Below, piece by piece: positions 1 to 64,000 of a stretch of DNA of 64,000 nt. The DNA is taken from the NCBI RefSeq assembly GCF_001447785.1, contig NW_015172148.1:1-64000 (forward strand). The letters run 5' to 3'. Made by a program: the position numbers and the translations under genes. The notes below the pieces were generated by a model, which did no database searches, was not told the DNA's origin, and was given only the letters and a program-made list of their open reading frames with translations. The DNA is from Gekko japonicus (taxonomy: Eukaryota). Numbering within the stretch: the first letter of the stretch is position 1; every line of letters starts with the position of its first letter.

Positions 1-220
1 GCCCTAAGGTACATCACCCCAGTCTTCCCCCTCGCTACACAAGATGTTAGTTTATATGTGCATCCGCTGGATTGATTTTAAGTTGTTTTAAGTTATTTTA
101 ATTCTGTATTTTATACTATGTAATTGTATATTGAACACACTTGGTGCCTAATGTGAGCCGCCCTGAGCCCGTCCGCGGGGAGGGCGGGATATAAATGTCA
201 TAAATAAATAAATAAATAAT
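1..220 (+). mobile_element. LINE (L2-like) 3' end with (TAAA)n tail
   Basis: gtgagccgccctgagccc..gggagggcgggatataaat followed by (aaat)n; similar tails near 15466, 18015 and 21288. Confidence 0.55.
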
Positions 221-1559
221 ACCATTGAAGGCAACGTCCCGAAGGCACTAAGGTTCTTTGACTTGTATGGCTAGCCAATTGAAACCCACACAGTGAGAGA
301 ATATATCCAGGCAGTAAAAGGTAGAAACAAAGTTTTATTCGAATAAGGGACACCATGCAGCCTAAAATTCAGCTCAGATGTCCAGTGAGGGATCTGGCTT
401 ATATGCTTTTGTTGCTCCTTCCAACTTTACATCACTGCTGACATAATTTCCACAGGCTCAGTCTGGTTTTCTTTGTTTCAACAATCATTAATTAAACATA
501 TGACAATCAAGATGCTATTTAGCTGCGTTTCAACCTTACAATGCAGACGGTTATTTTCTTAAAAGTGATATATGTATCTACTTGGCTGTTTCCCCAGAAC
601 TGTTCACCTTTGAATGATCTTCTAGGCTGAATTCATTCTTAGTATAAAATCTAGCTGTTCTTATTACAAAAATGGTTCCTTTATATTGATACATGCATAT
701 ATGTATATAAAAATACTCTTAATAACATTTTGTGAAATATTTCTACTAAAAATATATGAAGAATATAAAAAAATTACAAAATTATACCACTGTTTTAAAA
801 CTTAAACTGTTTATATGCACTTTCTAAAGTTACAAAGTGGCTTATAACATAAAGCTTTCGTAGATCTCTTGAATCTACCTATTATTCTTCATTTTAATCC
901 CTCAGAGCATTTTGTTAATTTTATAAAGATATTAAATCTAGATTAAAGTTTCTGGTTTTGTAAAATACGCTGTTTTACTTTGGCCAATGGGGTCCTTCTC
1001 ATATAACATAAGTTCTGCATTCTTAATTAGCCTTTTAATTAATGACAGGCCCGTGATTAATATCTTTGGGTTTTGGCTGCATTCTGAAATGACTGCATAC
1101 CTAGTTGGCCATCCTCCCAACCTTTGCTTGTTAACAGTTTACTTTAGTCTTTAGCCTATAGCTATGCATCAGCAAAGCTTCTCATTTAAGAAATAATATT
1201 TTAGCTAGCTATTTCTTTAGCAAACCTTCTATACCATAAGCTTTCATTCACAGCTACAAACAAAATATAAAACTTATATTTTAACTTTTAAAAGCACACA
1301 GCAAGTCAGAAGAGAGGTATTCCTCTCTCTTGCAATACAGTTACCCTTTCGTTCACCCCAATAAATTCTCACTGGGCATTTCTTGCCAGCTCAGTTCATT
1401 AAATCTATAGCTGTTTCTCTATGCAAAGGAACAGTCCCTTTGTCTTAAAATAATAAGCTGCAACTGGAACTCAAGGGCAAATTTGAAATACCCTGGATGC
1501 AATATATGCAAATTTCTCACTTAATGCATAAAATAAACGCAACAAAGTCACTGGATAGA

Positions 1560-2645
1560 CCTTTGACTCAATTCGAAATTTTGATTAAAAACAAAACCCG
1601 GTCCTCTAGAGGTCTAATTTCAATTTTATAACAATCACTTTGTAAATCTTTATGGGAAAAACTTCTGACAATACACCAGTCTTGGCATAAAGACTGCGGA
1701 ACGAATTGGAACTTAACGCAATGGCAATCTATATGGTCATCTAGTCTATTTACTACATCTTTATTAAATGTCAAACTACAAAATTACAAATTATATACTC
1801 GTTGGTATAGGACACCCCAAAAACTTTCTCATATTTATACCTCCTCGCCCCCTCCTTGTTGGAAGGGTTGCGGAGAGAAAGGTTCTTTTAAACACTGTTG
1901 GTGATGGTCATCTAGTCTTTATTAAATGTCAAACTACAAAATTACAAATTATATACACATTGGTATATGACACCCCAAATATTTTCTCATATTTATACCT
2001 CCTTGCCCCCTTTTTGTTGGAAGGGATGCGGAGAGAAAGGTTCTTTTAAACACTATTGGTGGGATTGTCTCATCATTGCAAAATTTTGGTCCAAAATTAT
2101 AGATCTGATTAATAGAATTCTTAATTGTGATCTTCCTAAAACCCCGGAAACTATTCTTTTAAATTTTTGGCCTTCTTTATGGCTAACTAAATTAAAAATG
2201 GAGTTAGCTGCACTTTTACTAAGTGCTGCAAAAACTTTGATTGCACAAACCTGAAAACTTAACAAAGCTCCTACGATCCGCCAATGGTTTATTAAGGTAT
2301 GGGATTTAACAGTTATGGATAAATTAGCATCGCAAATTTGGATGGCTGAAATATTATCAAAGAAGAACATATTCTTGGAAAAATGGTTTCCCTTTTTTGA
2401 TTTTGTCAATAATTCAGAAAACAAGAGTTGTAGCCTCCCTGAAAAATATATTGATATAATTTCGTATTAAACAAATTGTTGTTATTGCTAGTTATTATTA
2501 TTGTTAATTTTGAATGATTTCTATATTCTTACAATAATTTAATTTTATATCAAGACTTTATTTTGAAAAAATCTCTTGTTAAGATTGTTTCGTTTTACTG
2601 TTGTTTATGTTGAAAAATTTAATTAAAAATTTATATATAAAAATA
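1560..2645 (+). mobile_element. 5'-truncated L1, ORF2 C-terminus, with an internal tandem duplication of about 160-170 bp
   Basis: CWKGCGEKGSFKHYWWDC (CX3CX7HX4C); A-rich tail; 1733-1903 repeated at 1904-2061. Confidence 0.85.
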
Positions 2646-3699
2646 ATAAGCCGCTAAAAGGCAGGTATATTGCTTATAGATTCCAATAACTCAATGCAAA
2701 CTTAAAAAAAGAATTTAGTTTAATTTTTCCTTATTTAAAATTAAACCATTGTGAATTTCTGAACCCATCTCTTTGAAGTAGAGAGCTTGAACATAATTCT
2801 CCACTATGACAACTTGTTATTGTGGTGAACCATACCATCCTAATTAAAAGTGGACTGATGACTTCTCGGTGCTAAGACACCTGTTCATTCAGAAATTTCT
2901 TTCTCTGACCATTAAATATGATATAAAACACCTGTTTCTACAATTCGGCTTAGTGTGTAACGATTTGTCAGCTTGTTCCTGGAAAATCCCAACAGTGATC
3001 AATAGATTATCATTTGAACCTTTGAGCTTCCTCTACAAATCCCCCCTTTGACTCAAAACTGACGCTTCTGTTTCCTGGGTCATTCCTGGATGTTTACCTT
3101 CACTTGCTGTTGGTAAACAACAGATTGTTGTTGAAGGGCTATGTAATATTGCTTAGCGATTGGCTGAGGGCGTTTGCAAAGGTTCACACACAAATTTATG
3201 ACATTTGGAATACATTGGATACAATAGCACAAATCTATGATTCTGGCTAACATTTGCCCATTCTAACTTGAGTTTTAAAGATTCTGCCAACTTCCGAGCA
3301 TAAGATCTGTGTAGCTTGTAGCATATTGTATGGAACCAGGATTCTAGCACAAGTGACAAGAATATCCATTTTTTCCCACCACTCCCTGATATTAAACCAC
3401 TTTATGTTCAGGGGAGGCTCTGGCCACTTGACATCTATGTTTGGGATGGAGCTACATGTTAATAGCATCTTGGGCTGCCTCGCTGAAAGAATTTGCTAAG
3501 TCCTATTCAGTATCCTTTACATCCTTGGATTCTCAAACACTGTGTATACGAAGACTCTACATAAGTTTCCCAGTTATCACCCTTTTGTTTCCTTTACATC
3601 CTTGGATGTGTATAGGAAGACTCTACATAAGTTTCCCAGTTATCAAAAAGTTCCCAAGACGTGAATACACAGATCATTTCAGCAACCCCATAAGGATTA

Positions 3700-6620
3700 T
3701 TGATACTTAGGGTAAGACTACATGTTTAATGTGGGCAAATTCTCCAATAGCCATGTTCAATCCAATATCCTTTTCTACAAAAAGTTTGATCATACAAGCC
3801 CCACAACTCCTGGGGTGTGGGAAGAACAAGTGGACCTTTTTGAACAGTAGCTTTAGTTTGTTGAGAGGCCTGATGTGCCATGTCAAATCTTGCATCACCC
3901 CTCTCCAGTTGTAATGTCATCTGTTGTAGCTCCTTTGTTTCCTTCTGGGTTGTTGGGGTCTTCCACTAGAACCGCTAAAAAAATCGGGTGTGATGGACCC
4001 AGCCTATGTTGCCTTCAACTTTTATGGCAGCATGAGCTGTCAGCAACACTTGCAATGGCCCCTTCCACTTTGGGGTCAATGGCCCCTTCTTCCACATCTT
4101 TACGTAGACCCAGTCACCAGGCTAAACCATATGGACAGGAGCGTCTAAGGGTAAAGGCTACTGAGAGAAAGCACACCTGTGGAGAGTAAACAAAACAGAC
4201 TGCAGGGCAATAACATATTCTTTTAACATTTGATCACTAATTTCCAAAGTCACCCTTCCCTTAGGAATCCCAACCATAAAGGGATGCCCATAAACCAATT
4301 CAAATGGTGAGTCCTAACTTTCCCTGAGAAGCTGCTCAAATGCGGGTGAGGTCCAAAGGAAAAGCTTGTTTCAGTACAAATCTTAGTTGACAGCTTTCAA
4401 AGTCTTGTCCATTTGTTCCACTTGGCCACTTGACTGGGGTCTCCAGGCAGTATGCAAGTCCCATTTGATGTTCAATACTTGAGAGTCCTGTTGAATTACT
4501 TCTGCAACAAAATGTCTGCTGCGATCTGAATTTATAGTCTCTGGAAGACCAAAGCACGGTACAATCTCATTCAGGAGTGCCTTGGCTACATTTCTAGCTG
4601 TTGGGGCGGAATATACATAGGCTTTGGACTAAACAGTTAACACACACAATAACTAATAGGTACCTCTTCCTCTGTGTTCTAGGTACCTCAGTGTAGTCCA
4701 CTTGTAATGCTTGAAAGAGTCTCATGGCCCATTGTCTGGCACCTGGAACAGTGGGTCACCCTGGTCTTGCAATTACTTGTTGGCAAATGAGGCACTGAGC
4801 CACCTCTTGGGCTGTTGCTTGGTACATACCAGGTGGTACTAGGTGTTGTAGTAATGCATCTGCTATAGCATTCCCTCCTAGGTGGGTGGATGCATGGTAG
4901 TCCTTCAGAATCTGTCGTAGGCAACCTCAGGGTACGATGACTCTTCCATCCATGGTGATCCACCATCTTTCACCATTCTTCCTTGCCCCATTGTCCTTTG
5001 CCATCTTTTCTTCGTCTTGGGTGTAGGGTGGATCTTTAGGCCAGCTGATATGAGGTACGAGGGCACACTGGAGTGAGGCACCTTCTGTTGGTTGCACAGC
5101 TGCTGCCTTGGATGCTTCATCTGCTTGATGATTTCCTCGGATTTCAGAAGAGGGCCTCCTTTGATGAGCTCTGATGTGGATTACAGTGACTTCTGCTGGT
5201 TCCATCAGGTTCTCCAGTAGCTGCAACACTTGGGGACCATTCACTATCTTGTCTCCGGCTGCTGTGACAAATCCTCTTTCTCTCCACAGCATGCCATAGG
5301 CATGGACCCAATCAGTATAAATGTTCACTCTTTGTCCTTTAGCCAGCCTAAGAGCTTGCGAAAGGGCGTGCAGCTTGGCTGCTTGTGCAGACCACAATAA
5401 AGGTAATGGTTAAGCTTCAATGGTTTTCCATTCGGTGACTACTGCATAACCAGTCTTCCATTCTCTGTTCACCAGTCTACTGGAACATTCCACAAAGTAT
5501 TCTAGCTCTGCATTTGGGATGGGAGAATTGTCATCAACCATGGATAGACCTTCATGTAGTCTAGCTTCTTCTTGTTCTACAGGAAGTAGAGTTGTTGGAT
5601 TCATATGATAGCAACTGTCAAGTCACATCACTTCTTCCAATGAGGAGGGCTTCATACTTCGTAAGCCTGTAGTTGGTAAGCCACTTTGCCCCTCTTTGTT
5701 GTAGAAGAGTGGCTACAGAATGTGGACAGTGCCATTACCTTCATTGGCTGTTCTAGGGTAAATTTTCTTGCCTCTTCAACTGCCATGGCTGTTGCTGCAA
5801 CTGCTCGCAGGCACGTTGGTCATCCTTGAGCCACTGTGTCTAGTTGCTTGGACAGGTAGGCTACAGGTCTCAAGTCTCTTCCCAGCTTCTGGGTGAGTAC
5901 AGCAGAGGCTACAACTTGGTTCTCATGGACAAAAAGTTCAAAGGGCTTCTCCAGATCAGGTAGTGCAAGGGCTGGAGTTTCCATGAGGGTCTTCTTCAAG
6001 GTCTCGAATGTCTTGCGGTCTTCTGCTGTCCATTCAAGGGGAACAGGTTCTCCCTCACAGCACTTCTGGTGTAGCAGCTTGGTCAGTTTTCCGTAGCCAG
6101 GAATCCAAAGTCTGCAGAAACTTGAGAGACCTAGAAAACTATGCAGTTGTTTCTTAGTAGTAGGCAATGGCACACAACACATAGCTTCTTTTTGTTCTGG
6201 GAGTATCCGGCGACTTCCCTTAGACCACAGAAGATTGGGTGACTTGTACTTTGCCTTGTGTCACTCTGTAGCCTCTGTTGGCCAAGAAGTTAAACAAGGA
6301 AATTGTTGCCTCAGTAACAGCCTCTTTGGAGGTACTCATTCTCAGCAAATCATCCACATACTGGAGGAGGCGTGTCTCCCTGGGGGCGGGCCACTCTGCC
6401 AAGTCCTTTGCCAGAACTTTTCCAAATACAGCTAAAGAATCCACAAAGCCTTGGGGAAGTACTGTTCATTGGAGCTGTTCTTTCCGGCCCGTCTGGGGGT
6501 CTTCCCATTGAAAGGCAAACAGGTGCCTGCTCTCAGGAGCCAGTGGTACAGAAAATAATGCATCCTTAAAATCCAAAACTGTGAACCACCCATGAGTTCC
6601 AGGTATGGTGGTTAGGATAG
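3700..6620 (-). mobile_element. Class I (gamma/epsilon-like) ERV pol remnant: RT, RNase H, integrase
   Basis: TVLDFKDA..FAF, WTVLPQGF and QYVDDLL (RT); RPVAYLSKQLD and GNHQAD (connection/RNase H); GDWVYVK..WKGP (integrase C-terminus); many stops and frameshifts. Confidence 0.9.
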
Positions 6621-6878
6621 ATGGCTTCAAGAGGGAACTGGATAAACATATGGAGCAGATGGCATATGGATTAGCCATAAGGTATAGATCGGAACTCTCA
6701 GTCTGGGGCAAGTGATGCTCTGTATTCTTGGTGCTTGAGGGGGGCAACAGTGGGAGGGCTTCTACTATCCTGGCCCTCTAGTAGACCTCTTGATGGCACC
6801 TGGTATTTTTGGCCACTGTGTGATAGTGTGTTGGACTGGATGGGCCATTGGCTTCTCTTATGTTCTTATGTTCTTACA
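6620..6878 (+). mobile_element. CR1 LINE 3' end
   Basis: (ttcttatg)n tail and CR1-type 3' UTR; truncates the ERV RT. Confidence 0.7.
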
Positions 6879-6879
6879 T

Positions 6880-7775
6880 TAGGGAAGTCCAACCCACCTG
6901 AAGATCGTGAAAGTTGAAAATCTGAGGGCTGAAACGAAAATAAAATCAACAGAAGATCCGAATACAAATAATCATGTTTTGGATGCCAGAAGTAAGTATA
7001 ATGGATCTTCTAGAAATTAACTATCCTGGGGTGGGCTGAGGATTGGGGTTTCAATTTATGGTACCCCTATAAATTAACGTCCTCCAAAACATCCTGTCGT
7101 TAACAGCTTTGCTCAGGTCTTGCAAACTGAGAGCCATGGCTTCCTTTATAGAGTCAATCCATCTCATGGATTCTGTAAGTGGAGATATTAACCGTTAATC
7201 CATCAGAATTATATTGTAATCCATAGGGTCAGTGGTCTTTCAAAATATTATTTTTATGTCTAAGGCTGACAGTCCCAGAAATCTTCCAGCTCCTTTTCAG
7301 CCCTTTACAAGCAGCTCAAGTGCCAAATTCAGTTCTTTGCCCAGCCGCTTCAGAAGGGGGGGGGGAGAATCCCTTTCTCCCTTCAGATCTCTTGTTTTAC
7401 TTTCCTTTAAAAGGGTTCTCAGTTCTCAGCTCTTTTTCACTAAAGTTATTTCAAGAAGTACTCACAATGGTGATGTTTCTGCTGAATCTTATAAGGTCTT
7501 GAAGAGCTCGCCGTATCCCCTCGTCCTGTGTTCACGGCTCTGCAGCTTAGGGGAAGCCTCAGTAGCTCTTGCACAGGCTTGTGCTTCGGCGCAATCTGGG
7601 CTCAATCCGCTTGCGGAGAACCCAGGATCAAACCTCTTGCTTAGGACCCCTCTTCAGGGGAGTCCATGCGGGCTTGGATAAGAGTTTAAACCCTCCAAGC
7701 TTGGCAATCCAGCACAGCTTCTCGGAACTTTCCAGGAGCTGGTCCACTGCTGCCACACCAAAATTGCCCCCCCCC
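6880..7775 (-). mobile_element. Divergent L1-derived (HAL1-like) retroposon, 5' portion
   Basis: 5' hairpin architecture shared with 12676-12845 and 62421-62610; extent of 3' end uncertain. Confidence 0.5.
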
Positions 7776-7776
7776 C

Positions 7777-8300
7777 ATACAAGGTCACAAACGTCTGTCC
7801 ATAGTTCTTCAGGCACTCTGTCTATACACCTCCTAGAACTAACACACACCAAAAAAATGTCTTTATCATCATAGGGGACTAGAATGCTAAAGTATGAAGT
7901 CAAAAGGCAACCGGAATAAGGGGCAAGTTTGGCTTTGGAGAACAAAATGAAGCCAGGCAAAGGCTGAGTTTTGTCAAGAGAACATGGTGGTCATAGCAAA
8001 CACCCTCTTCCAACAACCGAAGAGATGACTCTACACATGGACATCACCAGATGGGCAACATCGAAATTAGATTGATTATCTTTTGCAGTCAGAGATGGAG
8101 AAGTTCTATACAGTCAGTAAAAACAAGACCTGGAGTTGAATGTGGCTCAGATCATGAGCTACTCATTGCAAAATTCAGGTTTAACCTGAAGAAAGTTGGG
8201 AAAACCACTAGACCATTCAGGTTTGACCTAGATCACATCTCTTATGAATATACAGTGGAGGTGAAGAATAGGTTTAAGGGACTAGATTTGATAGACAGAG
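7777..8300. mobile_element. RTE-BovB fragment with internal inversion
   Basis: + strand 7826-8300 encodes [27 protein letters not shown]; its continuation DRVPEELWTDVCDLV is on the - strand at 7825-7777. Confidence 0.85.
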
Positions 8301-8890
8301 CTTGTCTATATCCTTCTCAAATTGTGGTGCCCAAAACTGAACACAATACTCTAAGTGAGGTCTAACCAGATCAGAGTAAAGTGGTACCATCACTTCACGT
8401 GATCTGAACACTACTGTTGATACAACCCAAAATGGTATTTGCCTTTTTATCTACCGCATCACACTGCTGACTCATGTTCAATGTATGGTCTACTAAGACC
8501 CCTAGATCCTTTTCGCACATACTACTGCCAAGGCAAGTCTCCCCCATCCTATAACCATGCATTTGATTTTTCCTACCTAAACGCAGAACTTTACATTTAT
8601 CCCCATTGAAATTCATTTTGTTTTAACCCAGTTTTGCAGCCTGTCAAAATTATCCTGTATCCTGACTCTGCCATATTTGCTACCTCTCCCAATTTAGTAT
8701 CATCTGGAAATTTAATAAGCATTCCCTCTATCCCTTCATCCAAATCATTGATAAAAATGTTGAACAAAACAGGTCCTAGGACAGATCCTTGAGGCACTCC
8801 ACTTGTCACCTCTCCAAGAAGATGAGGAACCATTCACAAGCACTCTTTGGGTGCAGTCTGTCAACCAGTTACAGATCCATCTAACAGTCT
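8300..8890 (-). mobile_element. CR1 LINE RT fragment
   Basis: [37 protein letters not shown]. Confidence 0.9.
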
Positions 8891-9977
8891 CTAGCCAGAC
8901 CTAACCACGGTGTTGGCAGAGGGCCCCTAGCATCTGCAGACACTGCTGTTAAATACCTTTAGAATCCAGATTAACTGTCAATCAAGGAATTGGATGGTCC
9001 TGATGAAACCCAGACTCTTCCCCTTTCTGACTAGAAGACCCAGACCTGAAATTCCCCTCTGCATTGCATGCTGGTTTCACTCCCTTTGATTATCAGGATT
9101 TATGGTTCACAGTCCATGCCACTTTCGAGTTGTTTGATCATCGGATTTAATTGTACCTTCTGCACAGATGTATGACCGTTTTATGGCCATTCAAGAGTGA
9201 CTCTGCAGTCAGTACAGAGTTGCCCCAAGGTATTTGGATGTGGTTTTGAGCTGCACTTTTTTGTGGATCAAATGCTAGATGCAGAATTGCTCTGTTAAAA
9301 ACACTCTCCCTGTCAAGGCCTATCTAGATGTTTTGGCTTCCAGGCTGGAACTCAGAAATGTAAACAGTTCTTTTAGAGCAGAGTGCAGGGTGCATTGTCA
9401 GGGTGAAAAACATCCTGCAAAGCCTTATGGGAGAGAACCAAATAGAGAGGCCTAAGCCAATTCAGGCTGCTGTACAGAACTGCCCTGTGTCGCTTATCAT
9501 TCTGCCACATCCCAAACTAGTTTGGTTTGGCAGAGGGGCTGGGATAAGTTTTGGAACACACCCAAAACTGAACCCGAGCCAGGTTTTCCCAGTTTGTGTC
9601 CATCTCTATACAGCTCCTCTAGTTCTCTGGCTCCCAGCAGCCCTGTACCATGGGCACCTATTGTTACCCAAAGTGGTGATCTAGTTAATTGGTGGAAATT
9701 AGCTTGGTCAGAGACACAGCAAGAGGCGGGTAACTGGGATCTCCACTAATGTATACCAAAACTTTTCCCTTAGAGAATTCTCAAAATAAACCAGTCTGGT
9801 GTTCAACTGTGTGATGGAATGGGCTTGCTCTGACTTAGAGACCCTGTTCTGTCAGCCTCCTCCTTGGCTTGTGCCAATTCCTGGAGGGTGCTATTCCACT
9901 TCCTTCCACTAGGATATGCTGCCACCACTGTCCTGTTGGGGTCTTCCTGACAGGAGGGACAAACTAACACCCCTTCT

Positions 9978-10785
9978 TTTGTGAAACGCATTTTATTGGT
10001 TTTCAATTTAACAATAGTAGATTGAACCATAAAAAACAACAACACAATAACAAATACATATAGGTATACATTGAACTTTGCGCACAGAGAGCTTTTGATG
10101 TACATAAAATAGTAGGTCATGTTAATACTGCACTATAATTATATGCTAAATTCCGAGTTGAATAGAGATTATGCTGAAAAGTACATATAATGAGTTTTAG
10201 GTTTTTACCATAAATGTAATGTATCAATCACTGTGGGTGTGTCTTCAAATTGTTGTAGGTACTCTAGAATTGGAAACCAAACAGTTACAAAGGAGGAAGG
10301 GGTAGGAATCCTGTCAAGTCGCGTAAGGTTATCCGAGAGTTTTGCCATGATGTATAAATCCCATAGTTTCTTGTGCCAATGTGAAACTGTGGGTGTCATT
10401 GTCAATTTCCAGTGGGAGGAAATGACCGTTTTAGCCGCAAATAGTAATATGGAGACCACCACCGAAGGAGCAAGGCTATGATCTACCCATCTGTTCAAAA
10501 ACAGGTTTTCTGGAGTGGGAGTAATATCGATGTTATGAAATGATGTTATTTGTAGTAAGATTTCTTCCCAGAAAGGTAAAATTTTGGGACAGGTTACCCA
10601 GCAATGTAAGTAAGTTCCCCTGATACCACAATTTTTCCAGCAGTTTGGATTATACGCATGAGTCATGAGTGATAATTTGACAGGTGTGAGGTACCAATGC
10701 GCTAAAATCTTGAAGGACTGTAATTTCATAGATGTGATTTTGATTACCATAGGGACCAAATTCCTTCTGGGGAAGAACTGGAGAA
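9978..10785 (-). mobile_element. 5'-truncated L1 (ORF2 C-terminus), present only in unit A
   Basis: CWKNCGIRGTYLHCWVTC; absent from the paralogous site at about 27270-27360. Confidence 0.85.
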
Positions 10786-11317
10786 TTGGCAAGAGGTGCC
10801 TTGACTGCTTGCCTTCCCCCTTCCTGGGACTCCCCTCTTAAGGTAGCATGGTCTAAGGTGGCTGGGGGAAATATGTGGTCCAGAGAATACTACAAGCTTC
10901 AAAGAGTGAAATATTTATTAAAAAGAGAAAAAGGTTACAAGCATACTTTTAGCGCAGCAGCAGATCTGCAACCAGAAGGACGAATAATAGTTGGGCATAA
11001 TCATATCCTCTGTCCCTGGTTCTACAACTTACTCTACTAGATGTTGAAGTAGAGCAGGCAGTTCCAAGCTTAGAAAGTTACAAAAGGTTCTAAGGATGTC
11101 TCATTACCTCAGGCATCCTGCATCCAGCTAGACAGCCAGGCCCAGCAGCATGTTCAAGATGGCCACTGGCCTGCTGACCAGAGTTCAGCAGTCTGTCCTC
11201 TTCCATGGACCAGCAACAAGAGACCCTCCCTCCTGGGAGCAAGCACTTTTATTAAAACTCTGACGCAACCCATTTTACATCACTCTTGACTCCCAAGGCT
11301 TCTATTTGCTTTTGCAG

Positions 11318-11420
11318 GGGAATCCGCAGCCTGGAGACTTGATCGAGATTTTTCAGCCTGAATGCCAACATTGGGCCATCTATATAAGCAATGGATATGT
11401 GGTCCACTTGGTTCCACAAG
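11318..11420 (+). CDS. PLAAT/HRASLS-family module A, His-His exon ([34 protein letters not shown])
   Basis: Acceptor tttgcag and donor gtaatg; 103 bp, phase 0 to 1; PGDLIE..HWAIY..GYVVHL motif carrying both catalytic His residues of LRAT-like NlpC/P60 enzymes. Confidence 0.9.
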
Positions 11421-12647
11421 GTAATGATTTCTTTGCTTTACAACAGAGAGCAAGATATATGTCTAAGGACCTTTCCAGATGTCCCTTATCAAGGCCCTTT
11501 CTGCACTGTCATTTCCCTCACATTCACCCTGCATATCTCCAGTCGTTTGTTTTTTTGTTCTGCACTCCTCCGCACTCTCACCGAGCATTCCATTTGTATT
11601 CTCTTTCTCATTCTGCACTGACTCCCCCCCCCCTTTGGTACCCAGATCGCTTTCAGCCTGCATTTACCCTGGGCTTTTCAAGAGTGGTTTTGTGGCAATT
11701 TATATTCTTTGTTCATTTCCAAGCCAGAGCTAATTTAAAAGAAGAAGTCTCCCCATAGATTTTCCCCCATGCCCATTTCCGGTCTCTCCTAGGCCAATCC
11801 CCCCTCCTCATCAGCATCCTTTTCAGCCAGTTCAGGCTCCCCAGAGAGTGCTTGGCAAAAGCAGCCGCTAAAGGCACAGGCGAAGCGGGCTGCCTGGCTG
11901 GCCCTTCCCCTCCATGGCTCCTCCTGCCAGCAGCTTCCCTCTTCCCAAGGGCACTGCAGCAGAAGGAGAAGCCCACCAGCCTCTCCCTGACCCTTCTGCC
12001 ACCTAAACAAAAGTCTGCTAGCTGGCCATTTGTTAGGTTATCTCTCTGGCAAGCCTTTCAGGCCTGGGGAGGGAAGCAGGGAAGATGCAGCCTGCTTGGC
12101 TCTTCCTTGGCTCTTGGGGGAGGGAGGGGAGTCTTCGGTTGCCTCTCCCCCCACCCTGCCTATCTATCTACCCTAAGTGCAATGTAATAACACATGGGGA
12201 ATAGTCCTTATTATTACACCACTCAAGAACCATCCTCTCTTCTTTCAAATATTTTTTTAAAAATGCAAGACACACTGCAGGTGAAATTTATACACAAATT
12301 TATATACAATTCAGGATGTGCTGTGACCAAAATAAGCTGAAATTGTGCTAATTTTTAAATCTACATTTAAACATTTTAATTCATGGAATGTTCTTAGTTA
12401 CCCCTGGATCGTAATTAAATGCATGGAGTATACTTTCATTAACATTTTGGTGTATTTGCACAGAAGTTTTTTTCTACCTTGGCATCCACCTGACATGGGT
12501 TGATTCCACATGGACTTTTTCTCAGTTTCCACAATCCCATATTGCAGGATTTGCTTTGTTTTTTTATTAGAATCATAGAGTTGGAAGGAACCTCTAGGGT
12601 CATCTAGTACAACCCCCTGCATAATGCAGGACATATAGAAATACCTC

Positions 12648-14456
12648 ACCCTCGGTTTCTGGCTTTGGCTCCCTTAATGGCGGCCACGTTTTCCCGGAGC
12701 TCTGGGAGACGTGTGCCTTGAATCAGCAGATGGGAGGGGATGCGATGGTATGCATCCCCCTCAAAGCCCTTGCGTTGGGCTCCTAGCCATGAGGCGCTTG
12801 GATGGTCCTTCCTCCGGCAAACAGCCGGTGAAGGGAGGCCGGTCCCCTGCCCTGATGGTCCCGCTGCTGATTTCCATAAATGGACACAGGGACGCATACC
12901 AGGACAAGCGCTTGGTGGCCAGGCGAGTGATTGTGAAAGGCAAGCTCTACGCTGAAAAGTGAGTGATGGTATAAGCAAAGACACCAGAAACCAAGCTGAA
13001 AGTCCCCCCTTAACCAAATCAGGGGGGGGGAAACTCCCCCTTGAAAGGAAAAAAGCTGAACTGACAAATGAAATATAAGGTGAGGATGGAATATAAAGCT
13101 GTTTTGACTAGAATAAGGAACTTTTGAGAACTTACCAAGCGGCATCAAAGGATTTTGAGACTTTTGTAACTTTTTCTAAAAAGTAAACAACTCTCAAACA
13201 TGGCGCCTCCGAGGAGGGAGGAGAAGGATAAACAACTGAAACTGAGGTTTCCTGCCGGAAATGCCAGCCCAGCAAGTTCTGTCCCTAGACAGGACAATAC
13301 CATAGACTTCCAGAATATGCTGACTGAGGCTTTGCGCCCTCTGCTGGAAAAAATGCAATCGCTTCATGTGAAATTCGATGCACAACAAAACCAGTTAAAT
13401 GAGACGTCTAAAAAAACAGAGAAAGTGGGACAAGAGCTGAAAGAAGTGGATGCCAACACCCAGAAGCTTAAAAACCAAATGCAGGTGATGGGAAAAAAGA
13501 GAGCAACTGATGAGGTTCAACTATTACAGCTGCAAATGGAAAAGGCAAGCTATGTCTTAAGATTCCAGGGAGCTCCTGAATCAAAAGGAGATTTGAAGCA
13601 GATTATTTGTGATGCATTGGGTCTGGTTACAGATTTAAAAGCGGACTTTCTACAAGGCGAAATAATACGATCTATAGATCATACTCTGACTTTATAAGGA
13701 AAAATAATCTGCCCGGCGAGATTGTGGTGAGATTCTCCAGGGGACAAGTGAGAGACCAAATACTGAAAGCAACAAACGGAGCTACCCTGAAAATCAAAGG
13801 CAAAGAAATAAAAGTTTTGAAGAACATTACATTTGAAATAAGGAAGAAGAGAAAGAAATATAGAGACTTGGCACTGTTTTTACAGAAAAACAATGTCCCC
13901 TACAGATGGAATCTCCCTGAAGTCATCCTCTTCAAATTTAAAGACAAGAAAGAAAAAATTGACTTTGTTGTAAAGGCACGTGAATTTCCACAATGACAAG
14001 CCGGCCCAGCAGAGGAAGAGGATAAAGAAAAAGGCAGCAGCAAGGAAAGTGAAGAAGGAGGCCAGGCATCCTCTGATGAGGACTCAGCTTTGGAACTGGG
14101 AGCAGCTGCTCCTAAAACAAGCTATCGACTGAGAAATAAAAAGGACAAAAAATTAGTTATAATTGTTCTCTAGATCCTGTTTTAAACAAACTTTATTTCT
14201 CTTTAGAGATCTTTATATAAATGTTGTTGGAGACTCTAGTACAAGCAAGAAGAAATGTGTACTCACTTAATGTAGCAAAGTATAAGCATTTTTACCTATA
14301 AGTTAATTTTGTAAGCTTTGTAAATGACCACCATCTCTTGGATTTTTAGGTGTTTTGCTTTACTTTCTCCCGTAGTTTGTAGCTTCCCTCCCTTGTTTCT
14401 TTGTAATTTATAGAAAATGCAATAAAAAATCCCCTATGGGGGGCTCAAAAAAAAAA
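12648..14456 (+). mobile_element. ORF1-only L1-derived retroposon (HAL1-like), apparently full length, inserted in a CR1 3' end
   Basis: 11-bp TSD agaaatacctc (12637-12647, 14457-14467); ORF1p-like coiled coil plus LRFQG..E and IVVRF..RD.IL motifs at 13200 to about 14150, with a frameshift and a stop; AATAAA at 14421 and poly(A); no ORF2. Confidence 0.85.
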
Positions 14457-14909
14457 AGAAATACCTCCCACTCCACACCCCCAGTGACCCCTGCTCCATG
14501 GCCAGAAGATGGCCAAAAAACCCCCTCCAGGACCCCAAAGTAGTGATCAGCATTTCCCTGGGCAGGTATGAAAGGACCATGAGAACTAAGCACTGATACA
14601 ACCCTTCCTGCCCTCCCTCTCAGGATCTGCCTAAGTTCACAGAATCAGCATTGCTGTCAGATGGCCATCTAGCCTCTGTATGAAAACCTCCAATGAAGGA
14701 GAGCCCACCACCTCCTGAGGAAGCCTGTTTTACTGAGGAACCACTTTAAGAGTCAGGAAGTTCTTCCTAATGTTTAGCCCAAAACTCTTCTGATTTAATT
14801 TCAACCCATTGGTCTGATTTCAATGAAATGGAATGCCCCTTCTCCCTCCTTCTATATACCCATAAATACTGTTTTATCTGGGCAGCATCATTGTTAGGGT
14901 TGCCACTGG

Positions 14910-15114
14910 CAGTGTTCCCTCTAAGCTGAGATGGAGTGAGCTAGCTCACAGTTGTTTAGCCTCCGGCTCATACATTTTTTCTTAGCTTAGGAAGGATGGC
15001 TCCAGAGCAAACTAATTTATGCTTTAGCCAAATTGCTCACTCACAACTTTAATGCCAGTAGCTCACAAAGTAGAATTTTTGCTCACAAGACTCCACAGCT
15101 TAGAGGGAGCATTG
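14910..15114. mobile_element. hAT-like MITE (TIR cagtgttccctctaagctg)
   Basis: Terminal inverted repeats; same family at 25392-25597 and 41388-41582. Confidence 0.75.
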
Positions 15115-15337
15115 GTTGCCAGCCCAAGACTGGCAACTGGAGGAAGCTTACCTGGGAGGGGAGCCCTTGCCAGCAATGTTGTGATGTCGCTACTGGCACA
15201 GAAGTGACATCATCATGGAGGGATGACACTCTAGCAATCAGCCAAAACTCTGGTTTATGGTTTAACCATAAAATTCAAGGTGATTACTAGAGCATTGCCC
15301 AACATGATGGCATCGCTTCCGGGTCACCTAAGACAGT

Positions 15338-15710
15338 TGTAAAGTACTGAGACTGACACATCTCTCAGAGATTTCTGCTCATACTTTACTTAGTGATTTC
15401 AGAACAGAGATACGAGGCAAGCCCGAGGGCTGCTTCAAAGCACATCAAAAACCACACCCCAACACCCGCTCTGCGGGGAGGGCGGGGTATAAATCTTAAT
15501 AATAAATAAATAAAATAAACACACCCCTACACCCGTGATTGGCTTATTTACATAATCATATGATTGATAGGGTTCCTGGAGGATCCGGATTAGCCAATTG
15601 GCTGCTCCTAGGATCCTTCGCACCCATGGTTCTTGGGAGCTAAGCTCGGGCTATTCGGGAGACCGCGTGTTCAGTTCAACCACATGCACGGTCTCCGTTG
15701 GAACACACCA
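15338..15710 (-). mobile_element. Probable Gypsy solo LTR
   Basis: Starts tgtaaagtactgagac, like the LTRs at 34462 and 37884; ends imprecise. Confidence 0.5.
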
Positions 15711-16283
15711 CCAGTGATCCCCCTCATTTCCCTAGGGAATTTTTTTTCCCATTACCCTGTTGAGCAGCAGGAAGAAGAGCCAACAGGAGAATGTGGCCTT
15801 CCTGATTTTGCTGTCACTATAGTGCAACAAACCTACAGTTGCGAGTGTCTGGTGAAATCTGGAGCAGAGAATGAACTTTTGTTTGTGGAAATGTAGCCTT
15901 CGCCTAGCAAGGAATTAATTCCTTAGCTAAGAAAAGGCAGGAGGGTTCTGCTAGTCTGGTATGCAATATAATAGCAGTGCGGGCAAATAAACATGGGAGA
16001 GTAAAAAGGTATTTCTGCATGGGGGCCGGAGCAATTCAGATGTTGTGTTATTCCCTACCAGTTTTGTACAAATGCATGGAAGTTTTTAAAAGGTTGCAAC
16101 ACTGTACTATTTCTGAGCCATTCTATGCATGTGCCAAACATTTTTTTTAATGAAAAAGGGTAGGCAGAGAATCATGATGGTGGCCTGACATAGGGAAATG
16201 CAGGGGGGAGGAAACAGATTGCCCTATGGCTAGTACAAATTATGCAACAATCAAAATAAGTGACAAGACCACCCTTGTGTGGA

Positions 16284-16468
16284 GGGGTCATGGCTCAGTG
16301 GCAGAGCATCTGCTTGGCATGTAAAAGTTCCCAGGTTCAATCCCTGGCATCTCCAGTTAAAGGATCTGGCAGTAGGTGATGTGAAAGGCCTCCACCGGAG
16401 ACCCTGGAGAGCCACTGCCAGTCTGAGTAGGCAATACTGACCTTCATGGACCAACGGTCTGATTCAGT
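16284..16468 (+). mobile_element. tRNA-derived SINE (Squam2-like)
   Basis: Box A tggctcagtgg, box B ggttcaatccc, followed by non-tRNA body. Confidence 0.7.
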
Positions 16469-17482
16469 TCATGGTCCCCTAATAGTCTCCTTGCCAGGTT
16501 TCCCCTTTTGTCAGTACATTCTTTCTCAAACCTAGTTTGATAGATCGCTGCAGGAAAATGCAGCCCAAGCATATTAGCAATTCACGTGGACAGGAAAGTT
16601 TTATTAGAAACATAGAAAAAACCCCAAAAGTCATCTAGTCCAAATTCACAGCTACCTCCCCCCCCCCCCCGTGACCCCTGCTCCATGCCCAGAAGATGGT
16701 AAAACTAGCCTGGCCTGGAGGAGATATGCTTCCTGACCCTTTCTTCCTGACCCCGAAATGGCGATTGGCATTACCCTGGGCATATAAGAAAGGGCCACAA
16801 GAGCTGAGCACCTGCTCATTCCTTTCTCCCCTCCCTCTCCTGATCGACCTAAATTCGTAGTGAGCCATAGAATCAGCATTGCTGCCAGATGGCCATCTAG
16901 CTTCCACTTACAAACCTCCAAAAAAGGAAAACCCACCACCTCCTGTGGAAACCCGTTCCACCAGGGAACTGCTCTAACTACCAGGAATTTCTTCCTAAAG
17001 TTTAGTTTAAGGTCCTACCCACGCTGGTACGTTTTCCCTTCGATCAGTCCCTTGTCGCTCTCCTTTTCCCTGCTACACCATCGGTCTGATGGTATCACAG
17101 ACTTTCTAAAAAATCAGTAATTGCTACAGTAGAATAACATTATGATGTATTGCCACAATCTAATAGTTGCTCTGAATCCCCAGCCTCTTTGAGGCATGTA
17201 GTTTTCCTGGGAGATGGTTCTGGGAGAATTCTTGTACATGACAGAGCCAATTTTCCTGAGCATTTGGTCTAAGAAACACTTTTGTTGCTCTTAAGTTTGT
17301 CTTGTCATCATGTGCTGCCACACATAAAACACCAGCAAGTCAGGATAGGTTCTAGCATAGCCCTCTATGTTCATATGCACAACCCTACCCTGCCATGTCA
17401 AATGGCTCAGACACAGAATTACTTCCTCATTAGGTGTTTGCAGAGATAGGCCTTGAAATTCTCCTGCATAGTGCTCTATATC

Positions 17483-17735
17483 GAGTTTGGTGTAGTGGCT
17501 AAGAGCGGGGGACTAATATGGAGAACTAGGTTTGATTCCCCTCTCCTCCACATACAGCCAGCTGAGTTACCTTGGGTCAGTCACAGTTCTCTCAGAGCTC
17601 TCTCAGCCCCACCTACCTCACAGGGTGTTTGTTGTGGGGAGAGGAAGGGAAGGTGATTGCAAGCTTCTCCACTACTCCTTCGGGTAGTGAAGGGTGAGAT
17701 ATAAAACCATTCTTCTTCTCCTTCCTCCTCCTCCT
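17483..17735 (+). mobile_element. Squam3-like SINE
   Basis: tggtgtagtgg..ggtttgattccc head and (ttc/ctc)n tail; further copies at 28574-29055 (-), 48553-48800 and 53510-53790. Confidence 0.8.
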
Positions 17736-18339
17736 CATTTCTTTTTTAGGATGTTTGCTGGTGTATATTATTTAGTGTGTGTGTTGAGAATTTTTAATTT
17801 AAGTTTTGAAGTGGTTTTATGTTAATTTGGCTTGGTACATGCCCAAGGCTGGCCCAGTCTTATCAGACCAATGGTGCCAGCTGGAAATCTCTGTACAAGG
17901 ATAAATGGTGCAATCTAATTTATGCTGTTTTTAAACTGCCTTAATTGTGTTATATTTTATATTTAATATGTACTGAGATTTTTGATATGTTCCAGATATT
18001 GCATTTGTGATCTGCACTGAGCCCGCTTACAGGGACGGCAGAATGTAAATTTAAATAAATAAATAAATAAAATAAAATATCTGAAGCTGAGCAGTGTTGG
18101 CTTTGGTTAGGACTTGAAAGAGAGACCACAGAGTCACTACCCAAGATCACTACCCAGAGGCAGGCGTTGGCGAACCACCTTGAAAACCCTGTGGGGTTGC
18201 TGTGAGTTGGCTGTAACTCGACTGCACTTTATGCACACATCTAAGAATAATTGCGGGACCTTCTTTGGGGAGGAAAGGTGCTTATTTTTGTTTGGTTAAT
18301 AAGAGTGAGAATTTAAAGAGCCAGTGAGGTGTAGTCGTT

Positions 18340-20246
18340 TGTTGTGTATTGTGTCACTTGTAAGTGCAGAATGCCTGAGCTTCAGCTACAAGCTCCCTTG
18401 ACTCTTGGTATCCTGAAATCTGCAACAGGATTGGTCGGTGTCGGGAGACAGACCAATCAAGACAGTACTTGACTTTTGGTGGGAACAATTCCCATTGGTT
18501 CCAAGCACTCATCTTTGATTGGACGTTATTGCTCTAGGGGGTGTGACTTTCCTGATTCAAACTGTATAGAGTTGGGTCATTCTGTGTGTTATCTTTCTGT
18601 GTTCTTTGCGTTATGAGCTGAATAAAGAAATCACTTGTTGAAACGCTGCCTCGATCTCAGTACATAATACTGGCGACGAGGATGGGATTAAGTGGGTAGG
18701 CAGCCCCACAGAACCTGAGCCAATCACTGCAGCAGGCAAGGAATTGTCACCTTGGTCCTCGGGAGAAGCCAGAGAACACAACCACCTGCCGCTCCAGCGC
18801 AACACTACGATGGCCACCAAGGGCCACTTCGAACCATTCGATTCAGCTACAGAGGACTGGGACACCTACGTCGCCAGGTTTGAGTTCTACAATAGAGCTC
18901 AATAAATTACAGATGCAAATATCAAGAAAGTCACTTTTCTCAGCGTCTGTGGCAAGAACATTTTTGATGTGGCTAAGACATTAGTTGCACCTACTGAACT
19001 TATTGCAATCAAGGCCAAACTAAGTGACCATTGTTCACCTAAGCCTTCAGAGATCGCATGTCGGCACACATTCCACAAATGTGACAAGGCTCAAGGCGAG
19101 TCAATTGCTGAGTATATGACGGCACTTCGAAAAACAGTGCGGCAGTGCAACTTCACAGACTTAAACGATAGACTCCGTTACAGGCTACTGTGCAGCCTGC
19201 AGGATGAAAAGTTACAACAACAGCTTTTTGCCACAAAAGAACTTACATTCCAAACCGCATATGAAGAGGCAATATCTGCAGAAACTGCTGACCAGTTGAC
19301 CAGAGAAGTGCACAAGTCCAGAACTCCACCAACGCCCCACAAGTTGCAGCCAGTGCATCGGGGATCCTTAAAGAATCTGACAGTGAGGATTACTCAGTCT
19401 ACCGAACACAGACTGAGAGGCACAAGCACTTCAGTCAACGATCACAATGCACCAGTTGTGGTGGCAACCACAAGTGCTGTATTGGTTCCGCGAGACCCAG
19501 TGTCGGGATTGCGGGAAGGTTGGGCACCTTGCCCGGGTCTGCTGCTCGTCTAAAGCCAAGACGTCACTCAAGATGTCACTGAGAACGTCATGTAGTAGAT
19601 TTCGATCGTCGTCAAAGGACACTACTACATCTGACAACTACCATGTGGCGAACAACTGCATCTACCACTTGTCAGTGTACGGCTCTCAGCTCCAAACAAG
19701 AAACAAAATCAAAGTGACCATGGTCCTCAACAACACTCCCTGTGAGATGGAGGTCGATTTGGGATCGGCGCTCACCATCATATCCAGGCAGACTCTACAC
19801 TGGCTCTTTCCCAGATGGAACAAATGACGGCTCAAGCCTTGCAATTTCCACCTAGTTGATTTCCAGAGACAGTGCATCCCTGTTGCAGGAATCGGCAAGT
19901 TCAGGGTTCGCAATAAAAAGTCTATGGCTGGAGGGGGGAGGGGTGTTGTGTATTGTGTCACTTGTAAGTGCAGAATGCCTGAGCTTCAGCCACAAGCTCC
20001 CTTGACTCTTGGTATCCTGAAATCTGCAACAGGATTGGTCGGTGTCAGGAGACAGACCAATCAGGACAGTACTTGATTTTTGGTGGGAACAATTCCCATC
20101 GGCTCCAAGCACTCATCTTTAATTGGACCTTATTGCTCTAGAGGGTGTGGTTTTCCTGATTCAAACTATAAAGTTGGGTCATTCTGTGTGTTGTCTGTCT
20201 GTGTTCTCTGCATTATGAACTGAATAAAGAAATCACTTGTTGAAAC
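18340..20246 (+). mobile_element. Internally deleted Gypsy LTR element (gag-protease only)
   Basis: 5' LTR about 18340-18669; PBS tggcgacgaggatgggatt at 18671-18689 (tRNA-Ser GCT 3' end); gag with CRDCGKVGHLARVC; protease MEVDLGS; PPT 19931-19943; truncated 3' LTR from 19944. Confidence 0.9.
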
Positions 20247-20305
20247 ATGCAATCTAATTTATGCAGTTTTTAAACTGCCTTAATTGTGTTCTATTTTATA
20301 TTTAA

Positions 20306-21239
20306 CTAGGAATAAGGCCCATTGTGGAAATAAATACAATGAGCACTAGAAAGAGGCTCTGGGAGAGTGCCAAGGCCATGGACACTCAGAATCAAGTTGC
20401 CATGGCAACCTCAGCAGGGTATAAGGACACAGAGTCCACCATTTTCTCCAAGGGAACGGATCAATGCCATCTGGAGAGCAGTTGTAATTCTGAGTGATCT
20501 CCAGCCCCCACCTGGAGATTGGCAACAGTGGTTCCCCATTACGGAACGGCTGGTTTGGAGGGCAGAGTTTATGGCATTGTATCTGTCTGAGGCCCCACTC
20601 CTCCTCAAACCTCACCCTCTCAAGGCTCCATCTCTCAAATCTCCAGGATTTTCCTATCTGGAGTTGGCAACCCTATCTATTTCCCAGCCAAGCATCAACC
20701 TCCATTTCTCCCTCATTGATCAGCTTTCCATCTCCCGCCCACCAGCAGCCGCCACCGTGCCTTGAAGCCCTGACTGCCACATATCTGTGGCCGTAATGGG
20801 GTGACTGCTGGCACCTTTTCCTATCATTTTTTGCCTTGTGGTATTCTGCTTGTGGTGTGATCTGTCTTTTTTGTGGTGTGGCATGATTGTGTTTTTGGGT
20901 CTGTTTCTTTTGAAGGGGAAGTGATGTGTTGTGAGTGAGGACATATTTTACCTCAGAATACACCAGGTCCCATATGCAACTGACAGTTCCAACTGTCTTG
21001 CGGGGGGGGGGAGTTTGAGGTGCGGAATGGAGTGAAGTCCAATTAGGTTCCATATGCAAATGACCTTGAATTGCTGGCCCAATCAGAGAAGAATGGCCTA
21101 GGCTGCAGTGGGTGGGAGAGAACTCAGGCAACAAAGCCAGTGGATAGAGAAACCTTGTGATTGACACATCACGGAGCCAACTGATTTTGTAGTGCATAGA
21201 ACGTTGTGGGACCACTACTCAATTATTTATAAGGAGAGA
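20306..21239 (-). mobile_element. Non-autonomous Helitron
   Basis: On the minus strand starts TC and ends CTAG; subterminal hairpin gctcattgt/acaatgggc; inserted between A and T with no TSD; empty site atttaa|tatgtactg at about 17961-17975. Confidence 0.85.
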
Positions 21240-22075
21240 TATGTACTGAGATTTTTGATATGGTCCAGATATTGCATTTGTGATCTGCACTGAGCCTGCT
21301 TACGGGGATGGCAGAATGTAAATGTAAATAAATAAATTAAATAAATAAAATCTCTGAAGCCGAGCAGTGTCAGCTTTGTTTAGTACTTGAAAGAGAGACC
21401 ACAGATCCACTACCCAGGATCCCTACCCAGATGCAGGCGTTGGCGAACCACCTTGAAAACCCTGTGGGGTTGCTGTGAGTCGGCTGTAACTCGACTGCAC
21501 TTTATGCACACATCTAAGAATAATTGCGAGACCTCCTTTGGAGAGGAAAGGTGATTCTGATTGTTTGATTAATAAAGACTGTATAAACACTAAAACAATC
21601 AAAGTTTTAAAATCATAGAAGCTATGCTACCAGTTTTGTAGTTCTATGTCAGACAACTAGAAACGACCTTGGATCTAACTTTTCTGGCTGCAAGCACAAA
21701 AAGTGCTACCTTGTGAGTAACCAGGGGATACATGTCTGAGCTTGATTAATAAGAGTAAGAATTTAGAAAGCCAGTGAGGTGTAGTGGTTCAAGCCGTGGT
21801 TAGAGCAGGACATGTGCTGGAAACCTGGGCTCAAATCTGAATTAGCCTTGAAGCCCCCAGTTGACCTTGGCTTAATCTCTCTCTCCCCCCTCCCCTCTCC
21901 CAGCCAAACACCTAAGAGGCTTGTTTGAGTTTTAAATGAGGGAGCGTAGAATCATGCAGTTTGCATGACTGCATGAAGCTCCTTGGAGGAAACAGAAGAC
22001 AAAAATGTGTAGATGGGCTTACTGTTGAAATTCAACCTATTAGATCCAATTTACTCATGTTTCCCTTCCCTCCAG

Positions 22076-22353
22076 GCAACTGTTCAGGATCTGACATCCC
22101 TAGTCTTCTCTCATCTGGCACTTCTGGTCTTGGTTCTGTCATGCATGACCATGCGGAGGTGAAGATGGAACCTCTTTGGAAAGTAGCGGACAATGGGTAC
22201 CAAATCAATAACAAGTATGACGCCAAATACAAACCTCGACATGTGCGTGAGATCATCTTTAAAGCAAAGGCAGCCGTGGGGACAAAGATGTCCTATAACT
22301 TCTGTGAGCATTTTGTCACTAATCTACGTTATGGCATCCCTTTCAGTGACCAG
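22076..22353 (+). CDS. PLAAT module A, catalytic Cys exon (..INNKYD..MSYNFCEHFVTNLRYG..SDQ)
   Basis: Acceptor tccag and donor gtatgt; 278 bp, in frame with the 103-bp exon; NNKYD and CEHFV..LRYG..SDQ motifs. Confidence 0.88.
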
Positions 22354-22910
22354 GTATGTAGACCCTCTTCAGGTATGCATACAAAGTTTGGTTTCTGGCA
22401 ACCGGTGGGAGCTTGGGTGGGAAGGACATGGGGATGTGGCATCCTGTGCTCCATGGCATCACTTCTGGGAAAACACGGAAGTAACATCATGCTGCTCTGG
22501 GAATCTCTGGAAATGCCATTGAGTTTCCTGTTACTCCTAGGGGTATGTGACCTGATTTCTGGGTAAACCAGGAAGTGATGTCATGACAAACACAAAGCTG
22601 TCATTTTTAAAAAAGAAATTCTCCCAGTGGGAAGTCCCTTGCAAACATAATGTACAGACAGTCTCTGCAACTGATATTGAACTTGGGCATAGGGTCCTCT
22701 TGGATGGCTTCCACATGGGGATGTGATTTTGTGGCTTCCCTGTTGCTGGTGCAGCTGCAGATAAAATGCAGCAGCCATGAAGTCTTCCCGTGGCAGGTTT
22801 CCTCACAGTCACCCAACCCCAGTCCCTCAGAAATAGACACCTCATCCACTGGACAACTAGAACTTCTGCAATTAAAAAAAAATCAGCACTAGAATATTGT
22901 TATATTGATA

Positions 22911-23920
22911 CTAGGAATAAGGTTCGTTGTGGAAATAAATACAATGAGCTCTAGAAAGAGGCTCTGGGAGAGTGCCTTTCACACTCAGCGTCAAATTGCT
23001 GTGGCGACCTTAGCAGGGTATAATGACATAGAGTCCATCATTTTCTCCAGAGGAACTGATCTCTGCCATCTGAAGAGCAGTTGTAATTTTGAATGACCTC
23101 CAGCCCTCACCTGGAGATTGGCAACAGTTGTTACCCAGGAGGAAATGGCTGGTTTGGAGAGTGGAGTCTATGACATTGTACCTGTCTGAGGTCCAACCCC
23201 TCCTCAAACCCCACCCTCTCCAGGCTCCACCCCTCAAATCCTCAGGAATTTCCCAACCTGGAGTTGGCAACACCATGTCCTTCCCAGCCCCTTTGACTGC
23301 AGCTGACTTCTACCTTCCGTCCTGGAGATCAGTTGTAATTCTGAGTGATCTCCACCCCTCACCTGGAGATTGGCAACAATGGTTCCCCGGGAGGAAATGG
23401 TTGGTTGGGAGGGTGGGGTTTGTGGCATTGTATCTGTCTGAGGTCCTACCCCGTCTAAAACCTCACCCTCTCCTGGCTCCACCCCGCAAATCTCCAGGAA
23501 TTTCCCAACCTGGAGTTGGCAACTATATCTGCTTCCCAGCCAAGCACCGACCTGTCATTATCTGCCCCTGAATTCAGCTTTTTATCTCCTCCCTCCCTCC
23601 CTCCCTCCCTCCTGGAGATCAGTTGTAATTCTGATTTGTCTCCAACCCCCACTTGGAGATTGGCAACAATGGTTCCCCAGGAGGGAATGGCTGGTTGGGA
23701 GGGTGGAGTCTATGGCATTGTACCTGTCTGAGGTCCCACCCCTCCTCAAACCTCACTCTCTCCAGGTTCCATCCGTCAAATCTCCAGGAATTTTCCATCT
23801 GGAGTTGGCAACCCTATCTCCTTCCCAGCCAAACATCAACCTACCTTTATTTTCCCCTCTTCAGCTTTCCATCTCCCCCCCACACACCTGCAGCCTCTAC
23901 GGTGCTCTGAAACCCTGACC
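22911..23920 (-). mobile_element. Second copy of the same Helitron, with tandemly amplified internal unit of about 250-290 bp
   Basis: Same CTAG end and hairpin as 20306; unit ..gttgtaatt..ggagttggcaac occurs three times. Confidence 0.7.
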
Positions 23921-24468
23921 TCCATGCCGAATCTTCCTATTTGGAGATGGAATCCCCAGTCTTTGGGGGATCCCTGGAAAGTTGGGAACCCAAGGGTCTG
24001 GCCTTTCCTTGCTTCCCTGGGCCACCCCCTCCCTTTGTTATTGTGCAGAGCAGGGGAGAGTATGTTGTCCGAGCACAACACAGATTATTAGCCCAAATAA
24101 AAGAATGGAGCACACACACACTGTAGGAGTAAGCAGACACCATGAACCAACATGGCATAAATCAATAGGGGTTAAACACAATCCTCTTTCTCTACACACA
24201 ATACTCTGTACCTCTGGAGGTTGTAGGCTCAGGATAGGATCTCTCCTTGGACTGGCCTCTGGCTCTGCTTCAGCTTCTCTCTCTTGCCCAAGAGAGCAGG
24301 GAAACTTCCATTCATTCCCCAGTCCAGCCAACTGTGGAGTGGCTAAATTTCTGCTGCCTCCCAGGGACGAAGACCGCCTTGAGACAGTCCCTGTTTTCCT
24401 GCTCTTTTTGGCCTTGCGGTAGCTGGGAACTGTAGTCCAGCAGATGAGGAAGCCCCATTCAACCCAGT

Positions 24469-25100
24469 GGGTGCGTTCAGACGGGGGCTTTCTGCCGGCA
24501 TAAACTGCACCGGTTGGAACCGGTGCAGTTTATGCCGGCAGAAACGCGATCACACTCACCTCTATTTTGCGATTCCCATCGTTGGACGCCCGCTCACACG
24601 CTGCGGGCGTCGGCTTTTTTTTTTAAAAAAAAGCAGTTTGAGCATGCGCATAGGCAGCCATTCAGAGAATGGCGATTTTTGCGCATGCTCAACCCCCCCC
24701 CCCCCGTAAGAGCACAGTAGCCTCCCGGAGGTCCCCGACGCCTCCGAAATGCTGCAGTAAGGGCTTTTTTAAAAAAAACAAACAAACGCTTAGGGCGAAG
24801 CTTCGCCCAAGCGCATACCGCTAGGAGTCTTTTTTAAAATGGCGGGGAAAAGCCGGAAGCCTCAGGCTTCCGACGGAAGTGGCTAGGCACCGGTGGAGAG
24901 CGATCAGACGCCGGTTTGTATCGGAAACCACCGTTGTACTCTGTTTACCACCACTTTGGACCTAGTGGCAGAGTACAACGGTGTAAAAGGATTTACAACG
25001 GTTAGGGACGGGAGGCAGATGTTCGCCGTGTGAACGCTCGTAAGTACACCGGTTGGAACCGGCACCCTAACCGTTGTAAATCCCCCGTCTGAACGCACCC
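24469..25100. mobile_element. PIF/Harbinger-like MITE
   Basis: 19-bp TIR gggtgcgttcagacggggg / cccccgtctgaacgcaccc; 3-bp TSD agt; CpG-rich, so probably young. Confidence 0.8.
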
Positions 25101-25391
25101 AGTGAGTGATACCCCTGCAGGCCCATCTCCGAAACTACAGCTCAATTAAGCCTTCTGGGGGAACATTTTAAACATAGACGGCAGCCATCTTACAGACACA
25201 GGTAACTGCCATTTCGTTACACCTACCAACAGCTACTGAGGTAAAAATTAGTCCCACACAGGAGGCAACTGTCTTAACTCAAGAGAGAAAGCCGTCTGCC
25301 AGAAATTCTGACAGGGCACAGTGGCTGAAGGAGTGGGTGGGAAAGAGGCGCAAACCCAGCACCTGGCCAGTGGCATGCGAGTACTCCTGAG

Positions 25392-25597
25392 CAATGCTCC
25401 CTCTAAGCTGTGGAGTCTTGTGAGCAAAAATTCTCCTTTGTGAGCTACAGGCATTAAAGTTGTGAGCAAGCAATTTGGCTGCTGCATAAATTAGTTTGCT
25501 CTGGAGCCACCCTTCCTGAGCAAAGACAAAAATGTGTGAGCCAGGGGCTAAAAAACTGTGAGCTAGCTCACACTAACTCAGCTTAGAGGGAACACTG
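25392..25597. mobile_element. hAT-like MITE
   Basis: TIRs and 8-bp TSD ctcctgag/ctcttgag. Confidence 0.8.
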
Positions 25598-27977
25598 CTC
25601 TTGAGTGGCGGCTGGGCGGGACTCAGGCAACGCAGCCAGTGGCTAGGGACACGTTCTGAGTGACAGATCATTCAGCCAACTGATTAGGGAGTGTGTGGAA
25701 TGCTCAGGAGAGTCCATGACCAAAACAGAATTATATTATAGAGAGAAGAGATACTATTCTAATTATTGCCATAGCAGGTTCTCTGAATTGCCCGTTTTTA
25801 TTTGTAAAAAAGTCCCTAGCCTTTTCCCTTGCAAAAACCTGCCTGAGCTGAGCCAAGACTGCAGCAGCCAGCTGCAGCATAGGGTTCCCAAGTCTTAGCT
25901 GCGCTGGAGCGGGGGACTCCAGTGCTGCTCTGGGAGTGTGTGTGCGCACGCAAAGTGTGCACACACCGCAACCCCGTCACCCAGAAGTGACACGACCATG
26001 CCAGGCACACTGGAGGCGGGGCCACGACCATCCGGGGGGAAAACATAGAGATTAAATTTTAAATATAATGCAAAATTTATGGTGATAAATACTGATTATT
26101 TCATAGCTATAAAATGTAGCAGGTAATGTAACAGATATAATAAAAAGATACTTATAACCCCTAATTTATATGTTTTTGTGTGTGTTTATATGTTTTTGGG
26201 TGTGTTTGACTGTTTGTGTTTGTTTTATATTGAAAAAAATATTTAACTGCAAAAAAAAAAAAAGACTTCAGGAGCTTTTCCTAGGAATCCCATCCACACC
26301 TAGCTTGACAAGCGAGGGGGGATTGAAACTGGAAAGAACCCCATAGTTAGAGAGAGACAGAAACCTGTTCCAGAATTTCTGTGTTTTACTGAAAGAAAAA
26401 CATTCTGCACAAATTTTCAAGCAAGTAGGAATTTCAGTACTCATCTTATAGAAAGGAAAAGACAAACCAATACTTATAAACAAATAGTGCACTTATTATT
26501 CATTTAGGAATCTATATACTAATAGCCAAGACGCCCGCTCCGTGCGGATATCAAAATCCGTGCATCGGGGGCACTTGGGGGGCAAAAAACATCCTCCCTG
26601 TCAAGGCCTATCTTAATGTTTTGGCTTCCAGGCTGGAACTCAGAAATATAAGCAGTTCTTTTAGAGCAGAGTGCAGGGTGCATTGTCAGGGTGAGAAACC
26701 TCCTGCAAAGCCTTATGGGAGAGAACCAAATAGAGAGGCCTAAGCCAATTCAGGCTGCTGTACAGAACTTGCTTATCTTGCTTATCATTCTGCCACATCC
26801 CAAACTGGTTTGGTTTGGCAGAGGGGCTGGCTTCAGTTTCAGGAGACGTCCCGAACCTGAACTAGGTTTTCCCAGTTTGTACCCATCCCTATACAGATAC
26901 TCTAGTTCTCTGGCTCCCAGTAGCCCTGTTCCATCAGCACTCATGGGCACTCATTACCCAAAGTGGTGATCTAGTTAATTGGAGGAAATTAGCCTGATCA
27001 GAGACACAGCGAGAGGTGGGTAACTGGGATCGCCACTAATATGTACCAAAATCTTTTCCTTAGGGAACTCTCAAAATAAACTAGTCTGGTGTTCAGCTGT
27101 GTGATGGAACGGGCCTGCTCCGACTTACAGACCCCGTTCTGCCAGCCCCCTCCTTGGCTTGCGCCAATTCCTGGAAGATGCTATTCCACTTCCTTCCACT
27201 AGGGTATGTTGCCACCACTGTCCTGTTGGGGTCTTCCTGCCAGGAGAGACAGACTCTTAACTCCCCTTCTCAGACTGATGCCCTGCCTCTGGTCTCCTGC
27301 TACCCAGCGCCTGGTTACCACAGGGATCAACTTCCTTCTTTGGGGCTGGGGGACCTGGAGGTTTGGCAATGAGTGCCTTGACTGCTTGCCTTCCCCCTTC
27401 CCAGGACTCCCCTCTTAAAGTAGCATGGTCTAAGGCTGTTGGAGGAACTATATGGTCCAGAGAACACTACTAGCCTCAAAGAGTAAAATATTTAACTGCA
27501 GTTAAATGAGTGGTTTACTGCAGTTATTTATATCTCTGGGATTTACCACATACTAGTAAACTTACTGATTCAAATAACAAAACAACAAGTATTAATAAAT
27601 CAATAGTATTAATAAAATTATTGGATTTTTTAATATTCTGTAGTATAATAACCTGATAAATGTACACTTACGTTGAAATTGGCCCTTAAAACAAATTAAC
27701 TTAACGCCTGTGGTATAAGAAGTAGTTAGGCCTGGCACCTCTGTCTTGGTTGGCTGATGGAGATCAGAAGGTGCTGGATCATGTGCTCTCTGAGATGCAA
27801 GAGACATCCTAGGTCACCTCAATGTGTCGCCTCCAAAAGAACAGGTAGCATCCCTTGCTCTCTCTCTTCCAGATATAGAAGACACAGGCCGCCTTGGAAC
27901 TTTCCCCAGTTCTGTCTGTATAGCCAGGATGACCATGTAGTTAAAACATGTCCCAAGGCTTCTATTTGCTTTTGCAG

Positions 27978-28080
27978 GTGAATCCACAACCTGGAGACTT
28001 GATCGAGATTTCCCGGACTGCTTGCCAACATTGGGCCATCTATGCAGGCAACGGATATGTGGTCCACTTGGTTCCAACAG
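27978..28080 (+). CDS. PLAAT module B, His-His exon ([34 protein letters not shown])
   Basis: Acceptor tttgcag and donor gtaacg; 103 bp; paralog of 11318-11420. Confidence 0.92.
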
Positions 28081-28573
28081 GTAACGACTTCTTTGCTACA
28101 CAAGGAAGAGCAAGATATATGTCTAAGTACCTTTCCAGAAGGCTTGGCCCTCACCTTCACCCTGCATATCTCCAGTCGCCTTTTTTTTGTTCTGCACTCC
28201 TCCGCATTCTCACCGACCATTCCATTCACATTCTCTGTCTTGTTCTGCATTGATGTGCCCCCCTTCAGCGCCCAGATCGCTTTCAGCTTGCACTTACCCC
28301 AGGGTTTTCAAGAGTGATTGTGTGGCAATTTATATCCTTTGTTGGCTTCCAAGCTGAAGCTAATTTAAGAAACAGAAGTCTCCCCATGGATCTTCCCACC
28401 CCCCACCCATTTCTGGTCCCACCTAGGCCAATCTCCCCTCTTCATCAGCATCCTTATTTGCTTTTATTTGCTTTTATTCACTCTCCAGTAAGTGCTTGGC
28501 TAAAGGCATGGGCAAAGCAGGCTGTCTAGCTGGCCCCACTCCTGCAGCTGCCCCGAGCAGTGCTGCAGCAAAA

Positions 28574-28613
28574 GGAGAAGGAGAAGGAGAAGGAGAAGGA
28601 GAAGGAGAAGGAG
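28574..28613. repeat. (GGAGAA)n microsatellite, tail of a minus-strand SINE
   Basis: Direct reading; runs into the N gap. Confidence 0.9.
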
Positions 28614-28868
28614 NNNNNNNNNNNNNNNNNNNNNNNNNNNNNNNNNNNNNNNNNNNNNNNNNNNNNNNNNNNNNNNNNNNNNNNNNNNNNNNNNNNNNNN
28701 NNNNNNNNNNNNNNNNNNNNNNNNNNNNNNNNNNNNNNNNNNNNNNNNNNNNNNNNNNNNNNNNNNNNNNNNNNNNNNNNNNNNNNNNNNNNNNNNNNNN
28801 NNNNNNNNNNNNNNNNNNNNNNNNNNNNNNNNNNNNNNNNNNNNNNNNNNNNNNNNNNNNNNNNNNNN
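28614..28868. other. Assembly gap (255 N)
   Basis: Run of N. Confidence 1.
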
Positions 28869-30115
28869 TCCCCACAACAGACACCCTGTGAGGTAGGTGG
28901 GGCTGAGAGAACTCTTGACAGAAACTGCTCTTTTTCAAGAACAGCTGTGCCAGAGTTATGGCTTGCCCAAGGTCATCCAGCCAGGTGCAAGTGGAGGAGT
29001 GGGGAATCAAACCTGGTTCTCCCAGATTAGAGTCCGCGCACTTAACCATCCCACCAACTTCTCCCTGATCCCTCTGCCACCTAAACAAAAGTCCACCGGC
29101 TGGCCGCTTGCTAAGTTATCTCTCTGGCAAGCCTTTCAGGCCCAGGGAGGAGAGCAGGGAAGACGCAGCCTGCCTGGTTCTTCCTCAGGTGTCAGGGGAG
29201 GGAGGGGCTCCGGTTGCTCCTCCCACCACCCCTGCCTATCTGTCTACCCTAAATGCAATGTAGTAGCACATGGGGAATAGTCCTAATTATTCCATATCTC
29301 AAGAACCATCCTATCTTCAAAATATTTAAAGAAATGCAAGATACACAGCAATTGAAATTTATACACAAATTTACATACATTTCCGGATGTGCTGTGGCCA
29401 AAATAAACTGAAATTGTGCTAATTTTTAAACCTACTTTTAAGCATTTGAATTCATGGAATGATCTTAGTTACCACAGCCTCTTAATCAAAGGCATGGAGT
29501 ATACTTTCATTAACATTTTGGTGTATCCTCACATAGGTTTTCCTCTACCTTGGCTTCCAGTTACAGCATCCACATGACATGGGTTGATTCCACATGGACT
29601 TTTTACTCAGTTTCCACAATCACATATTGTGGGATTTGTTTTGTTTTTTTATTAGAATCATAGAATCATAGAGTTCGAAGGGACCTCCAGGGTCATCTAG
29701 TCCAATCCCCTGCAGAATGCAGGAAATAGCCAAATATCACCCCCACACCCCCAGTGCCCCCTGCTCCATGCCCAGAAGATGGCCAAAAAAATATCTACCA
29801 GCCCTCCAGGATCCCTGGCCAAACTGGCCTGGAGAAAAATTGCTTCCTGACCCCAAAGTGGTAATCAGCATTTCCCTGCCTTGTCCTCTTTTACTGGAAG
29901 CTGCAGCTGGCCATCTTTGAGCGAACAGATCACAACTGTAAGGGGGGCACTGGCTTGAACACTCTGCCAACAGCCTCCTGTTCCCAGGAAGAGTTCACCA
30001 TGTGTACACTGCTGTCCTGGCCTGGAAAAAATTGCTATACAAAAATGTATAGATGGGCTTACTGTCGAAATTGAACCTATTAGATCCAATTTACTCATGT
30101 TTCCCTCCCCTCCAG

Positions 30116-30429
30116 GCAACCCTTCAGGATCTGACATCCCCAGTCTTCTCTCATCTGGCATCTCTATTCTTGGCTCATATGGCACTTCTGATCTTCGTTC
30201 TGTCATGCATGACCATGCGGAGGTGAAGATGGAACCTCTTTGGAAAGTAGTGGAGAATCGGTACCAAATCAATAACAAGTATGACACCAAATACAAACCT
30301 CGCCCTGTGCGTGAGATCGTCTCTAAAGCAAAGGCAGCCGTGGGGACAAAGATGCCCTATAACGTCCTCAATAACAACTGTGAGCATTTTGTCACTAATC
30401 TACGTTATGGCAAACCTGTCAGTGACCAG
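30116..30429 (+). CDS. PLAAT module B, catalytic Cys exon (..YNVLNNNCEHFVTNLRYGKPVSDQ)
   Basis: Acceptor tccag and donor gtatgt; 314 bp; intact NCEHF motif. Confidence 0.92.
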
Positions 30430-30521
30430 GTATGTAGATGCTCTTCAGGTATGTGTACAAAGTGTCTGGCAACCGGTGGGAGCTTGGGTGGCAAGGACAT
30501 AAGAACATAAGGGAAGCCAAT

Positions 30522-33500
30522 TGTCAGAACCCACAGCCATCAACGTAGTACACGCTTATCAGGAAAGGTAATACTTTATTGAAGAGCCATAGATGCATTA
30601 ACATAGGCACTGTTAAGAATGACGGCTGCCCCTTGGGATAATAGGATATAGGGTATTTGTATGCACCCCCCCACTGCCCTGGCCAATTAGCCACCCTCCC
30701 GCGCGCGGGAGAAGGCACTCCAGCCATTAGCGCTGAAGCTGGGAACCAACCTCTCTCCCATGGTTCCTGTGAAACCAAACATCAACATTCCACCACCTGC
30801 AGAACTTGAAGATAAGCGTTACAGCAGCTAAGAAGCACAGAAGGAATGCAATAGCAATTAGAATACAACCGACCTCCCCATGCCCCATGGCAGCATAGCT
30901 GACATACTGCCCTCTCGAAAATCAGCTTCTCCCTACCATTCCGGGAGATCTCCCCACCATTCCGGGAGATCTCCCGGGCATTCCAGGAGGTCTCCCGGTT
31001 TGTACGGGAAGTCCCAATGAAACTTCCACAATAGTCTAGGGGCCAGAATATCCCCTACTTCCACCCATTCTAGGTGCTGAGGTCCGAAATCCAACCATTC
31101 AACCAAATACATCAACTTCCCATGTTTGATCTTAGAGTCCAGAATTTTAGATATCTCATAATGTTCCTCGCCCTCCACCAAGATCGGAGGGGGTACCGGT
31201 TTCGATGGACGCCAAGGACTGGAACCAGAATCCTTTTTCAGGAGGCTGAAATGAAACACAGAATGCAGTTTTCTCATGTTTTTAGGCAACTCCAGTTCCG
31301 CAGCTACATCATTGATCACCCTTTTTACTGGAAATGGACCAATGTACTTCCACCCTAACGTCCGACTAGGGCGCAGCACCTGAATGTTTTTTGTAGATAC
31401 AGGCTGTAGAGCCCAACCCTCCACCCTTCTCTTATCAGCCTGGCATTTGTACGCTTTCTTGGCAGCATTTAAAGTCTTACATAGAAGTGGCCATGAGTCT
31501 CGGTGAGGAACTGGTACCGGGGCAGAAGGTGACACCAATGCACTCGGCTGAGTGCTGGCCGGTGTGGGCGGCTGAGCCGCATCCCCCGGCCCCAAGTCAT
31601 TGTCCCCTTCCAGAAATGGTACAGGTGGGCTGTCATAGCCATACAGTGCTTTAAATTGGGACATTCCAATAGAAGAGTGACACGTGTTGTTGTAACAGAA
31701 TTTGGCTAGAGGCAAGAGGTCGACCCAGTTGTCCTGTTGATAGTTAGCAAAACAACGGAGATATTTTTCCAAGGTCTGATTAACCCGTTCCGTTTGTCCG
31801 TCGGTTTCTGGGTGATAAGCACTGCTCAGGCCCCTCTCCACCCCCATCAGCTTCATGAGCTCCCCCCAGAACCGAGACACGACTTGGGTTCCCCAGTCAG
31901 ACACCACCACCTGAGGTGAACTTGCTGTGCCATGTCTCTCCCCCTCCCCCGGTTTTGTGACTGGGCAGGACTGGGTCCCGCATCACAGGGGGTGGAGGGG
32001 TTAGGCGGGCTTGGCTGCGTGTCATCACTGCCCCTCCCAGATGGGAAGGCATGAACACTGAGTCCAAACCCACCTCCTGTTGCCTATCGTGTTGGGGTAG
32101 ACGTGATAGGGCGTCAGCCAACGAGTTCGCAGAGCCGGGGAAGTGGTGCAAGGTGAATTGGAACTTGGAGAAGAAAACGACCCACCTTAGCTGTTTAGCA
32201 TTCAGTCACCGGGGTGTTTAGAGCGTTTCTGAGTTCTTATGATCAGTCCAAACCTCGAACGGGACACACACACCCTCCAACCAATTTCTTCAAGTGGAAA
32301 GGGCGAGCTTTATTGCCCCTGCCTCCTTTTCTCAAACGGACCACTTACGTTCTGTGTCACTGAATTTCCTTGACACATATGCCAAGGGATGCAGCAACCC
32401 ATCCCCTCCTTCTTGGAGAATCACCCCCCCCCCATGGCAACATCGGACGCATCAGTTTGTACGATGAATTTTTTCGTTTCATCGGGGTGGTCGGCTGCAA
32501 AATGGCCCCTTTCCCACACTTCAGGCAGAGCCCTCGGCGCATCTGTTGCTCCCGAGCAGACTCAGACTGCCGCACCGATTTCCCCTTCTGAGCCGAAGTT
32601 GTAGGCTTCCCTCCTGCAGTTGCGATGTCCAGACGCAGGGTGTTTAGGCGGGTCTCCGCACTCTCCGCCTCTTGCATCCACGCCGGGAGGGAGACTGGAT
32701 CTACAGCTCAAAGGGCCGTTTCTTGGATTTCAGGATTCAGCCCCACTCGGTATAGCTCCGCCAGCACTGGGTCAGGCCAAGTTTGAACTTTGGCCGCGTG
32801 CAACTTAAACTCCGATGAGTACTCTCTCACCGATCTCTTGCCTTGCTTCAGGGTGCATAAAAACGCCCTTGCCTTCGGCCCAGCGTTCCTGTCTTCGAAT
32901 TGGGCCTGCAATGCCCACATAAAAGCGTCCAAATTTATTAGCTCCGGGCCCTGTGCGTTGTGCAGCCCCACATACCAAGCCGCCGCGGGCCCCCACAAGC
33001 ATGCCACTACTACATCCATGCGGCTGCTGTCATCTGAGAACAGGTGGCCCGATCTTTCCACGAACGTTAACACTTAACCACAAAGTAGGAAAGTTCCTCA
33101 GGGTTCCCGTCGAATGTGGCCTCGATGAGATCCTTCGGGCGATGAATCACCTGACCCCTCGGACTGCCTGGTCGGGGAGCTGGAATCGGGGCCTCCCCTG
33201 GGCCCAGCCTGGGCACATCTCCAGGCAGCTGCGGCGGTGGGGGAGCCAGTGGGGCCATAGGCACCACCGGTGCCACCGGGTGGGCTTCTCTCTCCTCCCT
33301 AATGGCTTGGATCACCAACTGCGGGAGCACATGGATAACTTCCGCCAGATCCCGCTGAAGCTGTCGACTCTCCCTCCGCCACCTCCATCCTGTGAGTCAG
33401 TTCCATCCCCTCGTCCAGGGGACATTCGCCCACTCCTTGCCTTCGACCTTTCCATCACCCACGGGGCCGGTGGTGGTTCAAAGGAGGCCCCATACGGGGG

Positions 33501-34282
33501 GAAACCTCCAGCTGAGGTAAATCCCAGGTCGAACCTGCTATCTCTCGGGGGGCCCTGCGCAAGCATATAAGTCTCGGCAGTGGAATCCAGTTTAAATAGG
33601 CTCCATCTGGAACTCGGCTGGTGCCCCAGGCCGGGCAGCTGCCGCAGCCCCGAAGGGGTCAGGAACACCACAGTCGATGTCGTCTTTGGGACGGCTCCCT
33701 TCTCAGCCCCAGTCACCGGTGGCATGGTGGTCAATGGATCCGCTGCCTGGGTCGTGGGAGTCTTCCCCCCAGATATGGTAGGGATAGGGGGTTCTTCCTC
33801 TCCCTCCTCCTTTTTTTAAGGAATCTGTTTCTTCTCTCCGTCGCTCATCTCGTTTAGGGAGAGAGACGTTAGATAGAGAATGAAGAATTCTTAACAGAAT
33901 GTCAGAACCCACAGCCATCAACGTAGCACACGCATATCAGGAAAGGTAATACTGTATTGAAGAGCCATAGATGCATTAACATAGGCACTGTTAAGAATGA
34001 CGGCTGCCCCTTGGCATAATAGGATATAGGGTATTTGTATGCACCCCCCCACTGCCCTGGCTAATTAGCCACCCTCCCGCGCGCGGGAGAAGGCACTCCA
34101 GCCATTAGCGCTGAAGCTGGGAACCAACCTCTCTCCCATGGTTCCTGTGAAACCAAACATCAACATTCCACCACCTGCAGAACTTGAAGATAAGCGTTAC
34201 AGCAGCTAAGCAGCACAGAAGGAATGCAATAGCAATTAGAATACAACCGACCTCCCCATCTCCCATGGCAGCATAGCTGACA
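30522..34282 (-). mobile_element. Chromovirus (sushi/Tf1-like Gypsy), lacking protease and RT
   Basis: 383-bp LTRs 30522-30904 and 33900-34282 (about 8 differences by eye); TSD ccaat; gag FDGNPEELSYF; integrase YHPETDGQTERVNQ, YIGPF; chromodomain YEISKILDS..YLVEW. Confidence 0.93.
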
Positions 34283-34461
34283 CCAATATTGGATCAGGCC
34301 AATGGTCCATCCAGTCCAACACTGTCACACAGTGGCCAAAAATACCAGGTGCCATCACACTAGAAGCCCTCCCACTGTTGCCCCCCCCCCAAGCACCAAG
34401 AATACAGCGCATCACTTGCCCCAGACTGACAGTTCCTATCTATACCTTGTGGCTAATAGCC

Positions 34462-37400
34462 TGAAAAGTACTGAGACTTACTAGCAATTTCAGCTCTCAT
34501 ACTTTATTTCAGCTCAGAACAAGATGAAAGCTACCAGCTCGCAGGCCGGTTTATAAAGGCAAACAACCCACACCCAAAACACATGCCCACACAAGTTGGA
34601 GCGGGCTAGGATCTGCTTGGCCCATTGTTCATTAAAGCGAAGCTCGGCTGCTTCACAAGACCACGTGGCGACCAAGCCGCACACGCGGTTGGAGCTTGAT
34701 ACATTACACCCCTCCCTCCTTGGTCCGAAAGACACCCACACACAAAGTCCTGCAAATAAGTGGGGACCTTCCTTGCTCTCGTGGAGCGGTGAGGAACAGG
34801 TACCGGGGTGGAAGGTGACACCGATGGACTCGGCTGAGTGCTGGCCGGTGTGGGCGGCTGTAGTCCTTGTCGCGCTGCTTCCCTTGGAGCGGCCGCGCTG
34901 TCTGCACGCGTATTGACAGGGGGTAGACCAGGCGCCTCGTCTGGCAGAGTAGAGGTATCTGGTAGCCGCTGGGAAGTGGCAGGCTCTGAGTTGTCCGGGC
35001 TCTCGAAGTCCTCCGGGTCACTCGACAGTACCCGCCAACGCAGCCGGTCGATGTGGCAGTGGAGTATCTGGCCGTCCTCACTGGTGACCTTGTATGATCG
35101 CGGTCCCCTCTTACCACCCAGGCTGGAATCCATGGCGGGCCCCGTGTGTAGTTCCGGGCGTAGACTGGGTCCTCGGGGAAAAATCCCTTGGCTGCCTTGG
35201 GTGACTCGGTGGCTGGTTCTTCCTCCAGAGCTCAGTCAGGGTGAAGGTGATCCAGCCAGGACGTCAGACGCCTTCCCAGGAGAAGCTCCGCAGGGCTGCA
35301 TCCCGTTGTGGTGTGGGGTGTAGTTCTTTGGCTGAAGAGAAAGGCTGCCAGCTTGTAATCAAGTCCTTTGGCGTATCTCAGACTGTGTGAGAAGGGGGTG
35401 GCCCACGCCAAAGGAGTGGGTCCTTGGCAGTGCAGCGCACCACTTCCTGAACGTGCACCGGCTGGTCAGGGAGAGTCTCCAAAAGTGCGATCTGATGTGC
35501 AGAGCCCAGGTTTGGCTCCGTTGCAGGCAGGGGAAGACGGCTCAAGGCGTCAGCGTGTCCCATCGCTTTTTCTGGCCGGTGAATTAGCGAATAAGCGTAC
35601 CCTGCCAAAAAACCAGACCACCGGAGCACCCAGGGCAACGTCATCTGAGGGGTCTGGTGGTCGGGGAAAAGCAGGCCGAGAAGCGGTTTATGGTCAGTCA
35701 GGATCGTGAAAGGTTGACCATAGAGGTAATGGTGACATTTTTTCACCCAAGCCACAATAGCGAGCGCCTCCTTGTCAATCTGCGCATAGTTGCGCTCCAC
35801 AGAGGACAAGCTACCGATACCTCCCAGCCAGGCGGTAGCTGGTGGCCCAGGACCGCCCCGACCCTGTACGGGGAGGCATTGCAGGCTAGGACCACAGGAA
35901 GCCCCTCATTGAAGTGGGAGAGGACCGAATTGGAGACAAGAAGGTCCTTTACCGCCTGAAAAGCAGCGGCAGTGTGGCTAACACGTGGCTGACCACCGGT
36001 ACAGGATACGCGTGGTCTTGGAAGGCTTTATTCAATGTGCATTTATAGTCACCACAAATTCGTACGTCGCTGTTAGGCTTTACCGGGGTGCCTATCGGAG
36101 TCTCCCACTGTGCTGAAGCGACGGGCTCTAAAACCCCCTGGGCAACCAAGCGATCAAGCTCTGCCTCGATCTTTGGCCTCATTGCAATAGGGGGTGTCTG
36201 GCCTTAATCCTGATGGGGCAGACAGCTGGGTTGAGATCGAGGGATATGGGGGCCCCAGTGTAGCAGCTGAGCGTGCTGTCAAAAACCGTGGGGAATTCGT
36301 TACACACATCCGCAAAGTTCGCCACCCGGATCTGATTGATTCCCATGATCGTCAGTCCCAGGGGCCCGAACCACAAAAGTCCCAGTAAGCTGGAGAGCTT
36401 TATGGCTGCGCGCTAGCAGACTCACCTCCCGGACCTCCCGGAGGTGAAGCTGCACTCCAGCCGAAGGAGGGGGTGCGCAGGCTCGCTTACCCCCCCCAGG
36501 GACCCGGGGAAGGGACCCTGGCCATGGAACTTATAAGAGGTTGCCTCTTCGATGGCGAAATGCCGGAGAATTGAGCCACCACGGGGTTCTTGTTAAAGTC
36601 CCTCAACTTAAACCCCTGTGGCTTTCGCAGAGGGGGTCCCTCCCCATGGGCAGAGCGAGCGCAGCATCTCCTTGGAAATAATGGAGAAGGACGACCCAGA
36701 GTCTATTTCCATGCTGCAGGGGGACCCTTCTATTAACACCGTTACCTGCACCTTATTGGGGCTATCGGGGGGCAAGTTACATACCTGCTGCTGCTGCTGG
36801 TGGGCTGAGAGGGTTTGAAGGTCCGTGTGGAGATCTGCCAAGTTCTCGTGGGCTGAGTCTTCTGGGGTTGTCCACGGGAGCGGCAGACTCTGGCGAGATG
36901 GCCCGGCTTGTTACAGGAGCAGTAGACGACATCTCTAAAATGGCAAGTCCAGCATTCATGCGCCTCTGTGCAACTGGCGTAGGATGATGAAGAAGAAGAG
37001 GCTTTGGTCGAGAAAGGTCCCACCGGGCGATGCTGCTGTTGGGATGAACGGCGGCGTGCCTGGAGCACTTCGTCGTCTTCGGAGTTGTCCGACTTGAGGG
37101 CTGCTTGAGTGTGATGGACCGCCTTTACGCAGCGGTCTTGATGTGCCTTTTCGTAGGCTGCGGCCTCACGGAGCCCTTTATCTAGATCCAGGTCGTCCTG
37201 GCTAACCAGTTTCCTCCGAAGCTTGGGTTCCCGGAGACCCAAGAGGAACTGGATAAGCAAGGTGTCTGCCAGGTCAGGAAAAGAGCACCAGGTGGCCGCC
37301 CGCCGGAGTCTGGCCAAGAACTCGTAAGCCAACTTGTCTGGGCCCTTGACTTGTGCAAAGAAGTCCATGCGCTCAGAAAACTTTGTGGGCTTTGGTGAAA

Positions 37401-38190
37401 GGTGGTCGGACAGCGCTTTCACCAACACCACATAGGACTCGTCCTTGGTCTGCTTAGGTGCAATTAGGTCCTTGAGCAGCAAGACAGTGTCTATGCCACA
37501 GGACCGGAGGAGGTGGCCTTCTTCTTACCCGGGTCTATGATATCATGGCAGGTGAAGTAGCTCTCCAGGATCTCGAGCCATGTCTCCCACTGTGCGGGGT
37601 GAGACATGTTGAAGGCGGCGATGCTTTCCTTGGATGTAGCCACCGTACTGCTTCCACGTGGTGGTTGAAGCTCAGGAACGGAGGCGGAGGCGGCTGGAGC
37701 AAGGCGTGGAGCGCTGCTGCTCTTGGGGTCAGCAGGGCGAGGTACAGAGCAGTGAGTGGCAACCAGAGAACCAGGGAACGAAGCACAGTGGTGTGCGGCG
37801 TCTCAGTGCTGGGCTTGATGCGATGCTCGAATCTTCGTCCGGGTTGTTGTTCATGGGAGGTAGAATCCCACCCTCGTCGCCAGTGAAAGGTACTGAGACT
37901 TACTAGCAATTTCAGCTCTCATACTTTATTTCAGCTCAGAACAAGACGAAAGCTACCGGCTCGCAGGCTGGTTTATAAAGGCAAACAATCCCGACCCAAA
38001 ATACCCCCCCACAAGTTATAGGCTATTTACAGTGGCCGACAGTTCCATAGGCTCTTGGCCTGGAGCCTACCCTCCGATTGGAGCGGACTAGGATCCGCTT
38101 GGCCCACTGATCGTTAGAGCGAAGCTCAGCCGCTTCACATGACCACGTGGCAACCAAGCCGTGCACGCGGTCGGAGCTTGATACATTACA
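34462..38190 (-). mobile_element. Degenerate Gypsy LTR element
   Basis: LTRs 34462-34708 and 37884-38190; TSD tagcc; tRNA-Ser PBS at 37864-37882; gag, protease and deleted RT/RNase H/integrase remnants. Confidence 0.93.
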
Positions 38191-39020
38191 TAGCCACTGA
38201 TGGACCTCTGCTCCATATGTTTATCTCCATGTCCATGAAGCTGTCCATGCTTGTAGCTGCCACCACCTCCTGTGGCAGTGAATTCCAAGTGTTAATTGTT
38301 CTTTGGGTGAAGAAGTATTTCCTTTTATCTGTTCTAACCCGAATGCTCAGCAATTTCATTGAGTGCCCACGAGTTCTTGTATTGTGAGAAAGGGAGAAAA
38401 GTACCTCTTTCTCTACCTGCTCTATCCCATGCATAATCTTATAAACCTTGATCATATCACCCCTCAGTCGTCGTTTCTCCAAGCTAAAGAGCCCTAAGCG
38501 CTTTAACCTTTCCTCATAGGGAAAGTGTTCCAACCCTTTTATCATTCGAGTTGCCCTTTTCTGCACTTTTTCCAAAGCTATAATATCCTTTTTAAGGTGT
38601 GGTGCCCAGAACTGCACACAGTATTCCAAATGAGGTCGCACCATTGATTTATATAATTTATTTTATTTATTTATTATGGGATTTGTATCCCGCCCTACCC
38701 ATATAAGGGCATTATGATATGGCTGATCTGTTTTCAATACCCTTCCTAATAATCCCCAGCATAGCATTGGCCTTCTTTATTGCAGTCACACACTGTCTCG
38801 ACATTTTCAGTGAGTTATCCACTACAACTCCAAGATCTCTCTCTTGATCAGTCTCTGCCAGTTCAGACCCCATCAATGTGTATTTATATTTAGGATTTTT
38901 GGCTCCAATGTGCATCACCTTGCACTTGGCCACATTGAACCCCATTTGCCATGTTGACGCCCACTCGCCCATCCTCGACAGATCCCTTTGGAGTGCCTCA
39001 CAATCCTCCCTGGTTCTCAC
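38191..39020 (-). mobile_element. CR1 LINE body; its 3' end continues at 34283-34461 and 30499-30521, split by two LTR elements
   Basis: [26 protein letters not shown]; (cataagaa)n tail near 30498. Confidence 0.9.
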
Positions 39021-40197
39021 CTAGACTTGCCAAGCCCCCGTTGAGGGTGGGGGAACCCCCGCTTTAAAAAACCCTTATCCACTTTTTTTGAAATTTGGCC
39101 CCAGGGGACAAAATGGCGGCTGGAAAAGTGGTGCTCTAGCATTTAAGTCCTCCAAGTCTCTATGGCTATGAAAGTGCAGGTCTGGTCTCCACCGGCTGGA
39201 GGAGTGAGCTCCGCCCCAGCAGCTTCCTAAGTACACGCCCAGCTTCCAGAAGCCCCTTGCTCTCTTGATCAGGTGGCATGGTGGGCATCTGTTGCTTCTT
39301 TGGTGCTGCCGCCATGCATCCCAATCCCTCTGAGCCTCAGAGGCAGTTGCCTGGCCTTGCAGAGAGTCACACACAGTTCCTTGAAGCCCACCCAGCCAAC
39401 AGTGAAGTGTCTGGGAGGGAGGGTAAGGTTTGGGCATACTGTGGTGGGTTTTGTTCCACTTGGGCTGCTGGGGTGGGCGGTGGGCCCTTGCTGAGCTTTG
39501 AGAAACTGCCTTTTTGTTGCCTTCAAAGGCTGGAGGAGAACTTGCCTCCTGCAACATCAATGCCAGAACTTTTAGGTGGGGAAGGCTGGTCTGGCAGTCA
39601 AAGGGAACCCAGGTGAGAGGGAGGAGGGGGGAAGAGGGAAGGAAGAACCGCAAGGAGTCCCACTCAGCGGCACCTTCCTGGCTTGATGAAGACACAGCCT
39701 AGTACTCTGCTGCTCGCTGGAAGGAGGGCAGCAGCAGCACCGGTTCTGGCTGGCTGGCTGGCTGGCTCCCTCGTGGAGGTAAACGACCCCGAGTGTCTCT
39801 CTCCCTCTCTCCCCCCCTCTGGGATTCTGCCTTCCTCACCCGGCCTGACACTCGAAACGGGATCCTCACGGCCCTCTCCCAGATCCAGGGGACTGAGCCT
39901 GATGCTCAGGCGCACTCCTCTCTCGCTCTCTCCTTTGTGAGGGGAAGCAGCACTAATCGCACAGCCCAGCAGCTGCTTTGGGTTTCTACCTGCTCCTGTC
40001 TTTCTGGCCACTCTGCAGACCGAAAGGAAGTGGCTGCTGGCTGGGAGCTGAATAGCAGCGGGGGAGGGGGGGGCTGCCCATCACAAACTACTCCCAACTG
40101 AACAACTGCATTCCACCACACTGCCACGGAGCTCTTCATTCTCACTAAGCCCAGAATGCTCCAAGCTGCTCAAGTGGGGTTCCTCCACAGACAAAGA

Positions 40198-40643
40198 GGA
40201 TGTACTAAAAGGAAGGACAGGATTGCCCACTGGAAACAATGGGAGAGTCTTGAAGGCCCATTGGAAATAATGGGAGCCAGGAATACCAATTGACTTGCAT
40301 AGGCTCCATTGAAATACATTACAGCTCAGGAAGAGTTGCAAAGAAAATGCGGAATGGATTTTCCATTAAGGTCTGTGGTCCGAAATACACTGCTCTGCCA
40401 CCCCCAGGGACTGTCATTCCACTGTGGGGCCTGTCATTCCAGTCCCAGAGCAGTGCATTTGGGACCAGAGACCTTAATGGAGAATCCATTCCACATTATC
40501 TTTGCAACTCTTCTTGAGCTGTAATGTATTTGAATGGAGCCCATGCAAGTCAATTGGCATTCCTAGCTCCATTATTTCCAACGGCCTTCAAGTCTCTCCC
40601 ATTGTTTACAGTGGGCAATCCTGTTCTTCCTTTTAGTACATCC
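40198..40643. repeat. Long inverted repeat (arms about 200 bp, spacer about 50 bp)
   Basis: 40198-40397 is the reverse complement of 40446-40643 with scattered mismatches. Confidence 0.9.
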
Positions 40644-41679
40644 CGATGACGACGATGATGATAAAAAGTTGGCAAGCCCGTGTGCGCACTTTCCTAGGCA
40701 TCACCACCACCTGGGGTACGGACACATGGTTAATGTTTGGGGGGAATGGGCTTAGGAAAGCGGATTGGCAGACTGGAAGTGGAACCTCTGTGGCGCTTCC
40801 CTTTGAGGTGCTCCTTCCCTAAACTCCGAGCTGCTATGGCTAATAGCAAGACTGAGTTTTCACCGCTCCCGGCTGTGCAAACGGCTTTTCCCTGTTCAGG
40901 GTTTGCAAACAACACCAAGAGGGTTCCCTCAAGTGAAACAGAAAGAAAAATCCACACCCATTTTCAGGCAGGATTTTTGCAGGGCATTGCTGGTTTCCAG
41001 ACACCTCCACAGTGGAGCTTCTTTGCTCCTTTCGAGGATGGTGACCTCCTTTGCCAACTTGCTGTGAGAGCCAACACAATGGGCAGTTGCATGTTTTCAG
41101 ATTAATGAGAGGTGCACTCCCAGCTCCTCAAAGGCTTGAACCTTCAGGGCACCGTGCTTGCACAGATGTTGGTTGGCTGCCTTAAAACAAAATCTGCATG
41201 CACAGGTACTCTCTGAAGAGCCTGTGCAACTGAGCAAAGTGCTTTGTACTGGCTATCTTTAAAGCAGAAATTCCCAGACTGAGTTGTCCAAAATTCACTC
41301 ACTTTTGAAAACCACTTAATCCAGTTTGTGTATTATATAACATCTATTATGCTTGTCAAGGTTGATGATTGGACCTTTAGATCCAACCAGTGTACCCTCT
41401 AAACTGAGTTAGTGTGAGCTAGTTCATTGGTTTTTTAGCCACCGGCTCACACAGGAAGAATGGCTTCAGCCTCCAGAGCAAACTAATTGATGCAGTGGCC
41501 AAATTGCTCGCTCACAACTTTAATGCCAGCAGCTCACCAAGTAGAATTTTTGCTCACAAGACTCCACAGCTTAGAGGGAGCACCTTCTTTGTGTGGTCTG
41601 GCGAGCAAAGTGTTGCAGTAACTGCATAATCCTGATCTTACTAATTGTCTAAAGTATGAATTTTTGAAACACCCTTTAA

Positions 41680-42270
41680 TGATTCCTTGTTTTAAGAGTG
41701 TGTGTGTGCCTTTAAATGCTTGGTTGAAGTGTGATAATAGCAGAGTAGAATGATTGAGAGATAAGTGTGCTGTGATTGGTGGATGACAGAGTGTGGGAGG
41801 GGTTTTTGATGTGAATCTGTGTGGGTGTGTCAGTGTGTCAGTTATGAAGGAGTTATGAAAGTCAGTTGGAATTGTTCAGTTGGTGTTCAGTCAGTGAGGG
41901 TTATTATAGTTCTGTGTGAGATCTCAAAGAGAGCAGTATATATGTTCTTGGCCTGAGTGGCTTACTCTAAAGGAAAGAGGGAATCCTATTAATGTTGGAA
42001 CTGAATGTCAAAGAAACAAAAGTAAAGGGAAAAAAGGCTATGTGTGTGATACATTTGAACAACATATTTACAAGTCCCTTTATCCTAAACAGTTACAGAA
42101 TAACCAACCTCATATTTTGTTCTTAGTTCAATAAATCATCTTTTGTTTAAGTTACCCCAGAATTGAATTCAATCCTTCCTCAAGACCACATAGATCCCTG
42201 AAAAGCCCCGACTCTTGGTCACCTTACCAGAAAAAGGAGGGTTTGGAAATCCTTAATTTCCTGGTGGCAG
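41680..42270 (+). mobile_element. LTR-like repeat, same family as 55583-56011
   Basis: Shared start (..gattccttg..tttaaa..ttggttg); AATAAA near 42130; partial tRNA-Leu-like PBS tggtggcagc near 42262. Confidence 0.5.
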
Positions 42271-42427
42271 CTGAATCTACCCCGTTTTCAAAAGCAAAGA
42301 GCACATTTAAAGGGAAAACCAGTCCTCCCAAAAGAGAGGACGCCACACACTCACTCTCCCAGGTTTCTGCAAATGATGCAAAACTGAAGTATTGAAGAGG
42401 GTTTTTCTACACAGGCAATAGGGTTCC

Positions 42428-45400
42428 TGAAAAGTACTCAGAAACGTGGAGTGATTTCAGCAAGAGTACTTTATTTAGTGAAGAACAAGACAAGGATTCC
42501 CGGCACGCAGGCCGGTATATATGTCCAGAGACCCACCACCAGAACACACCCCCTAGTGACCCTATAGGTTATTTACAGTGGCCGAGAGTCCCATTGGCTC
42601 TCGGCCGCGGACCTGGCCCTCTGGTTGGGTGCGGGCTAGGATCCGCTCCGCTATTGTTCTGTAGGTACGAAGCTATGGGCTTGTGCTTGACCGCATGGCC
42701 CAACGGTCGCGCACGTGGTAATGGCGGATACATTACACCCCTCCCCCCATAGTCCAGACTATCCACACACGAAGTCCTGGAGGTACGTTGGGGGTTTCCG
42801 AGTCCTTGTGGAGCGGCGCGGCTCCGGAGCGCCGGCCGGATTCATCTCGGGAGCCCGGGGCGGAGAGGTTGGTTGTGGCATTGGTGGGGGCTGCTCAGGA
42901 GGCTCCGGATTGGCCTGGCCGGTAACCGCGTATGGGCGCTCCAGGTCCACGGGATCGTCCGAGAGGACCCGGCGCCGCAGCTGGTCGATGTGGCGGTGGA
43001 GCAGTTGACCATCCTCACAGGATACCTCGTATGATCGAGGCCCTCGCACCCGTACCACACGCGCTGGGATCCAGGGCGGGCCCTGGGCATAGTTCTTTGC
43101 GTAAACTGGGTCTTCCGGGAAGAACCCCCTGGCGGCAGCGTGTGATTCCGTCGTCGGCTCCACCTCGGGTGCCCTGTCTGGGTGCAGGCGATCCAGCCGG
43201 GATGTTAGGCGACGACTCATCAAGAGTTCCGCCGGACTGAGGCCCGTCTCAGTGTGCGGGGTTGTATGTTGGCCGAACAGGAACACCGCCAGCTTGTAGT
43301 CCCAGTCCTTGCCGTCGAACTTCCGCAGGGCTTCCTTGGTCGTGCGCACCATCCGCTCCGCCTGGCTGTTGGTTGCTGGGTGAAAGGGCGCTGATCGGAC
43401 GTGGCGAATTCCGCAGTACCTTGTGAAGTCCTGGAACTCGCTGGAGGTGAAGGCCGTACCGTTATCGGTTACCAGGGTATCCGGGAGGCCGTGAGAGCTG
43501 AAAATGTGTCTCATCGCCTTGATGGCCGCCTTGGAGGTGGATGGCACCGGCACTACTTCCAGCCATTTGCTGTACGCATCCACTAGGATAAAAAAGATTT
43601 GTCCCTGGAAGGGCCCCGCGAAATCCAGGTGCAGGCGTGACCAGGGTTTGTGGGAGGATTCCCAAGCCCTTTCCGGTGCCCGGGGCGGGGACGGCCGAAA
43701 AGCCTGACAGGGTTGGCAGAGCTTTACCTGCTTCTCGATGTCCTGGTCCAGCCCTGGCCACCACACGTAGCTCCGCGCCAGTGCTTTCATCCTCACCACG
43801 CCCGGGTGTGCCTCGTGTAGTGCTTCCAGCACCCGGTCTCGTAGGGGCGGAGGGATCACCACCCGGCCTCCCCACATCACGCAACCCTTGTGAGTCGATA
43901 GTTCATCTTTGCGGTTTGCGTAGGCCGTGAATTCAGGCCCTGCCGTGACCACCGGCCACCCCCTTCTCACCCAGTCCAGGACGCGGCAAAGGGTTGGGTC
44001 ACGGGCCGTGCGACGGGCCACTTCCTTCACGTGGACAGGTTGGTCTGGGAGGGTCTCCAGAAGGGCGATCTGATAAGCTGGGGCCGGGTCTGGTTCCGTC
44101 GAAGGCAGGGGCAGGTGGCTCAGGGCGTCGGCGTGTCCCATCGCCTTCCCGGGATGGTGGACGAGTGAATAGGTGTACCCGGCCAGGAACACGGACCAAC
44201 GGATCACCCTCGGCGAGGTCATCTGGGGGGTCTGGCGGTCCGGGGCAAGTAGACCCAAGAGAGGCTTATGGTCCGTAAGGACCGTGAAAGGCCGGCCGTA
44301 GAGGTAATGGTGAAATTTTTTCACCCCGGCTACGATCGCAAGAGCCTCTTTATCAATCTGCGCGTAATTGCGCTCCGCTGATGACAGAGTACGGGAGTAA
44401 TAAGCCACGGGGACTTCCCGACCGTCAGCCAGCTTGTGCCCCAGGACTGCCCCGACCCCATACGGAGAGGTGTCGCAGGCCAGCACCACCGGCAGGTCCT
44501 CGTTGAAGTGAGCGAGGACCGAGTTGGATGTGAGGAGATCCTTGACCGCCTGGAACGCCGCCTGTTGAGCTGGGCCCCAGACCCACAGCACGTCCTTGTC
44601 GAGGAGCCGGTGGAGGGACTCCGCTACCGCTGCTTTGAGGGGAAGAAAAGAGTGGTAGAAATTAAGGAGGCCTAGGAAGGCCTGCAGTTCAGTCTTTGAG
44701 GAGGGGGCTGGAGCGTTCGAGATCGCCACCGTCTTTTCCGTCGTCGGGTGGATGCCTTGTGCGTCGACCTCGAACCCGAGGAACTCCACCTTGTGAACGC
44801 CGAGCTGACATTTTTCGCGCTTCACTTTTAGCCCTGCGTGATCGAAGCGTTGCAGGACTGCGCGGAGACGGTCGGTAAAGGACGCGGCATCGGGGGCGGC
44901 GATCAGGACGTCATCTAAAAAGGGTTGGACTCCAGGGATCCCTTTGAGGAGAGAGTCCATGAAAGATTGGAAAATCCCCGGGGCCACCGAAACCCCGAAC
45001 TGGAGGCGGTGGACCCTGAAAGCCCCCCTGTGTGTGGCGATCGTCTGAGCTTCTGCGGTGGCGGCGTCCACCAGCAGCTGCTGGTAGGCTTGCGCCAAGT
45101 CCAGCTTCCCAAAAATGCGAGCCCCCGCGAGTGCTGCCAACACATGGCTGACCACCGGTACTGGGTACGCGTGGTCCTGCAGTGCTTTGTTTAACGTGCA
45201 GTTGTAGTCCGCACAAATCCGAACATCCCCGTTGGGCTTAACCGGGGTGACTATGGGCGTTTCCCAGCGTGCAGACGCCACCGGTTCCAGTACTCTTTGG
45301 GCCACTAGCTTATCGAGTTCCGCCTCTATTTTGGGCCTCATCGTTATAGGCGGGTTCCTGGCCTTGATCCATATGGGGCGGACTGTAGGGTCCAGGTCCA

Positions 45401-47253
45401 GGGAGATGGGGGCCCCTGTGAATTTGCCTAGGGACCCATCAAAAACCCGGGGAAATTCATTACACACCGCCATGAAGTCCACCTTTTGTAGTTGGTGGAT
45501 CCCCCCAATAGTCAATCCCAGGGGCTTGAACCACGACATACCCAGGAGGCTTGAAAGCCGGCCCCCCACCACCAATATGTCCAAATATCCGTTAAAATCC
45601 TGAAACTCCACCTTGAATTTGCCCCAGCCCCGTATAGCCACTGGATTCTTATTAAAATCCTGTAGTTTAAATTGTGGCTTTCGCAGAGGGGGCCCCCCTC
45701 CGGGACAGAGCCTCTGCAGGGTGTCCTCTGAAATTATAGTTAACTCGGAGCCGGTATCCAGCTCCATGCTACAGAGGGACCCCTCAATACGGACCGAAAC
45801 GTGGATTTTGTTTCGGCCGTCTCGGAGCATTTCACCTACCTGGGGCTGGGGCTTCTTGGAGACCGTGTGTAGGTCGATGGAGTGTAGGTCAACGGTGTGG
45901 ATGGGCTCAGTCAGATGTACCGGTCTCCTGCCTTGCTGGCGGCGGCCGCGGCAAACCTTGGCAATGTGTCCCTGTTTATTGCACGCCCGGCAGGTGGCGT
46001 CTCAGAAACGGCAGGTCCGGCGCTCATGCGCTTCTCCGCAGCTTGCACAATGTAGAGCGGGCTCCGAAGACCTCACCGGCTGGGCTCCTCTAGATCGATG
46101 CGATTGCGAGGGCTTGTGCTGGAGTTGTTGAACTTCATCCTCCTCCGAGTCGGCTGACTCTGCCTGGGATTGGGTGCGATGGACCTGGATGCGGTCGGGG
46201 TGTGCCGTTTCGTAGGCCGCTGCGGCCTTTAGGGCTTTGGCCACCGTAAGGTCGTCTTCCCTGATCAGGCGTCTTCTCAGCTTTGTATCCCGCAGACCCA
46301 CGAGGAACTGGGTCAACAATGTGTCCTCCAGGCTGGGGAACTCACATAGCGTGGCGGCCTGCCGAAGGTTGGCCAGGAAATCCGCTGCCTTCTCCCCCGG
46401 TGTTTGGACTTTTGCGCAAAAGTCCATGCGCGCAGCGTACTTGGTCGGTTTGGGAGCCAGATGGGCCGTGAGGGACTCGATGAGGGCGTCGAAGGTTTCC
46501 TCCTCGACCTCCTTGGGAGAAATCAGGCCCCGCAACAGCAGGAGGGTGTCCATGCCGCACAGGCGTATAAGGTGGGCCCTCTTTGTTTCCGCGTCGGTAA
46601 CCCTCAAGCATGTTAGGTAATTCTTCAGGATCATTACCCACGTGGTCCATCTCTCGGGGTGTGCCAAGTCGAAGGCCGCGATACCCTCGTGGAAGGTCCC
46701 AGCGGCGGCGGCGGCTCCCGAGGATGAGGCATTGGATGCAGTAGACATTCCGACGTTTGCGCTTGTTTGCTTTACACTTGTGAGCTCCGGGAGTTTGCGG
46801 AAAATGGCGCTTGTGGCAGAGTCGAGCGGGCTGCAAGGCGGCGTGGTGAAGGGCGAGTTGGTCGCGAAGTTCGGGTGGCGAGACGAGCGGTTTCCGTGCT
46901 CAGCGTTGGGGAAGCGTGGTGAACGGCGTGGCGCTACGTGGCCGAGGTTTGACGGAGCGAGGTGTTGAGCGATGGAGCGATGATCCCGGCGGCGGCAGGC
47001 GGCTGTGGTGGTGATCGGTGCTCGGTGCTGCAGGGTCTCCTCCGGGTCTCACCACCAGAACACACCCCCTAGTGACCCTATAGGTTATTTACAGTGGCCG
47101 AGAGTCCCATTGGCTCTCGGCCGCGGACCTGGCCCTCTGGTTGGGTGCGGGCTAGGATCCGCTCCGCTATTGTTCTGTAGGTACGAAGCTATGGGCTTGT
47201 GCTTGACCGCATGGCCCAACGGTCGCGCACGTGGTAATGGCGGATACATTACA
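42428..47253 (-). mobile_element. Very young Gypsy LTR element with near-intact gag-pol
   Basis: TSD gttcc; 3' LTR 42428-42737; 5' LTR remnant 47051-47253 identical to its counterpart. Confidence 0.95.
42759..46748 (-). CDS. Gypsy gag-pol polyprotein (Gag, protease LDTGS, RT FLDD, RNase H, integrase HHCC/DDE) with one in-frame TGA at 46002-46004
   Basis: ORFs 46002-46748 and 42759-45830 are in the same frame; the intervening frame reads CRF*DATCRACNKQGHIAKVC. Confidence 0.9.
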
Positions 47254-47619
47254 GTTCCACTGTAGAAAATGGTTTACAGAGTTCCGTGGATAAATGAGTA
47301 GGGACTGTCGTCTATACTGCTAACAGGTGACCTGCGATCCGACTGTCAGCTGCTCACTTTAAAGGGCAGCCAGCCATTTCAGGGCATCCTTTCGCTCCCC
47401 ACCCCCCCAAAAAAAAGCGAGAGGGAGGGAAGGGATGCTTCTGACTGCCTGTCTGTATTAGCCACAGTGCAGTGTACTGGAAAGACATCATCGAAAGGGG
47501 AAGCGACATCACTTGCCATTTGACCTGGAAGTGACATCACAGGAAGTGACATCACAAAAGTCTCCTGGCTCCACCCCCAAAGTCCTCAGATATTTCTGGA
47601 GTTGGACTTGGCAACCCTA

Positions 47620-47880
47620 TTCTCACCACCCTCAACAACTTCGTGTCATCTGCAAATGTAGCCACCACTGCTTACTCCCAATTCCAAATCATTAATAAAC
47701 AAGTTAAAAAGCATCAGACCGAGTACTGATCCTTGTGGTACCCCACTACTTACCACCCTCCACTGAGAAAATTGCTCATTTATATTCACTCTCTGTTTCC
47801 TATGAATTAGCCAGTTTTTGATACACAAAGGGACTTGTCCTTTTATCCTGTGACTATTGAGCTTACTTAGGAGCCTTTGA
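47620..47880 (-). mobile_element. CR1 RT fragment
   Basis: [21 protein letters not shown]. Confidence 0.85.
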
Positions 47881-48815
47881 TCCTAAACTTAGCTTACTTG
47901 CCAAACCACTCCCCACTCTGTTCCGAGGCCAGCAAAGGCCCAGGAGTGAGGCCTTGGCCATCACCAGCTCTGTTCACCAGCACATTTGAAGAGCTGGCAT
48001 CCTCCACTCTCCAGGAGTGCCGCATAACAAAGCTTTTATTGTACTGAGTTTTACAGTGGAAATGGATAATTACCAATTGGAGAGATTTCATTTTCAGCAT
48101 CAAATTTCAGCAAAATTCAACTGTGGCACTGTTCAGGGAATGGAAACACCAGCATAAATAGGAATTGACATTTTGGAATAGGAATTGGTATTTGTTTCTA
48201 CTCCAAAAGTTCAATTCATTTTCATTATTCTGTTACAGCCATTCTTGGTTCCAGGGCTTCAGTAGAAAGATTTGGATGTGATTTTTTTCCATCCAACATG
48301 GGTAACTTCAGCAATGGTACTTCCTCATCTAAAGGATCTTCTCAGCCACACTTCAGACAGACTGAAGAAAGGGTTACAGTTTAGACAAAATGTATGACCA
48401 CTAAAAGCAAAGTGCAGAGAAACTATGACCTCCCCCCCCTTGCTGCTTATTCCTATTTGTTTTTATTAACAAACATAACAGATGGGGTCCTTTGGGGGGG
48501 GTCCTTTTTTATTAATGTGGAAATAAATGCATATCCACAATGAAAACCCCCAAGAGCCAATGGGCTGTAGTAGTTAAGAGCGGCAGACTCTAATCTTGAT
48601 AACCAGGTTTGATTCCCCCCTCCTCCACATAAAGCCAGCTGGGTGACCTTGGGTCCGTCACAGCTCTTTCAGAGTTCTCTCACCCCCATCTACCACACAG
48701 GGTGTCTGTTGTTGGAAGAGGAAGGGAAGGTGATTGTATGCTACTTTGAGATTCCTTAAAGCAGAGAAAACTGAGGTATAAAAAACCAATTCTTCTTCTT
48801 TTTTGTTCCCTGCAG

Positions 48816-48965
48816 GCTGACTCGAAAAAGTTTTCAGTAACTACCGTATGCGCTGCCATATGCACTGCGGCCTTTTACGCCAATCCCATAGGCACTGTTG
48901 CTGTAGCTGGTAGCGCACTTCTGCTACATAATTTCTGGAGAAGAAGACAGCATGAACATGAGTGA
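48816..48965 (+). CDS. PLAAT last coding exon, copy a (ADSKKFSVTTVCAAICTAAFYANPIGTVAVAGSALLLHNFWRRRQHEHE*)
   Basis: Polypyrimidine tract plus tgcag acceptor, phase 0; hydrophobic segment then basic RRR and a stop, as in PLAAT membrane anchors; AATAAA at 49123. Confidence 0.75.
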   Translation, partial: ADSKKFSVTTVCAAICTAAFYANPIGTVAVAGSALLLHNFWRRRQHEHE

Positions 48966-49265
48966 CATCCACACCAAGAGGCAAACTAGGTCTTTAAGGC
49001 AGACACTGAACCAGAGGCTTCTGCAGGCAGATTCGTATCCTCGCTCATTCACCCCACCCCCACATTCTATAGCTTTGTCTTGTAATTGCAGCTTTCTAGC
49101 TAATAGTTCTTTGCAGTGCTGGAATAAAACCCCGAGAGGCATGCAGTGTCATCCCAAGCAGAGTGATACCCTTCTGATCAGTCCGTTGAAGCCAATGGGC
49201 ATAGAAAATAGTAGCTCTTCTATGGATGGAATTATTAATGTTTCAGCCCTCTTTCTGTAAGAATC

Positions 49266-49450
49266 CAGGGTTATTTTTGGGCAGGAACGCACAGGAACGG
49301 AGTTCCGGCTGGCTCCCAAGTTGGCCACGCCCAGCAGGAACTCATTAGCATAATAGGCCACACCCAACAGCAGAAACTCATTAGGATTGGCTACATTGGG
49401 GGTGTGTGGCCTAACATGCAAAGGAGTTTCTGCTACAAAAAAAGGCCCTG
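49266..49450. mobile_element. hAT-like MITE; inverted copy at about 61251-61436
   Basis: cagggttatttt / aaaaggccctg termini; ggccacacccc subrepeats. Confidence 0.6.
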
Positions 49451-50631
49451 GGTTTTGACAACAAACAAGGTAAACAGAATAACAAGCAAAAGGTGGAGAA
49501 TAACTTTATACCTTCACCCAAGGGACGATTCATATGTTACAAAGACATCTTCTAGAATTCCACGTCTCCCAGGTACACATCGGCCCAGTTTGGATAAACA
49601 CTATGGTGCTTGGAGAAAGGGCATAAGTTTTGACCCCGCATACCAGTTTCCCAAGTTGAAATAGACCTGGGGAGCCACTATACACCACCCCTGAGGAATT
49701 TGCTCATAAATGATCAGGGAATTGGGGGTGAGCAAAATAGTGGCAAAGTTTGTGGATGATACCAAATTATTGAGGTGGGTGACCAGGCAACAACATGACA
49801 AGTGGGGCTCAATACTGCTAAACATATGTCAGGAGAGAAGCCATCTTAGAGGAAAATTCCAGCTAAAGCTCTCATCTTCTGGCAATCTGACTTTTTGCAG
49901 GTGTCAGCCAATCCCCTGCCTGACTGATGGGTTACTTGTCAAAGTAATCTCAAGAGCCTGTTTATTAGTCCACACATTTCAGCATGAATCTGATATGGGA
50001 AGAGAGAGCTCACTCTCGCCCCAGAAAGTTCCATCGAGACAGCCCTGTAATTGGTTGAGAAGGTCAGGAGGTTATGGCCAGCAGTATCTATATTATGGAC
50101 TAAAGCAGAGAGAGAGAGTATATTCCCTTCCTATTCCCTTCCTATTCCCTTTCCTCCATCCACCACCATGTTGTTTGTTTGAAGGTACTTTGTGTAAGCT
50201 CTGGAACATCATGCTTCAGCTGTAGCAACCAGCAGTGCTGCCTTTAGCATAAATAGCACAGCTGTTAGCCTTCTGTTATTTTAGATGCATTATGACTCCA
50301 CTGAACTATATAACTTTTTTCTAAATTTCTTTAATGAAGCTTTTTAACTTCATTTTCATGTAAGTTACCAGGGAGTGACTTGAACTTACTTGTGTTTAAC
50401 TTTGGTTACAGTACCACACCAAAGCAAGGCTAGCTTTGACAACATCCATCTCGAAGGGTGGGATAAAAATGTTTAAAATAAATAAATGCAAGGAGACCCA
50501 CACTGAAACAAAGGATCACAACTTTAAATGTGTGCTCATGGGTCTGAACAAGTGGAGACCGAGAGGGAAAGTTAAAGCAGAGAAAACTGAGGTATAAAAA
50601 ACCAATTCTTCTTCTTTTTTGTTCCCTGCAG

Positions 50632-50781
50632 GCTGACTCGAAAAAGTTTTCAGTAACTACCGTATGCGCTGCCATATGCACTGCTGCCTTTTATGCCAAT
50701 CCCATAGGCACTGTTGTTGTAGCCGGTAGCGCACTTCTGCTACGTGATCTCTGGAGAAGAAGACAGCATGAACATGAGTGA
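50632..50781 (+). CDS. PLAAT last coding exon, copy b (ADSKKFSVTTVCAAICTAAFYANPIGTVVVAGSALLLRDLWRRRQHEHE*)
   Basis: Tandem duplicate of 48816-48965 with acceptor, reading frame and AATAAA (50939) intact. Confidence 0.7.
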   Translation, partial: ADSKKFSVTTVCAAICTAAFYANPIGTVVVAGSALLLRDLWRRRQHEHE

Positions 50782-53700
50782 CATCCACACGAAGAAGCAA
50801 ACTAGGTCTTTAAGGCAGACACCGAACCAGAGGCTCCTGCAGGCAGATTCGTATCCTCGCTCATTCACCCCACCCCCACATTCTATAGCTTTGTCTTGTT
50901 ACTGCAGCTTTCTAGCTAATAGTTCTTTGCCGTGCTGGAATAAAACCCCGAGAGGCCTGCAGTGTCATCCCAAGAAGTGATACCCTTCTGATCAGTCCGT
51001 TGAAGCCAATGGGCATAGAAAATGGTAGCTCTTCTAAGGATGGAATTATTAATGTGGCATTTCAGACACAGAAGCCTCTCTTCCGTATAGGAACCGGGAG
51101 GGAAGCGATTTACCTGTCAACCGCTTCCGAGGAGTCCAACAGGTTAACAAATAGGTTTGGTTCCCGCATTCCACGGGTCTGTTTTCTTCGCGCCGAAAAG
51201 CCTGGGAGCTCAACGGCTTCATTAGACAAAGTTCTCAAGCACTAGCTCATTATAGATAACAGCAATAGACACCACTGAGTCTTCACACCTGCTCGACCTT
51301 GGAAAGATAGCTATGTTGCGAGCTAGCTACTAGCGTTCATGGAAAGGAATGCGCACACCAGGCTGCGGGCAGGAGAGAGGGGGGGAAGGGAACCCAGCGT
51401 AAAAATGGTACACAGAACTCTTTGGCAGCTCGCTGACAGAGGCAAAGGGAAGGGGGGGATGGATCCCAGGCGCTTCCGCCTGTCAGAGGGGCTGAAGCAC
51501 ACTTCTGGTGATGTCAGGGGGTGTGGCATCACCGGCCTCCCCACTTTCCCCAGGGCCCCCCCACTAGAAAGGTCCTAGCTACGGGCCTGACTATAGTGCT
51601 TGGAGAAAGGACATAAGTTTTGACCCCGCATACCAGTTTCCCAAGTTGAAATAGACCTGGGGAGCCACTATACACCACCCCTGAGGAATTTGCTCATAAA
51701 TGATCAGGGAATTGGGGGTGAGCAAAATAGTGGCAAAGTTTGTGGATAATACCGAATTATTGAGGTGGGTGACCAGGCAACAACATGACAAGTGGGGCTC
51801 AATACTGCTAAATATGTCAGGAGAGAAGCCATCTTAGAGGAAAATTCCAACTAAAGCTATCATCTTCTGGCAATCTGACTGTTTGCAGGTGTCAGCCAAT
51901 CCCCCGCCTGACTGATGGATTACTTGTCAAGGTAATCTCGGGAGCCTGTTTATTAGTCCACACATTTCAGCATGAATCTGATATGGGAAGAGAGAGCTCA
52001 CTCTCGCCCCAGAAAGTTCCATCGAGACAGCCCTGTAATTGGTTGAGAAGGTCAGGAGGTTATGGCCAGCAGTATCTATATTATGGACTAAAGCAGAGAG
52101 AGAGAGGATATTCCCTTCCTATTCCCTTCCTATTCCCTTTCCTCCACCAACCACCATGTTGTTTGTTTGAAGGTACTTTGTGTAAGCTCTGGAACATCAT
52201 GCTTCAGCTGTAGCAACCAGCAGTGCTGCCTTTAGCATAAATAGCACAGCTGTTAGCCTTCTGTTATTTTAGATGCATTATGACTCCACTGAACTATGTA
52301 ACTTCTTCTGAATTTCTTTAATAAAGCTTTTTTACTTCATTTTCATGGAAGCTACCACGGAGTTTGAGCCTACTTGGGTTTAACTTTGGTTACATTACCA
52401 CAACAAGGCAGGGTTAGCTTTGACAACATCCACCTGGAAGGCCCTATTTGGGTGGAAGGGTGGGATAAAAATGTTTAAACTGAATAAGTGTAAGGAGATG
52501 CACACTGAAACAAAGGAGCACAACTTTAAATGTGTGCACATAGGTCTGAACTAGTGGAGACCCAGAGGAAAAGAGATCTTGGGGTTGTAGTGGGCAGCTT
52601 GATCAAAATGTTGATTCAGTGTGTGGCAGAAGTGAAAAAGGCAAACTGCCCCAGGGCAAACAGCCACGCTTCTCCTCTGCAGTTTCCTGCCCGTGTGACC
52701 GGGGCCTATATAACTTTTTTCTAAATTTCTTTAATGAAGCTTTTTAACTTCATTTTCATGTAAGTTACCAGGGAGTGACTTGAACTTACTTGTGTTTAAC
52801 TTTGGTTACAGTACCACACCAAAGCAAGGCTAGCTTTGACAACATCCACCTCGAAGGGTGGGATAAAAATGTTTAAAATAAATAAATGCAAGGAGACCCA
52901 CACTGAAACAAAGGATCACAACTTTAAATGTGTGCTCATGGGTCTGAACAAGTGGAGCCCGAGCGGGCAAGAGATCTTGGGGTTGTAGTGGGCAGCTTGA
53001 TCAAAATGTGTGGCAGAAGGGAAAAGGTGTCGGGTGAGCTCACCATAAGGAGAAAGGTTTGTCTGCCTCGCCTGTTTTCCCCCCACAGCAGCTGGCTGAC
53101 CTTGAATGCCTAGGCGCTTAGAGCCCCGAGAATGTAGCCTCTTCCCGCTTCTAGCTTGGACCGTTAGATCTTCCCCACGGTTGCTGTTAATTCCTTATTG
53201 GCTTCCAGGTGTCAGGGAGCCGTGTATGAAACCTGTATATCAGTGGCACCCATTTTGAATACCCTTATTCCTGAGTGCAAGGCATTCCATCTCTCTGATC
53301 AATAAAACTTTTCTTGTTCAAGGACTGTTTGTTGATACTGAGTTATTGGGACCCTGGAAAAAAAAGGCAAACTCCGTGGTGGGATTATTAGGAAAGGTAC
53401 TGAATATAAAATGGCCAATATTGTATTTTTCTTGTAGATAGATCCAGTTGGTCAGCTGTGTTGGTCTGAAGCAATAGAACAAATTTAGAGTCCAGTGGCA
53501 CCTTTAAGGGAGCCAGTTTGGTGTAGTGGCTAGGAGTGCGGACTCTAATCTGGAAAAACTGGGTTTGATTCCCCACTCCACATGCAGCTGCTGGTGTTAC
53601 CTTGGGTCAGTCAGACCTTTCAGAGCTATTCTCTCAAGGGCAGTTCTCCGGAGAGCTTTCTCAGCCCCACCTACCTCACAAGGTGTCTGTTGTGGGGAGG

Positions 53701-53989
53701 GGAAGGAAAAGGGACTGTAAACCGCTCTGAGACTCCTTTGGGTAGTGAAGGGCAGAGTATAAATCCAATCTCCTCCTCCTCTTCCTTCTACGTCTTCTTC
53801 AAGACCAACAAAGTTTTATTCACAGTATGAGCTTTCGTGTGCACACACATTTTTTCAAAATTGATTTTTTTTAAGTGTGCATGCACTCAAAAGCTCATAC
53901 CTTGAATAAAACTTTGTTGGTCTTAAAGGTGCCACTAGACTCTGTATTTCCCTTGTGCAGAGCTATGGTACAGCTTCATTTGCAGGAGT

Positions 53990-54490
53990 GTGTACAGTTC
54001 TGGTTGCCGTAGCCCATTCACGATATTGCAGAGTTGGAAAAAGTACAGAAGCAGGAGCCAAAAAAAATTAAGGGGTTGGAGCGTCAAAGGTAAAAGACTC
54101 AAGAGTGTGAGACCTTTAAGTTTTGTACAAAGATGACAGGGGTGGGGTTAAAACATAATAGACGTTTATAAAATTATGCTTGTGCTAGAAAAACTGGATA
54201 GATAATTTTGTCCCTCTCCCATAATGCTTGAACTTGAAGGCACCTGGTGATGGGCTGATGGGTTCTGGGTGCACCAAAGAACACACTTCTTTATTCAACA
54301 GGCAATTAAATTGTGTGATTCACTGCTAGTGGACGTAGTGATGGCCATAAGCATGGGTGGTTTTTAAAAAGGGTGAGACAGATGCATGGAAGAAAGGTCA
54401 ATCAGTAGCTACTTGTCATGGTGACCAAAAGGCAGTAAACCTCTGAATCCTAGTGCTGGGAGTCAACATCAGGAGAAGTCCTTGGCCTCT
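53990..54490 (+). mobile_element. Old CR1 3' fragment
   Basis: Degenerate ELEKVQK and VYKIM coding remnants plus CR1-type 3' UTR. Confidence 0.65.
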
Positions 54491-57400
54491 GTTGTTTCCC
54501 TAAGAAGTAGACTCCTTTTAATTGGGAGAACTAGTGAAAGAGACAGAGCTTGCAAGAGGGGATAACTGCAAGATCTCCACCAACTTTACAGAGCTTTCCC
54601 CCTTGAGAACTCTTGAAATAAGCCAATCTGATTTAAATAGAAAGAATTTTATTTAAAGAGAATAAAAGAGCAACATGTACGCAAAAGCACACGGGGAAAC
54701 ACACACACAAGGTCACCAAAGGTAAAAAGAAGTAGCAGGAATAAAGGTAATTACCTATCTAGAAGAATAAAGTCCGTGGAGGAGAAAAACGAAACGGCCT
54801 GCATTTTGGGAATGAGGTCTGGATCCAGAAGAACACACACACAAACTGTGGGCTGGAGCCCAGTTATAGCAAAAATTCTCCCTGGGGCAGAGTGACATGA
54901 CTGCCCCAAAATAATAGCTTAATGTGTCTCCCACGAGATGGACAAGGACATGGAAGAGGTATGAGGGGGTTTCCTGAGGTGAAACAATGACTTGGACAAA
55001 GCTCTGATTACTCCATCGGGGGCAAACTATGGTTGCCAATGATCGTTTGATTAACCTAATCGAAATGAAAAGCGCAGTTTGATGTCCCAGTCATTGTATT
55101 GGATGGGACAGCTGTCAGTGTTAGGTGCTGCTATTGCAAGGTAAATGTGGGAAGGGGTGATGAGGTCATGAGGTTGATGGGATTAAGTACAGGTGGATAG
55201 GGTTAGTTCTCGGGTGAGACAGTCCCTTGTTCTGAAAGTCAATTTTTGTGAATTTATACATACCTTACGGTGGGGAAGAGATCACAGCAGTGTCAGTCAC
55301 CTTGACCTTACACCTTCCAGAATCACTGCCCAGATATGTCTGCGAGGCCCGCCAGGCTGGCATGCCTTTTGTGTACATTTTGATCAGACTGCCTGGCATG
55401 TGAGATCTTGGGGTGCCATTAAATGAAGGGTGCTCTCGTGCAAACTACCCCCCAGTGAGAGGAGAGGGTCTGCCTGCTTACAATTCAGCCAGTGTTTTGA
55501 CCCTCCAGGGAAACTGGTTGGCTGCTGTGCAAAACAGGATGCTGCGATAAATAGATCACTGATCTGAACTGCCATGGTAGGTTGTAACGATTCCTTGTGT
55601 GTTTTTTTTGTGTGTCTCTTTAAAAGTTTGGTTGCATGGCTGTGGTAGATAGACTAGAGTGGTTGAGAGAGGCAAGTGTGGTATGATTGGTGGTTGACAG
55701 AGAGGGGGAGGGGTTTTGGAAGTGAATCTGGTTGGATGAGTATGTGAGTCAGTCAAGAGTTTCAGTTACAGGTTGACAGTTGATTAAGTTAGTTGTTCTG
55801 TGTTGAAGCAGTTAGAAGTGAACAGCTGCGGTTGTTCAGTGAGAAAGAGAAGGAGAGCTGAAGGCTGAATGTATAGGAAAAAGTAAAGTAAAGTTTAAGT
55901 GAAGTAAAATTAAAGGAAAGTCTGAGTGTCATAACAGACTGGAGTGAAACAGTGAACATATATGGCATTGAGAAAAACAAGTGTTACAAAGTTACATGAA
56001 AAGATCCCTGTCCCCCAGTGAGAGGAGAGGGTCTGCCTGCTTACAATTCAGCCAGTGTTTTGACCCTCCAGGGAAACTGGTTGGCTGCTGTGCAAAACAG
56101 GATGCTGCGATAAATAGATCACTGATCTGAACTGCCATGGTAGGTCTTTTGAGGAAGAGAGAAAGGGAAGTGGAAATATATATGGACGTTTCAACCATGG
56201 TTTTAAAATTCAGACGTGGGAAAGCGTTTACACAATTTTGACATGTGAAAATGAGAAATGATTGTAGGAAGTTTCTGTTCAAACCTGTAGGATACAGTCT
56301 TTCAAACTTCCATATGAGTTGGTCTTGACTGGCAATTTGGGAGAGATCTAGAGGAGATGGGAGCAAAAGCTTCGCCTTTACATCAGAGTATCCAATGCAA
56401 TAAATAAAACAGAAGAGTATAAGGCTGTGACCTGATGTGCTGTTTGAGCTGGTGTTGTTGCTGTTCCCTTCCGGACTTAAAATGTATATCGAGACAGCAA
56501 CATCTGTCTTGCTTTCCCCAGTCGTGAACACCCCATTCTCACCTGTCTTCAAGTTGGAGTTATTTGGCACCGGGGAAAGTCCAGTTCTTTCTGTTGTCAG
56601 CGGTTTCACCTTGCATCTCCAGAAGTCTGATCAATCCATCGCGCTCTCAAGCTGCTTGAGAAGTCTGAACGTTCCCTTCTGGTTTGGGGCTTTTTTCCCC
56701 TTAGGCAATTAGCAAGGTGCACATAACTGCATATTTGCACCCCCCCCCTGGAGCTTCTCTAAACTGTGTTTTCTTTTTTAAAACTTCCAAAGAAAGATGC
56801 CTGTGCATTTCAGCTTTTTCCTGTGTTTTTCAGCGCACAGGGTGGGGAAGGGGTTACTTGAAAATATTAGTGTTTTTTACAGAGAGGGAGGGAGGCAGTC
56901 TGAGAATGATGCCTGTGACTCCAGCTTCGCAAAAAGCTTTTAAATAAAAACACCAGCAGCACACAGGACGGGGCTTCTCTATTCTCTCCCCCCGGCTTAA
57001 AAACATTTGAAACATTGAATTTTTTAAAAGCACAGTTTCAAAAACACATCCCCCACACTGCACTACATATCCCAGCAGCCTCCTCCAGCAATCGCATTGG
57101 CCACCAGCTGCCACTATCCTGCCAGGAGTCTGAAGCGCTGCTTCCTATAAGTGCTTATGTGCATGCTCAGAAGACAATTTTTTAAAAGATGCCCGACCGC
57201 CTCACTTCATGGCTGCTGCATCTGAACTATCAAACAGGTGAATGCGTGGTGAGGTGGGTTAAGTAGGGATGTCTGATCAAAACTCTCCATTACGAAGAAA
57301 GCCAGATAAATTAGAGGCAGTGCCAGACCACTTTAAGCCTGTTGTCTGATCACAGCCTATGGCGGAATCTGCATTTGTCTTTCCCACCGGTGTCCCAACC

Positions 57401-58016
57401 TTTTGACTCCGTCTTCAAAAAAGCTGTCTACATTTGGTGTCATTTTCCTGCCTGAACAGTGCTAGCATACTTTCGCACGTCCACATATGTTTATCGTCCT
57501 TTGGGGGCAGCTCCACTGTCATTGGAAGGACAGTGATAGGAAGGCTCTGCTGTAGTGCTTTTGTTAGGGTTCCCAGGTCCCCTCTGGTCACCAGTGAGGT
57601 TTGGGGGCATGGGGGCCACCAGATCCACGTTGGGAAACTCCTGGAGATTTGGGGGTGGAGCCTGAGGAGGACAGGGACCTCAGAGGGGAATAATGCCATG
57701 GAGTCCACCCTTCAAAGCATCCATTTCCTCCAGGGGAACTGATCTCTGTAGTCTGGAGAGGAGAAAGCAATTCCAGGGGATCCTCCCAACTGGAGGCTGG
57801 CACCCCTAGTCATCATAGAATTAAGAGGAGCATGAGGACAGAGGGGATATGCAAGCCCCAAGGAGGGACGACAGGAAGAAGCGCTTGCAGGGACAGACAG
57901 GACACTTACGGATACCCTTAAGTGTACAAGAAGATAATGTCACGTCTGGTCAGGCCCTGTGTCATTCTCTGGGACCAGGAGTCTAACAGCACATAATTTG
58001 CCAAGATGACCCATAT

Positions 58017-59518
58017 CTGGTTGCAGTCAGGGGTGCTATGACACAGACAAGTGGCACGATGCTTACAGTTCCAACTGAACATGCTTTCTTTCACTGCCTT
58101 CCCCACCTTTGACTTTGCCTTTTCTTCTGCTTTGAAGCTGACGATGCACACAGAGGACTGCATGTATCTGAAGTCATACTTGTTGATTTGGAGCTTATTA
58201 TTCCTCACCACTTTCCGAAGAGGCTCCTTCTTCTGTGCAGCACTGTAAGTCATGTCTGACGGAAGACTGGAGACACCAGATCCATATTTTTTGTTTGTTT
58301 GTAAACTCTCCTAAAAAGGAGAGAATTTTATTGCTTTTCATATTAGAAAGTGGGGAGGGTATATAGAGGGGTAAAGAAAAGGTTGAGTGATGCTTTCATT
58401 AGTTTGTTAGTCTGTTAGTATTAGTAAAAAAAAAGGTTCTTCTTTGGCTTCATTGTGTTGTCAATCGTCTTTCATCTTCTCAGTTACAAAAAAAATGTTA
58501 AGAAAAAGATTTAGTAGTGTCCCAGTATTACGCTATTAATAAGAAAAAAAAAACTTTTCAAACGCCCTGTGAGCTGCTTCTTCCATCTTCGGGCTGATTT
58601 CTTCTCCGAAACGACAGGAAGGATCCTCCTCCTCGCTCTCCTCTCCAGCTTATTTGCTTCTCTTCCGGGTCTTCGCTTTGCTTTCACAGCCTGCAACGTC
58701 GCTTTTCGTCATCCAACACGCCTTCTCGATAAAGTCCCAAGCTTTTAGAACGATTATTTTCTCTTTTTATGTCTTTCGACTTTAAAATAACCGCTGTCGT
58801 TCTCGTAGCTGGGTCATTTATCCACATCTCCACTTTAAAGGCATTTTCCTCATTGATTGCTGCTCATGCTTTCCAAAAGAGAAACCCCGGGGAAACATTC
58901 ATGCAAACCGGGAGATCCTCCCTTCTTGTTGCGCAGTTCTTTTTTCAGCTCCGACATCTTATTTATTTTGTTTACATTAAACAGAGTTCGCAGGGCGCAC
59001 TTATAAGATAAGTCATCTTCACTTTCTTTCAGACATTCAATCGCCTGTCGACACCACCTCCTCCGCTTTCATTCTCCCCCCCTTTCTCCTTTAAAGTCTC
59101 TTTTAAACGGGAGTGTAGGAATCCCTCCTCCTCTTTCGCTTGGGGGGGGGAGAAAACGCGCTTAGCTTCTTTTCATTATAGATTGACAACTCACAATTTC
59201 AGCCGCTCTCTTCCGTTTCAATCGCTTTTTCGCTTCATCACTCAGGTGGCGTCTGGTGGCTCCGCTAAGCCCCGTGCGGGGCCGCGAATGCGGCGAGGTC
59301 CATTAGGGCATGAGGGGAGCCTCAATTTCCGACCTTCTTTGACTTTGCCTTTTCTTCTGCTTTGAAGCTGACGATGCACACAGAGGACTGCATGTATCTG
59401 AAGTCATACTTGTTGATTTGGAGCTTATTATTCCTCACCACTTTCCGAAGAGGCTCCTTCTTCTGTGCAGCACTGTAAGTCATGTCTGACGGAAGACTGG
59501 AGACACCAGATCCATATT
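58017..59518 (-). pseudogene. Decayed PLAAT catalytic exon (KEPLRKVV..INKYD..WNCKH..NQ) split by a retroposon
   Basis: Minus ORFs 57918-58253 and 59322-59639 align by eye with the Cys exon; NCEHF has become NCKHR; the donor position reads at rather than gt and the acceptor position reads caa. Confidence 0.7.
58289..59336 (-). mobile_element. Internally deleted HAL1-like retroposon
   Basis: Starts at the ggaaattgagg word that ends hairpin 4 in other copies; weak remnant of ORF1 C-terminus (..LKAWDF); AATAAA, hairpin and A-rich tail near 58289-58335. Confidence 0.6.
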
Positions 59519-60093
59519 GAGCGGAGAAAAACACACACACCCCCCACATCAATTGTTGCATGTAAATAAACTGCATGTCATCAATAAATTGTCTTGCATT
59601 TCCTCCACGTCTCCCTAAATTTTCCCTCCTATTAATCAATCAATCAATCAACCATCAATCAATCAGTTAGTTAGAACCACCTTTGTTCTCTAAAGGAGCT
59701 CTGATGGCACATAGGATTGCCAGGACCCTGGATGACAACCCTCAGAAGCAATCAGGAGGTAGAGATTTCAAAAACTGGTGTCACTGGAATCGTGACATCG
59801 TGTCCAGTTTTGGACCAAAAATGACATAACGGTGGAGGCAACACTCTAGAAATTTTCCTAATCTCTGTGGTTTGTACTATAGAGGTTTGGAAAATTCCTG
59901 AAGTGTTGCACGAAACCTGTAATATTATATCACGTCTGGGTCCAAAACCAAAATGATGTCACAGTGTTGTGTGACACCATCCCCCCCACACACACTTTTG
60001 CTCCTTCTGCTCCACTGAGCTCTAGGAGCAAAGTGGGGGAAATGGTGTCACACAACACTGTGACAGTAGGAGTAGGCAGTAGGAGCAGGACCC

Positions 60094-60160
60094 CCAAGGG
60101 TGCAAGGTGGCCCACCATAGTGAGAGACCTAGTAGGCCAATGGTAGCTCGCAGATAAGGA
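60094..60160 (-). pseudogene. Possible decayed PLAAT His-His exon (YHWPTRSLTMVGHLAP)
   Basis: HW...V.HLAP pattern in the expected order and strand, upstream of the decayed Cys exon. Confidence 0.35.
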
Positions 60161-62420
60161 CAAAAACAAAGTTTTAGGCCAGTGACATGTTTAAGACCAA
60201 ATTTTTAAAATTCAAGATATGAGCTCTTCAGATACATTGAAATGGAAGTTACCAGTCCATACATATAGGTAGAGCGTGAACAGCAAATTAGTATACAACA
60301 TAATGAAGATGTTTTAACAGATGGAAGGACCCAGTTCACAATCCACTCCAAACGAAGGAGCTGTACAATGACCATCCACGGTATGACGTTCTCACTGTGG
60401 GGACTGGGGAGAAAAAGTAAGAGCCTATATATGGTGGCAGAGGTGGGACTAGACTACAGAATCTTGTGTCGCCTGAAAGTGGACACATGACATTCTTGAG
60501 TTAACTCGGTACAAGAGTTTTTGGGTTTTGTTAGGGACTTTTTTGTTAGTCAGGGAAAGAAGACTAGTCAGCGTGGGAAAGAAGACAAGTCCATGCCACA
60601 CAGGGAGTTCCCATGGGGCAAAGAGTGTAGGGGCCACGGATGGAGTTTCCTCACCAGGCCGAGCTCCAGGGATGAGTGCTTGTGACAGGAAGGAGAAACA
60701 GGAGACCCCAACCCAGTATGTATGCAAAGTGTGCTGGATTACTGTACAAAGCGGGAGGCTAGGGCTGAGAGGGGGGAGTTTATTCAAGTGGGAGGCAAGT
60801 GAATTTGGGTGACGTGCGTCCATTCTAGTCTGCTCTGTCCCGGGCAGCTTGTTCCTGAAGAGTACATGTTGGTGCAACCATTCGAGAACCTAGTGGTTAA
60901 ACTTCCCATGACAAGGGTGGAAGTCACATATTGGAGCCAGACAAGGTTACAAGACATCGTGGTCCATTGCATCCACCTGGCCAAGTTTATAATTGGGATG
61001 GACTTAGAACCCATCCCAATGGGGGCCATCACCAGAACCAGGACTTTTTTTGTAGAAAAAACTCAGCAGGACCTCATTTGCATAACAGGCCACGCCTAAG
61101 AGCAGAAACTCATTAGCACATTAAGCCACACCCCTGACAGCACAGCTCATTGGCATTTTAGGCCACACCCCCATGTTACCAGAAGTATGGTCATCCAGCC
61201 ACACCCACCTTTTGCTTCTTATTCTGTTTACCTCATTTGTTGTCAAAACCCTGGGCTTTCTTTTGCAGCAGGAACTCCTTTGCATGTTAGGCCACACACC
61301 CCTAATGTAGCCAATCCTAATGAGTTTCTGCTGTTGGGTGTGGCCTATTTTGCTAATGAGTTCCTGCTGGGCGTGGCCAAACTTGGAAGCCAGCCGGAAC
61401 TTCTTTCCGTTGCTTTCCTGCCCCAAAATAGCCCTGACCAGAACACAGGCTGTCGCAGAGAAGAGGGGCAGGAGAGAGGCAGGGAGAGAAGAGGTGACTG
61501 GAGATTGTGGATTGGGTGGAGAGTAAAATACTGGATTCAGATTGAAGCCTCCTGAATTCAAGAACACCACAAAATATAAGTGGTTTATTATAAAATTGTT
61601 CAGGAATAGCCAATAAAAGAGCTGTGAACAGAGAGGATGAAAATGATAAGGCTATAAGTTTAAACTAAGCTCATTTACAAACATTGGTTGCAAATCTAGA
61701 TATTACCCATAAAACTGAGTCCAATAGGGTTCCAAAGTCCAAGACAAGATTTCCAGCCAGTATGACTCACCCAGAATCAAGAAGTGTCCCAAAATCAGAT
61801 GTAATCCATACACAGGGCAAAACTAGAATGAAAGATCTTCCCTATATGGTCAGTGACCCACATTGGCCTGATTCTAGTTAATCAATCAAATGTATAGCGA
61901 ATAATGTAATATGACCAATAAGGGTATGCTGTTAAGCAGGTAATTCAACCAATCAGACAAGTTTGCCAATCAGACCAAACGTTAGACCAAACGCACTGAA
62001 GTTGCATCGGGTCTAATTAAATAAACACCTTCTCCCACCCATGAGTTCGGGTGCTAACAAGATGTCCTTGAAGCTACCAGGCCTAATGGTGTGACTGGCA
62101 CCAGGGTTACCACCCATCTCCCTTATCAAAGTCTTTGAAGCTACAAGGAGCTTGACCTAAGTTTTCAAAGAAAGAAACGTCCATCTTTTCTAGGCCTCAG
62201 CCTGAACCATTGATTGAATTGAACCCTTGTTTGAACTGAACAAGAAGCTGCTTGAAGAGACCAGTTTCTTGACACACCCCAGCCCAAGAACGATTGCGTA
62301 ATTGAGTAGGGGGTGTCTTCTCCTCTAAGGGAAGATGGCATTGCTTTGAACAGAGTTGAGGAACTGCAGGGAGGAGTGATCCCAAGAGAACTTGATAGCT
62401 CCATAAACTGGAAGCTGGGC

Positions 62421-63910
62421 TTCCGGTTTATGGCAACACACAGGCAGACACATCTCCCGTACGTCCTGGGGATGTAAACGGCACACCAGCGTGTGGGAGG
62501 GTGTCCGACAGGTCACGACCCCCCCCCCCGGGAGCCTTGGTAAAAGGCTCCCAAGCCAGGGGTCTTTTGAGGGGCAACCTCTTCAATGGCCGAAAGCCGG
62601 AGAATTGAGGTGCCCCTCTGCCCTGAAGGTCCTGCCGCTGAGTGACCGCATGGTACGAGTGCTGCTGACCGGGACAAGCATTGGAGATCAGGCGAAATAA
62701 ATGATGACGAGCGAGGCCGAATGGCCAACAATGAACTATGAGTCGGGTTGAAGTGAGCATGAAAATGTAAAAAGAAGCTGCCCCCACTAAAGAGCGACGG
62801 GAAAGCGAGCGGGGGAGAGGTCCCTCCTAAACGCATAAACGGAACATGGAAGGAAAGAGGGGGGAGCGGAAAAATAAGCGACTAAAACTGTTTTAAGAGA
62901 CTTGCCAGAGCGCAGAAAAGCGTTCGGGCGAATATCAGAGACTTTAGCAACATTTTTGAAAAGTAAACAAATCTAAAAAGATGGCGGGGGAGAAACCGGA
63001 GAAAGAGAAGCTGTTGAAACTGAAACTAGGGGGCAGTCCTCAAACGGATGAGGTCACTGAGCTCTCAAAACTCTTGGCTGACTCCCTGCGCCCCCCGCTG
63101 GATGAGATCACTGGCATTAAATAACAACTGTCAATAATTGTGCAGAGTGTGGCAGTGCAGCAGATGCAACTGACTCAATCCTTAAAAGCAACAGAGCAAA
63201 TAGGAGAGAAGGTAAAGGAAATGGACGTCACTACTAAAAAAGTTAAGGTGCAAAAGCTGGAAATGAAGCAAGCTTTTACAGCTACAAATGGATACAGCAA
63301 ATTTGGTCTTACGGTTTCAAGGGGTTCCGAAAATTAAAGGAGAGAATCTGAAGCAACGGTTGAGTGAAGCAATAGCCCCAATAACAGATTCAACAGCGGA
63401 ATACCTTTGCAGCGAGATGGATGTGGTCTACAGGTCCTATTCATCGTACATCAAGAAAAATAATCTGCCTGGGGAAATAGTGGTCAGATTCTCATAGAGA
63501 TATGTGAGAGATGCTATTTTGAAAGCAACTTCAGGAACACCCTTGAAAATTGGGGGCAATAATATCAGGATTTTAAAAGTAATTCCATTTGACATAAGAC
63601 AGAAGAGAAAGAACTATAAAGAATTAATCCTTTTCTTACAAACAAATGGCATCAGTTACAGGTGGTTAACCCCAGAAGGCGTCATTTTCAAGCTCAACGA
63701 TAAAAAAGAAAAGATTGACTCTGTTTTTAAAGCACGTGAATTTCTGCAGACACAGCTTGGGGAGCCAGAAGAGGGCAAAGGGGAGGAAAAAGAAAGCAAA
63801 TCTGATGGGGAGTTGGGCTCGGGGTCTTCGAACGAGGACTCCCCCTCTGAAAAGGGGGTGGCTGCCCCCAAAAGCTCATATAAACTGAGGATTAGAAAAG
63901 ATAAGCAGCC
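62421..63910 (+). mobile_element. Second HAL1-like/L1 ORF1 element (degenerate)
   Basis: ttccggtttatggc 5' end; aaaagtaaacaa..ATGGCG start context shared with 13200; LRFQGVP, YIKKNNLPGEIVVRFS. Confidence 0.85.
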
Positions 63911-64000
63911 TGTTCACTTTAAAAGCCCCTTGGTGGGTTACAATTGTTTGGGCCTCGGCAGCCTCCGGGGTGACAGGCAACTGCTGGTATGCCTGGGCCA

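What the first reader, a model, noticed from the sequence alone, without database searches (positions are those of the whole stretch)
11318..50781. Modular PLAAT locus: two catalytic cassettes, two alternative membrane tails, and a possible tandem double-LRAT-domain enzyme
Seen: module A has intact exons and splice sites, but I find no homolog of the last exon between 22354 and module B. A's Cys exon ends in phase 0; B's His exon and both last exons start in phase 0. Known: canonical PLAAT1-4 have one LRAT domain plus a C-terminal hydrophobic anchor. Inference: splicing could give A+tail, B+tail, or A+B+tail (two catalytic domains on one anchor), each with tail a or b. This would be a variable-cassette architecture in a lipid-remodelling family linked to antiviral responses.
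Basis: partly seen in the sequence, partly recalled or inferred. Interest (0 to 1): 0.85.

Follow-up and report, generated by a model that had tools for sequence, protein, structure and literature searches.

The report
Gecko PLAAT gene with duplicated catalytic domain
This is one Gekko japonicus phospholipase (PLAAT-family) gene in which the two exons encoding the catalytic domain were duplicated in frame, so ordinary splicing gives a two-domain enzyme on one membrane tail; NCBI already predicts this protein, and similar multi-domain predictions are common in other vertebrates.

Summary
The sequence observation holds. Two His+Cys exon pairs (A and B) and two tail exons have canonical splice sites and compatible phases. 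No tail homolog lies between A and B.

The locus is one gene, not a set of cassettes:
- The only ATG exon (MFWMPE, 6974-6991) lies upstream of A, outside the finding.
- B sits in a copy of A's intron 1 and has no start exon of its own.
- The A+B+tail-a product is exactly NCBI's predicted Gekko japonicus protein LOC107118668 (321 aa).

RNA-like contigs show a His exon, most likely His-A, spliced onto Cys-A. Their break points imply that Cys-B is expressed in the same runs. The A-to-B junction was neither seen nor excluded, and nothing supports alternative cassette use.

Domain A is eroding. It lost four residues, including the Asn of NCEHF, and changed conserved R, G and P. Its branch is 2.6 times longer than B's, and omega is about 0.8-1.

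Tail b is a roughly 96% identical tandem copy with its own AATAAA.

Multi-LRAT predicted proteins are widespread, including a conserved ~300-aa double-LRAT gene across squamates. I found no paper describing them.

The N gap lies inside B's intron and both flanks are collinear with A.

The parts
6974..6991 (+). Coding part of exon 1 (MFWMPE), followed by donor gtaagt. It is the only start-codon exon of the gene and lies outside the finding's coordinates.
   Evidence: exact match to the first six residues of P0001. Paralogs start MSWxPE. Donor.
9297..12651 (+). Duplicated block, copy A: part of intron 1, the His-A exon and the start of the next intron. Homologous to 26585-29742.
   Evidence: 80-88% identity in four collinear pieces.
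11318..11420 (+). His-A exon (103 nt, phase 0 to 1). Encodes His24 and His36 of the predicted protein.
22076..22353 (+). Cys-A exon (278 nt, phase 1 to 0). The Cys117 codon is at 22303-22305. A 12-nt deletion just before it turns NCEHF into FCEHF.
   Evidence: RNA-like contigs cover 22074-22289 and are joined to a His exon.
26585..29742 (+). Duplicated block, copy B: a copy of A's intron-1 sequence, the His-B exon and the following intron. It holds no usable start exon.
27978..28080 (+). His-B exon (103 nt, phase 0 to 1). Encodes His151 and His163.
28614..28868 (.). Assembly gap (N) inside the His-B/Cys-B intron, between an (AAGGAG)n run and a SINE-like copy.
   Evidence: Flanks are collinear with module A. 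Not filled.
30116..30429 (+). Cys-B exon (314 nt, phase 1 to 0). The Cys256 codon is at 30379-30381, the NCEHF motif is intact, and a 24-nt insertion lies in the Ser-rich linker.
48816..48965 (+). Tail exon a: 49 codons plus the stop, moderately hydrophobic. It is the tail used in the NCBI model. AATAAA at 49123.
50632..50781 (+). Tail exon b: a tandem duplicate with an identical acceptor and 4 amino-acid differences. AATAAA at 50939.

Best explanation
The window carries one PLAAT-family gene, Gekko japonicus LOC107118668. A genomic segment running from mid-intron 1 to just past the Cys exon was duplicated in tandem. The His+Cys exon pair is phase-symmetric (0 to 0; 381 nt in A, 417 nt in B). 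Including all exons in order therefore gives an open 321-aa protein: MFWMPE, LRAT domain A, LRAT domain B and one C-terminal hydrophobic tail (a).

Domain B keeps every family motif and is probably the working phospholipase/acyltransferase next to the anchor. Domain A keeps its His-His-Cys residues. It has lost the four residues before the Cys, including the family's Asn, and has changed conserved residues. It is most likely a weakened or inactive passenger domain whose reading frame is kept open because B lies downstream in the same ORF.

Tail b is a younger tandem copy of the terminal exon with its own poly(A) signal. It is probably redundant or a minor alternative last exon.

Shown here: the exon anatomy, the duplication, the single start exon, the match to the database protein, Cys-A spliced to a His exon that reads as His-A, and co-expression of Cys-B. 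Inferred: the A-to-B splice in real mRNA, the loss of activity in A, and the use of tail a over tail b.
For: - P0001 (NCBI LOC107118668) equals exon 1 + A + B + tail a at 100% identity.
- Only one ATG exon with a donor exists, at 6974. The B block is homologous to A's intron 1, and its exon-1-like 18-mer has no donor and is closed by a stop.
- All splice sites are canonical and A's and B's are nearly identical.
- Reads: in runs X1 and X2, from two studies, contigs cover Cys-A from its acceptor. There is no depth in the unique flanking intron. The contigs continue upstream into His-exon sequence. The laid piece starts at 28023, exactly where the A and B His exons become identical, so I read it as His-A cross-mapped on His-B.
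- The contig ends (22162; 22157-22289) fall exactly on 31-mers shared by A and B, so B's Cys exon must be in the same runs. By my depth arithmetic A and B are roughly equal.
- These runs hold about 0.2 of the words of 27900-30500. B's exons make up 0.156 of those words and 31-mers shared with A and other parts of the window only 0.017.
- A is relaxed: omega 0.83 (1.03 in the Cys exon); 10 derived changes in A against 6 in B, and A's fall on conserved R, G and P; branch length 0.16 against 0.062.
- AlphaFold2 folds both domains with pLDDT of about 85-98 in the cores.
- Parallel case: the conserved squamate double-LRAT gene also has a faster, motif-eroded first domain.
Against: - The 22353-to-27978 junction was not among the listed joints (31 joints were not shown). 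No contig was laid on the last 47 nt of Cys-A, and His-B carried only the 43-nt cross-mapped piece. The tool warns that its human-likeness filter makes such holes meaningless, so this neither supports nor refutes the junction.
- The evidence behind the Gnomon model is unknown to me.
- An intact ORF in A is only weak evidence of selection. The chance of no stop arising is 0.41-0.54 for the observed divergence.
- The tail is only borderline hydrophobic (best 19-aa Kyte-Doolittle mean 1.46-1.59).
Confidence: 0.6

Rival explanations
1. Variable-cassette gene. Exon 1 is spliced to A or to B, mutually exclusively or by regulated skipping. This gives single-domain A+tail and B+tail enzymes, each with tail a or b, with A+B as at most a minor form.
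For: All combinations are in frame. A and B are both expressed in the same runs. Both tails have identical acceptors and their own AATAAA.
Against: Identical strong splice sites give no obvious basis for exclusion. No single-module isoform of this gene is in the protein databases, although 182-aa and 194-aa products were within the length range searched. A's erosion at conserved sites argues against a stand-alone A enzyme under selection. The three NCBI isoforms of the Pogona three-module gene are all 488-492 aa, and the X1 sequence holds all three modules.
Confidence: 0.15
2. B-only gene with a decaying upstream pseudo-module. The functional product is exon 1 + B + tail, or starts at the intronic in-frame ATG at 27948. 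A-containing transcripts would be splicing noise on the way to exon loss.
For: A lost the conserved Asn plus three residues, changed conserved R, G and P, and has omega near 1. B has an in-frame ATG at 27948 that A lacks.
Against: Cys-A spliced to a His exon that reads as His-A is present at contig depths of 15-19, similar to my estimate for B. All four of A's splice sites are intact and its only deletion is in frame.
Confidence: 0.17
3. Assembly artefact. The A/B or tail a/b duplication would come from collapsed or expanded haplotypes, or from a wrong scaffold join at the N gap.
For: There is an N gap inside module B. Tails a and b are about 96% identical. A 182-bp repeat at 100% identity lies elsewhere in the window.
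Against: A and B differ by 12-20% in non-coding DNA and by separate transposon insertions, far beyond allelic divergence. A-specific contigs occur in the RNA runs and break exactly at the A/B shared words, and the runs hold more of the B stretch's words than A could supply. The gap flanks are collinear with A.
Confidence: 0.03

Closest known systems
Human PLAAT2/3/4 (HRASLS2, PLA2G16, RARRES3); solved structures 2LKT, 4DOT, 4DPZ, 7ZOM
   Same: Same LRAT/NlpC-P60 fold family (E = 2e-31 to 5e-28). Same His-His-Cys residues, the NCEHF motif in domain B, the same split into a His exon, a Cys exon and a tail exon, and a C-terminal hydrophobic tail.
   Different: These proteins have one LRAT domain. 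Here there are two in tandem before a single tail. The linker is Ser-rich, the tail is less hydrophobic, and domain A lacks the Asn of NCEHF.
Conserved squamate double-LRAT proteins of about 300 aa, annotated 'PLAAT3-like' or 'PLAAT5-like' (Heteronotia binoei P0028, Rhineura floridana P0193, Sceloporus undulatus P0190, Liasis olivaceus P0196, Gekko kuhli P0206)
   Same: Same architecture: LRAT, LRAT, one hydrophobic tail. The first domain evolves faster and has eroded motifs (NSEHF in Sceloporus; NCEN in the snake and gecko members), while the second stays NCEHF.
   Different: This is a different and much older gene, 36-38% identical. Its first and second domains are each orthologous across squamates. 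The Gekko japonicus A/B pair is a separate, younger duplication in which the two domains are sisters (99/94 support).
Other predicted multi-LRAT proteins: Pogona vitticeps LOC110070699 (three modules), Leucoraja erinacea 'PLAAT5-like' (two plus a tail), Myotis and Molossus bats, flatfishes, passerine birds
   Same: In-frame tandem repeats of the same domain. In the ones I inspected (skate, Pogona) the copies cluster within the species.
   Different: The duplications I placed on the tree (skate, Pogona) are independent. Some models may be gene-prediction fusions of tandem genes. None is characterised in the literature I could search.
HRASLS3/LRAT chimera domain-swapped homodimer (PDB 4Q95; Golczak et al. 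2015, as reviewed in PMC5133064)
   Same: It shows that two LRAT-family catalytic domains can work as a pair, with the Cys helix contributing to the partner's active site. That is a possible model for a covalent tandem.
   Different: It is a non-covalent dimer that depends on the LRAT-specific insert, which this protein lacks. No pairing of A and B was tested here.

Membership tests
PLAAT / H-RAS-like suppressor subfamily of the LRAT family (Pfam PF04970) | LRAT domain match above Pfam's gathering score | tested here: met
   each exon alone scores 37-73 bits against a cutoff of 24.3. PLAAT4, PLAAT3 and PLAAT2 structures match at E = 2e-31 to 5e-28.
PLAAT / H-RAS-like suppressor subfamily of the LRAT family (Pfam PF04970) | Catalytic His, His and Cys in the conserved positions (His23, His35 and Cys113 in human PLAAT3, numbering from my own knowledge) | tested here: met
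   Domain A: H24, H36, C117. Domain B: H151, H163, C256.
PLAAT / H-RAS-like suppressor subfamily of the LRAT family (Pfam PF04970) | NCEHF motif around the catalytic Cys | tested here: inconclusive
   Met in domain B (NNNCEHF). Not met in domain A, where a 12-nt deletion leaves FCEHF. All nine aligned relatives have N before the Cys.
PLAAT / H-RAS-like suppressor subfamily of the LRAT family (Pfam PF04970) | C-terminal hydrophobic membrane anchor | tested here: inconclusive
   The tail exon sits where relatives have theirs and ends in a basic cluster like theirs. The best 19-aa Kyte-Doolittle mean is only 1.46-1.59. AlphaFold2 predicts helices 271-294 and 299-320 at pLDDT of about 61-65.
PLAAT / H-RAS-like suppressor subfamily of the LRAT family (Pfam PF04970) | Phospholipase A1/2 or acyltransferase activity | not testable with these tools
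   Needs an enzyme assay.
Expressed tandem double-LRAT protein (one mRNA with both modules) | A single transcription unit: one start exon, none for module B | tested here: met
   the ATG exon with a donor occurs only at 6974, and the B block is a copy of A's intron 1.
Expressed tandem double-LRAT protein (one mRNA with both modules) | Cys-A to His-B splice junction (22353 to 27978) present in RNA | tested here: inconclusive
not among the listed joints. The exon ends concerned have holes that the tool attributes to its filter.
Expressed tandem double-LRAT protein (one mRNA with both modules) | Both modules transcribed and spliced | tested here: met
   One search shows a His exon that reads as His-A joined to Cys-A. 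One search shows contig ends at A/B shared 31-mers, and one search gives a word share of about 0.2, so B's exons are present.

The most novel reading that the evidence does not exclude
Tandem-LRAT PLAATs would be a real, recurrently evolved protein class. Examples are this gecko gene, the old squamate double-LRAT gene, and the bat, flatfish, bird and skate arrays. In this class the anchor-proximal domain stays catalytic. The upstream domain would become a pseudo-enzyme that regulates, targets or decoys, for instance in lipid remodelling linked to virus defence. This Gekko locus would be a young snapshot of that transition.
Probability: 0.2. Interest if true: 0.6.

Novelty: new variant of a known kind. 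Interest (0 to 1): 0.35.

Why it matters
PLAAT enzymes remodel membranes. From my own knowledge and PMC10760033, they are involved in lens organelle clearance, N-acyl-PE synthesis and picornavirus entry, and they are described as single-domain, tail-anchored proteins.

This locus shows cleanly how a phase-symmetric exon pair can be duplicated to make a two-domain version. Database searches show the same outcome arose many times and was kept for a very long time in squamates, yet I found no paper on it.

The practical value is modest. The gene model is already public, the alternative-cassette idea has no support, and the extra domain looks degenerate. It would make a good test case for asking what an extra, decaying LRAT domain does to a PLAAT.

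Tried and rejected
- **B-specific start exon.** The 18-mer at 9328 and 26616 (MFWLPG) resembles exon 1. It has no GT donor, is closed by a stop after 10-11 codons, and its flanks do not align with 6974. Rejected as a functional exon.
- **Tail homolog between A and B.** None found.
- **Transcript-derived Gekko peptides spanning the junctions.** Two further protein searches found none. All three searches are now used.
- **The joint '28065 goes back to 22074'.** I considered a back-splice or a mis-ordered assembly. I rejected both in favour of His-A cross-mapping on His-B. Both contigs' laid pieces are 43 nt and start at 28023, where A/B identity begins.
- **ORF intactness of A as proof of selection.** Too weak; P(no stop) is 0.41-0.54.
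- **Literature on tandem LRAT domains.** Nothing found.
- **The search of earlier findings by words.** No hit.
- **Joining exons.** The joined product was used only as database protein P0001, by id.
Full report
**Where we are.** The window is Gekko japonicus. A protein search with the Cys-A reading frame returned NCBI 'PREDICTED: uncharacterized protein LOC107118668 [Gekko japonicus]' (P0001, 321 aa) at 100% identity, from an 84,985-bp scaffold. P0001 reads MFWMPE, then domain A, domain B and tail a. tblastn places these pieces at 6974-6991, 11318-11420, 22076-22353, 27978-28080, 30116-30429 and 48816-48965. The joined product was handled only as database protein P0001.

**Checking the observation.**
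- Every His and Cys exon alone passes Pfam LRAT.
- All eleven splice sites are canonical, and A's and B's are nearly identical.
- Self-comparison shows the duplication: 9297-12651 plus 21999-22429 against 26585-29742 plus 30039-30500 at 80-88% identity, and the tail region 48756-49241 against 50572-51055 at 95.9%.
- No tail homolog lies in 22354-27977.
- The N gap (28614-28868) is inside B's intron, in an (AAGGAG)n expansion next to a SINE-like copy. Both flanks continue collinearly with module A, so it does not touch any exon. Continuity across it is unproven, and I left it unfilled.

**One gene, one start.**
- The only ATG exon with a donor is at 6974-6991. Gecko paralogs begin MSWxPE, so it is a conserved first coding exon.
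- The B block begins as a copy of A's intron 1. An 18-nt look-alike of exon 1 sits 31 nt inside both blocks, but it has no donor and is closed by a stop.
- B can therefore enter an mRNA only by splicing from exon 1 or from Cys-A, unless an unknown internal promoter uses the in-frame ATG at 27948.
- With strong, near-identical splice sites, including all exons is the default. Because the exon pair is phase-symmetric, that product is open.

**RNA evidence (one call allowed, 22066-28065).**
- In runs X1 and X2, from two studies, contigs cover Cys-A from 22074. There is no depth in the unique intron bins on either side, so these runs behave as RNA.
- One contig per run continues upstream into His-exon sequence. 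The tool laid that part on His-B as a 'goes back' joint. In both runs the laid piece is 43 nt and starts at 28023, exactly where the A and B His exons become identical after a divergent stretch. I read it as His-A spliced to Cys-A.
- The contig ends (22162; 22157-22289) coincide to the base with 31-mers shared by A and B. A k=31 assembly does this only if B's Cys exon is in the same run.
- My arithmetic on the bin depths leaves about 1800-1970 depth-bases for the 54-nt shared segment. That is about 33-37x against 15-19x for A alone, so A and B appear roughly equimolar. This is an inference.
- The index shares of about 0.2 for 27900-30500 fit B's exons, which are 0.156 of the words. They cannot come from A, because 31-mers shared with A and other parts of the window make up only 0.017.
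- The decisive 22353-27978 joint is not among the 15 joints shown; 31 more were hidden. No contig is laid on the last 47 nt of Cys-A or on His-B proper. The tool states that its human-likeness filter removes conserved pieces and that holes prove nothing.
- Net result: A is transcribed and spliced, and B's Cys exon is co-expressed. The A-to-B junction is untested.

**State of the two domains.**
- Relative to B and to nine relatives, A lacks four residues immediately before the catalytic Cys, so NCEHF becomes FCEHF.
- The 24-nt difference in the linker is an insertion in B.
- Of 16 polarisable differences, 10 are derived in A. They include conserved R to Q, G to S and P to H. Six are derived in B, at variable sites.
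- Pairwise omega is 0.83 overall and 1.03 in the Cys exon.
- In a domain tree A and B are sisters (99/94 support), with branch lengths of 0.16 and 0.062.
- Both keep His-His-Cys, and AlphaFold2 folds both domains confidently (mean pLDDT 79.8).
- Non-coding divergence of K = 0.14-0.19 suggests an age of tens of millions of years, using a rate from my own knowledge. A's open frame over that time is only weak evidence of constraint.
- The pattern of amino-acid drift with a preserved frame and preserved splice sites is what one expects of an upstream passenger domain in the same ORF as B.

**Tails.** Tails a and b differ by 7 of 147 nt (4 amino acids, omega 0.41). They have identical acceptors, and each has AATAAA 161 nt past its stop. 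Exon identity equals flank identity, so nothing shows separate constraint. The proximal tail a is the one in the NCBI model.

**Context.**
- A full HMMER scan with the Cys-B exon lists dozens of predicted proteins with 2-8 LRAT stretches. They come from halibut, plaice, Myotis and Molossus bats, Pogona, Thamnophis and skate.
- A search with P0001 adds passerine birds and many lizards.
- Among these is a conserved ~300-aa double-LRAT protein present in geckos, an amphisbaenian, iguanians, lacertids and snakes. Its first and second domains are each orthologous across species, so that architecture is old and maintained. Its first domain is also the faster and motif-eroded one.
- A Logan contig of unknown organism encodes a degenerate half-domain followed by a full LRAT domain and a tail (P0213).
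- I found no paper describing tandem LRAT domains. PMC10760033 reports loss of plaat1 in squamates but does not treat these genes.

**Verdict.**
- The double-domain reading is the default and is already annotated.
- The variable-cassette reading is unsupported.
- Module A is probably a decaying or non-catalytic domain.

Noticed in passing
window 42534-47253 (minus strand): A Ty3/gypsy-type LTR retrotransposon sits inside the gene's last intron. Its 204-nt terminal repeats are 100% identical (42534-42737 and 47050-47253). It has an open 1023-aa pol (RVT_1, RNase H, integrase) and a 248-aa gag-like ORF. It looks like a very young insertion.
   Followed up: partly
window 30522-34282: An older LTR element has 383-nt repeats at 97.9% identity (30522-30904 and 33900-34282). 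A minus-strand ORF at 30933-31910 carries Tf2-type SH3 and chromodomain matches. The 18-kb last intron is largely nested retroelements.
   Followed up: partly
window 58014-58283 and 59364-59513 (minus strand): Two copies of a degenerate LRAT Cys-type exon (NCKH instead of NCEH, about 40% identity to relatives) lie on the opposite strand. They sit within a 182-bp repeat that is 100% identical (58107-58288 and 59337-59518). This is either a PLAAT pseudogene remnant or an assembly duplication.
   Followed up: no
window 9328-9345 and 26616-26633: An 18-nt look-alike of exon 1 (MFWLPG against MFWMPE) lies 31 nt inside both duplicated blocks. It has no donor and the frame closes after 10-11 codons. 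It is either chance or a relic of an older exon 1.
   Followed up: partly
window 27948-27977: An in-frame ATG lies 30 nt upstream of His-B in the intron, preceded by a stop. The homologous place in A reads TTG. It could start a B-only protein from an internal promoter, if one exists.
   Followed up: no
window 25390-25600 and 22866-23919: A SINE-like element (with copies at 14909-15114 and 41388-41582) and a block of about 250-290-bp tandem repeats draw very high RNA depth, up to about 380,000 in contig word depth. This makes the A-B interval unreadable for transcript ends.
   Followed up: no
database proteins P0028, P0193, P0190, P0196, P0206, P0248: A conserved squamate double-LRAT gene of about 300 aa starts MN[DE]EEQNHSAFF. 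Its first domain shows Cys to Ser in Sceloporus and CEH to CEN in snakes and geckos, while the second domain is invariant NCEHF. I found no paper describing it.
   Followed up: partly
P0030 (Gekko kuhli) against window 48900-48960: The G. kuhli model joins its Cys exon to a different reading frame of the tail exon (HFCYISSGEEDSMNM...). That frame is closed upstream in G. japonicus. It is either an annotation difference or a frame change between the species.
   Followed up: no
same scaffold, outside the window: A second PLAAT gene, 'HRAS-like suppressor 3, partial' (P0040, 130 aa, 60% identical to the Cys-B exon query), is annotated on the same 84,985-bp scaffold. A close relative of it (P0002) found no further LRAT locus in this window, so I infer it lies outside.
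   Followed up: no
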